Part shown: piece by piece, positions 1 to 32,457 of the stretch | Numbering within the stretch: the stretch's first letter is position 1 | Layout of the letters: the number at the start of each line of letters is the position of its first letter | NCBI GenBank assembly: GCA_964408845.1 | Contig: CAYPBC010000002.1 | Location: 1 to 32,457 of the forward strand | DNA from: an uncultured Thermoanaerobaculia bacterium | GTDB lineage: Bacteria > Acidobacteriota > Thermoanaerobaculia > Thermoanaerobaculales > Sulfomarinibacteraceae | Length of the DNA stretch: 32,457 nucleotides | Direction of reading: 5' to 3' | Position numbers and translations under genes: made by a program | Notes under the pieces: generated by a model | What the model was told of the DNA's origin: nothing | What the model saw: the letters and a program-made list of their open reading frames with translations, nothing else | Databases searched by the model: none

Positions 1-1
1 C

Positions 2-709
2 GTATCGGACATGCAGTGGGACGATGACGTTACCGTTGAAGGCGCGATGGAGGAGCTGTCCTTCGGACCGTTGAAGCTTGACCTCTACCAGTACATCCTC
101 GAGGAGGACAAGACAGCCAGGGACGCGTATCTTCTCGGCGGCCAGGTCTACGGGAAGTTCGGCTCCGACTCGGCCGGGAGCTTTACCGTCGGCGCGGGCT
201 ACGACGAGTGGGTGCGGCCGCAGCTGGTGGTTGATCTGACCTTGAGCGGCAAGCTCCACGGAAACCGCGTGACCAATTTGCTCGATGACGATCACCAGCT
301 CGTCAGCGATTTCCAGATTGCAAACGCCTATTTTAGGTGGACCTGGAAGAAGAACAAACGCTGGCCGGTCAAGTTCTCAGCCTACGGCTACTACAACACC
401 GGCGCCCAGGGTCTGGGCAAGGAGTACGACACCGGTTACTTCCTGCGCCTCCAGGTTGGTGATTACAAGAAGAAGGGCCAGATGATGTTCCGGGCCAGCC
501 GCTACTACTCGGAGCCCGACGCCCTCTTCTACGTCTTTGCCCAGTCGGACACGACCATGGCCTCGGATGTCGACGGCTACCGCTTTGACTTCCGTCTCGG
601 CCACGTCAAGAAGTCCTACTTCAACATCACCTGGTATCACACGAAACCGGTGTACTCCCTGTTTCCGGACATGGACCGGCTGCAGGTGGACTACATCATC
701 GTTTTTTAG
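2..709 (+). CDS. Outer-membrane beta-barrel porin, C-terminal part (5' end lies outside the window); possibly phosphate-selective
   Basis: The frame is open to the window edge. Alternating aromatic/hydrophobic strand pattern (YFRWTW, KFSAYGYY, FYVFAQ, YRFDFRL, FNITWYH). C-terminus ...DYIIVF ends in Phe, the classic OM barrel signature. Phosphate selectivity is only suggested by the neighbouring PhoU/NaPi genes. Confidence 0.5.
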   Translation, partial: VSDMQWDDDVTVEGAMEELSFGPLKLDLYQYILEEDKTARDAYLLGGQVYGKFGSDSAGSFTVGAGYDEWVRPQLVVDLTLSGKLHGNRVTNLLDDDHQLVSDFQIANAYFRWTWKKNKRWPVKFSAYGYYNTGAQGLGKEYDTGYFLRLQVGDYKKKGQMMFRASRYYSEPDALFYVFAQSDTTMASDVDGYRFDFRLGHVKKSYFNITWYHTKPVYSLFPDMDRLQVDYIIVF

Positions 710-888
710 CCTGCATTTCTCACCAATCGCCAGCTACGGCCATCGATGCATCACACCCAGCGGGTCTTCTCGTTTCGGGGTGCTCGACGTACTGTCATGT
801 CCAACGCCGCGCCCCTCAGGTCGAGAACCCCGCAGGGCGAGGCACCTCGCCGCCCTCGCCATGAAACTCGGTGAGAAATGCGGGCTGG
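707..888. repeat. Inverted-repeat-bounded ~182-bp element, copy 1 (TCTCACC family)
   Basis: Ends are TAGCCTGCATTTCTCACC (707-725) and GGTGAGAAATGCGGGCT (870-886). Internal blocks TGCTCGACGTAC and CCCTCAGGTCG are shared with 6403-6594 in reverse orientation. Confidence 0.85.
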
Positions 889-892
889 TGGA

Positions 893-1585
893 TCACTCGT
901 CGTCAGTCGGGTTGTCCAGATCACCATCCCGGAAGCCGATCCGGTCGAAGGGGTTGACGATACTCGACGCGATGTTCATCAGGTGGGCGGAGATCCGCTT
1001 CAGAAACCGAACGTAGAGTGCCGTGCTGACGGCCTCGTTGCACACGAGGTCGGGTGCCGAGCGGGCGATCAGAATATTGAGGATCTCGTCCGAACGCCGG
1101 GCGATCCACCAGTGCTCGGACATCACCTCCTTTGCCTTGTCCTCGTCGCCACCAGGAAAAGCCTCGATCAGGAGCGTGAACATCGTCTTGACGGTGGTCT
1201 CGATCTTGCGGACGTCCTCCTCGAGGCTGCCACATTCGAGTCGGCCCGGATGGTTGAGGGCGAGATCGACGATGTTCTTGGTCAGGTCGCCGATGCGCTC
1301 GATGTCGATGACGATGCTCACCAGGGCCAGGCCCGCCGCGATGTTGCGGCTCGAGCTCAGCACGAGATGAGTCAGCACCTTGCGCCGCACCTCGCGCTCG
1401 TAGGCGTTGATGAGCTGGTCCTTGGCGTAGATGTCGAGCTCAATTCGCGCATCGTCGTGCTCGCGCAGCGAGCTCGATGCGGCGAGAAACATGTCCCGGT
1501 CCGCCTCCAGCATTTCGAGTGACCGGTCATGGGCCTGCTGCAACATGTTGTCCTTGCGAAACAGCTCGAAGAATTGGTTGAGCAT
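893..1585 (-). CDS. phoU: PhoU-family phosphate signalling/transport accessory protein
   Basis: 230 aa with two PhoU-type helical repeats (…IDIERIGDLTKNIVDLA… and …FLKRISAHLMNIASSI…). Its ATG lies 3 nt after the Na/Pi transporter stop, with GAGGTGA just upstream, so the two form an operon. Confidence 0.8.
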   Translation of the reverse strand: MLNQFFELFRKDNMLQQAHDRSLEMLEADRDMFLAASSSLREHDDARIELDIYAKDQLINAYEREVRRKVLTHLVLSSSRNIAAGLALVSIVIDIERIGDLTKNIVDLALNHPGRLECGSLEEDVRKIETTVKTMFTLLIEAFPGGDEDKAKEVMSEHWWIARRSDEILNILIARSAPDLVCNEAVSTALYVRFLKRISAHLMNIASSIVNPFDRIGFRDGDLDNPTDDE

Positions 1586-1588
1586 CTT

Positions 1589-2722
1589 TCACCTCAAAAT
1601 CAGAATTGCCGCGAACGGCACGGCATAGAAAAAGACGACGATGTACGCGACAGCCAACCAGCGGTGGTCGGCGGCAATCGCTGCGAAGCTACCGGCGAGC
1701 CGGAGCGGAATCCGGCGAATCGCGGGAATCGGCCAGATCACCGCGATACCGCAGATGTTGAAGAGCATGTGGGCGAAAGCCACCGTCACAGCGCTGATCT
1801 CGCCCACCGCGAGGGCCGCGAGAATCGCCGTGATCGTGGTCCCGATGTTGGCGCCGAGAGTGTAGGGGAAGATCTGGACGAGGGTGAGAATCCCGGCCCC
1901 CGCCAACGGCACGGCGAGCGATGTCGTGATGCTGGAGGATTGCACGAAGACTGTGATGAGGAGACCAAGGAGCATAGCCCTTCCGGCATTGGCGAAGAGG
2001 GTTTGATCAAAAAACGCCTCCACGCGACCGAGGACAATCGATTTGAGGGCCACCACCAGATAGCGCAGCGATGCGGCCATGATCAACAACGCGAGAATGA
2101 GCAGAACCCACGGGTGTCCGTCCAGGGCGTGGGTCACCCCATTGACCGCGGGTTCGGTGACCATCTTGAGAGGGCTCGCAAAGGTGAGCCCGCCCATCTC
2201 CTGAAAGATCTCCGCCAGGTCGGCCGCGAGAATACCGAGGAAGTTGGTCGAAACCTGGAGCGGAAAGAGAATGATCACCGCCAAGATGTTAAAGAAGTCG
2301 TGAACCGTAGAAGCCGCGAAGGCGCGCTCGAACTCCCGCCCGTGAGAGAGGTGGCCGAGGCTGACTAGGGTGTTGGTGACCGAGGTGCCGATGTTGGCCC
2401 CCATCACGATCGGGATTGCGGTGTGGATGGGCATGGTGCCGCTGCCCACCATGGCCACCACTATCGAGGTCGTGGTCGATGACGACTGGACGAGCGTCGT
2501 CGCCAGAATACCAACAAAGAGGCCGAGGAGAGGATTTGAGGCGCTCGCGATCAGACCGTCGACGAAACCGCCCGAGAACATCTTGAACGCCTTGCCGATC
2601 AGACCGATGCTGACCAAGAAGCCGTAGAGAAGCACACCGAGAATGAAGACGCGAGCTGCGGTACTCTTCCAGGGCGACTCTCCGGTGAGCGCGTTCCTTG
2701 GTGTATTGCCACTTTCGCTCAT
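1589..2722 (-). CDS. Na+/phosphate cotransporter (NaPi-II/NptA-YjbB family)
   Basis: Duplicated NaPi-II signature QSSS(T/I)TTS (QSSSTTTSIVVAMVG and QSSSITTSLAVPLAG) in a polytopic hydrophobic protein. Start placed at ATG 2722 (GGAGG about 10 nt upstream). The longest ORF would start at 2779. Confidence 0.85.
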   Translation of the reverse strand: MSESGNTPRNALTGESPWKSTAARVFILGVLLYGFLVSIGLIGKAFKMFSGGFVDGLIASASNPLLGLFVGILATTLVQSSSTTTSIVVAMVGSGTMPIHTAIPIVMGANIGTSVTNTLVSLGHLSHGREFERAFAASTVHDFFNILAVIILFPLQVSTNFLGILAADLAEIFQEMGGLTFASPLKMVTEPAVNGVTHALDGHPWVLLILALLIMAASLRYLVVALKSIVLGRVEAFFDQTLFANAGRAMLLGLLITVFVQSSSITTSLAVPLAGAGILTLVQIFPYTLGANIGTTITAILAALAVGEISAVTVAFAHMLFNICGIAVIWPIPAIRRIPLRLAGSFAAIAADHRWLAVAYIVVFFYAVPFAAILILR

Positions 2723-2839
2723 CGATTCACAGCCTCCGTGATGCCGGTGTGTCATTTCCAGTGCCGAGCCCGCGACCACAGGATCTTAACATCACAGGTC
2801 ACTGCAGGAGATCCTGGTATGTAAGGGTACACTTCATTC

Positions 2840-3718
2840 GTGCGTATCATCGTCAACCCGGCGGCGGCTGGGGGCCGGCTCGGCAGGGAGTGGCCCGTGA
2901 CGGCCGAGCGGCTCGCCGGTCTAGGTGTGACGGCGCCAGTGGTTTTCACCGAGGCGCCGGGGCATGCCACGGAGCTTGCTGCGGCCGCGGTCGCCGATGG
3001 GGTTGCGCGGGTCGTGGTGGCCGGTGGCGACGGTACGATCTGCGAAGTGGTGGAAGGGCTCCACCGTGCCGGGGGTGGGGAGCTGGCCATCCTGCCCCTG
3101 GGAACCGGCAACGACACGGCGCGAACCCTCGGCATTCCGATCGTCCTCGAGGGAGCCGTGCGAATTCTCCACGAGGGTTGTTGCCGGCCGTTCGATCTGA
3201 TCCGGATCGGCGACCGGATGGTGTTCAACGCCATCGGGGTCGGGCTGACCGGTGACATCAACGACCGCGCGGCCAGAATCAAGTGGATTCGCGGGATCGC
3301 TGTCTATCTGATGACCGCCGTGTCCGCACTCTTCCGCTACCGGATTCAGGACGTACGGATGGTGACCGAAGGGAGCGCCTACGAGGGCTCGATGCTGATC
3401 CTCGCGGTCCACGGCGGGCCGACCACCGGCGGCGGTTTCGCCCTCACCCCCGCCGCGGTGCCAGACGACGGGCTGCTCGACGCGTGCCTGGTGGAGGAGG
3501 TCGGCCCGTTCGGGCGGCTGATGCGGTTGGCAGCCGCCATGCGGGGCCGGTTGGGGACGATGAGGGGAACCCATGAGCTGCAGGCGCCATGGCTGGAGCT
3601 TCACTTCGACGAGCCTCTGCCGGCCCATCTCGACGGCAACTCGGTGGTGCTGGAACCACCGATGGCGCGGTTCGAGGTCGTGCCGGGAGCGCTGACCGTC
3701 GTGGTGCCTGAGGGTTAG
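2840..3718 (+). CDS. Diacylglycerol/lipid kinase family protein (YegS/BmrU-like)
   Basis: GTG start. N-terminus MRIIVNPAAAGG and the GGDGT motif (VVAGGDGTICEV) are typical of the DAGK catalytic domain. 292 aa. Confidence 0.8.
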   Translation: MRIIVNPAAAGGRLGREWPVTAERLAGLGVTAPVVFTEAPGHATELAAAAVADGVARVVVAGGDGTICEVVEGLHRAGGGELAILPLGTGNDTARTLGIPIVLEGAVRILHEGCCRPFDLIRIGDRMVFNAIGVGLTGDINDRAARIKWIRGIAVYLMTAVSALFRYRIQDVRMVTEGSAYEGSMLILAVHGGPTTGGGFALTPAAVPDDGLLDACLVEEVGPFGRLMRLAAAMRGRLGTMRGTHELQAPWLELHFDEPLPAHLDGNSVVLEPPMARFEVVPGALTVVVPEG

Positions 3719-3783
3719 CCTGTAGCCAAATTCAAATGTGGTCTGGCCCGGTCACGATCGTGGGATACGCTTCCGACTTCGAA

Positions 3784-3885
3784 GCGTTTCTCTATCATCG
3801 CGCTTCCCGAGAGGATGCCAGGCACGCCGATGTGACGATGAGGACATCGTCGCATCGGGAGCCAGGCACCTCCGCCGAACGCGCC
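3784..3885. repeat. GCCAGGCAC element, copy a
   Basis: CGAGAGGATGCCAGGCACGCCGAT-[hairpin]-ATCGGGAGCCAGGCACCTCCG. The 24-nt left block is identical to the reverse complement of 22765-22788, and the flanks are also similar (CGTTTCTC). Confidence 0.85.
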
Positions 3886-3932
3886 GGCGCGCTCGTGCTC
3901 TTCCGCTTCTCCGCTCCTCTTCCTCCGCCGTT

Positions 3933-3958
3933 GTCAACGAAAATCGGGGTTGGACGTC
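3933..3958 (+). promoter_or_regulatory. Candidate ECF-type (autoregulated) promoter
   Basis: tGTCAAC-N16-CGTC resembles the AAC-N16/17-CGT architecture of many ECF promoters. It sits just upstream of the sigma gene and would put the start site between ATG 3961 and ATG 3985. Confidence 0.35.
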
Positions 3959-3984
3959 GTATGGTTGTGTTGCGAGCAGGAGCC

Positions 3985-4569
3985 ATGGACCCATCTCGAA
4001 CTGATCTTTCCCAAGAGGACGACGCGCTGGTTCTGCGGGCGCAGGACGGTGATCATGACGCTTTTGGCGAGCTGGTCACCCGCCATCAGCGACGGGTGTG
4101 GATGGTGTGCCGGCAGTATGTCGGCCAAGATGAAGCCGATGCGGCGGCCCAGGACAGTCTGGTCAAGGCCTTCACCAAGATTGATGATTTCGACCGCCAG
4201 GCTGCGTTTTCGACCTGGCTGACCCGGATCGCCATCAATACGTGCCTCGACGAGCTGCGGAAGCGGCGCCGCACGACACTGGTTTCGGACGAGCCGGAAG
4301 ACGGGGAGGGCGCCGGCATTCTCGAGCAGGTCCCGGACGACCAGGCGGGGCCGGAGGCGAGATTCATGCAGCGCCAGGCGGTGGCCTCTCTCGAAGCCGG
4401 TGAGGAGAGCCTGCCACCGCGTCAGCGTGAGATCTTCCGGCTCCGTTTCTACGCCGAGATGGAGCTCGTGGAGATCGCGACGGCGCTCGACGTCCACGTA
4501 GGGACCGTGAAGACACAGCTGCACCGGGCGGTACACCGGCTGCGCAAGGAACTGGGAGCATACCGATGA
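3985..4569 (+). CDS. ECF-type RNA polymerase sigma-70 family factor
   Basis: Region 2 (DAFGELVTRHQRRVWMVCRQYV…AQDSLVKAF…FSTWLTRIAINTCLDELRKRRR) and region 4 HTH (LPPRQREIFRLRFYAEMELVEIATALDVHVGTVKTQLHRAVHRLRKEL). Start chosen at ATG 3985 (AGGAG just upstream), because a candidate ECF promoter ends at 3958. ATG 3961 is the alternative. The 3736 ORF start is a non-homologous extension. Confidence 0.85.
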   Translation: MDPSRTDLSQEDDALVLRAQDGDHDAFGELVTRHQRRVWMVCRQYVGQDEADAAAQDSLVKAFTKIDDFDRQAAFSTWLTRIAINTCLDELRKRRRTTLVSDEPEDGEGAGILEQVPDDQAGPEARFMQRQAVASLEAGEESLPPRQREIFRLRFYAEMELVEIATALDVHVGTVKTQLHRAVHRLRKELGAYR

Positions 4570-5030
4570 AGAGCCATCTCGATGAACACGAAATCACAAC
4601 AGCGGTGTCAGGCCTCGGGCTCGAACCGGCGGCCGAGGAACACCTTGCTTCGTGTCTGAGCTGCCGCCAACAGGTGTCGTCGATGCGGGAGCTCATCGAC
4701 GCGCGACGGCAGGGTCTCGAAGCCGGGGTCCCGGACTGGGATCAACAGCGGCAAGAGGTTCTGCTGCGGCTGTCGTCGGCATCAACAGCCGGAGAGCGGT
4801 ATCGGCGATGGGTTCGTCCGTGGCTCGCGTTAGCTGCGATTCTGGTGGCGGCGATTGGGCTCAGGATGCTGTGGACACCGCCGCCGGCCGATCGTGCGAC
4901 CAATGCCGAGCTGCCCGTGGAACAGATCCTGGCCGAGGTCGACGCGGTCCTGGCCGACGATTCCATCCCGGGCTTCGAGCTCATCGAACCGGGGTTGGAC
5001 GATGCGGTTTTTGAAAACGGAACGTTGTGA
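4566..5030 (+). CDS. Zinc-binding (ZAS-type) membrane anti-sigma factor
   Basis: ATGA start/stop overlap with the sigma gene. H-x3-C-x2-C motif (HLASCLSC). Single TM segment WLALAAILVAAIGLRMLW followed by a short extracytoplasmic tail. Confidence 0.75.
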   Translation: MKSHLDEHEITTAVSGLGLEPAAEEHLASCLSCRQQVSSMRELIDARRQGLEAGVPDWDQQRQEVLLRLSSASTAGERYRRWVRPWLALAAILVAAIGLRMLWTPPPADRATNAELPVEQILAEVDAVLADDSIPGFELIEPGLDDAVFENGTL

Positions 5031-5052
5031 GGGGGCGGAAGTGGAGGCAGTC

Positions 5053-5541
5053 ATGAAGAGCATGAAAAACGTATTGATCATCATCGTGTTTCTCGCAGTG
5101 GTAGCCCCGTTGGCGGCGGACGATTTCAATCTGCCACCCGGAAAGTGGTGGGAGGACCAGCGGCTGGTGAGCCATATCGGGCTCACCGAAGAGCAGCAGG
5201 GTCAGATTCGAGAAGTGGTTTTCTTACATGCACGGCGGATGATCGATCTCAAGGCCGATGTCGAAAAGGCCGGACTCGATCTCGCAAGCTCGGTAGACCA
5301 GAAGGTTTTCGACCCTGCGCCGGTGCGGGCGGCTTATGCTGTTTTTCAGACCGCGCGCCAAAAGCTGGAGAACGAACGCTTCGAGATGTTGCTCGAGGTG
5401 CGCCTGGTACTGACCTACGAGCAGTGGCAGAAGATCGAAGAAATCAAGCGGCGAATGAAACAGAATCGGTCGGAACGCCGGCCCGGCGCCCGCGGGCAGG
5501 AGGGGCAGCGCCCACAGGGAGACCGGGCTCCTGGATTCTGA
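5053..5541 (+). CDS. Periplasmic Spy/CpxP/ZraP-like LTXXQ-motif protein
   Basis: GGAGG lies 5 nt before ATG 5053. Signal peptide MKSMKNVLIIIVFLAVVAPLAA. Two LTxxQ-type motifs (LTEEQQ, LTYEQW) in a helical, charged protein with a basic tail. Confidence 0.7.
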   Translation: MKSMKNVLIIIVFLAVVAPLAADDFNLPPGKWWEDQRLVSHIGLTEEQQGQIREVVFLHARRMIDLKADVEKAGLDLASSVDQKVFDPAPVRAAYAVFQTARQKLENERFEMLLEVRLVLTYEQWQKIEEIKRRMKQNRSERRPGARGQEGQRPQGDRAPGF

Positions 5542-5544
5542 CTG

Positions 5545-5614
5545 CAGGGCACAGGGCACAGGGCGCAGGGCATAGGGCGTCCATGTACCCTGAACCCTGA
5601 ACCCTGAACCCTGT
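5545..5614. repeat. Phased heptamer array (CAGGGCR)x5 - TCCATGT - (ACCCTGW)x4
   Basis: Ten consecutive 7-nt units read directly, starting 4 nt after the Spy-like stop. The two halves are imperfectly complementary (CAGGG/CCCTG). Confidence 0.95.
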
Positions 5615-5627
5615 GGGTGGCTTTCCA

Positions 5628-5656
5628 TTGACACCAAATGGCGTGTCTGGTACAAA
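5628..5656 (+). promoter_or_regulatory. Candidate sigma70 promoter for rplU-rpmA
   Basis: Perfect -35 TTGACA (5628-5633), a 17-nt spacer and -10 TACAAA (5651-5656). The start site would fall about 25 nt upstream of the rplU ATG, ahead of a GGGGAGAGG Shine-Dalgarno. Confidence 0.5.
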
Positions 5657-5687
5657 TACAACCCCTTTGACTGGGGAGAGGTGTCGA

Positions 5688-6011
5688 ATGAGCGATTACG
5701 CAGTAGTAGAGCATGGCGGCAAGCAGTACCGGGTGAGTCCGGGCGACGAGCTGCTGGTGGAGCGCACCCAGCCCGATCTCAAGACGGGTGACGACATGGT
5801 TTTCGAGCGGGTGATGCTGGTCAGCCAGAATGATGCTGTCCGCGTCGGAAAGCCGGTGGTTGACGGCGCGCTGGTACGGAGCAGAGTCGTGGCGTCGGTG
5901 CGTGGTGAAAAGATCATCGTTTTCAAGAAGAAGCGCCGCAAGGGATACAAGCGGAAGAACGGCCATCGGCAGGACTACTACAAGGTTCGGGTCGAGGCCA
6001 TCGAGGCGTAG
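5688..6011 (+). CDS. rplU: 50S ribosomal protein L21
   Basis: [25 protein letters not shown]… plus the basic C-terminal [16 protein letters not shown], a textbook L21 sequence. Confidence 0.95.
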
Positions 6012-6019
6012 GAGACACC

Positions 6020-6274
6020 ATGGCGCACAAAAAAGGACAGGGTTCGAGCCGAAACGGTCGCGACTCGCACGCCCAGCGTCTCGGCACCAAGGTCGGTGAC
6101 GGACAACAGGTCACGGGCGGGACCATTCTGGTTCGCCAGCGCGGTACCCATTTCAAACCTGGAAAACACGTCAAAAGGGGCGGCGACGACACCCTCTTTG
6201 CGACCTCGGCGGGCCAGGTGAAATTCCAGAACCGTGGTCGTCACGGTCGGTTCATCAGCATCGTCGTCAACTGA
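6020..6274 (+). CDS. rpmA: 50S ribosomal protein L27
   Basis: [29 protein letters not shown]…[13 protein letters not shown] is the canonical L27 N-terminus. It lies 8 nt downstream of rplU. Confidence 0.95.
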
Positions 6275-6402
6275 GAACCACTCATCACAGGTGGGACTTT
6301 CGCGCTACCCTATGACATCTCAAAACGAGGCAACGAGCGCGGCTGCGTCGCACTCCCCGTGTATGACCTAAGATGAGCGATTCTCACCTGCGATCTGCAG
6401 CA

Positions 6403-6594
6403 AGCTCTTGCCTGCATTTCTCACCACGTCACGTTGCGAGGCTCGCGAGATGCTGCGAGATGTGGCGTTTGCGACCTGAGGGCCGCGCAGTCGTACTCAA
6501 CGGTACGTCGAGCAGCCCGATGGGAGGAAACGTCGCAGATTGCTGCATATCGCGGGCCGCAGTAGGGAGGTGGTGAGAAATGCAGGCTAGAGCT
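6403..6594. repeat. Inverted-repeat-bounded ~192-bp element, copy 2 (TCTCACC family)
   Basis: 25-bp terminal inverted repeat with one mismatch: AGCTCTTGCCTGCATTTCTCACCAC (6403-6427) against GTGGTGAGAAATGCAGGCTAGAGCT (6570-6594). Confidence 0.9.
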
Positions 6595-6711
6595 CTGGCC
6601 ACGTGCGAAAATGCTCCGAACACCGATGGGTATGCGTCCGCTTTGCGCAAGCACCAGAACATCAAGATCTTGGCACATCTCTTCCGGCAGAACCGCTCAT
6701 CTTAGGTGTGA

Positions 6712-8389
<1,678 letters not shown>

Positions 8390-8393
<4 letters not shown>

Positions 8394-8773
8394 TGTCGGA
8401 CGCGAAGCGCCCCGGATCCCTGCAAACTGCTGCGCGTGCTGCCGCCGACAAAAAGGCCTTTCAAATCGTGGGTCTCGAGGTCGGCGATCTCACGTCCTAC
8501 ACCGACAGCTTGCTCATTTGCTCGGGCGCCAGCGATCGCCAGGTTGCTGCGATAGCCGGCGAGGTGCAGCGGCAGCTGAAGGATGCCGGCCGGCGACCGC
8601 TCCACGTCGAGGGCGAGTCACACGCGGACTGGGTTCTCCTCGACTATGGTGACTTTGTGGTCCACGTTTTCACAGAGGAGCGGCGCACGTATTACGGGCT
8701 GGACAATTTGTGGGGAGATGCACCAAGGCTCGAGGCCGACGATCTCGGCGTTGGTGACGCCAACGGCGCGTGA
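8390..8773 (+). CDS. rsfS: Ribosome silencing factor RsfS (iojap family)
   Basis: ATGA overlap with nadD. SYTDSLLICSGASDRQVAAIA…WVLLDYGDFVVHVFTEERRTYYGLDNLW is the conserved RsfS core. The second ATG at 8393 is an equally possible start. Confidence 0.9.
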
Positions 8774-8790
8774 GGCCGCAGCAGGCGATA

Positions 8791-8809
8791 GGAGAGAAAT
8801 GCGGGTTAG
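8791..8809. repeat. Solo right-end-type copy of the TCTCACC-family terminus
   Basis: GGAGAGAAATGCGGGTTAG compared with GGTGAGAAATGCAGGCTAG (6572-6590). It contains the rlmH SD and ATG. Confidence 0.6.
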
Positions 8810-9272
8810 CATCACGTGGTTCGGCCGTCGGCAGGCGAGTCCATATGAGGAACAGATTGAAACCTACCGGCAGCGCGTGAATAGACGTTGGAAGGCCGAG
8901 GATCGTGTCGTGCGACCCGCCGCCGGCGGGAGGGAGAAGGACTCCCATCGCGCCCTGAGGCTCGAGGCCGAGATGATGCTCCGCCACCGCGAACCGGGTT
9001 GGCGGTTGGCGGTTCTCGACGAACGGGGCAGAGGTCGGAACAGCGTTGCTTTTGCGGATTGGCTTGGGGGTCTTGAGGACCGGGGTGTCGTGGGAGTTTT
9101 CTTCGCCATCGGCAGTGACCTGGGTTTGGATCCGGAGCTTGTCGATGGGGCGGACGAGCGCCTCTCCTTGAGCCCGATGACTCTTCCCCATCTGTTGGCC
9201 CGTCTCGTGCTGTGGGAGCAACTCTATCGCGCCACCGACATTCTCTCAGGGGGCGCATACCACCGAATATGA
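8799..9272 (+). CDS. rlmH: 23S rRNA (pseudouridine1915-N3)-methyltransferase RlmH (SPOUT)
   Basis: MRVSITWFGRR…LDERGR…FAIGSDLGL…LSLSPMTLPHLLARLVLWEQLYRA matches RlmH. The start sits inside a GGAGAGAAATG repeat end. Confidence 0.85.
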   Translation: MRVSITWFGRRQASPYEEQIETYRQRVNRRWKAEDRVVRPAAGGREKDSHRALRLEAEMMLRHREPGWRLAVLDERGRGRNSVAFADWLGGLEDRGVVGVFFAIGSDLGLDPELVDGADERLSLSPMTLPHLLARLVLWEQLYRATDILSGGAYHRI

Positions 9273-9356
9273 GTCGATTCTCTTCGACTGATTTCAGGTA
9301 CAATGAGGATCCGGTCGCCGGAATCGACCGGTGGCGACCGAGCGGAGGATCGACCG

Positions 9357-9710
9357 ATGAACAAGAGACAGCGCGAAAGATATCGCAAGCAACTGTTGGC
9401 GAAGCGGGAAGACCTCCTTCATCTCGTACAGGCGGCACGCAGCAGTGAAAAAGAAGGTACCGGCAAAGAGGCGCCGGATCTCGGTGACCGAGCCCTATCC
9501 ACCGTCATCAGGGACCTGAGCTACCAACTGACCATCGCTGAGCGCGACCTCGTCCGAAGGGTTGACGAGGCTCTCGATCGTATGGACACGGGCGAGTACG
9601 GCGTCTGCGTCGCCTGCGGTAAGAAGGTCCAGATCGGACGCCTCGATGCCGTCCCGTGGGCCCGCCACTGCATCGAGTGCCAGGAACTGCAGGATCGTGG
9701 GGAAATCTAG
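9357..9710 (+). CDS. DksA/TraR-family C4 zinc-finger RNAP-binding factor
   Basis: GGAGGA lies 8 nt before ATG 9357. Coiled-coil with a DxxDxA tip motif (DLGDRA). CxxC-N17-CxxC (CVACGKK…HCIEC). Confidence 0.8.
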   Translation: MNKRQRERYRKQLLAKREDLLHLVQAARSSEKEGTGKEAPDLGDRALSTVIRDLSYQLTIAERDLVRRVDEALDRMDTGEYGVCVACGKKVQIGRLDAVPWARHCIECQELQDRGEI

Positions 9711-9760
9711 CCCGCATATCTCACCAGCTTCCGTCGCGAGGTCGGCGACGACCCCTCTCC
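9708..9760. repeat. Solo left-end-type fragment of the TCTCACC-family element
   Basis: TAGCCCGCATATCTCACCAGCTTCCGTCGCGAGGTCGGCGA compared with TTGCCTGCATTTCTCACCACGTCACGTTGCGAGGCTCGCGA (6408-6448). It begins at the dksA-like stop codon. Confidence 0.65.
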
Positions 9761-9770
9761 CGGCCTGAAC

Positions 9771-10943
9771 ATGGCCCGCGTATACCTCCTTGCATCCCCT
9801 GACGACTACATTCTCGAGGTCAAGGTGCGTGAAGCGCTCGCATCTGCGTCTGCCGAGCTGGGAGGGGTCGAACCGGAGCTCATGCGGGAGGAGACAACTC
9901 CCGAAGAGCTTGCCGTCGAGCTCTGCTCGCCATCGCTCTTTTCTCCACAGCGGGTCCTCTTCGCACCCGACATTCGGACTTGGCTCGACACTTCGGCGGG
10001 GCGTGGTCGCGGCGGGCGAATGAAGGCGACTGAGGCGACGGTCGATGCCGAACCGGTGGTCCGGGTGCTCAGCGAAGGCCTGTCGGAGAACACCGCCTTG
10101 ATTATGGCGGCCGTCTGCGGTGAGAAGCCGAAAGGACCCCTGGTCAAGGCTGTGCAAGAGATCGGGAAATTTTGTTGGGTTTCCCTCCCCCCGCAGCCGA
10201 AGCCATGGGAGGATGTTGCCCTGTCTGACGAGCAGCGTCAGGTGTTGCGCGACATCTTGGCGCGGGAGGCGGGCGAGGTTCGATTCACCCCGGCGGCGGA
10301 GGACCTGCTCTTCGACCGCCTCGGATTCGCGCCGCGCCTGCTCGCCCAGGAGGGCCGCAAACTGGCCGCCGCGAGCGCCGCCGGAACGGTCGATGAGGAC
10401 CTCGTGCGCGCCCTCAGCTTTCCCAAGGAGCGATCGTTGGATGTGGTCTTGGATGCGCTGCTCGAACGCACGGCGACGCCGGTGCTCGACATCGTCGCCG
10501 CTGCAGCGGCCGGCCTTTCGGTTCGCGATCGGCATGGGAGGATCATGACCCCGGAGGGAGTACCCATCGCTCTTCTCGGTCAGGCCTCGTTGGTCTTTCA
10601 ACGGCTTTTGTACCTCCGGATGCTGACCGCTGGGAACGGGCTCATCGATGAGATGGCGCCCGAGCGGACCAGAGATCGATACTGGTATCCCAGTCGGTTC
10701 AAGAAGGGAATCGGTCCAGAGCTTCTCGAGCTGATCGAGGCAGACGCGCCGTCACCGCTCCTGCGGTCCGGCTCGAAACCGCCTTCGTTATTCATGCTTG
10801 GGGGGCTGTTCCGCGGTGCGGGCCGCTATCGAACCTCGGAGCTCGAGGCGGCGGTGGCCGAGCTCGGCACCGTGGAGACCGCGCTGCGCGGCGATTTCGC
10901 AATGGAGGCGCTCTCCGTCTGGTTTACGGGGATCCTCGGCTGA
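9771..10943 (+). CDS. holA: DNA polymerase III delta subunit-like protein
   Basis: N-terminus VYLLASPDDYILE…SPSLFSPQRVLF and a central …LAQEGRKLAAAS…VDEDLVRAL…VLDALLER… region resemble HolA. Proximity to nadD/rsfS/rlmH is the E. coli-type arrangement. Recognised by eye only. Confidence 0.55.
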   Translation: MARVYLLASPDDYILEVKVREALASASAELGGVEPELMREETTPEELAVELCSPSLFSPQRVLFAPDIRTWLDTSAGRGRGGRMKATEATVDAEPVVRVLSEGLSENTALIMAAVCGEKPKGPLVKAVQEIGKFCWVSLPPQPKPWEDVALSDEQRQVLRDILAREAGEVRFTPAAEDLLFDRLGFAPRLLAQEGRKLAAASAAGTVDEDLVRALSFPKERSLDVVLDALLERTATPVLDIVAAAAAGLSVRDRHGRIMTPEGVPIALLGQASLVFQRLLYLRMLTAGNGLIDEMAPERTRDRYWYPSRFKKGIGPELLELIEADAPSPLLRSGSKPPSLFMLGGLFRGAGRYRTSELEAAVAELGTVETALRGDFAMEALSVWFTGILG

Positions 10944-10960
10944 TTTTCCGGTCGTCCGGC

Positions 10961-11053
10961 ACAGGGGCACGGTTCATGCGCGGGAGGGTGGGTGAAGAAT
11001 TCGAGATTCGAAATTTCTCCCTGTACCCTGAACCGTGAACCCTGTACCCTGAG
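10961..11053. repeat. Heptamer array (CCCTGWA-type x5, 11019-11053) with an upstream complementary arm (10961-10976)
   Basis: CCCTGTA CCCTGAA CCGTGAA CCCTGTA CCCTGAG. ACAGGGGCACGGTTCA (10961-10976) can pair with TGAACCGTGAACCCTGT (11029-11045). Confidence 0.9.
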
Positions 11054-11059
11054 GGCGCG

Positions 11060-12433
11060 ATGGCTGACAACAAGCTGGTCTGGGTAGTGGACGACGATCT
11101 TGCGATCAGGGAGCTGCTGTCGTTCATCGTCACTGAAGCCGGCTACACCGTCGATGCATTCTCCTCCGGCGCCGAGGTCCTCGCCCAATCCGGGCGACCG
11201 CCCGATGCGATTCTCCTCGATCTCATGATGCCCGAGGTCGACGGGGTCGAGGTTCTCAAGGAGATCGTCCGCCGCCACCCGAAACTTCCGGTCCTCATGA
11301 TCACTGCCGACGACGACATTCACAGGGCGGTTGAGGTGACCAAGCTCGGCGCATACGACTACCTCGTCAAACCGGTCGACCAGGAACGGCTGCTCACGAC
11401 CCTGGACCGGGCTCTGTCCCACGGAAACCTCGAAAAAGAGGTTGCGCGTCTCAAGGAGGAATTGTCGGACCGATATCGTCTGCGCGACATCGTTGGTTCA
11501 TCCGCAGGGATGCGAAAGGTGTATGACCAGATCGAAAAGGTCCTCGAGTCCGAGATCACGGTCTTCATCGCCGGCGAGAGCGGCACCGGCAAGGAGTTGG
11601 TGGCCAAGGCCGTCCACTATGCGTCGATACGATCCGACGGACCCTTTGTCGATGTCAACTGTGCAGCCATCCCGGAGGGTCTGCAGGAGAGCGAGCTCTT
11701 CGGCCACGAGAAAGGTGCCTTTACCGGGGCCGTCGCTACCCATCCCGGGAAATTCGAGCAGGCTGCGGGCGGCACGGTCTTTCTCGACGAGGTCGGCGAA
11801 ATGTCACCATCGGCTCAGGCTCGTCTGCTGCGGGTCCTGCAGGAGCGCGTCCTGCAAAGGGTTGGGGGAACCGACACCATCGAGCTCGATGTGCGCGTCA
11901 TCTCGGCGTCTAATCGCGACCTGACATCGATGGTAGATGACGGTTCCTTCCGTCAAGATCTCTTCTACCGGCTGGTGGTTTTCCCGATCGCCCTGCCGCC
12001 GCTACGCGATCGGCGCGAGGACATTCCGCTCCTGGTGGAGCATTTCCTCGACAAGCATGCCCGAGATGCCGGCAAACGCATAACCAGGGTCGAACCGCAG
12101 GCGATGGAGGCGCTGTCGACCCATGGTTGGCCGGGCAATGTACGTGAGCTGGAAAACGTGATTCACCGCACGCTGCTCGTTTCGGCCGGTCTCGAGCTGA
12201 CGTTTGCCGATCTTCCGCCAGGCATCGCCGAAAGCGACTCATCACCGGGATCGTCCGCGCCGCCGCCCGGGGGAGGCGGAACCCAGAGCCTCGAGGAACT
12301 CGAGCGGGAGGCTATCGTCCACGCGATGGAAAACAACCAGGGCAACCTCTCGGATGTCGCGCGCCAGCTCGGTATCGGCCGTTCGACCCTCTACCGAAAG
12401 CTCGAGCAGTACGGCCTGCGGGAGAAAAAGTAA
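11060..12433 (+). CDS. Sigma54-dependent response regulator (NtrC family bEBP)
   Basis: REC domain (VWVVDDD…ILLDLMMP). AAA+ sigma54-interaction domain ([29 protein letters not shown]). C-terminal Fis-type HTH ([20 protein letters not shown]). Confidence 0.92.
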
Positions 12434-12435
12434 CG

Positions 12436-12470
12436 TTCAGTTCTCAATTCTCAATTCTTAGTTCTCAATT
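12436..12470. repeat. Heptamer array (CTCAATT family), left arm
   Basis: TTCAGTT CTCAATT CTCAATT CTTAGTT CTCAATT, starting 3 nt after the bEBP stop. Confidence 0.95.
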
Positions 12471-12572
12471 CCTGCCCCCCAAACAGGAGTTTTTGGTGGC
12501 TTGCGGCCTTCCCGTAACTACCATTCGGATTCGTACGACATACCCGGAAACGGGGGGGGTCGTTGGGTGGGC

Positions 12573-12604
12573 ATTGAGAATTGAGAATTCAAAATTGAGA
12601 ATTC
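12573..12604. repeat. Heptamer array (AATTGAG family), right arm; reverse complement of 12436-12470
   Basis: ATTGAGA ATTGAGA ATTCAAA ATTGAGA ATTC, running up to the manC stop codon (12604-12606). Confidence 0.95.
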
Positions 12605-13677
12605 TACAGAACGTCATCCCACCCCTTCTCTTGAAGCCCGTCGACGACCTCCCTGACTCGCTGCGCCTGATCCTTGGGCACCACCAGGACGGCATCCGGG
12701 GTAGCGACCACTACCAGGTTGTCGATGCCGACTACCGATAGAACGGGTCCGGTGCTGACCAGGACGTTGTTGTCGGCATCGATCGCCTGCACCCGTCCGC
12801 GAGCGGCGTTGCCGGTGGCATCACCGGGAAGACCCTCTGCCAACGCAGTCCACGAGCCGACATCCGACCATGGGAAATCGACCGGTAGGGTCCAAAGTTG
12901 TTTGGCGCCCTCCATGATCCCAAAGTCGAGCGAAGTTGCGGGAAGGGACGGGTAGACCTCAGACAAGACGGCGTCGGATTCAGCGGTTCCGAGGGCTTTC
13001 CCGATACGATCAAGGCCGCTTGCGAGGTCGGGAATCTGGCGGCGGATTTCATCCAAAAGAGTGGTCGCCCTCCAAGCGAAGATGCCTGCATTCCACAAGT
13101 ACTCCCCTGAATCGAGATAGGTGCGGGCGTGCTCGACATCCGGTTTCTCGACGAATTTCCGTAGCCGGTGAATCGACCATTCGTCCCGACGCGAATGCTC
13201 GAGGCCAAGCTCGAGGTAGCCGTAGCCGGTCTCGGGTCGGGTGGGTCGGACCCCAAAGGTGAGGAGGCCGCCCTTACGGCTCACGAACTCCGCTCCCACC
13301 GCCATCGCTGCGCGAAACCGTGTTTCCTCACCGATGACGTGATCGGCCGGCAGCACGATACAAACGGCGTCGGGGTCCACATGTTGAACGGCGTGTGCCG
13401 CAAGACCGGCGCAGGCTGCGGTGTTGCGACCTATCGGCTCGGACAGGATGTTTTCCGGCGCCAGCTCCGGGAGGAGCTCACGGGTAGCTTCAATTGTTTC
13501 GGCGGTGGTCACCACCCAAACCCTGTCGACGGGAACCAGATCTCCGAGTCGTTCGAAGGTCATACGAAGCAGCGGGCGGTCGGTTGCCAGCGCGAGGAGC
13601 TGTTTGGGCAGGCTTTGGCGCGAAGCCGGCCAGAATCTCGTCCCGGAACCCCCGGCCATGATGACGGCATGCAGCAT
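12604..13677 (-). CDS. manC: Mannose-1-phosphate guanylyltransferase (short form, no isomerase domain)
   Basis: MLHAVIMAGGSGTRFWPASRQSLPKQLL is the sugar-nucleotidyltransferase G-rich loop. 357 aa with family-typical …LPADH… and …WSDVGSW… motifs. Confidence 0.8.
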   Translation of the reverse strand: MLHAVIMAGGSGTRFWPASRQSLPKQLLALATDRPLLRMTFERLGDLVPVDRVWVVTTAETIEATRELLPELAPENILSEPIGRNTAACAGLAAHAVQHVDPDAVCIVLPADHVIGEETRFRAAMAVGAEFVSRKGGLLTFGVRPTRPETGYGYLELGLEHSRRDEWSIHRLRKFVEKPDVEHARTYLDSGEYLWNAGIFAWRATTLLDEIRRQIPDLASGLDRIGKALGTAESDAVLSEVYPSLPATSLDFGIMEGAKQLWTLPVDFPWSDVGSWTALAEGLPGDATGNAARGRVQAIDADNNVLVSTGPVLSVVGIDNLVVVATPDAVLVVPKDQAQRVREVVDGLQEKGWDDVL

Positions 13678-13690
13678 ACCGCTATCTTAT

Positions 13691-13724
13691 CCCGTCTCCG
13701 TGCCCGTCTCCGTCTCCGTGCCCG
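13691..13724. repeat. Hexamer-periodic array (CCGTCT/CCGTGC); (GGAGAC/GGGCAC) on the manC coding strand
   Basis: CCCGTCTCCGTG CCCGTCTCCGTCTCCGTG CCCG, 13 nt upstream of the manC ATG. Confidence 0.9.
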
Positions 13725-13757
13725 AAAAATTCAGGCGTTGGAATGCTGGCAAAATTT

Positions 13758-14474
13758 TTAGTCAAGTAAATCGAGCACTTCGTCCAGGTTCGAGATTCGG
13801 CGATAATCCTCGTCGGCGAAGATGTCGTGACGGTCGATCAGGACGGCGGCAAATCCTGCGTTTCTGGCGCCCGCATAGTCCTCGAGTGGTGCGTCGCCGA
13901 CGTGGAGAGTCGAGGAGGGATCGACTCCAAGGCGGCTCGACGTCCGCTGAAAGATCTCCGGAGAGGGTTTCTCTACGCCCTCGATGGCCGACACAGTGAC
14001 AACATCGAACCAGTCGATGAGGCCGAGCGAGTGGAGGATTTCCGGTAACCGGCGATCCCAGTTCGAGATGATGGCGAGCGCAAGGCCTCGGGTTCTGAGC
14101 TTGCTGAGGGTGGAGGCGGTTTCGGGGAAGACCCGCCACACGCCGTCGTCGGAAAATGCGGCGTACAGATCGTCGAGAAGAGGCTTCCAGGGGGCATCGT
14201 GGTCGAGCCGCCCAAGAACCTGCTTGACGAATTCTCCCCACCACGCGCGCTCACCACCGGGCTCGGAGCTGTAGCGATCCTGCCCGGGGGAGGTACGACG
14301 CTGCATCTCGGCCCACGCCTGCCGAAAGACGGGACCGACCTCCTCGGCGTGCACGGGTCGCCCGAGGCGGCTGAGCTTGGCGGCGTAGATCTCGGAAGGG
14401 CTCGGATCGCAATACAATAGAGTGTTTCCTGCATCAAACGTCACAGCTGCGGGTCGGTTCCTCGTGCTTGCCAT
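13758..14474 (-). CDS. HAD-superfamily hydrolase, subfamily IA
   Basis: Motif I (VTFDAGNTLL), motif II (ISNWD) and motif III/IV (…HVGDAPLEDYAGARNAG). Start placed at ATG 14474, because the longer ORF (14594) would translate the AACGTT repeat array. Confidence 0.7.
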   Translation of the reverse strand: MASTRNRPAAVTFDAGNTLLYCDPSPSEIYAAKLSRLGRPVHAEEVGPVFRQAWAEMQRRTSPGQDRYSSEPGGERAWWGEFVKQVLGRLDHDAPWKPLLDDLYAAFSDDGVWRVFPETASTLSKLRTRGLALAIISNWDRRLPEILHSLGLIDWFDVVTVSAIEGVEKPSPEIFQRTSSRLGVDPSSTLHVGDAPLEDYAGARNAGFAAVLIDRHDIFADEDYRRISNLDEVLDLLD

Positions 14475-14493
14475 GGACGGAGGATACCGTTGA

Positions 14494-14522
14494 AACGTTA
14501 TAACGTTCAACGTTCTAACGTT
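14494..14522. promoter_or_regulatory. Four palindromic AACGTT boxes (15-bp unit x2) in a divergent intergenic region
   Basis: AACGTT at 14494, 14502, 14509 and 14517, i.e. AACGTTATAACGTTC / AACGTTCTAACGTTC, between the HAD gene (start 14474, minus strand) and the large TGase-like gene (start 14601, plus strand). Confidence 0.6.
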
Positions 14523-14550
14523 CCGAGCGGGATCTGCCATACTCGATCGG

Positions 14551-14565
14551 TGGCGACGGATTCGC
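14551..14565 (+). promoter_or_regulatory. Weak sigma54-type -24/-12 candidate upstream of the large transglutaminase-like operon
   Basis: TGGCGAcggatTCGC has GG and GC at the exact GG-N10-GC spacing of the TGGCACG-N4-TTGC consensus. Three other consensus positions are mismatched. It lies 36 nt before ATG 14601, and two bEBP genes are in the window. Confidence 0.25.
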
Positions 14566-14600
14566 GATACCATTTCCCCAGTTGCGGCAAACAATCGTCA

Positions 14601-17600
14601 ATGGCGCGTCAGCTGTTGATTGTCTGTCTGACGGCGGTCGTCGTCTCGGTGGCGGTGTCGGTCGGAGCCGGGGCGGTCGAAGACCGTGTCAACGGCCACA
14701 TCGAGGCGGCGGTGGACGGAGGGGTGCGGCCTGCCGATTTTCACCATCTCTTCATGGCCTTTGCCTGGCGCGGCACCCTGAGTGACTGGAGCGACGCCGA
14801 ACGCAACCTCGACCGGCTGTCGGGCGTACGGCGAGTCGATCCGCTGATGGTGGACGAGATCCGGTTGATCCGGGCTCGATTGAGTCTTGACCGTGGGCTG
14901 GATGCCGCGGCACGCGAGCTCTTTCGGACCATGGGTGGCCTCTCGTCTTGGTGGTTTGAGGGCCCGGTGCCCCTCGATGAGTTGCAGGACTTTGACCGCC
15001 TTGCCGTGCCGCCGCCAGCGGACATCGAATGGCGTGCAGTGCCCGGCACCGATCCTCTCGGGTGGGTTCAGCTATCGGGTCTGGCGTGGCCTCCACGGCG
15101 GCAGATGGCCTACCTCGCGACCACGGTCATCAGCGGTGCCGAGCAACCGGTGGCGGTGAGGGTCGGGACGGCGCAGGTCGCCCGCGTGTGGCTCAATGGG
15201 TCCGAGATCGTGACCACGCCGCAGCCGATGCTGCGGGGAGGGGACCAGGTGGCGGGGGGCGCGTGGTTGCGGCAGGGGCAGAATCTGGTGGTAGTGGCTG
15301 TGGCCTCCGAAAACGACCGCTGGTGGCTGCGCGTGCGGCTGACGCGCCCCAATGGGTCGATGCTCGACGACGTGCGCGAAGTTCAGGAGCCGCCTGTCGA
15401 TCGGGCGGCGGTGGAGCGCAAACCACCGGTGGTGCGGGAGCTCGGGGCGGAAATCCGCAAGGCCGTGGAGTCGGGAACGCCGGGCGCGTCGATGGCGCTT
15501 GCAGCCTACCTGGTGGCACATCGACCGGAGCCCGAAAGCGGTGGCGGAACGCGCGCGGCCTGCCGCGCGGCGAGGACTGACGCTCCGGGCGAGGCTCGTC
15601 TGCTCGAGTGGATGGCGACCTCCGATGCGGGCGCGGCTCGCGATCTCCTTCTTGGAGCGGTGGCGGCCGACCCGGATCTCTTGTGGGCCCGCCTCGAGCT
15701 TGCCGGCTGGTACGGAGAACGGGGTCTCTTTGAAGAGGCGCGCGGGCTCCTCGGAGAAGCTGACGGGAATGAAGCGGTCGTGCGCGGCGCCACGCTCGAT
15801 CTCGACGCGGGGTTGTGGGGTGCGGTGGTACTGCCGGCGATCGCCGACCTCGGTGGTGCCTATCCGCGTTGTGTTCGGGTTAACTTGAGCGTTGCCGAGG
15901 GTGCTACCCAGGCCCGCCGTTGGGATCTCGCGACGGAGGCGGTATCGCGTCTTGAGGATCTGACCCCGGGTTCCGCGGCGATCATCGACCTTCGCCAACG
16001 TCTCGCCGAAAACTGTGGAGACGGTGACGCCCTACGGGATATTTTCACCATTCAGCTGGCGCGAGACCCAAACCGACCCGAGGTGCGCATCCGGCTGGCG
16101 CGGTTGCTGGCGGCCGACGAGGACCTCGAGGGCGCCAGCGATCTCATCAGCGAGGGGTTGCAGCGTTCTCCAGGTAACGTCGAGCTGATCGTGGAGCTGG
16201 CGGGCATCGAGCATTCCAGTGGTGACGACGTACGAGCCACGACCCTGGCTCGCGAGGCGCTCGAGCTGCGACCTCAGGACCGGCGAGCGCAGCGCCTATT
16301 GGAGCTGCTGGGCGAGCGTAGCGAGACCTTGGATTGGCTCCGGACGCCCGCGGACCTCTGGCAAATGGCGGATACGGCCGAGGCCAACGGGCACGCTGTG
16401 GCGCTCCTGGATCATCGGGAGACCCGCTTCCTACCCTCGAATCTAACCGAGGAGAGGGTTCAGCTGGTCTTTTTCGTTCATGCTGCCGACCGGGCGGATG
16501 ATCTGCTCACCCATCATCTCCCTTTCATCGCCGAGTCCGAACGTCTACGGGTGTTGCGGGCTCGCATCCTGCGTCGCGATGGCTCCGAGATTGCCGCTCG
16601 CCAGGGAAACACGCCACGGCTTTCGGAGCCGGAGTTCAGCCTCTACTACGACACGCGTCTTCGGGTGCTGAGCTTCACCGATCTCAAGGATGGTGATTTG
16701 ATCGAGATTGCCTACATTCTGACCGAGATCGAGGAATCGAATGAAACCGGCCCGTACAACGGGGGGTTGATTCGTCTCGGCCGAAGCATTCCGATCGCTC
16801 TCATGGAGCTGGAGCTGGCCGGTCCGGAGGCGCTGTTGCCAACATGGGAGCTCGTCCATCTCGAGGGCGAACCTATTTTGGAGGAGGATTCCGACGGGGT
16901 GCGCCACCTGCGCTGGCAGTGGCGGGATCTCCCGGCAGTCGCGTCCGACGTGCCCCCTGCGCCTCAGCTCATGGTGATGCCGTATCTCGTCTACTCGAAT
17001 CATCCTGACTGGGGGAGCCTCGCCGACTGGTACGCGCGCCACGTCGCGCCTCGGGTTCGGGTCTCAGAACAGGTGCAGGAGACCGCGCAGCGACTGGTGG
17101 ACGGGCTCGATGACCGCCTCGAGAGGATCAACCGGATCTACCGATTCGTGACCAATGAAATTCGATACGTGGGCCTTGAGTTCGGCGAACATCACTTCCG
17201 GCCCTTCTCGGCTGATTGGGTTCTGCACCACCGTATAGGAGATTGCAAGGACACTGCGGCGCTGTTGGTGGCGCTGTACGACGCGATTGGCGTGCCGGCC
17301 CGCATGGTGATGGTGCGCACAAATGATCTCGGGCCGGTGAGCAACGAGACCGCCGTGCTCGAAATATTCAACCATGCGATTGCCTATTTACCGGAGGACA
17401 ATCTCTGGCTCGACGGCACGGCCGCCGGACACGCGCCCTACCCGCCACCGACGGGCGATCAGGACGCCGTCGTCTTGGTGATCGACGGAGCGGAGAGCCG
17501 CCCGCAGACCTCGCCTGCTACGGGAGGTGGTCTCGCTCGGTCCAAATTCATCCTCGGCCTCGGTGAGGATGGCGTGGTCGATCTGGCGATCCGAACTGAT

Positions 17601-18137
17601 GATACCGGGGAGGCGGCCGATCTCCGACGCATTCGATTTGCCGGCAGCCGGGAAAATCAGAGAGTTTCGCGCTGGCTTCAAGAACTGTTTCCGGGCGCGC
17701 AGCTCACCGGGAAACCCAAGCTGCAGCTGAGGCCCGGTCGCGACCCGACCATCATGGAGATCGAGGGCACGGTGACTCGTAGTGCACTTCAAAGCAGTGG
17801 CGGGATCCGGGTCTTTCCCGACAGCCTCAAGTGGGCGGCGAGCATGGTGCCGGGTGGCACGCGCCACGGACCGCTGATGGTGGCGGTTCGCCCCGATCTC
17901 GAGTGGACGCTCGAGGTTGATCTCGGCCGTCCACCCGGCAGTCTGCCTGAGGCGATCAACCTGGACACATCCTTCGGATCGCTACGCGTCGAAATCAACG
18001 CCCAGGCCCTGGGTTACCGGGTGGAAGGATTCCTCCACCTCGAGGCGGGGCTGATCGAAGCCCGCGAGGTTGTTGATTTGCGCGAGTTCCTGATCGCGGT
18101 TGAGCGTCATCTCGGACGCCGTTTGGAGTCGCCGTGA
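14601..18137 (+). CDS. Large secreted TPR / DUF3857-like / transglutaminase-like protein (catalytic triad present)
   Basis: Signal peptide MARQLLIVCLTAVVVSVAVSVGAGA. Beta-sandwich-like segment (…VARVWLNGSEIV…WWLRVRLTRPNGS). TPR-like helical repeats. Transglutaminase core RIGDCKDTAALLVALYDAIGVPARMV…FNHAIAY…WLDGT, with the Cys codon at 17244-17246. Confidence 0.8.
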   Translation: MARQLLIVCLTAVVVSVAVSVGAGAVEDRVNGHIEAAVDGGVRPADFHHLFMAFAWRGTLSDWSDAERNLDRLSGVRRVDPLMVDEIRLIRARLSLDRGLDAAARELFRTMGGLSSWWFEGPVPLDELQDFDRLAVPPPADIEWRAVPGTDPLGWVQLSGLAWPPRRQMAYLATTVISGAEQPVAVRVGTAQVARVWLNGSEIVTTPQPMLRGGDQVAGGAWLRQGQNLVVVAVASENDRWWLRVRLTRPNGSMLDDVREVQEPPVDRAAVERKPPVVRELGAEIRKAVESGTPGASMALAAYLVAHRPEPESGGGTRAACRAARTDAPGEARLLEWMATSDAGAARDLLLGAVAADPDLLWARLELAGWYGERGLFEEARGLLGEADGNEAVVRGATLDLDAGLWGAVVLPAIADLGGAYPRCVRVNLSVAEGATQARRWDLATEAVSRLEDLTPGSAAIIDLRQRLAENCGDGDALRDIFTIQLARDPNRPEVRIRLARLLAADEDLEGASDLISEGLQRSPGNVELIVELAGIEHSSGDDVRATTLAREALELRPQDRRAQRLLELLGERSETLDWLRTPADLWQMADTAEANGHAVALLDHRETRFLPSNLTEERVQLVFFVHAADRADDLLTHHLPFIAESERLRVLRARILRRDGSEIAARQGNTPRLSEPEFSLYYDTRLRVLSFTDLKDGDLIEIAYILTEIEESNETGPYNGGLIRLGRSIPIALMELELAGPEALLPTWELVHLEGEPILEEDSDGVRHLRWQWRDLPAVASDVPPAPQLMVMPYLVYSNHPDWGSLADWYARHVAPRVRVSEQVQETAQRLVDGLDDRLERINRIYRFVTNEIRYVGLEFGEHHFRPFSADWVLHHRIGDCKDTAALLVALYDAIGVPARMVMVRTNDLGPVSNETAVLEIFNHAIAYLPEDNLWLDGTAAGHAPYPPPTGDQDAVVLVIDGAESRPQTSPATGGGLARSKFILGLGEDGVVDLAIRTDDTGEAADLRRIRFAGSRENQRVSRWLQELFPGAQLTGKPKLQLRPGRDPTIMEIEGTVTRSALQSSGGIRVFPDSLKWAASMVPGGTRHGPLMVAVRPDLEWTLEVDLGRPPGSLPEAINLDTSFGSLRVEINAQALGYRVEGFLHLEAGLIEAREVVDLREFLIAVERHLGRRLESP

Positions 18138-21100
18138 GAGCGCCTGCGGTCCGCACCGCAGCCCTTGCGGCGATCCTCGCTGTGTCGCTGCCACTCTCAG
18201 CAGGGTGGTGGGATGTGTGGCGCGACGACATGCGTTTCAATCTCGGGGCGGCCCGGGAACAAGCCCTTGTGGCCGTTGCCGAGAACCCGTCGAGTGCCGA
18301 CGCGGTTGCCGCCGCCGTGTGGTGGTTGGCCAACATCGATAATCTAACGGCGCCGGAGGAGATCCTCTCGGTCTCCGAGAACGACCGCGACCCCGAGCTC
18401 GGCTTTGTCCTTACTCTCATCGAGACCAGGCTGAGACTCGAAGCTCCGGCGAGCGTGCTCAAGACGGCCGAGCTGGCGGGACCGTTTGGTGTATTCAGCT
18501 CGCTCGATCTGGAGCGTGATGTCGTGCCGTCCGACGATGATCTGCCGCCGCCCGGAACCCGGTGGCGGAATCAAGGCGCCCCCTTTCGGGTCGCCGTGCG
18601 AACCTCGGATGGGCGCCTGGCGCCTCCAATCTCGATGGCCGTCGATGGGGTCTACCTGTTTTCCTGGAACCTGAAAGTGGCCGAGGCCCTCACCGGTTGG
18701 TTGGTGGTGGAAGCCCAGGGCAGCTACAACCTCTCAGTCGACGGGCACGCGGTTGACCGACGACGAGATTGCGGGTTCGAAGACCCCGCGACCAACTGGT
18801 ACCGCATTCGCCTTGCCCGCGGTGTGCATCGGCTGCGGGTTGAATTGGCCTCGCCTGACACGACCAGCGTGAGGGTCAGTGTGCTCGACAATCGGGGTGG
18901 TTCACAGGCGGTCGTGGGAATCAGCGACCAGATCTCCGATGTCTGGGCAGGGGCAGAGGTGGAATGGACTTTGCCGCCGGCTGAGGCGGCATTGTCGAAG
19001 CGCCTCGAGGACACAGGGGGTTCGACGGCGGAACTGTTGTTAGCGGCGCAGCTTGCACGCGGGCGCGGTGATCCCATGACGGAGTACGGCTGGATCAAAC
19101 GTGCCCGGGCCGAAGATCCTGAAAGCCCTTGGGCCGCCCTGGCCCTCGCACGGTACGAGTTTTTGAAAGACGCGGGCCATCGCGGTGCCGAATCCTCCCG
19201 TCTCACGGCGCAGCTCCTACGGGAGGCGACCGCGATTCCCGGATCACAGCTCTTCGAACGGGCGGTCGCCATACGTGAGGGCCGTACCGAGGACGCCGAG
19301 CGCCTTCTCGATGTGTTGATGAAGAGCCATGGAGACGATGTGCGCATCCTGCGAATCTGGGTTCGTGAGGCGGTGCGCCGAGGGTGGGCCAGCGAAGCCG
19401 AGGGAGGACTGGCCCGGCTCGAAACGGCGCTCCCGGACTCGCTCAGCGTGACGGGGCTCCGCCTCGAGGTCCTGTCGGCTCTCGAGCGCTGGCGCGAACG
19501 TGAGATGCTGCTCCGCGCACTCGCGTCTGCAACACCGGTCGAGACCCGTTGGATCGGTCAACTGGGTACGAGCTGCCTCGCGGATGAGGCGGTTGCGGCC
19601 GCTCGAACATTGCAGGGAGAGATTGAAGATCCCGACTTCGACGTTCAACTGGTGCAGCTCTATCTCGAGAGCGGCGATCTCGACGCCGCTCGTGTGGAGC
19701 TCGAACGTGCACGGGTGCGGTGGGGAGATCTTCCGATCTTTGATGAGCTGATGCTGGTGTCGGCCGGTGGCGACCCCGAGGCGTTGCAGCGGGCGGTTGC
19801 CGGCGCGCTCGAGCGCGATCCCTCGAATCTACAGCTCCTGACCCTGGCCTGGCGTCTCGGGCGGGTCCCGTTCTACGCTCCCTTTCAGGTCGAGGCGAGG
19901 GCTTTTGCCGCGGAGCACCGCGATCTCGGAACGGATGTCGATGCGGTGCTCCTCCTCGACCAGGCGGTGGAACGGATCTTCCCCGACGGCTCGAGCCTTT
20001 ATTATTATCACGGGTTGACCCGGGCCAACACACCGGTCGGGGTGCGTCGCGCATCGGTGCTGCAACCACTGCCCGAGGCATATCTGCTCAAGGTGAGGGT
20101 CCTCAAACCGGATGGCCGGCAGGTCGTGCCGAGCGAGCTCAGACCGGGTGGGGGGGCGATCACCCTGAGCGACGTGGAACCCGGTGATCTTGTAGAGGAG
20201 GAGTACGTGGCCCGGGTTGCTGCCACAGGCGCGACCCGCGATGGTCATTTGCCCCCCTACATCTACCGATTTGCCGATCCCAACCGGGCGTTCGGCCTTT
20301 CCGAGTACGTGCTGTTGGTGCCGCCCGAGATCGACCTCCAGGTGGACGGTAACTTCGACGGCCTCGAGCAGAGCGAGCAGGAGTGGGAGGGCCTCCGCAT
20401 GCTTAATTGGCGTGCGGAGCGTGTGCCGCCGATGCCGACTGAGCCGTTCGCGCCCCCCGCTCAGGATCTGATGCCATGGTTGAACTACGGGTTTGGGGTT
20501 ACCTGGCAGGACGTGGGGGACGCGGTTCGCGACAGGGTGTTGCCGGTGCTGCGAACCTCACCAGAGCTGCGTGAATGGAGCCGGCCGTTGCTCGAGGGCG
20601 AGACGGCGGCCGACGAGCTGCGGGCCCTCGTGACGGCGCTCATCGACACGGTTGAGTCGGGTGGCGGCGAGCTCGCTGTGGGCGCAGCCGCAGGAGATAG
20701 CTTTCGCCGCAGGCGCGGGAACCGCCTCGGGATTATCGCTGCGGTCCTGGCCGACGCGGGCTGGGAGGTCGATCTGGTGCTCACACGCGCGTGGACCGAA
20801 CGTGGTCAACGCCTTCGGGTGCCGACTCTGGATGCGTTTCCGGCTGCTCTGCTGCGGCTCGAAAGTGGTGGCGACGAGCTTTGGGTCGATATCCGGGAGG
20901 AGAGCCGCGGCGTCAATCACATCAACCCGATCTTTCAGGGCAGCGACGGTCTAGTGCTGCCACTGACCCGCCCGCGTACGCCGGTGACACTGATCGAAGA
21001 GTTGCCCACGTTCCCCAATCCTGATCTCGAGGAGACGGTTACGGTCCGTGCGGAGATCTCCGCAGAGGGTGATGCTCGCATCGAGTTTAGAATGCCCCTG

Positions 21101-21658
21101 CGCGGCGCCCAGGCCGATCGGCTTCTCGAACGCGTGGAGAGCGTACCAGTGGATCAGGTGGGGATGATTTATCGGCAGCTGGCTGTGAACCTCTTCGCGG
21201 GCGCCAGTGCCGTCGAGGGGAACATCGACCGCAGTCCTGACGGCGCCGTGATCCGCCTCGAGATGCTGGTTGGCAATGCGTGTGATGCCGAGGGAGGTGA
21301 GCTGGTGTGCCGAAGCCTGGTGCTTGCACACCCGATAGTGCCCGTACTGGCGTCACTGCCCGAGCGTACCTACCCGCTGGTTCTGAGGGTGCCGATCAAA
21401 CGCCGACTCGAGCTTGATCTCGTCCCTGCGCCGGGCTGGGAGCTGGAGTATCATGCGCCCCGGCGCCTCGAGGCACAGTGGGGATCGGTAGATGAAGACC
21501 TCGAAAACGAGGGCGGGTCGTTCCAATCGATACTCCACGTCGTGCTTCCGGCACAAACAGTGACGACCGAAGACTACCCCGCATTCGCACGCTTCTGCCA
21601 GGCGGTCGATGAGCTCTCCACTCGGCCGCCGCGGCTGCGCCGCGCAAGTAATCAGTAA
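18134..21658 (+). CDS. Large secreted paralogue of the preceding protein with a degenerate transglutaminase-like core
   Basis: GTGA start/stop overlap with the upstream gene. Signal peptide MRAPAVRTAALAAILAVSLPLSAG. Same domain order as its neighbour. At the position of GDCKD it reads GNRLG (Arg codon 20723-20725), and the NHAIAY His position reads FPAALL. Confidence 0.8.
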   Translation: MRAPAVRTAALAAILAVSLPLSAGWWDVWRDDMRFNLGAAREQALVAVAENPSSADAVAAAVWWLANIDNLTAPEEILSVSENDRDPELGFVLTLIETRLRLEAPASVLKTAELAGPFGVFSSLDLERDVVPSDDDLPPPGTRWRNQGAPFRVAVRTSDGRLAPPISMAVDGVYLFSWNLKVAEALTGWLVVEAQGSYNLSVDGHAVDRRRDCGFEDPATNWYRIRLARGVHRLRVELASPDTTSVRVSVLDNRGGSQAVVGISDQISDVWAGAEVEWTLPPAEAALSKRLEDTGGSTAELLLAAQLARGRGDPMTEYGWIKRARAEDPESPWAALALARYEFLKDAGHRGAESSRLTAQLLREATAIPGSQLFERAVAIREGRTEDAERLLDVLMKSHGDDVRILRIWVREAVRRGWASEAEGGLARLETALPDSLSVTGLRLEVLSALERWREREMLLRALASATPVETRWIGQLGTSCLADEAVAAARTLQGEIEDPDFDVQLVQLYLESGDLDAARVELERARVRWGDLPIFDELMLVSAGGDPEALQRAVAGALERDPSNLQLLTLAWRLGRVPFYAPFQVEARAFAAEHRDLGTDVDAVLLLDQAVERIFPDGSSLYYYHGLTRANTPVGVRRASVLQPLPEAYLLKVRVLKPDGRQVVPSELRPGGGAITLSDVEPGDLVEEEYVARVAATGATRDGHLPPYIYRFADPNRAFGLSEYVLLVPPEIDLQVDGNFDGLEQSEQEWEGLRMLNWRAERVPPMPTEPFAPPAQDLMPWLNYGFGVTWQDVGDAVRDRVLPVLRTSPELREWSRPLLEGETAADELRALVTALIDTVESGGGELAVGAAAGDSFRRRRGNRLGIIAAVLADAGWEVDLVLTRAWTERGQRLRVPTLDAFPAALLRLESGGDELWVDIREESRGVNHINPIFQGSDGLVLPLTRPRTPVTLIEELPTFPNPDLEETVTVRAEISAEGDARIEFRMPLRGAQADRLLERVESVPVDQVGMIYRQLAVNLFAGASAVEGNIDRSPDGAVIRLEMLVGNACDAEGGELVCRSLVLAHPIVPVLASLPERTYPLVLRVPIKRRLELDLVPAPGWELEYHAPRRLEAQWGSVDEDLENEGGSFQSILHVVLPAQTVTTEDYPAFARFCQAVDELSTRPPRLRRASNQ

Positions 21659-21720
21659 TCAGTGATCATTCCATCGCACGGGATTCGGCACCGATCACCC
21701 ATGACTGATCACTGATCACT
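21647..21720. repeat. Heptamer arrays AGTAATC AGTAATC AGTGATC … TGATCAC TGATCAC (inverted pair)
   Basis: The left arm (21647-21667) contains the TAA stop of the upstream gene. The right arm (21702-21720) is its imperfect complement. Four GATC sites fall within 21664-21717. Confidence 0.9.
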
Positions 21721-21767
21721 CGCCCGAGAGGTCGAAATCTCGGTCAACGGTTATACTCGGCGCCGTC

Positions 21768-22679
21768 ATGGAGATCGTCGACGGTACCGTGATCGCAGTG
21801 CATGGCCCGCTGGTTCGGGTGCAGGTGGGCGATGACACCCTCGTAGTGGCGTCGCGGCGGCGACTCAACTGGGAGGGCGGCACCCCGTCGGCGGCCCGTT
21901 TGGTGGTAGGAGACGGTGTGACCCTGGAGATGCGGGGCGAGGACGGGGTGATCGTCGCGGTGCACGCGCGGCGCAACTCGCTTCTTCGCAAGGCGCCCAT
22001 GAAGAACCGTGCCCAGATCCTGGCAGCCAATGTCGACCAGGCGTTGCTCATCTTTGCAGCCGTGGAGCCGGAACCTAAACCAGGCCTCCTTGATCGGTTC
22101 CTCGTCGCCTGTCATCTCGCGGGTATCGAGACGGTGATCACAATCAACAAAATCGATCAGGGGCTCGACAGAGTGGAACAATGGCTCCCTGCCTATGAGG
22201 AGATGGGTTATCGGGTCCTCCGAGTTTCGGCCCGTACGGGATGGGGTCTTGGTGTCTTCAAGCGGCTCCTGGTAGATCGAACGACGCTCTTCTGCGGGCC
22301 CTCGGGCGCGGGCAAGTCGTCCCTTTTAAATGCGGTGTACCCGGGATTCCGGCTCAAGATCGGTTCGTTGTCGGAGAGCACCGGCAAGGGCCGTCACACG
22401 ACCTCGATGGCGGAGCTGATGCCGCTTCCCTACGGTGGCTTCGTGGTCGACACGCCGGGGCTCAAGGAGTTTGGAGTGTGGGATGCGACGACCGAGGAGC
22501 TCGAGGGGGCGTTCCCGGAGATCGCAGGCAAGACGGGGAGTTGCCGGTTTTCAAACTGCACGCACCAGCACGAACCGGAGTGCGCGATCCGCGAGGCGGT
22601 GGAATCAGGCGAGATCGCGGAGAGCCGGCTAAAAAGCTTTGAGAAGATCCTCAAGGAAGCGCTCGAATCGAAAAATTAG
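21768..22679 (+). CDS. rsgA: Ribosome small-subunit-dependent GTPase A
   Basis: Circularly permuted GTPase order (NKID … GPSGAGKSSLLNAV … DTPG) and a C-terminal zinc knuckle CRFSNCTHQHEPEC. Confidence 0.92.
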   Translation: MEIVDGTVIAVHGPLVRVQVGDDTLVVASRRRLNWEGGTPSAARLVVGDGVTLEMRGEDGVIVAVHARRNSLLRKAPMKNRAQILAANVDQALLIFAAVEPEPKPGLLDRFLVACHLAGIETVITINKIDQGLDRVEQWLPAYEEMGYRVLRVSARTGWGLGVFKRLLVDRTTLFCGPSGAGKSSLLNAVYPGFRLKIGSLSESTGKGRHTTSMAELMPLPYGGFVVDTPGLKEFGVWDATTEELEGAFPEIAGKTGSCRFSNCTHQHEPECAIREAVESGEIAESRLKSFEKILKEALESKN

Positions 22680-22700
22680 GAATGAGGAATTAGGAATGCC
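22673..22700. repeat. Heptamer array AATTAGG AATGAGG AATTAGG AATGCCA
   Basis: Contains the rsgA TAG stop (22677-22679). It continues into CCCACCCACC, the same junction (AATTAGGAATGCCACCC) as at 31635-31652. Confidence 0.9.
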
Positions 22701-22721
22701 ACCCACCCACCTGTGAATCGA

Positions 22722-22810
22722 GGGCGCGATCACCGGAGGTGCCTGGCATCCCGATTCGCCGCGAATCGGCGTGCCTGGCATCCTCTCGCGGCAGCGTTCT
22801 GAGAAACGGG
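22722..22810. repeat. GCCAGGCAC element, copy b (inverted relative to copy a)
   Basis: CGGAGGTGCCTGGCATCCCGATTCGCCGCGAATCGGCGTGCCTGGCATCCTCTCG. Two direct GTGCCTGGCATCC boxes flank a CGATTCGC/GCGAATCG palindrome. Confidence 0.85.
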
Positions 22811-22870
22811 TCGCGTGGAATCCGGTAGTTCGTTGCCGGGGCGCAGGCAGCGACGTCACCGCTGCTGCTT

Positions 22871-25300
22871 TCATCCCAGCGCGCGGTGCGGGGCGGCGAG
22901 GAAGCAGGCGAGGTAGCCGGCGCGGCCGCGGAGAGTGGGGAGGGGAGCGGTGATGCCCGCGTTCTCCCGGCGCAGGCCCTCGTACACCCGGGCGAGCTCG
23001 AATCGGTTGCGAAACAGCCACATTTCCATAGGCTCTCCGGGATTGATCTCCGGCGTCTGGATCGGAACCTGAATGGCATGCAGGAGTACGTCGTCGGTGT
23101 CCCTGTACTCGCCGAAGAGCCACTTTCGGGCGCCGTTCTCGAGCAGATAGGTGATGACCAGGAGGTTGTTGGCAATGGTTCCATTTACCGCAGACGTAGC
23201 TTCGTGTGAGGATTTTTCGTCCTGGGTCAATCGTCGGAGGAGGCCGATTAGGGGGCGTTCGAAGACAATCTCCTCGGCATCCCCTGGGAGCTCAGGCCAC
23301 ACCACGGCTTCAGCCAGCTCCTGTGGTGGCAGGCCCTTGAGGCGCGCGACGCCGAGGTACCGGAATCCCACATACAGGGTGTCGGGCAGACCGGGGTCCA
23401 CCGGGAGGAACGCCCAGCGGACGTTGTCAATCGCCACCATCGAGAGCTTGGAAATATCGATCTCGAGCTCGAGTTCTTCAATGAACGGCAGGGCGACGAC
23501 AATGCCCTCGTTGACGAGTTCGCCGTGGTTGTCGAGCGTGGCCGCATAAGGTCGGGTAGAGATTTCTTCGTTACCGCTCCGAGCCGAAACCAGAGGTGAC
23601 AAGAAAAGGTCAACCTCGGTCGTGTCATAACCGGAGTGAATGAGAAACTCGGCGATGTCGGAGATTTCGCGGGTGCTCTTGCCGGTGGTGAGTCTGGCGA
23701 GCTCGACGATGCCGTGACCAAAGAACTCGAAGCGCTTGGCCTCGGGACCCGGATGGAGCATCGGTAGGAGACGAAAAACACCGTAGTTCACCGCGATCCG
23801 GATACCGTGGTTGAACGGGAAACCGACACCTCGTAGCTGTTCGTAAACATGTTGGATCTCACATGCGGCGGCAATCACTCGCAGGGCGCGGCGCGAGGTG
23901 TAGAAGGCGCCGTCGCCAAGGAATTTCTCGAAGGTGAGACGCCGGCGACGTCTGATCGCCTCGAGACGATTTTGGAAAATATACATGAACTGGAGCGCCC
24001 GTTCCTCGGCCATGCGGCCGGCCTTGCGGACCTCTTCGAGGACGGTCGTGAAGTTCGACAGATCATAGATCAGCCCGAAACGGCGGATCGAGGAGTCGAC
24101 CACTCCCGGAGCGGTGAAGTCATACGGGCGTGAGGTCTTGGCGATCGGAGTCGCGGAGGAAGGGCCGGCCAACACCAGGGTCGTGCCGTGTCGCTGCATG
24201 GGCAGGATCCGTCGCCTGAGGGCTGCGAGCAGCTCGAAGGTCTTGAGACGCAGACCAAGATCCCGAAGGAGGTCCATCTGGACCCTCGAGAGATGGATGG
24301 TGTCGGCGAGACCGGACGAGTGGATCGCATCAAGAAGACGAGGTTCAAGCAGGGCCTCCGGCCTATCGAGCTTGAGGCTCGATCCGACGGCGATACCGAG
24401 GAGACTACCCACCGCGGGTTGGCTGGAAACAAGGTCGCGGAGGCGTTCGAGCACCTCGCGGTTGGCGGTTTCCACCGCATCAGCCCTTTGTCGGAATTGC
24501 GCCTGAAGATAACCGCTGAGCTGTGATAGTTGATTCGGGGGACGGGACTCCACGAGCAGGAGCTGATCTCGGCAGATAATGCCCAAAAGGGGCGTGACGG
24601 TGGGAGTTACCTGGACCTCTGCAAGCTTACGGAGATGGTCGACGGCCGTGAGGGCTGCGCGCCGGAGGAGATCCGCGATAATGGTTGCGATGCTCTGGCG
24701 GTAGTCGTCGGTCCCCGGTGGTCGACGGCCGCCACGGGATATGGGTGGGGATTTCGGCACCTTCGACAGGGCGCGGCACACCTCTCCCGAGTGGAAGAGC
24801 AGGAAGAGATCGACCAGACCCCGGTGGTAATCGTTCATGAAGACATTCTCGAGGGTTGCAGAGATAGACTTGTGGTAGTGCTCCCGTTGCACCATCATCC
24901 GCTGTTTGTCATCCTCGTTGCCGGTCTGTGGTTGAGTTCGGTACTCCATTTCCGCCCTGATCAGACCGTCGAGGTTCCGTCGCAGCTTGAGAACCCCATC
25001 CGAGAGCAGGACCGGATATCCCCAGGTCACGACCCTCTCTTCGTCGCGACCGAAGATTGGAAAGGGAGCCGGGAGAAAGGTTGCGAGCGCAGGGAAGATG
25101 TCGCACCACCCTCCCTCAACCTCCTCCGGGGTGAGATAGACTGGGTGCTTCAGATCCTCCTGGAGGACCTGGCGAAAGGCCTCCATGGATTTTTCGTCGC
25201 GTCTCATCCCTCCATTGTAACGGGTGAGTCGCTCCAATCGGAACAGGAGATTTCGCCGCAACGACTGTTGGGTGATTGGACAACAAACCGGGAATGTCAT
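22871..25300 (-). CDS. Large hypothetical protein with a central, divergent class III nucleotidyl-cyclase-like (CHD) domain
   Basis: aa ~405-545 (nt ~23666-24088) align by eye to the CHD motif series: FGLIYDLSNFT (cf. FADIxGFT), EKFLGDGAFY (cf. KxIGDxxM), IRIAVNYGVF (cf. RIGIHxGxV) and FFGHGIVELARL (cf. xGDxVNxAARL). I do not recognise the ~400-aa N-terminal or ~260-aa C-terminal regions. The start is uncertain; internal Met codons lie at 25207 and 25186. Confidence 0.7.
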   Translation of the reverse strand: MTFPVCCPITQQSLRRNLLFRLERLTRYNGGMRRDEKSMEAFRQVLQEDLKHPVYLTPEEVEGGWCDIFPALATFLPAPFPIFGRDEERVVTWGYPVLLSDGVLKLRRNLDGLIRAEMEYRTQPQTGNEDDKQRMMVQREHYHKSISATLENVFMNDYHRGLVDLFLLFHSGEVCRALSKVPKSPPISRGGRRPPGTDDYRQSIATIIADLLRRAALTAVDHLRKLAEVQVTPTVTPLLGIICRDQLLLVESRPPNQLSQLSGYLQAQFRQRADAVETANREVLERLRDLVSSQPAVGSLLGIAVGSSLKLDRPEALLEPRLLDAIHSSGLADTIHLSRVQMDLLRDLGLRLKTFELLAALRRRILPMQRHGTTLVLAGPSSATPIAKTSRPYDFTAPGVVDSSIRRFGLIYDLSNFTTVLEEVRKAGRMAEERALQFMYIFQNRLEAIRRRRRLTFEKFLGDGAFYTSRRALRVIAAACEIQHVYEQLRGVGFPFNHGIRIAVNYGVFRLLPMLHPGPEAKRFEFFGHGIVELARLTTGKSTREISDIAEFLIHSGYDTTEVDLFLSPLVSARSGNEEISTRPYAATLDNHGELVNEGIVVALPFIEELELEIDISKLSMVAIDNVRWAFLPVDPGLPDTLYVGFRYLGVARLKGLPPQELAEAVVWPELPGDAEEIVFERPLIGLLRRLTQDEKSSHEATSAVNGTIANNLLVITYLLENGARKWLFGEYRDTDDVLLHAIQVPIQTPEINPGEPMEMWLFRNRFELARVYEGLRRENAGITAPLPTLRGRAGYLACFLAAPHRALG

Positions 25301-25311
25301 AATGGACGCAT

Positions 25312-26334
25312 ATGCTATTTGAGGATTTGGTGCGGGCGATCAGGGAAAGCCCTTTCTTCCACGGCATGGCCCAGGATGAACAGATATCGCTGGCGCGGTT
25401 GGGCAGGGTAGACGTATATCCGCCGGGTGGGGTTTTATTTCGCCCTGGCGAGATGCCGTCAGCCCTCTACCTGGTACTCGAGGGGGAGGTTGAAATCTGC
25501 CGTGAGGAGAGCCCGGAGGTGGGACTGCAGCCGGTGGCCTACCTTAGTGTCGGTTCGACCGTGTCCGAGAGCAAGGTGCTCACTGGTGCGGCCCTGAACT
25601 CCCTCGGCCATTTTCCGGAGGGCGGCACCACGCTTCAGTGGCCACGGCCGGTGCTTCTCCGCCACCTCTACTCGTCGCCAGACCTGGCTCTCCACTACAT
25701 GCAACAATTGGCCCGCCGTCTCGAGGGCACCATCGCGCACCTCGGTGCGCACAGTGGCAGCAACCTCCGCGGTAGGCTCGATCAATTTGATCTTCCCGCG
25801 ATTCTGCAGACAGTAGTTGATTCCGGTGCCACCGGCGTGCTCGAAATATCGGACTCCGAGGGTCAGACCTTTGGAGCCATCCACACGAGCAGCCAGATGA
25901 TTGGGCGCATCATGTGCGGAGGTCTCGAAGGTCCTGAAGCATTCCTGGAAATCTTGAATTCTCCACCGGAAAACGGGACTTTCAGATTCTCGAATCTCTC
26001 AGTCGCCCCGGCGACCGACACCTACCGCCAGGTTCAACCGCTCCTCCTCGAGGCGGCGAGAATTCAAGATGAGTTCGGGCATTTTGCGGCAACGGTGCCC
26101 GAGACCGCACTCCTGCAGCCCGCTACTCGCCGATTGACATGGAGGAGCGACAGTAACGCGAATCTCGCGGAAGAGATCTGGCATCAGCTTTCCGCTCAGC
26201 CCGGCGGCTGGGGCGTGCTGGCCGAGATGCTGCCGTTCAGCAGGGGTCAGATCGCTCTGACGGTGCGTGACATGCTGGTGGCGGGCGTACTCAATGTCAA
26301 CCGCGATCACGAGATAACGGGCGGCGAACGCTAA
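25312..26334 (+). CDS. cNMP-binding-domain + DUF4388-like domain protein
   Basis: N-terminal CAP_ED-like beta-barrel (SPFFHGMAQDEQISLARLGRVDVYPPGGVLFRPGEMPSALYLVLEGEVEI). Central DUF4388-like block (LRGRLDQFDLPAILQTVVDSGATGVLEISDSEGQTFGAIH…GLEGPEAFLEIL…GTFRF). Confidence 0.7.
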   Translation: MLFEDLVRAIRESPFFHGMAQDEQISLARLGRVDVYPPGGVLFRPGEMPSALYLVLEGEVEICREESPEVGLQPVAYLSVGSTVSESKVLTGAALNSLGHFPEGGTTLQWPRPVLLRHLYSSPDLALHYMQQLARRLEGTIAHLGAHSGSNLRGRLDQFDLPAILQTVVDSGATGVLEISDSEGQTFGAIHTSSQMIGRIMCGGLEGPEAFLEILNSPPENGTFRFSNLSVAPATDTYRQVQPLLLEAARIQDEFGHFAATVPETALLQPATRRLTWRSDSNANLAEEIWHQLSAQPGGWGVLAEMLPFSRGQIALTVRDMLVAGVLNVNRDHEITGGER

Positions 26335-26375
26335 CCTGCATTTTGACGTCTGACCGGTTTCCCTATACTGGGTCG

Positions 26376-29051
26376 ATGCTGAAAAGGCGCCTGATCCTGA
26401 ACATTATTGCGGTGATTGTCGTCGTGGTGGCAGGAACGTCCCTAATCCGCACCGTGCGGAGCTTCTATCGTCTCGACTTTCCAGTGGCGTGGATTGAGCA
26501 GGGGCTGGTCGTCAGCGACGCTCCCCCCGGATCGAGCGCCGCGGATGCGGGTTTGACCAAGGGCGACCTCGTCGTCAGCGTGGACGGTGTTTCCATTGAG
26601 CGCCTCGAGGACCCGGCGTTCGTTCTTGCGGGTGGTGAGGAGCACAATCTGACCGTCAGCCATCCGGACGGTGGATTCACAGAGCTCGAATACCGGTCAC
26701 CGCCCCCAGCCGTCAACCCGGTCTACCTGGCTCGGACTCTGGTGGGTTTCCTCGGGCTGGGGTGTGCGTTGTATGCCGTGTGGAGCACGAGACGTCGTGA
26801 AGCGGCCACCTTTCTTCTCCTTGCGGCCGCGGCATTGATTCTCGGCGCGGTGCCGAACCGAATCGCGTCGGCCGACCTGATTCTCCAGGTCGTGAGACGC
26901 AGCGCCGGGGCGGCGTTGCCCTTCCTGATCGTCCGGTTCTTCTCCATTTTTCCCGAGCGCGACCGGTCGATGCGGGTATGGGATCTCTTGACGGTGTTCG
27001 CGGTGGTAGGTTCCGGCGCGACGGCCCTGTTCATCGGTGCCGAGGCTTGGTGGCCAGCGTTGGCATCATTGCTGCGCATCTTGTTCGTGTCCTCCATGAT
27101 TTACGGCATCATTGTCCAGGTGTGGCGTTGGCGTTCGGTGTCGAGGGAGGTCCGGATCAGACGCCAGATCGAGTGGGCGACACTGGGCCTATTCGTCGGC
27201 TTGGTGCCGTTTCTTGTCCTGGTCATGGTCCCGCGCTGGCTCGGCATTTCGTTTGAGCCGTTCACCTGGCTGGCGGTCTTGCCGATCAGTGCGATTCCAC
27301 TGACCGTCCTGGCCGCGCTCCGCGAATACAGGTTGTGGGATCTCGAGCCGATCAGCCGCGACTCGCTGTCGGCCACTCTGGTTGTTGTCACCGGAGGGTT
27401 CATTTTCACGCTGACCAACCACCTCCTGCTCAGGTACGCCGGCGGACTGGGTTCCCTGCGCAACCTATTCGCCTTTGCCACCGGTGTGCTCTTGGTTGTT
27501 CTTCTCCAACCGGTTCGGCTGCGGGTCGAGAAATTTCTCGATCAGTGGCTCCATCAAGGACGGCCCGCCCCGCGCTCACTGCTCACCAGTGCGAGCCGTG
27601 AGCTGGCCAGGGTCACTGACCCGCGAGAGCTTCTCGTGCGTCTTTCCTCAACCTTGACCGAGAGTCTCGATTTCGACCTCGTCGCGACCTATCTGCGGGT
27701 CGGAGGGGAGCGTTTCGAGCGCATTACGGGAGACGGAGATCTGTTGCCGGATTATCTCCCGGCCAGAGTCTCCGAGACCGAGTTTCCGGGGGAGAGCGAG
27801 GATTCCATGGCGTCCGCGGGCTTTGCGGTGAGGGTGCCGCTGGAACGGGTCGGTACGGTCCTCGGCCTCCTCTATCTCGGGTTGCGGCGGGGGATTTTCC
27901 CGCTTGGCAGTGAGGGTGAAGAGGTTGTGTCCTCATTTGCCGCTCAGGCGGCGCTAGCCTTGGAGAGCGCCCGGTATCTCGATGACCTCAGGCGTCAGGC
28001 GGAGGAGTATCGGATTCTCCATGCCAACACTCAGCGAATTATCGAGTCGTCGGCCGCCGCGATCCTGGTCTGTGATGCGGCTGCCCACATCCTGTCTGCC
28101 AACCGACGTGCCGCGGACATCTTTGGGCTCGACTCCCAGGATCTGGTGGGGCGTGGGCTCGGCTCGGTTGTCGAAGTGCCCGAAGCTTGGCAGATTGAGC
28201 TCCCCTTGCACGCCGTCAACACCGAGGCGCGAACGTTGTCGGATCATCCGAGGCGGGTGATCCTGGCAGTGTCCGTGCTCGAGCTCGACAGTGGTAGCTT
28301 TAACGGCAGAGTCGTGGTCCTTCAGGATGTCACCGAACTCCGCGAGCTACAGGATCGGATGCGCGAACACGAGCGACTGGCCGGTCTTGGTCGGCTCGCG
28401 TCGGGTCTGGCCCATGAGATCAACACGCCGCTCACCGGCATTTCGTCCTTCGCCCAGATGTTGGGCGAGATGACGTCTGAGGATGACCCACGCTCAGCCA
28501 TTGTCGGCAAGCTCGTGGATCAGAGCTTCCGCCTGTCGCGCATCGTTTCCAATCTACGTGCGATCGTTCGTGGTTCGAGTGACAGCCGCATGGTCGTGGA
28601 GATCGGTGAGGTGGTGGTTCAGGCGGCTCAGGACGCCGCACGTTCTCTGGGGGCGGAGGGGGCGCTGGAGATCGTGAGCCTCGAGGAGCCGGTGATGGCG
28701 TGGGCGTCGGTCGGGCCCCTCGAGCTGTCGGTGGGAAACCTCGTGCGCAACGCCATCGAGGCATCGGCGCCCGGCGGGACCGTCCGGCTCACGCTGGTTG
28801 CCGACGATCGGTGGGCCGAGATCGCCATCGAGGATTCAGGCCCCGGCCTCCCGGACGATGTTCGTCAAAAGGTCTTTGAACCCTTCTTCACAACCAAATC
28901 CGAGCGTGGTGGAACCGGCCTCGGCCTTTCCATCACGCGTGATATGATCGGCCAACTTGGCGGCGAAGTCGGGCTCGTGAACCTCGATCGTGGGGGAGCC
29001 CGAGCGACGATCAGGTTACAAAGATGGCAGGAGCAGGAACCGTCCTCGTGA
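26376..29051 (+). CDS. Sensor histidine kinase: TM-PDZ-polytopic membrane region-GAF/PAS-HisKA-HATPase
   Basis: PDZ-like GSSAADAGLTKGDLVVSVDGVSI follows the first TM. Multiple hydrophobic segments span about 26720-27500. PAS-like region (IIESSAAAILVCDAAAHILSANRRAADIFG). H-box LASGLAHEINTPLTGI (His codon 28413-28415). N, G1 and G2 boxes (NLVRNAIEA, IEDSGPGL, GGTGLGLS). Start placed at ATG 26376; the ORF opens at TTG 26343. Confidence 0.85.
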   Translation: MLKRRLILNIIAVIVVVVAGTSLIRTVRSFYRLDFPVAWIEQGLVVSDAPPGSSAADAGLTKGDLVVSVDGVSIERLEDPAFVLAGGEEHNLTVSHPDGGFTELEYRSPPPAVNPVYLARTLVGFLGLGCALYAVWSTRRREAATFLLLAAAALILGAVPNRIASADLILQVVRRSAGAALPFLIVRFFSIFPERDRSMRVWDLLTVFAVVGSGATALFIGAEAWWPALASLLRILFVSSMIYGIIVQVWRWRSVSREVRIRRQIEWATLGLFVGLVPFLVLVMVPRWLGISFEPFTWLAVLPISAIPLTVLAALREYRLWDLEPISRDSLSATLVVVTGGFIFTLTNHLLLRYAGGLGSLRNLFAFATGVLLVVLLQPVRLRVEKFLDQWLHQGRPAPRSLLTSASRELARVTDPRELLVRLSSTLTESLDFDLVATYLRVGGERFERITGDGDLLPDYLPARVSETEFPGESEDSMASAGFAVRVPLERVGTVLGLLYLGLRRGIFPLGSEGEEVVSSFAAQAALALESARYLDDLRRQAEEYRILHANTQRIIESSAAAILVCDAAAHILSANRRAADIFGLDSQDLVGRGLGSVVEVPEAWQIELPLHAVNTEARTLSDHPRRVILAVSVLELDSGSFNGRVVVLQDVTELRELQDRMREHERLAGLGRLASGLAHEINTPLTGISSFAQMLGEMTSEDDPRSAIVGKLVDQSFRLSRIVSNLRAIVRGSSDSRMVVEIGEVVVQAAQDAARSLGAEGALEIVSLEEPVMAWASVGPLELSVGNLVRNAIEASAPGGTVRLTLVADDRWAEIAIEDSGPGLPDDVRQKVFEPFFTTKSERGGTGLGLSITRDMIGQLGGEVGLVNLDRGGARATIRLQRWQEQEPSS

Positions 29052-30406
29052 TCGATGACGAGCCCGTCCTTCAGGACGTGCTGGGGTCACTCCTGACATC
29101 GGACGGGTTCGACTATCAGCAGGCAACCTCGGCCGCCGACGGCATGCGTGTCCTCCGCGAGGAGGAGATCGATGTCGTGCTGCTCGACCTCATGTTGCCG
29201 GATCGTTCGGGCCTCGAGCTGCTGCCTGAAATCAAGGCGTTCGATCCCCACCTGCCGGTGGTCGTGATCACGGCGTACTCGTCGGTGGAATCGGCGATCG
29301 ACGCCATGCATGCGGGTGCATTTCACTACGTACCCAAGCCGTTCAAGAACGAGGAGGTCCTCCACCTCGTCCATCGCGCCGCCGAGCGGCGGGCGCTTCT
29401 GGTAGAAAACCTCCAGCTTCGGAGCCGTCTCGAAGGCATGGGCGAGATCGTGGGCACCAGCCGTCGACTCGAGGAGGTATTCGAGCTCATGCGCCGCGCC
29501 GCACCGGCCCGCTCCACCATCATGATTGTGGGCGAGTCCGGGACCGGCAAGGAGTTGGTGGCCCGCGCCATTCACCGGCTGAGCTCACGCGGCGATGGCC
29601 CCTTTGTTCCGGTCCACACCAGCGCCATCCCAGCGGACCTCCTCGAGTCGACCCTATTTGGGCACGTCAAAGGGGCGTTCACCGGAGCGGTGAACAACCG
29701 CAAGGGTCTCTTTGAGGCAGCTCACAACGGTACGCTCTTCCTAGACGAGGTCGGGACGATCTCACCGGAGACCCAGACCAAGCTCCTGCGTGTGATCCAG
29801 GAGCGGGAGATCCGCCGAGTGGGGAGCGTCGAGACAAAGACCGTGGACACCCGCCTCCTCGCGGCGACCAACACCGATCTTTGGAATCAGGTCCAGACGG
29901 GCAACTTTCGGGAGGACCTCTATTATAGGCTCAACGTCATCAACATAGAGCTGCCGCCTCTACGCGAGCGCCACGACGACATTCCTCTTCTCGCGACGCA
30001 CTTTCTGAAGATTTACAACGAAGAGAATCAACGTGAGGTCGATGGTTTCTCCCCGGCGGCTATGGATGCGCTCACCGAGTATCACTGGCCGGGAAACGTC
30101 CGCGAGCTCGAGAACGCCGTCGAGCGCTCGGTGGTGCTCTGCCGAGGAGATACCGTGGAGCTCGACGAGCTTCCGCAGGTGCTGCGCGGCGAGGGGTCGA
30201 GCGGAGAGCCGGTATCCGATTTCCCGCCCGAGGGTCTTGATTTCCGGGAAACGGTGGCCCACTACCAGGAGCATCTGATCCGCGAGGCCCTGCGCTGCTC
30301 GGGTGGGGTTCAGCGCCGTGCAGCCCGCATGCTCAAGCTCAGCCCGACAACCCTCAACGAAATGATCCACCGCCTCGAGATTCAAACAAACACCGACGAG
30401 AAGTAG
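29024..30406 (+). CDS. Sigma54-dependent response regulator (NtrC family bEBP)
   Basis: REC domain (VLVIDDEP…VLLDLMLPD), [14 protein letters not shown] and a C-terminal HTH (RRAARMLKLSPTTLNEMI). Overlaps the kinase 3' end by 28 nt. The in-frame GTG at 29048 would give a GTGA overlap but would truncate REC beta-1. Confidence 0.9.
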   Translation: MAGAGTVLVIDDEPVLQDVLGSLLTSDGFDYQQATSAADGMRVLREEEIDVVLLDLMLPDRSGLELLPEIKAFDPHLPVVVITAYSSVESAIDAMHAGAFHYVPKPFKNEEVLHLVHRAAERRALLVENLQLRSRLEGMGEIVGTSRRLEEVFELMRRAAPARSTIMIVGESGTGKELVARAIHRLSSRGDGPFVPVHTSAIPADLLESTLFGHVKGAFTGAVNNRKGLFEAAHNGTLFLDEVGTISPETQTKLLRVIQEREIRRVGSVETKTVDTRLLAATNTDLWNQVQTGNFREDLYYRLNVINIELPPLRERHDDIPLLATHFLKIYNEENQREVDGFSPAAMDALTEYHWPGNVRELENAVERSVVLCRGDTVELDELPQVLRGEGSSGEPVSDFPPEGLDFRETVAHYQEHLIREALRCSGGVQRRAARMLKLSPTTLNEMIHRLEIQTNTDEK

Positions 30407-30417
30407 CACGGATGCGA

Positions 30418-30533
30418 CAGGGTACAGGGCACAGGGCACAGGGTGCAGGGCGCAAGGCACAGGGCACAGGGCGCACTTGACACCCTGCCCAGAGCGATTG
30501 GCGTTTTTGCTGAACCCTGAACCCTGAACCCTG
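30418..30533. repeat. Heptamer arrays (CAGGGYR)x8 … (TGAACCC)x3 between convergent genes
   Basis: Eight units at 30418-30473, a 37-nt spacer (CACTTGACACCCTGCCCAGAGCGATTGGCGTTTTTGC), then three units at 30511-30531, ending 3 nt before the mnmA stop. Same family as 5545-5614. Confidence 0.95.
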
Positions 30534-30536
30534 CAT

Positions 30537-31595
30537 CTACTCGATCAACCCTCCACCCAGACACTCTTCACCGTCATATAACGCCGCAAACTGGCCGGGT
30601 GCGATCCCGGGATCCGCGGTGGCATCGAACTGAACCACCATTGATCCGTCGGCGCCATCCGAGATCGTGCAGGTCTCGATTCTTTCGCCGTGGCGGATTC
30701 GCACCTGGAGATCGGATCGGGTGGGCGGTTCAGCGACCCAGTGAGGGTTGGGGATGACGAAGCTCGACCGGGTGTGATTGGCGAGCGAGTCGGCGTGGAC
30801 CACAAAGACCACGTTCTGTTCGATGTCCTTTCCAACCACGTACCATGGGCCGCCGCTCAAACCGAGGCCGCGGCGCTGGCCGATAGTGTGAAACCAGGTG
30901 CCCCGGTGATGGCCGAGGACCCGACCGCTGTCTGCTTCACAGATCGTTCCGGGACGTTCTCCCAGGTGGTGGCACACGAAATCGTTGAAGGGGATTCGCC
31001 CGAGGAAGCAGATCCCCTGACTGTCGGGACGGTCGGCATTGACCAAAGACAAACGGCGGGCCTCTGCCCGCACCCCGGGCTTGGTGAGGTGGCCTATCGG
31101 AAAGAGGCAGCGCGCCAGCTGTTCCTGCCGGAGCTGGCACAGGAAGTAGGTCTGATCCTTCTTCGGGTCCGCCCCCCGCATGAGGCGTACGAGGCCCTCG
31201 CGGAACGTCACCCGGGCATGGTGCCCAGACGCGATGAGATCGAAGCGGTCGCCGACCCGATCGACAAATGCGCCGAACTTGATCATCCGATTGCACATCA
31301 CATCAGGGCTCGGGGTGTGTCCGACCGCGAGCTCATCCAGGGCGTAGGCGATCACCGTGTTGAAGTACTCCTGCTGCAGCGACACCACTTCGAGCGGCAC
31401 GCTGGCGGCGCCGCATACCTCACGCACGATTTTGAGGTCCTCCTCCCAGGGACATGATCCGAGGAAAGCCATCTCGTCCTCGAGCCAGATCTTGAGGTAG
31501 AACGCTGTTAGCTCGTGCCCACCCTCCTCGGCAAGCTGCATTAACGCCACCGACGAATCCACACCACCTGACACGAGGACAGCAACACGGTTCAT
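30537..31595 (-). CDS. mnmA: tRNA 2-thiouridine(34) synthase
   Basis: PP-loop VAVLVSGGVDSSVA and conserved MnmA core motifs (…CNR.IKF…, …GICF…). 352 aa. Confidence 0.92.
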   Translation of the reverse strand: MNRVAVLVSGGVDSSVALMQLAEEGGHELTAFYLKIWLEDEMAFLGSCPWEEDLKIVREVCGAASVPLEVVSLQQEYFNTVIAYALDELAVGHTPSPDVMCNRMIKFGAFVDRVGDRFDLIASGHHARVTFREGLVRLMRGADPKKDQTYFLCQLRQEQLARCLFPIGHLTKPGVRAEARRLSLVNADRPDSQGICFLGRIPFNDFVCHHLGERPGTICEADSGRVLGHHRGTWFHTIGQRRGLGLSGGPWYVVGKDIEQNVVFVVHADSLANHTRSSFVIPNPHWVAEPPTRSDLQVRIRHGERIETCTISDGADGSMVVQFDATADPGIAPGQFAALYDGEECLGGGLIE

Positions 31596-31613
31596 TGAGG
31601 CAGGATACTGGTT

Positions 31614-31711
31614 GAATTAGGAATTAGGAATTAGGAATTAGGAATGCCACCCGCCCTCCCAGAGAACGGGGGTGGGTGGAAGGGGATCAAAAATTGAGAA
31701 TTGAGAATTGG
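31614..31711. repeat. (GAATTAG)x4 - GC-rich hairpin - (AATTGAG)x2 composite
   Basis: Heptamers at 31614-31641. Stem CCACCCGCCC (31647-31656) pairs with GGGTGGGTGG (31670-79), including one G-T pair. AATTGAG units at 31692-31705. The composite fills the gap between the zinc-ribbon gene and mnmA. Confidence 0.9.
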
Positions 31712-31721
31712 CGCGAAGCGC

Positions 31722-32120
31722 CTAGCGCATGTACTTCTCGTGCACCATGTGCTCGAGGTACTGATCGGTGTGGATGCCGTAGTCCTTGAGCATGCCTTCG
31801 GCCGAGACGACAAAGGTCGCCTCCTCGCGGGCGATGCGCGAAAAGTAAACGCGATGAGTCTCGCCGGCCGCATGGACGTCGAGGGCGCAGAGATCCTCGG
31901 AGAGCTCCGAGACCAGACTGCGGTCGCACACCGGACACGAAAGCTCCCAGCGTGTGCCCCGGGCCATGATCTCGTCCGGCGGCAGGTCGACCTCGTAATT
32001 CCCGGGTTGGGGGTGGAGCCCAACGAGGAATCGTCGACCTTCGCACTCGGCTCGCACGACCACCCGATCCTCGGGATTGAGCGGCGACCGGCAGTGGGGA
32101 CACGAGTAATTCCAGTGCAT
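31722..32120 (-). CDS. Small zinc-ribbon protein of unknown function
   Basis: AGGAG lies about 9 nt before ATG 32120. Two CxxC pairs (CPHC … CPVC). 132 aa, directly upstream of mnmA on the same strand. I recognise no family. Confidence 0.55.
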   Translation of the reverse strand: MHWNYSCPHCRSPLNPEDRVVVRAECEGRRFLVGLHPQPGNYEVDLPPDEIMARGTRWELSCPVCDRSLVSELSEDLCALDVHAAGETHRVYFSRIAREEATFVVSAEGMLKDYGIHTDQYLEHMVHEKYMR

Positions 32121-32184
32121 TTTTCCTACTCCTAAAAGGATGATAACCAATAATGTGATGAGATGGGGAATCGTAGTCTCGATC

Positions 32185-32457
32185 TCAGCGCAGCTCCACA
32201 CCCAGCTCCTGGAGCTCGCGGGTTACGCGCTCGCTCCAGCCACGGTTGGCCGCCGGGCTTGCCGGGCTCGGGTGGAGGATGCGGCCGATTCTGACTCCAG
32301 AGCCGGCAAGCGCCGAGCACGCCCGTTCCTCGGCAAAGACGCCGATGCCGACCACCAGATCAGGGTCCAGGATTTCCACTGTCCGTTGTAACGCGCGATC
32401 GCAGGCCGCGAACAGCGGCGTTCGCTCGCTGACCGGCAGCTTGTCGGGAGTACGATT
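32185..32457 (-). CDS. SMUG1-family uracil-DNA glycosylase, C-terminal part (5' end lies outside the window)
   Basis: The frame is open to the window edge. …LFAACDRALQRTVEILDPDLVVGIGVFAEERA…ILHPSPASPAANRGW… matches the SMUG1 motif HPSPRNPQANKGW and its preceding region. Confidence 0.7.
   Translation of the reverse strand, partial: NRTPDKLPVSERTPLFAACDRALQRTVEILDPDLVVGIGVFAEERACSALAGSGVRIGRILHPSPASPAANRGWSERVTRELQELGVELR

Follow-up and report, generated by a model that had tools for sequence, protein, structure and literature searches.

The intergenic gaps of the window analysed here (the whole stretch of 32,457 nt) carry tandem arrays of 7-nt units, hypermutable heptamer arrays of the LSSR/STRR type that, on balance, probably constitute the arms of a polar, palindromic module located at gene boundaries and acting through its structure. 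The order of this module is: stop codon, about five copies of a unit, the C-motif CCRCCCACCC, a spacer of 20-100 nt, the G-motif GGGTGGGYGG, about five copies of the reverse-complement unit, and the next gene; half modules also occur. The host is an uncultured marine-sediment member of the Thermoanaerobaculia (Acidobacteriota) near Ca. Sulfomarinibacter; the genomes closest to the window are Thermoanaerobaculia / Ca. Sulfomarinibacter MAGs, and the window itself is non-cyanobacterial, has a GC content of ~62% and includes two sigma-54 activator genes.

After merging, the lag scan yielded 13 period-7 arrays across the window, whereas 300 dinucleotide shuffles gave a mean of 0.18 (maximum 2); lags 4-6 and 8-12 were at chance, only lag 7 being enriched, and none of the other periods between 5 and 12 showed enrichment in the window. 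Non-coding DNA, 6% of the window, holds nearly every period-7 array, and the 13 gaps of at least 55 nt (1967 nt) contain 10 of them versus 0.009 expected. The recurrence of an intergenic 7-nt periodicity, claimed in a first-pass annotation of this DNA, was thus reproduced by TRF and by the lag scan. Its tallies needed revision: most gaps do bear repeats, but the 13 of 16 gaps it counted depend on the gene starts adopted (approximately 11-13 of 13-15 here), and the "six gaps" with heptamer arrays are seven, as in its own list, two stop-straddling arrays included. The period-7 arrays and modules of the window are:

5545-5578 and 5587-5613: inverted pair (CAGGGCA)x4.9 and (ACCCTGA)x3.9 (TRF, sequence)
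8997-9014: period-7 array in coding sequence, probably a chance match (TRF)
10982-11052: half module, G-motif GGGAGGGTGGGTG (10982-10994), degenerate array and (CCCTGAA)x4.9
12437-12471 and 12573-12603: full module, (TCAATTC)x5 and (ATTGAGA)x4.4 (TRF, sequence)
21647-21668 and 21689-21720: inverted pair (AGTAATC)x3.1 and (CACTGAT)x4.6 (TRF)
22674-22711, forward strand: half module, GAATTAG/GAATGAG x3.6 followed by the C-motif CCACCCACCCACC (22699-22711)
30417-30472 and 30510-30533: inverted pair (ACAGGGC)x8 and (CTGAACC)x3.4 (TRF)
31614-31645 and 31692-31710: module upstream of mnmA, (GAATTAG)x4.6 and (AATTGAG)x2.7 (TRF)

The full module at 12437-12603 occupies the whole gap between two convergent genes, with one array starting 3 nt from its stop, the other 0 nt, and a spacer of about 100 nt ending in GGGTGGGC (12565-12572); it has a predicted fold of dG -77.9 kcal/mol (z -7.4) and is unchanged in four conspecific contigs. 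The pair at 5545-5613 begins 3 nt past the stop of the 4855-5541 gene, with rplU downstream; its G-rich arm has at least four GGG runs, the z value of its RNA fold is -4.4 on the forward and -5.5 on the reverse strand, and (ACCCTGA)n words reach a depth of 7,000-10,000 in two sequencing runs, of which one is labelled as RNA and the other has no recorded type. The pair at 30417-30533 also lies between convergent genes (fold z -5.1 and -5.4), and the pair at 21647-21720 folds with z = -2.3. In the half module at 10982-11052, a degenerate GAATTCG/AGATTCG/AAATTTC array (10997-11017) precedes the (CCCTGAA)x4.9 array (11019-11052), which stops 7 nt short of a sigma-54 activator gene start at 11060. 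The half module at 22674-22711 (array at 22674-22698 by TRF) has no partner arm and no stable fold. In the module upstream of mnmA, the C-motif CCACCCGCCCTCCC (31647-31660), a loop and the G-motif GGGGGTGGGTGG (31668-31679) lie between the arrays; the arms are non-complementary, only the GC core pairs, and this counts against the favoured reading. This module is unchanged in five conspecific contigs and shows a depth spike of 1,200-4,500, compared to ~8-60 in the flanking bins.

Other repeats were found in the same window. The hexamer and AACGTT arrays and the two families of longer elements reported in the first-pass annotation were all recovered:

13691-13724: hexamer (YCCGTS) array, 5.7 copies, 75% match (TRF)
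14494-14523: AACGTT array, four cores spaced 9, 7 and 8 nt (TRF)
707-887, forward strand: longer family A, copy 1 (~180 nt), with the terminal inverted repeat AGCCTGCATTTCTCACCA ... GGTGAGAAATGCGGGCT
6403-6594, reverse strand: family A, copy 2, inverted relative to copy 1 (~65% identity), termini near-perfect
22723-22795, forward strand: longer family B, copy 1, a short palindrome flanked by two GGTGCCTGGCATCC boxes
3808-3885, reverse strand: family B, copy 2, 24 nt of it 100% identical to copy 1

The array at 13691-13724, between the manC start and the stop of a HAD gene, does not belong to the heptamer class; the family A element at 707-887 is no heptamer array either. The AACGTT array is probably a degenerate heptamer array, because AACGTTC and AAACGTT heptamer arrays exist in the relatives L027 and L029. 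Copy 2 of family B falls inside the 5' portion of ORF 3736-4569; this portion is probably non-coding, since the gene caller places the start of the sigma factor at 3985. Depth was 481 at 6363-6400, flanking family A copy 2, in run X23, and 300-3,870 in the bin 22495-22893, around family B copy 1.

The heptamer arrays are lineage-wide. Among 29 Thermoanaerobaculia loci, sampled as the mnmA neighbourhood, there were 128 period-7 arrays in 486 kb (2.64 per 10 kb), compared to one in 172 kb (0.06 per 10 kb) of high-GC control loci; the pattern is therefore neither a local oddity of the window nor an assembly artefact, the two outcomes that the first-pass annotation had named as fatal to its claim. 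In these loci, called gaps amount to ~10% of the sequence and harbour 104 of the 128 arrays; the 16 "coding" calls mostly reflect artefactual ORFs predicted on top of the arrays. An array or array pair occupies the orthologous site upstream of mnmA in 15 relatives, and species sharing the site have MnmA proteins only ~71-76% identical. The units differ between these species: orthologous array sites persist while the unit sequence turns over, both arms changing together.

Polarity, pairing and length define the module across these loci. The G-motif preceded an array in 23 cases and the C-motif followed one in 21, with only two cases each in the wrong orientation (background 1.5%); the junction consensus is GGAAT[TG]/GGATTTC followed by CCRCCCACCC. 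Junctions shared between sites had been noticed in the window, and indeed 22674-22711 and 31622-31659 are 92% identical and 12555-12597 matches 31668-31710. Neighbouring array pairs are inverted in 23 of 36 cases, and the arms were complementary within one mismatch in 22 of 27 neighbouring pairs, versus 4.9 (maximum 12) with permuted partners, over 17 unit types; the earlier suggestion that inverted pairs could form long hairpins agrees with the z values of paired-array folds (-4 to -7). RNAalifold across species gave no alignable conserved core structure. Array length is 32-35 nt in 46 of 128 arrays and 36-39 nt in only two. There are 51 canonical unit sequences (mean GC 42%); three related N-GGA-W-TT units (AAATCCG, AATTCCG, AATTAGG) account for 53 of 130 arrays across species, and unrelated units (CAGGGCA, AGTAATC, GATGCTG, AAGTTGA, GGCTTGA) fill the same architecture, even at one orthologous site. 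Arrays begin within 5 nt of a stop in 26 of 95 cases with a mode of -2, a position at which the stop codon belongs to the first unit. The stop contacts described earlier in the window hold: the first unit of the 21647 array provides the TAA (21656-58) of the 18134-21658 gene, the 22674-22711 array contains the rsgA TAG (22677-79), and the stops at 12433, 12604 and 30537 have arrays starting 0-3 nt away. Arrays were present in 7 of 48 divergent, 22 of 60 convergent and 42 of 140 tandem gaps, divergent gaps being only about two-fold lower.

Near-identical strains differ by whole 7-nt units gained or lost within arrays. In 46.9 kb aligned to 13 conspecific contigs there were 87 substitutions and 13 indel calls (approximately four independent events), all 13 being multiples of 7 within arrays, and three more indels (+7, -7, -21) appeared in independent runs; the slippage hot spots suspected from the sequence are thus borne out. 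The copy-number comparison proposed at that stage showed unit number to vary at two sites. At 21647-21720, four conspecific contigs have an additional 7 nt (AGTAATG), run X2 has +7 at 21646 and run X1 has -7 at 21704. The pair at 30417-30533 is the most polymorphic site of the window: its alleles are 8+3 units (window), 5+5 (L001) and 5+6 (L002, L003), with -21 nt in run X2. Units were gained by one arm of this pair and lost by the other (3+8 vs 6+5), indicating that pairing length is not tightly held within the species. Contigs were also seen to break at arrays.

The best reading is that a slippage-built stem-loop or cruciform may have a role at gene boundaries. Replication slippage would add and remove units, 7-nt loops would evade mismatch repair and, 7 not being divisible by 3, arrays would endure only outside reading frames. 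Either selection for pairing or template switching in the quasi-palindrome would maintain arm complementarity. The module would then work as a long RNA stem-loop or as a DNA hairpin/cruciform, delimiting or insulating transcription units, or protecting or processing transcript ends; the unit sequence would carry little weight, complementarity and length being decisive. In favour of this reading, the stretch is terminator-poor, with no canonical hairpin-plus-U terminator in any gap. The idea that the arrays are themselves terminators, put forward earlier, is unsupported because no U-tract was found after the stems and there is no sense-strand folding bias; canonical terminator matches were at chance level and all intragenic, and GGATTTC-type modules have their T-rich arm 5', opposite to an intrinsic terminator. 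Sense RNA was more stable than antisense in just 6 of the 18 pairs found in tandem context (mean +5 kcal/mol, p = 0.07), thus giving no support for a role of the coding-strand RNA; the RNA runs consisted of assembled contigs only, without 3' ends.

The arrays could instead be neutral by-products, functionless junk microsatellites produced by a lineage bias in replication or repair with frequent 7-nt slippage and surviving only where they are harmless. The unit-step polymorphism between strains, the 51 canonical units and the lack of folding bias on the sense strand all fit this account, confinement to non-coding sequence is expected simply because 7 is not divisible by 3, and slippage has been proposed for heptamers generally (Mrazek 2007, cited through PMC4679880, and PMC4692102). 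We consider it rather unlikely: drift predicts monotonic lengths, not a sharp 32-35 nt mode that breaks off abruptly at 36 nt, and it predicts neither the strict polarity beside CCRCCCACCC (44 vs 4), nor arm complementarity over 17 unit types, nor the sharing of sites by species at the MnmA divergence given above.

Length quantised at about five cores would also be expected of about five binding sites, 7 nt apart, for a protein reading the unit, either a global regulator on double-stranded DNA, as suggested for the Geobacter elements, or a cold-shock-domain or CsrA-like protein on single-stranded RNA (GGA in each unit). The prevalence of N-GGA-W-TT units across species and the conserved junction with CCRCCCACCC point the same way, Geobacter elements of 4-5 heptamers are annotated as putative global regulator sites (PMC2700814), and CspB is reported to bind heptamer repeats (discussed in PMC4679880). 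Such a function is nevertheless improbable, as unrelated units share the architecture, the transcribed strand is not consistently the GGA-containing one, and the arms co-vary to remain complementary, which plain direct-repeat binding does not need.

Very unlikely is an origin as mobile-element footprints, with a REP/REPIN- or MITE-like palindrome core dispersed by a transposase and heptamer arms added secondarily at its ends. REP/BIME (REPIN) elements of enterobacteria and pseudomonads are intergenic palindromes, often at 3' ends and between convergent genes, that number in the hundreds and can fold into RNA or DNA hairpins; they are a conserved 20-40 nt family tied to RAYT transposases and lack tandem heptamer arms. 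Here only a short GC core recurs and the arms are microsatellites. This core (CCRCCCACCC...GGGTGGGYGG) is present at many sites, half modules exist, arrays provide stop codons, as inserted elements often do, and coincide with contig break points, and array-plus-junction words reach 20-500 times the flanking-bin depth in sediment metagenomes. However, orthologous positions are retained from species to species instead of varying, unit and spacer are particular to each site so that copies are unlike, the core is unalignable between species, neither target-site duplications nor a GTAG-type signature were found, and the window has no transposase genes.

G-quadruplex or i-motif elements modulating transcription or translation, as proposed for the Xanthomonas GGGAATC repeats that form G-quadruplexes in vitro (PMC4692102), are a highly improbable explanation: the (CAGGGCA)n and (GGGTTCA)n arrays at 5545-5613 and 30417-30533 do have 4-8 GGG runs at 4-nt spacing, to which GGGTGGGYGG adds further G runs, but most units lack a G3 run (GGAATTN, GGATTTC, AGTAATC, AAGTTGA; mean GC 42%) and duplex pairing competes wherever a complementary arm is present.

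The likeness to the STRR repeats of cyanobacteria drawn in the first-pass annotation stands, these being heptamer arrays in a ~62% GC non-cyanobacterium, but its premise that no equivalent was known for a high-GC non-cyanobacterial genome does not: heptamer repeats, inverted pairs among them, are published for Xanthomonas, Burkholderia and Geobacter. Among long SSRs, heptanucleotides were reported to be the most abundant class in a wide range of bacteria, with Burkholderia, Xanthomonas and actinobacteria among them (Mrazek et al. 2007, relayed by PMC4679880). Cyanobacterial STRR/LSSR repeats (Mazel et al. 1990 and Mrazek et al. 2007, both cited through PMC4679880 and PMC4692102) are likewise tandem heptanucleotides scattered through intergenic DNA, each genome having several unit families, with period 7 as the dominant long-SSR class and slippage as the proposed origin; the phylum here is Acidobacteriota, with sigma-54 regulators, the units are different, and paired inverted arrays, reported as rare in Nostoc (PMC4692102), are common (23 of 36 neighbouring pairs).

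The ~185 GGGAATC arrays of Xanthomonas, which include 70-75 convergent inverted pairs (Rehm et al. 2015, PMC4692102), are similar in being intergenic 7-nt arrays of a high-GC non-cyanobacterium (there mostly ~4 units), in their inverted pairs able to form stem-loops, in their rarity between divergent genes, in sites kept between species with varying array length and a preserved single-or-paired type, and in the GGAAT core common to that unit and the most frequent units of this lineage. Unlike the essentially single G-rich Xanthomonas unit, interpreted as G-quadruplex-forming, the 51 units here are mostly AT-rich and mostly lack G3 runs; PMC4692102 describes for Xanthomonas no oriented CCRCCCACCC/GGGTGGGYGG core, 32-35 nt mode, arm co-variation across units or stop incorporation. 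Geobacter metallireducens has multicopy families of 4-5 tandem heptanucleotides (GGACCGG; MTYCTGA), the copy number that is the mode here, some paired on opposite strands (Aklujkar et al. 2009, PMC2700814); each is a BLAST-found sequence family with one fixed consensus and some intragenic copies, read as regulator binding sites or regulatory RNAs, with polymorphism and arm co-variation unreported in that paper. The TAACTGA direct repeats of marine Beggiatoaceae, cyanobacteria and Bacteroidetes (MacGregor 2015, PMC4679880) are also abundant intergenic heptamers of sediment bacteria, in 2-6 copies with stop triplets in the units and a role thought to be post-transcriptional; they have a single unit, lie mostly just upstream of starts and include one reported inverted set, whereas here units are many, arrays mostly adjoin stops and inverted pairs are common.

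The heptamer arrays are a known kind of repeat in a new lineage and a new arrangement: neither their presence in Thermoanaerobaculia nor their organisation in a polar module has been described so far. The novel aspects are the polar module, the 32-35 nt length peak, the turnover of units with paired arms and the indels in multiples of 7.

Tandem Repeats Finder (TRF) recovered twelve intergenic period-7 arrays in the window, with the positions and exactly the sequences described in the first-pass annotation, as well as a hexamer array at 13691 and an AACGTT array at 14494, and the repeat-filled gaps are therefore real. The list of gaps containing heptamers was also right but its count was not: six were announced, whereas seven were listed and all seven were correct. 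The lag scan (at least 3 copies, at least 85% lag identity) counted 13 arrays of period 7 in the window; 300 dinucleotide-preserving shuffles gave 0.18 on average (maximum 2), and lags 4-6 and 8-12 showed no excess over chance. The gaps of at least 55 nt (13 gaps, 1,967 nt, ~6% of the window) contained 10 arrays against 0.009 expected. As in LSSR/STRR repeats in the broad sense, the 7-nt copies run head-to-tail and are longer than composition predicts (TRF, lag scan). The common junctions AATTAGGAATGCCACCC and GGGTGGGCATTGAGAATT were recovered (repeat families D2 and D7), and comparison of gene calls with array positions verified the proposed contact with stop codons. No Rfam family (gathering thresholds) and no tRNA or tmRNA (ARAGORN) was detected in the window, indicating that the gaps are not known RNA genes. 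CRISPR was ruled out (the period is 7 and spacers are absent), as was an assembly artefact (identical arrays in independent ENA, NCBI and Logan assemblies from different samples).

The window encodes common bacterial housekeeping and signalling functions, including phoU, a Na/Pi transporter, rplU, obg, rlmH, dksA, rsgA, mnmA, manC, two sigma-54 activators, a histidine kinase and two giant TPR/transglutaminase proteins. MnmA matched Thermoanaerobaculales and Ca. Sulfomarinibacter(aceae) MAGs (88-63% identity), and the window DNA occurs in marine-sediment and cold-seep metagenomes. A cyanobacterial origin (Gloeobacter, considered for the 62% GC) was dropped, because two sigma-54 activators are present and the nearest genomes are Thermoanaerobaculia. 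The cumulative GC skew climbs near-monotonically over positions 1-32457, so the + strand, which carries most of the window genes, is probably the leading strand throughout.

The window and 28 Thermoanaerobaculia loci together contained 128 period-7 arrays in 486 kb (2.64 per 10 kb; TRF), and 7 was the commonest TRF period in almost all Thermoanaerobaculia loci, compared with 1 array in 172 kb (0.06 per 10 kb) in eleven high-GC control loci; the density over the full set of 52 control loci was 0.32 per 10 kb. The arrays are dispersed and mainly intergenic (29 related loci, metagenome word depth), 104 of the 128 falling in called gaps. In sediment runs the word depth of the arrays was 1,200-10,000, against roughly 5-65 for the flanking single-copy sequence, and contigs terminated at arrays. 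Array density, word depth and contig ends therefore make the pattern lineage-wide: it is neither at chance level, nor a local oddity, nor an assembly artefact, the outcomes which the first-pass annotation had set against its own reading. One control locus, L043 (Ca. Peregrinibacteria, CPR, 34% GC), carried seven period-7 arrays (AAAATTC x8.4, CGATTAA x8.1, CGAAGAA x5.6 and others, at 2729-2849, 6755-6811 and 11101-11139); heptamer arrays may thus be enriched in further unrelated lineages.

Many arrays in the relatives' loci are arms of a module with the order (unit)n, (C)CRCCCACCC, spacer, GGGTGGGYGG, (reverse-complement unit)n, with spacers mostly of 27-60 nt and up to about 100 nt. The window contains the following modules:

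Modules in the window
31614-31710, full module
12437-12603, full module
22674-22711, half module
10982-11052, half module

The GGGTGGGYGG core preceded an array by up to 25 nt in 23 cases, and the CCRCCCACCC core followed one by up to 25 nt in 21; the wrong polarity occurred 2 and 2 times, no more than the 1.5% background. At the junction, the consensus GGAAT[T/G] or GGATTTC is directly followed by CCRCCCACCC. Neighbouring arrays were inverted in 23 of 36 pairs, with consensus units differing by one mismatch at most. The arms co-vary, since 22 of the 27 pairs with spacers up to 110 nt were complementary, compared with 4.9 (maximum 12) when partners were permuted, across 17 unit types. Array length showed a sharp mode at 32-35 nt (46/128; about 4.7 copies, or five cores), only 2/128 arrays measuring 36-39 nt. 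Mean unit GC was 42% in a 62-65% GC genome, the units being AT-rich. Long single (GGATTTC)n arrays of 7 to 15 copies, outliers to the length mode, were found at one orthologous site in four relatives, always followed by a conserved CAAACTGCTAC motif; those of L017 and L025 were mistaken for coding sequence by the ORF caller.

Long (GGATTTC)n arrays in numbered loci of relatives
L016, 8574-8649
L017, 8539-8645
L021, 9101-9147
L025, 9089-9149

The window was compared with a conspecific set of thirteen metagenome contigs from other samples, encoding identical MnmA, RsgA or sigma-54 activator proteins. Along the 46.9 kb aligned there were 87 substitutions; the 13 indel calls reduce to about four independent events, and all the indels were multiples of 7 (+/-7, 14 or 21 nt) located within arrays. 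The pair at 30417-30533 had alleles of 8+3 (window), 5+5 and 5+6 copies; the 21647 array had an additional AGTAATG in four contigs; contigs from independent runs showed +7 at 21646, -7 at 21704 and -21 at 30425; and four other window modules were invariant. The proposal that the arrays are slippage hot spots was thus upheld, as every indel between the strains was a whole-unit change inside an array. At a larger distance, 15 relatives have an array or array pair just upstream of mnmA, with differing units (GAATTAG/ATTCCTA, ATTTCGG/AAATCCG, GAATTTT/AAATTCA, GAATTCG/GAATTCC), and several further syntenic sites likewise kept the array and changed the unit. The positions of the arrays are old; their units and copy numbers are fluid. 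On the mnmA strand, the mnmA-distal arm at 31692-31710 is of the AATTCTC type and so nearly repeats the other arm in direct orientation, whereas an 88%-identity relative (L006, 3349-3456) has a complementary GAATTAG-type arm at the mnmA-distal position; this difference suggests that an arm of 31614-31710 was inverted or replaced about its palindromic AATT core.

With respect to genes (gap classes from a codon log-likelihood caller, which produces false ORFs over long arrays), arrays were present in 22/60 convergent, 42/140 tandem and 7/48 divergent gaps. Of 95 arrays, 26 started up to 5 nt from a stop codon, the modal start being at -2, with TGA or TAG within the first unit (TGA-ATTCGGAATTCGG...; TAG-GAATTAGG...). 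The neighbouring genes 14601-18137 and 18134-21658 encode a paralogous pair of giant proteins, each of ~1,180 aa (TPR repeats, DUF3857, transglutaminase-like core), and the stop codon of the second gene is supplied by a heptamer unit. Phase-variation loci are not indicated, given that the arrays sit past stop codons or in gaps of the called genes; the +7 indel at 21654 lies past the stop and leaves the 1174-aa product unaltered.

The predicted RNA folds agreed with the hairpin-forming inverted pairs noted at first pass, with long stems at 5540-5620 (z -4.4/-5.5), 12430-12608 (dG -77.9, z -7.4), 30410-30540 (z -5.1/-5.4) and 21640-21725 (z -2.3); at 31605-31715 pairing was limited to the GC core, the arms being non-complementary. 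RNAalifold gave no consensus structure in the orthologous spacers upstream of mnmA (9 species), because they were too diverged for alignment. The stems had no U-tract, hairpin plus T-run sites being absent from all window gaps, and terminator-like matches, all of them within genes, were about as numerous as expected by chance (13 against 11.3; 16 against 10.3). The sense strand was the more stable in only 6/18 tandem-context pairs, a small sample (mean difference +5 kcal/mol). The terminator role suggested in the first-pass annotation is unsupported on these three points; further evidence against an RNA terminator is that the T-rich arm frequently comes first, at the 5' side of the module, that one window module has non-complementary arms, and that in the polymorphic pair 30417-30533 units were gained in one arm and lost in the other. 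A cold-seep metatranscriptomic cDNA contig (sequencing run X24) spanning the rplU 5' region of a close relative (window 5627-5767) reaches upstream into a (GGCATCC)n array, and therefore at least that array is present in RNA.

Four other ideas were rejected: Rho rut sites (the GGAATTA-type arrays at 22674, 31614 and 12437/12573 have a sense strand containing C and no G, but that of CAGGGCA-type arrays is rich in G); CsrA/GGA decoys (the transcribed strand is not consistently the GGA strand); three-frame stop codons (AAATCCG, the commonest unit, has no stop triplet on either strand); and static DNA curvature (7-bp phasing cancels over 21 bp).

The two families of longer, non-heptamer elements listed in the first-pass annotation do exist:

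Longer elements in the window
707-887, family A, ~180 nt
6403-6594, family A, inverse orientation
9710-9726, partial match resembling a family A terminus
8791-8807, partial match resembling a family A terminus
22723-22795, family B, ~80 nt
3808-3885, family B, inverse orientation

The two family A copies are ~65% identical inside and have near-perfect terminal inverted repeats (AGCCTGCATTTCTCACCA ... TGGTGAGAAATGCAGGCT); the family looks MITE-like or like a structured RNA. Its terminus had no match among 93 loci of relatives, and its flank at 6363-6400 reached a depth of ~480 in one sediment run. In family B, two GGTGCCTGGCATCC boxes, loosely similar to a sigma-54 -24/-12 promoter (TGGCAT-N5-TTCGC), flank a short palindrome; 24 nt are 100% identical between the copies, both of which run into a convergent gene at its 3' end. 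The bin 22495-22893 had a depth of 300-3,870 in metagenomes, indicating that some sequence in it is highly multicopy; a heptamer array also lies inside this bin. The true start of the ORF at 3736-4569 (ECF-type sigma-70 factor) is probably near 3985, because Pfam region 2 begins at residue 113, the codon-likelihood caller supports it and family B lies upstream; this start gives the window one more non-coding gap of ~266 nt (3736-3984). In six relatives, a conserved ~100-nt non-coding segment (…GATTCGTAGAATCAATNGCA…CCTCC…GGCGGCCCCG-loop-CGGGGCCGTCGG), absent from the window, was found downstream of mnmA:

Segment downstream of mnmA in numbered loci of relatives
L006, 4600-4740
L012, 11200-11340
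L015, ~1170
L016, ~11214
L017, ~11113
L023, 2400-2540

The segment had no Rfam match at E<=0.01, and heptamer arrays flanked it in each of the four loci inspected (L006, L012, L023, L032). It resembles a small RNA, not described before, that carries a terminator-like hairpin of its own.

We are confident that the arrays are a heptamer SSR system that is hypermutable, non-coding, lineage-wide and polar, with a length optimum, co-varying arms and conserved positions. Replication slippage would add and remove units; 7-nt loops exceed the loop sizes that MutS handles well. As 7 is coprime to 3, arrays would be purged from reading frames, and arm complementarity may be retained through selection for pairing or through quasi-palindrome template switching. 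Since unrelated units fill the same architecture and the same orthologous sites, pairing and length, and not unit sequence, are apparently maintained, which indicates a structural role; this might be exerted at gene boundaries by an RNA stem-loop or by a DNA hairpin/cruciform. There is no canonical hairpin-plus-U terminator in the window gaps, and consequently the modules are the only conspicuous 3'-end structures; their strand symmetry is at least as compatible with a role that is bidirectional or exerted in DNA. Any specific boundary-structure function is tentative, and the combined explanation (descriptive statement plus boundary-structure role) is slightly favoured. A bolder version, somewhat unlikely as a whole, is that the arrays are the adjustable arms of an undescribed, selectively maintained gene-boundary element, with a polar GC clamp and drifting ~33-nt arms (five cores) whose complementarity and length are kept, the hairpin/cruciform being read by a lineage-specific factor. 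In such a "register-tolerant zipper", arm sequence would be free to drift while complementary and of set length, and the reader might be a terminator, insulator, RNase or nucleoid protein. If true, the zipper principle might explain the paired heptamer repeats of Xanthomonas and Geobacter.

Neutral slippage junk would account for the polymorphism and the intergenic restriction, but it is unlikely, leaving the length mode, polarity, co-variation and deep positional conservation unexplained. Sequence-specific binding arrays are quite improbable: the 51 canonical units found in total are contradictory in their diversity within one architecture, even if the five-core length and the dominance of GGAWTT units (AAATCCG, AATTCCG and AATTAGG, all N-GGA-W-TT, make up 53/130 arrays) would suit a binding protein. 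Single-linkage clustering of the units was uninformative, joining 81% of them in one cluster. The recurrence of the short CCRCCCACCC/GGGTGGGYGG core with fixed polarity recalls REP/REPIN elements and could be read as a REPIN/MITE-like mobile footprint; however, positions are stable and copies dissimilar, making this very improbable. Spacers were unalignable across species, no RAYT (IS200/IS605-like) transposase was found among the window genes, and, unlike MITEs, the heptamer modules differ from one another in unit and spacer and keep stable orthologous positions. G-quadruplex elements are scarcely credible, as only the CAGGGCA-type arrays qualify.

The strict STRR1-3 units of heterocystous cyanobacteria are CCCCAGT, TTGGTCA and CAACAGT; the present arrays do not match them, either in host (Thermoanaerobaculia) or in units (GGAATTN, GGATTTC, CAGGGCA, AGTAATC and others in the window and relatives). 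In the broad sense, the STRR/LSSR-like nature proposed at first pass stands (tandem heptamers, dispersed, with unit-step polymorphism), and STRR-like, hairpin-forming slippage hot spots are the supported part of that interpretation. Its claim that high-GC non-cyanobacteria have no equivalent was wrong: heptamers are published for Burkholderia, Xanthomonas, actinobacteria and Geobacter. In many bacteria, the first three groups among them, heptanucleotides are described as outnumbering every other long-SSR class, and polymerase slippage was hypothesised for them (Mrazek et al. 2007, via PMC4679880 and PMC4692102). The account of Xanthomonas counts about 185 GGGAATC arrays between genes, most having 4 units, with 70-75 convergent inverted pairs, rare between divergent genes, and kept in position between species with differing length (PMC4692102); Geobacter metallireducens is described with families of four or five tandem heptanucleotides, some in opposite-strand pairs (PMC2700814), and TAACTGA repeats are reported from marine Beggiatoaceae, cyanobacteria and Bacteroidetes (PMC4679880). 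As in Xanthomonas, the Thermoanaerobaculia arrays form convergent inverted pairs (23/36) and recur at orthologous sites in relatives; unlike the G-rich Xanthomonas unit, most of their units have no G3, only CAGGGCA/GGGTTCA arrays having G3 and at least 4 units. The descriptions consulted for these groups do not mention the oriented CCRCCCACCC/GGGTGGGYGG core, the large set of units whose arms co-vary, the length mode of 32-35 nt or the incorporated stop codons, which may be particular to Thermoanaerobaculia. Among the papers searched, none connected Thermoanaerobaculia or Sulfomarinibacter with tandem repeats. The kind of repeat is thus already known, the Thermoanaerobaculia arrays being an unusually clear case of structured, length-constrained, maintained arrays, and their module possibly a distinct variant of the known heptamer repeats.

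We know of no accepted explanation for the period of 7 or for the role of heptanucleotide arrays. According to surveys since 2007, heptanucleotides are the commonest long microsatellite class in bacteria (via PMC4679880 and PMC4692102). Short-read assemblies of abundant seafloor Acidobacteriota break at the arrays, where contigs end, and gene callers are led to false ORFs; for metagenomes, the arrays are potential strain-typing (VNTR-like) markers. Thermoanaerobaculia amount to a natural experiment of unusual clarity, as a single fixed architecture is filled with many different units: the length optimum, co-varying arms, positional conservation and strain slippage indicate that pairing and length are maintained rather than unit sequence, which makes the function of these arrays testable.

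Follow-up and report, generated by a model that had tools for sequence, protein, structure and literature searches.

An earlier note on this DNA raised the question of whether four contiguous genes from an uncultured Thermoanaerobaculia bacterium form one dedicated signalling unit, comprising a giant cyclase-like protein, a cyclic-nucleotide-binding (cNMP) protein, a PDZ sensor kinase, and a sigma54 activator. The window analysed is the whole 32,457-nt stretch at positions 1 to 32,457 of contig CAYPBC010000002.1 (assembly GCA_964408845.1). The features in question, with the 809-aa protein referred to as X809, are as follows:

22871-25300, reverse strand: X809 gene as its maximal ORF, 809 aa
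22871..25207, reverse strand: probable extent of the X809 gene, giving a 778-aa product from M32 (ATG at 25207-25205)
24095..25195, reverse strand: X809 N-terminal domain, residues 36-402 (AF2 model)
23381..24088, reverse strand: palm of X809, a class III cyclase-homology domain at residues ~405-640 (Foldseek and hhalign)
22874..23380, reverse strand: X809 C-terminal alpha/beta region, residues ~641-809 (secondary structure of the predicted model)
25208..25311, no strand: divergent intergenic region between the X809 and cNMP-PATAN genes, 104 nt
25312..26334, forward strand: cNMP-fold/PATAN (DUF4388) gene, 340 aa (Pfam, alignment, and PDB profile search)
26376..29051, forward strand: sensor histidine kinase gene, 891 aa (Pfam, hydropathy, and H-box)
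26343, forward strand: alternative TTG start of the sensor kinase, 902 aa
29024..30406, forward strand: NtrC-type sigma54 activator gene, 460 aa (Pfam and motifs)

All four open reading frames lie where they had been placed, and family-profile and structure searches upheld their domain calls, apart from the particulars given below. The 41 nt between the stop of the cNMP-PATAN gene (26334) and the kinase ATG (26376), and the overlap of the kinase and activator genes (28 nt), are likewise as described. The 11-bp divergent gap reported between the X809 and cNMP-PATAN genes is correct for the maximal 809-aa ORF but not for the probable start; X809 is probably 778 rather than 809 aa because most homologues (776–778 aa) begin at the M32 equivalent, and from this codon the gap is 104 nt. 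The equivalent region measures 54–324 nt at other loci, with one 11-nt outlier, and no conserved sigma54 -24/-12 element was found in it here or elsewhere. Nor does a protein of 809 aa merit the label "giant".

X809 had been credited with a divergent class III cyclase domain, and predicted structure and profile–profile comparison agree on this. The best 50 PDB matches listed by Foldseek for X809 were, without exception, structures of class III AC/GC enzymes (best E 3.6e-6; target TM as high as 0.76; 66 matches at E ≤ 1e-3), with 11–15% identity to the solved cyclases. When hhalign compared a diverse alignment of the palm with 12 cyclase domains, it returned 95.2% probability (E 2.7e-8), an earlier shallow alignment having been non-significant (1.2%). 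Judged by these two methods, residues ~405–640 are a cyclase homology domain of class III, whose C-terminal limit is placed by topology. We did consider that the resemblance might be a structure-prediction artefact or a chance motif match, with X809 serving some unrelated function, as could be suspected from the lack of any Pfam, NCBIfam, or PDB sequence match, the failure of the first hhalign comparison, and the moderate quality of the full-length AF2 model (pLDDT 74, pTM 0.51). However, Foldseek and the sequence-only hhalign comparison are two independent lines that arrive at one register, and in this register six or seven of the invariant residues coincide exactly with canonical catalytic positions; an artefact appears highly improbable.

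By sequence, the X809 family is isolated. No match was found in the Pfam, NCBIfam, or PADLOC libraries, the Pfam models for Guanylate_cyc and DUF2652 both failed to detect X809 even at E ≤ 10, and a search of PDB sequences with the family profile brought up no cyclase. In a set of 1.84 billion proteins, the family makes up 105 clusters, none of which includes a canonical cyclase, and it is confined to Thermoanaerobaculia-type MAGs (at least 468 species genomes), with a short branch of ~670 aa in which the C-terminal region is reduced. Database and literature searches bear out the earlier view that neither X809 nor the cNMP-PATAN protein has a characterised orthologue. Ordinary cyclases that Pfam does detect, such as FHA-GAF-Guanylate_cyc proteins, are encoded in X809-bearing genomes as well.

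Family-library scans of X809 showed none of the usual cyclase sensor modules (TM, HAMP, GAF, PAS, or other). The N-terminal domain (~370 residues) is predicted to be mostly alpha-helical with small beta hairpins (AF2 model m3d3e033024a9, pLDDT 87.3, pTM 0.88), and a Foldseek search of the PDB yielded no solved relative (best E 0.16, TM < 0.3). Presumably, this domain is a regulatory or sensor module.

The hhalign register equates D413 and D463 with the metal Asp pair, K459 with the Lys, R501 with the phosphate Arg, E525 with the Asp position, V532 with the transition-state Asn, and R536 with the Arg. At these catalytic positions, 54/54 members share the same residues, the most distant member having 34% identity, and no other region of the protein is as well conserved as the palm (0.8 vs. 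about 0.55). Across 42 sequences, some with as little as 23% identity, D413, K459, and E533 are still invariant, while D463, R501, N505, E525, R536, and K541 are each at least 90% conserved. The homodimeric class III bacterial cyclases (CyaB 3r5g, Cya2 2w01, CyaC 1wc*, Rv1900c, and Ma1120), with which X809 shares a predicted palm fold and profile–profile homology, likewise have both metal Asp, the K-x-x-G-D Lys, the phosphate Arg, and the transition-state Arg, with every catalytic residue on one chain. Unlike these enzymes, X809 replaces Asn with Val and Asp with Glu, carries an extra invariant Glu533, has a helical insert after alpha4 and a 370-residue N-terminal domain without structural relatives, and is missed by Pfam Guanylate_cyc, with no usual sensor module. 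With the metal pair (D413, D463), the partner-subunit residues K459, E525, and R536, and R501 all on one chain, the most likely mechanism would be a head-to-tail homodimer with two composite active sites, which would cyclise a purine NTP using a Lys/Glu specificity pair and no transition-state Asn (Val532). The substrate would most likely be ATP, because of the Lys in the specificity pair.

The chemistry of X809 could nonetheless differ, since the Asn is missing and the invariant E533 beside its position lacks a counterpart in canonical cyclases. X809 might be a cyclase-fold pseudoenzyme whose palm binds nucleotide and metal for regulation, or might catalyse another nucleotidyl transfer, e.g., to a 2',3'-cyclic or linear product. 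The invariant Val next to E533, the predicted helical insert in the palm (~541–574), the isolation of the family from canonical cyclases, a gene context of housekeeping rather than signalling genes, and the ordinary cyclases of the same genomes would all suit such a protein. Pseudoenzymes, however, usually lose the metal Asp pair, whereas in the X809 family the Asp pair, the Lys, and the two Arg persist in at least 90% of sequences, if not in all, even where identity falls to 23%. Active cyclases without the Asn are also documented: XC_0250 of Xanthomonas campestris has guanylate cyclase activity although its Asn and Arg are both replaced (An et al. 2013, PMC3770947), and Rv1900c is cited as an active Asn-less cyclase in PMC4886424. 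We regard a pseudoenzyme or other chemistry as unlikely, and the predicted fold and conserved site suggest that X809 probably represents a divergent family of active cyclases.

A similar site has been predicted for the mycobacterial group of DUF2652, in which a D,D metal pair, a Lys/Glu substrate pair, and the Arg are kept and Asn is replaced by Ile (Ramakrishnan et al. 2016, PMC4886424). The two families have in common the predicted signature D,D / K,E / hydrophobic,R, with Val as the aliphatic residue in X809; both are recognised by sensitive methods only, and the activity of both is prediction-based. DUF2652 proteins are single-domain, about 250 aa long, and found in Actinobacteria, Bacteroidetes, and Proteobacteria, whereas X809 has 778 aa in three regions and occurs in Thermoanaerobaculia only.

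The second gene had been described as a cNMP fold joined to DUF4388 with a non-canonical ligand site, on which Pfam, alignment, and PDB profile searches concur. DUF4388, which is the PATAN domain (bioRxiv 10.1101/2021.06.11.447907), scored 34.6 bits (cut-off 25), and cNMP_binding scored 27.0 bits, slightly below its 27.5 cut-off. The family profile matched the cNMP domains of PKG, PKA-R, and CRP-FNR proteins in PDB sequences (E 1e-7 to 1e-5), with the PKG alignments, as printed, ending before the phosphate-binding cassette. In the alignment, this cassette is degenerate, retaining Glu86 but with variable residues (N/T/A/S/E/K) in place of the Arg. PATAN proteins act as protein–protein adaptors in signalling (bioRxiv 10.1101/2021.06.11.447907), and among PatA-type regulators the Synechocystis PATAN-REC response regulators reportedly bind PilB1, the pilus motor. 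In contrast to these, the PATAN domain here is joined to a cNMP-fold barrel instead of a receiver domain, and its gene invariably precedes those of a PDZ kinase and a sigma54 activator. Among the papers searched, none contains both "PATAN domain" and "cyclic nucleotide-binding".

Pfam and motifs also agree with the assignment of the third and fourth genes as a PDZ sensor kinase and an NtrC-type activator. The kinase matches PDZ_6, PAS, HisKA, and HATPase_c, its H-box reads HEINTP, and its hydropathy profile indicates TM1, an extracytoplasmic PDZ domain, and then about nine more hydrophobic segments. Of the cytoplasmic "PAS/GAF-like" modules attributed to it, the PAS holds, but the GAF-like one (about residues 400–545) has no Pfam support. 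The activator comprises Response_reg, Sigma54_activat, AAA_lid_14, and HTH_8, with GESGTGK and GAFTGA motifs. As in AtoS/AtoC, NtrB/NtrC, and ZraS/ZraR, a HisKA/HATPase kinase is translationally coupled to a REC-AAA+(GAFTGA)-HTH_8 activator; unlike those systems, the kinase has an unusual N-terminus (extracytoplasmic PDZ, then a ~9-TM membrane block), and the NCBIfam matches, although AtoC/NtrC-like for the activator, all score far below the equivalog cut-offs. The order of the three genes is fixed, with the kinase following the cNMP-PATAN gene at 46/46 loci and the activator following the kinase at 45/45, where the contig allows, all on one strand with an 8–41 nt gap and the 28-nt overlap. 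This trio would form a single co-transcribed two-component module, in which the PATAN protein would most likely serve the kinase as an accessory partner and output would be directed to sigma54 promoters elsewhere.

Were all four genes one pathway, X809 would make a possibly non-canonical cyclic nucleotide, to be sensed by the cNMP-PATAN protein and passed to the PDZ kinase and sigma54 activator. This model draws on the tight, divergent spacing of the first two genes, on cyclase and cNMP folds that are both real, the former with a conserved site, and on the adjacency of X809 and the trio at 36/37 loci with at least 50% X809 identity; the degenerate ligand site could also suit an unusual ligand. 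Precedent exists in XC_0250 and XC_0249, a cNMP-GGDEF receptor, whose link was proven by genetics, ITC, and crystal structure and whose genes adjoin in a number of xanthomonads (PMC3770947). At both loci, a cNMP-domain gene lies beside that of a class III cyclase whose transition-state residues are substituted. The present locus departs from that pair in that its cNMP domain has no phosphate-clamping Arg and is fused to PATAN, not GGDEF, and in that the adjacency is found in one sub-clade only.

Even there, it is no stronger than with the housekeeping flanks, given that the X809–trio block in close relatives also retains RsgA (adjacent in 43/69 loci), two TPR giants, and MnmA. At 40–50% identity X809 adjoins the trio at 3/15 loci, and not one of the three genes lies beside it at any of the 11 loci under 40% identity or the 57 short-branch loci. 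Across the rest of the family X809 is surrounded by housekeeping genes, its neighbours outside trio-bearing loci being comM, PIN-PhoH, pepA, ABC ATPases, and purC. In three genomes the trio stands apart from X809 (loci L107, L110, and L112), with cytochrome bd-like genes upstream instead, and X809 lies elsewhere in the same genomes beside comM (L047, L038, and L045); at four loci X809 abuts the kinase and activator with the PATAN gene absent. X809 is present in at least 468 species genomes versus 46 for the PATAN protein, a count from a pattern-based scan that may miss divergent copies. Also weighing against one pathway are the Arg-less cassette, the PKG alignments that stop short of it, and the shared intergenic region devoid of a sigma54 promoter. 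We consider the single pathway distinctly unlikely. The trio is fixed, but the four genes largely do not co-occur in related genomes, an outcome that the earlier note had itself named as refuting its proposal, and they are probably not one dedicated pathway, because X809 just happens to adjoin a separate three-gene operon.

The best joint explanation, which we favour with moderate confidence, is an undescribed divergent cyclase family beside an independent two-component operon, with the adjacency reflecting synteny inherited in one sub-clade (Sulfomarinibacteraceae and relatives) as opposed to conserved functional linkage. As X809 and the trio stay adjacent even between fairly distant loci (with identities as low as about 50% for X809 and about 48% for the PATAN protein) and X809 abuts the kinase at those four loci, there may be some lineage-specific coupling. 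X809 itself is a member of an undescribed family that is nearly class-wide in the Thermoanaerobaculia (Acidobacteriota).

All four ORFs that the earlier note had proposed as one second-messenger signalling island were recovered where it had placed them, with small corrections to the start of the cyclase-like gene, the length of the adjoining intergenic region, and one module of the kinase:

22871-25300, minus strand, X809 (gene a), cyclase-like protein, maximal ORF of 809 aa
25312-26334, plus strand, gene b, cNMP-fold/PATAN (DUF4388) protein, ORF of 340 aa
26343 (TTG start, 902 aa) or 26376 (ATG start, 891 aa) to 29051, plus strand, gene c, PDZ sensor kinase
29024-30406, plus strand, gene d, NtrC-type sigma54 activator, ORF of 460 aa

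Given that X809 homologues are mostly 776-778 aa, we placed its true start at M32 (ATG, 25207-25205), giving a product of 778 aa; the divergent intergenic region between X809 and gene b is therefore 104 nt, not 11 bp. The flanking genes are ordinary chromosomal genes: a tandem pair of TPR/DUF3857/transglutaminase-like giants lies with rsgA to one side of the four genes and mnmA lies to the other, and still further upstream in the window are obg, a sigma factor and an additional sigma54 activator. The giants are overlapping paralogues (14490-18137, plus strand, 1215 aa; 18134-21658, plus strand, 1174 aa) carrying TPR and DUF3857 domains, the first of them with a transglutaminase core, and they stay beside rsgA in most loci of the long (~778 aa) X809 branch. 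Two adjacent ORFs (878-1522, plus strand, 214 aa; 1529-2368, plus strand, 279 aa) matched no Pfam family at E ≤ 1e-4, and Rfam and tRNA scans found no Rfam family or tRNA across the window.

X809 matched no Pfam, NCBIfam or PADLOC family. The Pfam Guanylate_cyc HMM did not match it at E ≤ 10, and neither Guanylate_cyc nor DUF2652 matched the 42 aligned members of its family (E ≤ 0.01) or 11 sequences restricted to the palm (residues ~405-640 in X809; E ≤ 10); using the same Pfam library, the genuine cyclase of one comparison locus (L066) scored 97.5 bits to Guanylate_cyc. Searching PDB sequences with X809 itself or with family profiles found no solved structure, and the matches to TFIIE, a tRNA endonuclease and a torsin-interacting protein were dismissed as noise, as were the NRho (E 0.11) and DivIVA (E 0.15) matches of the Pfam and NCBIfam scans. 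The cyclase-like domain that had been recognised by eye in gene a was nonetheless borne out by more sensitive comparisons. Foldseek against the PDB returned 66 matches at E ≤ 1e-3 (11-15% identity), and the best 50 listed were all class III adenylyl or guanylyl cyclase structures, the top matches including CyaB (3r5g, E 3.6e-6), Cya2, CyaC, Rv1900c and Ma1120, with target TM-scores of 0.54-0.76 for single-domain cyclase targets. Together with the topology of the AlphaFold2 model, these matches support a class III cyclase fold for the predicted palm. At the sequence level, hhalign aligned the palm with cyclase domains at 95.2% probability (E 2.7e-8) using diverse alignments, namely 42 family sequences with identity down to 23% and 12 cyclase sequences (six mammalian C1/C2 domains, an approximate consensus of our own making, and five genuine acidobacterial cyclase domains taken from the fetched loci). 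A previous run with a shallow family alignment and seven cyclase sequences was not significant (1.2% probability) and is superseded by the diverse-alignment run; both give the same register, which is also that read by eye. Homology of the palm to cyclase homology domains is thus statistically supported, and we consider it very probable that the palm is truly homologous to class III cyclases. A transitive bridge from X809 to canonical cyclases was sought and not found, as a palm-only profile run against 1.84 billion representative proteins recovered 105 clusters, all of the X809 family, and reached no canonical cyclase.

The palm is the best-conserved part of X809. Across 54 members (down to 34% identity) its active-site residues are invariant in 54/54, and in the set of 42 sequences (down to 23%) each is either invariant or conserved in at least 90%. 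In the hhalign register, D413 (Y-D-L-x-x-F-T; invariant) and D463 (K-F-L-G-D; invariant in 54/54, at least 90% in the 42) align to the two metal aspartates, so that the predicted metal-binding pair (beta1 F-x-D; beta2-3 G-D) is present. R501 aligns to the phosphate-binding Arg (R-I-A-x-N-x-G in X809, R-I-G-I-H-x-G in cyclases), the invariant K459 to the adenine-specifying Lys (K-x-x-G-D), and R536 to the transition-state Arg. The transition-state Asn/Arg pair on alpha4 is incomplete in X809, with R536 present and the Asn replaced by an invariant Val (V532), which is followed by an invariant Glu (E533). The substrate-specifying pair of class III cyclases is Lys/Asp for ATP and of Glu/Cys type for GTP; in X809 these positions hold Lys (K459) and Glu (E525), the latter sitting at the purine-specifying Asp position and invariant in 54/54. 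Because all catalytic positions fall within one palm, 'C1-type' and 'C2-type' residues lie on one chain, as in homodimeric bacterial cyclases. The Asn is not strictly required, since XC_0250 is active as a guanylate cyclase although its Asn and its Arg are both substituted (PMC3770947) and Rv1900c, with His at the Asn position, is active without it (as cited in PMC4886424); by analogy, its loss would not preclude activity in X809. The palm looks catalytically competent, and we rate it slightly less likely than not that X809 makes a cyclic nucleotide.

The residue signature matches that predicted for DUF2652, its mycobacterial members especially (D,D / K,E / Ile-for-Asn, R), which is itself a prediction (PMC4886424). 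Nothing else is shared: DUF2652 proteins are single-domain and ~250 aa, whereas X809 has three regions in a chain of 778 aa, and the lack of a Pfam DUF2652 match in the 42 members and 11 palm-only sequences places X809 outside that family. We regard the find as comparable to the discovery of DUF2652.

Outside the palm, the N-terminal domain (residues 36-402), modelled alone with a diverse alignment, was predicted with a pLDDT of 87.3 and pTM of 0.88, and had no significant PDB match (Foldseek, best E 0.16). X809 has at least 224 relatives, mostly of 776-778 aa and almost all named 'hypothetical', with one JGI record named 'class 3 adenylate cyclase'. The long palm-profile matches all carry the palm at about residues 350-550 of 640-790 aa proteins, and genome scans recovered long-form relatives in 246 species genomes and, with the short-form pattern, relatives in at least 468. 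Given that the palm search stayed within 105 clusters and reached no canonical cyclase, and that source labels are nearly all Thermoanaerobaculia, Holophagae or Acidobacteriota, the family is small, isolated in sequence and close to class-wide. Near-syntenic copies of the locus also occur in MAGs labelled Deltaproteobacteria, Chondromyces, Methylomirabilota or Polyangiaceae (L002/L081, L012/L092, L035/L109, L166 and L203), which are probably binning or taxonomy-label errors, not horizontal transfer. Our literature search found nothing on the X809 family. Five distant loci also encode a canonical FHA-GAF-Guanylate_cyc cyclase (~528 aa), situated 8-10 kb upstream of their X809 homologue, so these genomes carry both ordinary cyclases and the X809 family:

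L064, 13-1551, FHA-GAF-Guanylate_cyc cyclase
L066, 489-2075, FHA-GAF-Guanylate_cyc cyclase
L067, 15-1601, FHA-GAF-Guanylate_cyc cyclase
L069, 79-1665, FHA-GAF-Guanylate_cyc cyclase
L075, 149-1735, FHA-GAF-Guanylate_cyc cyclase

Gene b, the putative receptor, has a PATAN/DUF4388 match at residues 154-254 (34.6 bits against a cut-off of 25; model positions 2-120 of 122) and a marginal N-terminal cNMP_binding match (27.0 bits, Pfam cut-off 27.5). Its family profile matched the cNMP domains of PKG, PKA-R and CRP/FNR (E 1.7e-7 to 1e-5), and cNMP-fold homology is confirmed at the level of sequence profiles. The phosphate-binding cassette of such domains reads G-E-...-R-[ST]-A, where the Arg clamps the cyclic phosphate. 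In the gene b family alignment, with the CRP register read by eye, the Glu (E86) and Ser (S97) are conserved and the clamping Arg is not kept, its position being variable (N/T/A/S/E/K); the three printed PKG alignments to gene b end at about residues 82-84, just before the cassette. Because of this variable position, canonical cNMP binding by gene b is unlikely, although atypical sites exist, such as that of XC_0249, which uses other contacts (PMC3770947). DUF4388 is the PATAN domain, and the report that Synechocystis PATAN-REC regulators bind the pilus motor ATPase (bioRxiv 10.1101/2021.06.11.447907) suggests, by analogy, a protein-protein adaptor role for the PATAN protein. Nothing was found in the literature on a cNMP-PATAN fusion. 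The ~75 residues following the PATAN match (~260-335) form a conserved stretch (G-W-x-x-L-x-x-x-L-P-[YF]-S-[RK]-G-x-[VI]...V-R) with the look of a winged helix; were this true, gene b would be similar to a CRP/FNR regulator into which a PATAN domain is inserted.

The remaining two genes have the identities first ascribed to them, as does gene b in being receptor-like. The kinase carries PDZ_6, PAS, HisKA and HATPase_c domains (Pfam), and by hydropathy a single TM helix at the N-terminus precedes the PDZ domain, which is followed by nine more hydrophobic segments up to residue ~382, a layout that places the PDZ domain extracytoplasmically and the kinase core in the cytoplasm. The extracytoplasmic PDZ, membrane region and PAS domain of the original description therefore stand, and its 'GAF-like' module found no support in Pfam. 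The activator carries Response_reg, Sigma54_activat, AAA_lid_14 and HTH_8 domains, with GESGTGK at 170 and GAFTGA at 217, and is a predicted NtrC-type bacterial enhancer-binding protein (receiver, AAA+ domain with Walker A and GAFTGA, Fis-type HTH). It has no NCBIfam equivalog (AtoC, 443 bits against a cut-off of 714).

Whether the four genes form one unit was assessed in three sets of loci, comprising 80 long-branch X809 loci, 46 gene b loci and 80 short-branch (~670 aa) X809 loci. Where X809 identity was at least 50% and the flanks were long enough, gene b was adjacent in 36/37, the kinase in 36/37 and the activator in 37/37 loci; rsgA, the two TPR giants and, in most cases, mnmA are retained in these loci too, so synteny extends over the entire block, housekeeping genes included. 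The expected co-occurrence thus holds among close relatives and is lost beyond them: at 40-50% identity the kinase and activator were adjacent in 3/15 loci and gene b in 0/15, below 40% no gene of the trio (genes b, c and d) was adjacent (0/11), and none occurred in the short-branch loci (0/57), where the genes conserved around X809 encode an M17 leucyl aminopeptidase, ABC ATPases and a TolC-like protein and include purC. rsgA, which encodes a ribosome-biogenesis GTPase, is adjacent to X809 in 43/69 long-branch loci and is at least as 'linked' to it as the signalling genes. Viewed from gene b, the kinase follows in 46/46 loci and, where the contig extends far enough, the activator in 45/45. 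Three genomes separate the two parts outright, with the trio lying downstream of cytochrome bd-like genes at a locus lacking X809 (L107, L110 and L112) and X809 lying beside a comM-type gene elsewhere, either ~100 kb away on the same contig (L047, for L107) or on other contigs (L038 and L045). From these comparisons, the trio is a fixed unit and X809 is separable and far more widespread; the proposal of four genes as one dedicated unit is not supported.

In mid-distance relatives, the gene immediately preceding X809 on the same strand encodes a comM/yifB-type Mg-chelatase-like ATPase, and co-transcription of the two is possible in these lineages:

comM-X809 gap of 23-38 nt: L038, L045, L050, L054, L059
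comM-X809 gap of 73-303 nt: L048, L064, L066, L069, L070, L076, L077, L079

No sigma54 promoter tying the activator to X809 was found: the -24/-12 pattern shows no enrichment across the window (25 matches, 27.9 expected), has no match in the intergenic region shared by X809 and gene b, and is absent from 39 orthologous X809/gene b intergenic regions. Scans of the window found no sigma70-type promoter and no terminator-like hairpins between genes. The top sigma54-like match of the window, TGGCACATCTCTTCC (6671-6685, plus strand, 1 mismatch), precedes the obg GTPase gene (6715-7728) by ~30 nt and, given the lack of overall enrichment, may be due to chance. A second NtrC-type activator (11060-12433, plus strand; REC, Sigma54_activat and HTH_8 domains, GAFTGA at 219) lies 17 kb upstream, with a sigma54-like element, GGGCACGGTTCATGC (10965-10979, 2 mismatches), in the short intergenic region just 5′ of it; the preceding 390-aa ORF (9771-10943) matched no Pfam family.

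A Pycsar-like defence system, in which a cyclase is paired with a cNMP effector, was rejected, as PADLOC matched neither X809, gene b nor the kinase, and the core-gene distribution and chromosomal housekeeping context also speak against defence. Unlike linked cyclase-receptor pairs of the XC_0250/XC_0249 type, X809 and gene b do not remain adjacent across the family range. On the comparative evidence, the trio is a two-component operon in its own right, and X809 a separate, near-core and undescribed gene of the cyclase family that is the trio's neighbour in one sub-clade only. That X809 feeds the neighbouring trio is unlikely. Less likely still is the full reading in which X809, as a new class-wide Thermoanaerobaculia cyclase branch with a sensory N-terminal fold not seen before and an altered site (Lys/Glu pair, Val-Glu for Asn), makes a messenger other than ordinary cAMP or cGMP that, in the Sulfomarinibacteraceae lineage, is read by the degenerate cNMP-fold protein of gene b to gate the kinase and activator; if true, a cyclic-nucleotide signal would have been wired into a two-component system in this lineage specifically. 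That a 'generator' and a 'receptor' gene lie close together in one genome did not suffice here to infer a pathway, and the comparative data separate the genes.

The trio constitutes a clean, invariant three-gene module and an entry to the PATAN domain, which is poorly understood beyond cyanobacteria and myxobacteria. What is new in X809 is a class III cyclase branch that Pfam does not see and that has a new fold at its N-terminus, the 370-residue N-terminal domain being confidently predicted and having no solved relative. The invariant Lys/Glu/Val-Glu/Arg site would offer a natural test, parallel to DUF2652, of which residues class III cyclases need. Thermoanaerobaculia, most of them uncultured, are common inhabitants of marine sediments and soils. 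If X809 is active, it would define a distinct, previously invisible class III cyclase branch belonging essentially to one bacterial class, and censuses of cyclic-nucleotide signalling built on Pfam, NCBIfam or PADLOC, which miss X809, would undercount these organisms.

Follow-up and report, generated by a model that had tools for sequence, protein, structure and literature searches.

The question that this locus raises is whether a long reverse-strand gene in the window (that is, the whole stretch of 32,457 nucleotides that was analysed) encodes a class III nucleotidyl cyclase that ordinary annotation overlooks and, if so, whether such an enzyme may still be active, given that the Asn at the transition-state position is replaced. 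The longest open reading frame at the locus, with its first base at 25300, spans 22871-25300 on the reverse strand (809 aa), and the coordinates that a preliminary description had given for this frame and for the codons of D413 and D463 were right (Table 1; residues are numbered from the 809-residue frame). The true start is probably M32 at 25207, giving a protein of 778 aa. The homologues are ~776-778 aa long and their first residue matches the M32 position, positions 1-778 of the family profile map to 22874-25207 in a profile search of the genome, and GGAGGG lies immediately upstream of the ATG at 25207. An Rfam scan that covered the window returned 0 matches. The 778-residue protein comes from a marine-sediment acidobacterium, in which its gene carries no annotation.

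Ordinary sequence searches did not place the protein among the cyclases. It showed no match to PF00211 in a Pfam search with E-values up to 10 and no match in NCBIfam; PF00211 gave 0 matches when searched with HMMER against 65 family members (E up to 1); and searches of the PDB sequences, with the single protein as well as with family profiles, retrieved no solved cyclase. A search of 1.84 billion representative proteins with the family profile returned 197 clusters, every one from the same family, and among these 197 clusters there was no bridge to the canonical cyclases. The same genome also encodes a cyclase of canonical type, the CHD (cyclase homology domain) of which matches solved-cyclase PDB entries at 1e-35. 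Nearly all homologues carry a hypothetical label, JGI lists one of them (P0008) under the name ‘class 3 adenylate cyclase’, and a literature search did not find the family described. Because HMMER links the family neither to PF00211 nor to any solved cyclase, the residue mapping presented below rests on one profile-profile alignment and a predicted model.

Profile-profile comparison, in contrast to these searches, revealed remote homology to the CHD for a family that does not reach the curated PF00211 gathering score. Specifically, the family core aligned by hhalign to 30 genuine PF00211 domains from Acidobacteriota with a probability of 96.5% and E-values of 7.5e-10 (over 120 aligned columns) to 9.7e-10. 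A control that set the same query against a profile of GGDEF domains, 24 in number and from the same class, reached only 0.7% (E 0.085); the CHD match is therefore far above chance. The alignment keeps the motif columns in register (D413, K459, D463, E525, V532, and R536). The C-terminal piece, compared with extended CHDs, placed ‘VGFRYLGVARLKGLPP’ on ‘F..lG.v.vKG’ with an E-value of 3.3e-4 and a probability of 38%, a match that is weak when taken alone.

The predicted structure points in the same direction. A template-free AlphaFold2 (AF2) model of residues 385-680 reached a pLDDT of 89.4 and a pTM of 0.84, and shows the elements of a CHD in the order beta1-alpha1-alpha2-beta2-beta3-alpha3-beta4-beta5-alpha4-[insert]-beta6/alpha5-beta hairpin-beta7-beta8, with the catalytic positions on the expected secondary-structure elements. 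The beta-alpha-alpha-beta-beta-alpha-beta palm of the CHD is thus present in the model, which is a prediction. In a Foldseek search with this domain model, all of the top 50 PDB matches were class III cyclases (probability 1.00, E 1e-8 to 2e-6), including Cya2, CyaB, Ma1120, CyaC, Rv1900c, bPAC, and sGC, with target-normalised TM values of 0.6-0.79 where the target was an isolated catalytic-domain chain, falling to 0.20-0.42 where it was long and multi-domain. Since the alignments extend over ~265-290 columns, they cover the beta7-beta8 ‘KG’ part as well. The preliminary description, which had staked its reading of a divergent class III cyclase-like core on finding a CHD/GGDEF-like palm fold, is borne out on both counts, the core by profile-profile homology together with the fold search and the fold by the domain model and Foldseek. 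Its placement of the domain at 23666-24088 (residues 405-545) holds in that a CHD is found there, but was too short, in that the domain continues past an insert to ~668, where ‘YLGVARLKGL...’ matches ‘lG.v.lKG’. By profile-profile homology and predicted fold, then, residues ~404-668 are a cyclase homology domain.

Table 1. Features of the predicted cyclase gene and its divergent neighbor in the window.
Feature	Residues	Coordinates	Strand	Alignment or basis
Protein gene, 778 aa		22871..25207	(-)	stop codon 22871-22873 within range
N-terminal region	32 to ~403	24092..25207	(-)	mostly helical, no known domain
Class III cyclase homology domain (CHD)	~404-668	23297..24091	(-)	hhalign, AF2 model, Foldseek
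First metal-binding Asp (predicted)	D413	24062..24064	(-)	LIYDLSNFT, aligned to D of FADIVGFT
Adenine-specifying Lys position, beta2	K459	23924..23926	(-)	FEKFLGDG, aligned to K of LDKFIGDA
Second metal-binding Asp (predicted), beta2-beta3 hairpin	D463	23912..23914	(-)	FLGDGAFY, aligned to D of IGDA/KFIGDA
Second specificity position, beta5	E525	23726..23728	(-)	aligned to T of YTVLGNTVN
Helix alpha4 motif	V532-E533-L534-A535-R536	23693..23707	(-)	hhalign GHGIVELAR to GNTVNVTAR
Insert after alpha4	~541-586	23543..23680	(-)	AF2 domain model secondary structure
‘KG’ hairpin Lys, beta7-beta8	K655	23336..23338	(-)	GVARLKGL, hhalign of C-terminal piece
C-terminal region	~669-809	22874..23296	(-)	mixed alpha/beta domain
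Divergent neighbor, cNMP_binding + DUF4388/PatA_N protein		25312..26334	(+)	Pfam

Conservation of the catalytic positions was counted over 312 distinct homologues, down to ~30% identity. The two aspartates of the predicted metal site are nearly without exception: D413, which terminates beta1 (strand 404-414) in the domain model, is Asp in 266/266 homologues, and D463, placed between strands 456-461 and 464-469, is Asp in 269/270. Both fall on the metal Asp columns of the PF00211 domains, as the preliminary description had proposed for them by eye, so that alignment, model placement, and conservation all show the two metal aspartates of a CHD. The Lys of the ‘KG’ hairpin is equally constant (269/269), and K655 corresponds, by alignment, to the Lys that binds phosphate in the CHD ‘KG’ motif. 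Further residues invariant in the family are E458, which precedes K459, E533, K541, and N597.

In class III cyclases, the substrate is specified by a pair of residues, where Lys together with Asp or Thr reads ATP, and Glu together with Cys or Gly, among others, reads GTP; the second position of the pair is Asp in class IIIa adenylyl cyclases and Thr in class IIIb. The specificity residues, which the preliminary description had found to be not obviously of either type, can be read and are probably adenylyl-cyclase-like, with K459 on the adenine-specifying Lys (Lys in 270/270 homologues) and E525, seven residues ahead of the Asn column, on the Asp/Thr position (Glu in 275/281, the others being D, Q or R). 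The combination of a Lys with an acidic residue (K459/E525) suggests, as judged by alignment, that ATP is the substrate. To our knowledge, there is no characterised cyclase with Glu at the second specificity position.

The position that departs from the canonical site is on alpha4, where a transition-state Asn at i is normally paired with an Arg at i+4. The Arg is retained, as had been noted from the sequence, by R536 on the catalytic Arg column (279/280 homologues), within the helix 529-539 of the domain model that holds V532-R536. The loss of the Asn is likewise borne out, but the residue that replaces it is V532 and not, as first thought, E533, since in canonical cyclases four residues separate the Asn from the Arg, as they do V532 from R536, whereas E533 and R536 are three apart. 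The column holds Val in 269/280 homologues, with I, T, A, and L in the remainder; that is, one half of the Asn-Arg pair is kept, and all members of the family have a hydrophobic residue in the Asn column. The adjacent E533 is Glu in 280/280 and represents a family-specific invariant.

The ~45-residue insert that follows alpha4 is without an equivalent in the canonical CHD profile; it begins at the invariant G540-K541 (K541 is Lys in 278/278) and folds, in the domain model, into one helix at 543-555 and another at 560-574. Upstream of the CHD, the N-terminal region is helical in a full-length AF2 model computed from 25 sequences, the confidence of which was poor overall (pLDDT 57.7, core <50), and had no match in Pfam, NCBIfam or the PDB sequences. 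A conserved linker, ‘TRPxDFxxPGVVD’ (390-402), which standard CHDs do not have, immediately precedes the domain. The C-terminal region ends in a very conserved ...GYLACFLAAPHRA, has no family match in Pfam or NCBIfam and no match in the fold search, and is missing from a subfamily of ~670 aa that covers profile positions ~35-640 alone. A fold search with the full-length model returned noise alone, with no meaningful match for the N- or C-terminal regions. Hence, the earlier remark that no motif can be recognized elsewhere in the protein stands after the Pfam, NCBIfam, PDB, and fold searches.

Compared with the class III CHDs (PF00211; Cya2 2w01, CyaB 3r5g, CyaC 1wc0-1wc6), the domain has the same predicted fold (Foldseek E ~1e-8, target-normalised TM ~0.7), and shares the motif order, the two metal Asp, the beta2 Lys, the alpha4 Arg, and the KG hairpin, with one CHD per chain as in the homodimeric bacterial cyclases. 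It differs in that Val replaces Asn, Glu replaces Asp/Thr, and the insert is present; in its extra invariants (E458, E533, K541, and N597) and novel N- and C-terminal domains; and in a similarity to PF00211 and PDB sequences that is below HMMER detection. The GGDEF domain of diguanylate cyclases (PF00990) likewise carries two acidic metal ligands, on a palm-type fold that is distantly related, and ‘LGDGAF’ of the present protein resembles GGDEF superficially; a GGDEF-type palm was rejected based on the hhalign control, the lack of a Pfam match, and the absence of any GGDEF structure from the Foldseek top 50.

The closest precedent for the altered site is Ma1120, an adenylyl cyclase of class III from Mycobacterium avium that is active with K101, D157, A164, and R168, loses its activity in the A164N mutant, and has, in K101/D157, the adenine-reading pattern of a Lys plus an acidic residue (PMC4215837). 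By residue numbering, these four positions share the spacing of K459, E525, V532, and R536, and the Ma1120 structures (4wp8, 4wp9, and 5d15) are among the best structural matches of the domain model (Foldseek rank 5, target-normalised TM 0.77-0.79). Loss of the Asn need not mean inactivity, therefore, because the active Ma1120 has Ala there. Ma1120 differs from the protein described here in having Asp rather than Glu at the second specificity position, and in being a minimal CHD of ~165 residues that is recognized by ordinary profiles and carries neither the insert nor large flanking domains.

Hence, we favor, with some reserve, the hypothesis that the product of the gene is a class III nucleotidyl cyclase with putative activity, soluble and of several domains, from a branch that is very divergent and occurs only in Thermoanaerobaculia. 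The evidence leans toward an active enzyme because the catalytic positions other than the Asn are essentially invariant and Ma1120 provides a precedent for its replacement. The hydrophobic residues in the Asn column and the presence of a canonical cyclase in the same genome count against this hypothesis. By analogy to other bacterial CHDs, the domain would homodimerise head to tail to give two symmetric sites; since all the catalytic residues are within one chain, a homodimer would suffice. In each site, one chain would contribute the two Asp and the partner would contribute Lys, Glu, and Arg, and a nucleoside triphosphate would be bound with Mg2+ or Mn2+ and cyclised. Given the pairing of a Lys with an acidic residue, conversion of ATP to cAMP is the most probable reaction, and the putative product is thus likely cAMP, as made by an adenylyl cyclase. 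The missing Asn would be tolerated, as it is with Ala in Ma1120, and E533, and perhaps N597 or K541, may substitute for it in part or modulate the chemistry. Regulation or sensing would probably be the task of the helical N-terminal region of 370 residues and, in those members that have it, of the C-terminal domain.

Alternatively, the protein might be a pseudo-cyclase or nucleotide sensor, that is, its CHD might bind metal-nucleotide or pyrophosphate without useful cyclisation and serve in sensing, or as a scaffold, for the flanking domains. We consider this possibility unlikely, although it is the one that survives best among the alternatives. The transition-state Asn is missing in all members (V, I, A, T or L instead), the domain is too divergent for HMMER, it is flanked by large domains that match no family, and a sensor that binds nucleotide but does not turn it over would also fit the conservation of the catalytic residues. 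However, pseudo-enzymes usually lose their metal ligands first, whereas this family has kept the Asp pair, the Lys, the Arg, and the KG Lys with hardly an exception over ~30% sequence identity. Mutating the transition-state Asn of a mammalian cyclase strongly lowers kcat, according to the citation of Yan et al. (1997) in PMC4215837, which would favor the sensor, while Ma1120 shows that a small hydrophobic residue in the Asn column is compatible with activity (PMC4215837).

It is also conceivable, but quite unlikely in our view, that the enzyme is active with a non-canonical chemistry, in that it uses another nucleotide or makes another product (such as a pyrimidine cNMP or a product that is 2’,3’- or linear, or by nucleotidyl transfer), in which case the active site would be altered by the invariant E533, K541, and N597 together with the insert. 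Indeed, the invariants E458, E533, K541, and N597 adjoin catalytic positions, Glu stands in place of Asp/Thr, the insert follows alpha4, and the linker preceding the CHD has no standard-CHD counterpart; the invariants, the Glu, and the insert also speak against the preferred cAMP-forming cyclase, and could mean another substrate or reaction. The Lys plus acidic pair is, however, the adenine-reading pattern (restated for Ma1120 in PMC4215837), the gene context points to no other product, and the PADLOC defence-system profiles gave no match to the protein with E-values up to 1. A Pycsar PycC-type defence cyclase was rejected based on that PADLOC result and on a distribution that is syntenic and vertical, not patchy; we take the PADLOC library to contain the Pycsar pyrimidine cyclases. 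A related and similarly improbable reading is that of an unrecognized class III branch with a remodelled site (Val-Glu for Asn, the Lys/Glu pair, the insert, K541, and N597) that would make a non-standard product or use E533 in catalysis, coupled to a new helical sensor; if true, it would be a private second-messenger enzyme of Thermoanaerobaculia under a 370-residue helical sensor of a new type. Finally, a protein that is not of cyclase type, the motif being a chance resemblance or the fold that of a different palm (for example, GGDEF or a polymerase palm), would account for the missing HMMER-level similarity to PF00211 and solved cyclases, but is effectively refuted, with hardly any probability left to it, by the hhalign contrast between CHD and GGDEF, by the top 50 Foldseek matches, and by the agreement of motif order, spacing, and secondary-structure placement with the CHD.

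The family of the putative cyclase is confined to Thermoanaerobaculia, where the gene is syntenic and vertically conserved, with 475 loci in the species-genome collection; most genomes carry a single copy, and two carry a second, separate locus or paralogue (G040). Contigs from marine-sediment metatranscriptomes match parts of the gene at 93-98% identity, a hint of expression. The divergent neighbor scores 27.0 bits for cNMP_binding (cut-off 27.5) and 34.6 bits for DUF4388, and lacks, as judged by eye, the phosphate-clamping Arg; it is adjacent only where the cyclase-like protein is at least ~50% identical. We considered, and rejected as support for the cyclase reading, a conserved private cyclase/receptor unit comprising this cNMP-binding/PatA_N gene, a histidine kinase, and a sigma-54 regulator, given that the block is syntenic only at identities of at least ~50%. 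The block, which also holds rsgA and transglutaminase-like genes, is missing around more distant homologues, and since it is restricted to close relatives, it represents lineage synteny and not independent evidence.

Taken together, alignment and modelling identify the family as a remote branch, hitherto unrecognized, of enzymes that are already known, with a putative activity and product. Nothing known is overturned by this assignment, given that an established enzyme class already has this fold, these metal ligands, and probably this chemistry. Yet standard annotation overlooks the family even though it is conserved across a widespread group of sediment Acidobacteriota. As a second natural CHD, after Ma1120, to be without the transition-state Asn, it helps to tell which catalytic residues are indispensable, and its flanking domains are unexplored candidate sensor modules. 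Its recognition as a probable, predicted cyclase would add an extra signalling enzyme to organisms that are known only from metagenomes.

The cyclase-like protein encoded on the minus strand of the window almost certainly contains a class III cyclase homology domain (CHD), a conclusion to which two independent lines, profile-profile comparison and predicted fold, both point. For the former, 30 genuine PF00211 domains gathered from Acidobacteriota genomes were aligned and used as the hhalign target for the core of the family (i.e., the homologues of the window protein; 158, then 65 sequences, including the distant subfamily of ~670 aa), which matched along 120 columns at a probability of 96.5% (E 7.5e-10 to 9.7e-10), placing residues 410-540 on CHD positions 5-137 of 174; a control profile made likewise from 24 GGDEF domains reached 0.7% (E 0.085). 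For the latter, residues 385-680 were modelled with AlphaFold2 from the 65-sequence alignment, without templates (mean pLDDT 89.4, pTM 0.84), and on comparison with the PDB the predicted fold was the CHD palm supposed in the preliminary description: the top 50 Foldseek matches were all class III cyclase catalytic domains (E 1.3e-8 to ~2e-6, probability 1.00, 256-298 aligned columns), including Cya2, CyaB, Ma1120, CyaC, Rv1900c, bPAC/OaPAC, Rv1625c-type, rhodopsin-GC and sGC. Target-normalised TM was 0.6-0.79 for isolated catalytic-domain chains and 0.20-0.42 for long multi-domain entries (e.g., 6fht, bPAC/OaPAC and full-length sGC). By homology and predicted fold we therefore assign the family to the class III superfamily; its members fall below the curated-profile threshold and have no Asn in the Asn-Arg pair, and the remote homology, the palm fold, both metal Asp and the 'KG' lysine expected of the class are present.

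The family is invisible to standard annotation. The window protein has no match in Pfam, NCBIfam or PADLOC, none of 65 family members matches PF00211 with the E limit relaxed to 1, and neither phmmer nor an hmmsearch with the family profile found anything relevant among all PDB sequences. Searched against 1.84 billion representative proteins, the family profile retrieved 197 clusters; each belongs to this family, and none links it to canonical cyclases. Among 120 homologues listed, the existing source names are "hypothetical protein" except for one JGI "class 3 adenylate cyclase", and a literature search found no description of the family. The canonical class III cyclase of the same genome reaches solved cyclases at 1e-35 in a single-sequence search. 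It is the one canonical PF00211 cyclase of this ~70% complete genome, which also encodes at least nine GGDEF domains, and hence the divergent CHD is not the only nucleotide-second-messenger enzyme there.

Residues are numbered on the 809-aa ORF, counted from the first ATG, for comparability with the preliminary description, although the true product is most likely 778 aa, starting at M32, since the N-terminus of the family homologues (~776-778 aa) coincides with M32, the 778-position family profile covers 22874-25207 in a profile search of genomes, and GGAGGG lies directly 5' of the ATG at 25207. A start at 25300 leaves 11 bp to the divergent neighbour, and a start at M32 leaves a divergent intergenic region of 104 bp. 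At the other end of the gene, in the convergent gap towards rsgA (22697-22793), many short contigs terminate and summed contig depth is far above that of the flanking genes in three sequencing runs (1554 vs. ~10-30 in X18, 132 in X21 and 75 in X22). This gap holds two copies of GTGCCTGGCATCC on either side of a CCGATTCGC/GCGAATCGG hairpin, gave no Rfam match in a scan of the window, and resembles either a repeat that occurs across many sediment genomes or a small transcript of high abundance.

The residue map, which combines hhalign columns with the secondary structure of the model, puts both metal Asp proposed earlier in the canonical columns and in the expected structural elements, and their codons had been placed exactly. 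The earlier reading of a lost Asn beside a retained Arg stands in part: the Arg is R536 and the Asn is absent, but the substitute is V532 rather than E533, one residue off, because the canonical transition-state Asn and catalytic Arg are four residues apart, as are V532 and R536. The second specificity position holds Asp in class IIIa and Thr in class IIIb. Compared with described CHDs, the family differs in having Glu there, Val-Glu at the Asn site, additional invariant residues, unrecognised flanking domains and an insert after alpha4, which opens with the invariant G540-K541 and has two helices within 543-574 in the model. After the insert the chain appears to rejoin the CHD, with VGFRYLGVARLKGLPPQELAEAVVW (643-668) matching the C-terminal 'f..lG.v.vKG....vy.v' (E 3.3e-4 for this piece alone, hhalign) and forming the last beta hairpin of the model. 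The predicted domain thus includes the originally flagged interval (23666-24088) and is nearly twice as long. The family census (312 distinct sequences, fragments included, down to ~30% identity with the window protein) indicates strong purifying selection on precisely the class III metal-, base- and phosphate-binding residues; H529 is invariant in close relatives and P, Q, R, E, K or Y in the distant subfamily.

Features of the cyclase-like gene, its protein and related loci, with residue identity in the family census
Feature	Position	Strand	Assignment	Element in model	Identity
Cyclase-like ORF	22871-25300	-	809 aa
CHD, residues ~404-668	23297-24091	-	predicted extent
D413 (LIYDLSNFT)	24062-24064	-	first metal Asp (FADIVGFT)	end of beta1	266/266
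K459			Lys of 'ldKfiGD', adenine-specifying position	beta2	270/270
D463 (FLGDGAFY)	23912-23914	-	second metal Asp	beta2-beta3 hairpin	269/270
E525			second specificity position, seven residues ahead of Asn column	beta5	275/281 (others D, Q, R)
V532			transition-state Asn column	alpha4	269/280 (others I, T, A, L; Asn in none)
E533					280/280
R536			catalytic Arg	alpha4	279/280
K541					278/278
N597					275/277
K655			'KG' lysine	last beta hairpin	269/269
Neighbour	25312-26334	+	cNMP_binding (27.0 bits vs. cut-off 27.5); DUF4388/PatA_N
Two adjacent ~1,200-aa proteins	14490-21658	+	TPR, DUF3857, transglutaminase-like
Canonical cyclase, contig 17 (L003)	7508-8029	-	PF00211, 95 bits
~300-aa adjoining gene, L034 (also L053, L056, L057, L058, L060, L061, L063)	9092-9988

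The distribution of the family is limited to Thermoanaerobaculia (Ca. Sulfomarinibacteraceae, Thermoanaerobaculales and Thermoanaerobaculaceae). Few of the 475 family loci in the species-genome collection carry other labels, and these are probably mis-binned; among 301 genomes sampled from the phylum, 18 have a member, all but one of them in this class. Two loci labelled "Deltaproteobacteria bacterium" (L066, 89% domain identity) and "Candidatus Methylomirabilota bacterium" (L106, 65%) have unchanged gene order; both are probably Thermoanaerobaculia contigs that were wrongly binned or labelled. The runs in which the window sequence occurs are metagenomes of marine sediments and cold seeps, and transcription of close relatives is weakly hinted at by short contigs that cover parts of the gene at 93-98% identity in two marine-sediment metatranscriptomes. 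Beyond the neighbour come genes for a PDZ-PAS histidine kinase and a sigma-54 response regulator, and this block, with rsgA and the two transglutaminase-like genes on the other side, is kept at every locus of at least ~50-53% identity and is absent around more distant homologues in the gene contexts compared. Given this restriction to closer relatives, adjacency reflects block synteny within one lineage and is no evidence for a private cyclase/receptor pair. An Arg in the cNMP-binding phosphate cassette clamps the cyclic phosphate; by eye, the neighbour's translated cassette, VGSTVSESKVLTGAALNS, is without it, and any binding of cAMP or cGMP by the protein may be non-canonical. The two ~1,200-aa proteins lie inside the syntenic block of close relatives, the second with weak matches only and no transglutaminase-core match. 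At 8 of 19 loci of the distant subfamily, the cyclase-like gene has a ~300-aa gene beside it (a PF01259 SAICAR synthase homologue at L034, the one locus checked), which at six of them directly follows it on the same strand; the upstream side is often occupied by an ABC-transporter/OEP efflux cluster.

Loss of the Asn need not mean a dead enzyme, since Ma1120 of Mycobacterium avium, an active class III adenylyl cyclase with Lys101, Asp157 and Arg168, has Ala164 at the Asn position, and restoring the Asn (A164N) reduces or abolishes activity (PMC4215837). These four Ma1120 residues are spaced like K459, E525, R536 and V532 of the family, and Ma1120 structures rank among the best fold matches of the window model. 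By this analogy, together with conservation and the model, we consider it somewhat probable that the protein is an active cyclase; the Lys plus acidic pair (K459, E525) favours ATP as substrate, making cAMP a plausible if tentative product. The CHD would form a head-to-tail homodimer with two symmetric sites, in which two metal ions would promote attack of the 3'-OH on the ATP alpha-phosphate to yield cAMP and pyrophosphate. E533, three residues ahead of R536 on the same helix and thus on a neighbouring face, could salt-bridge R536 or reach the ribose or metal site. The helical N-terminal 370 residues may regulate the CHD by way of 'TRPxDFxxPGVVD' (390-402), a conserved linker that has no defined structure in the monomer model (pLDDT 55-69), and in the long subfamily a C-terminal alpha/beta domain, ending in the very conserved '...GYLACFLAAPHRA', might add further regulation. 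We see in the family no new principle; for annotation it is a solid gain, and it offers a useful natural experiment on whether the Asn is required.
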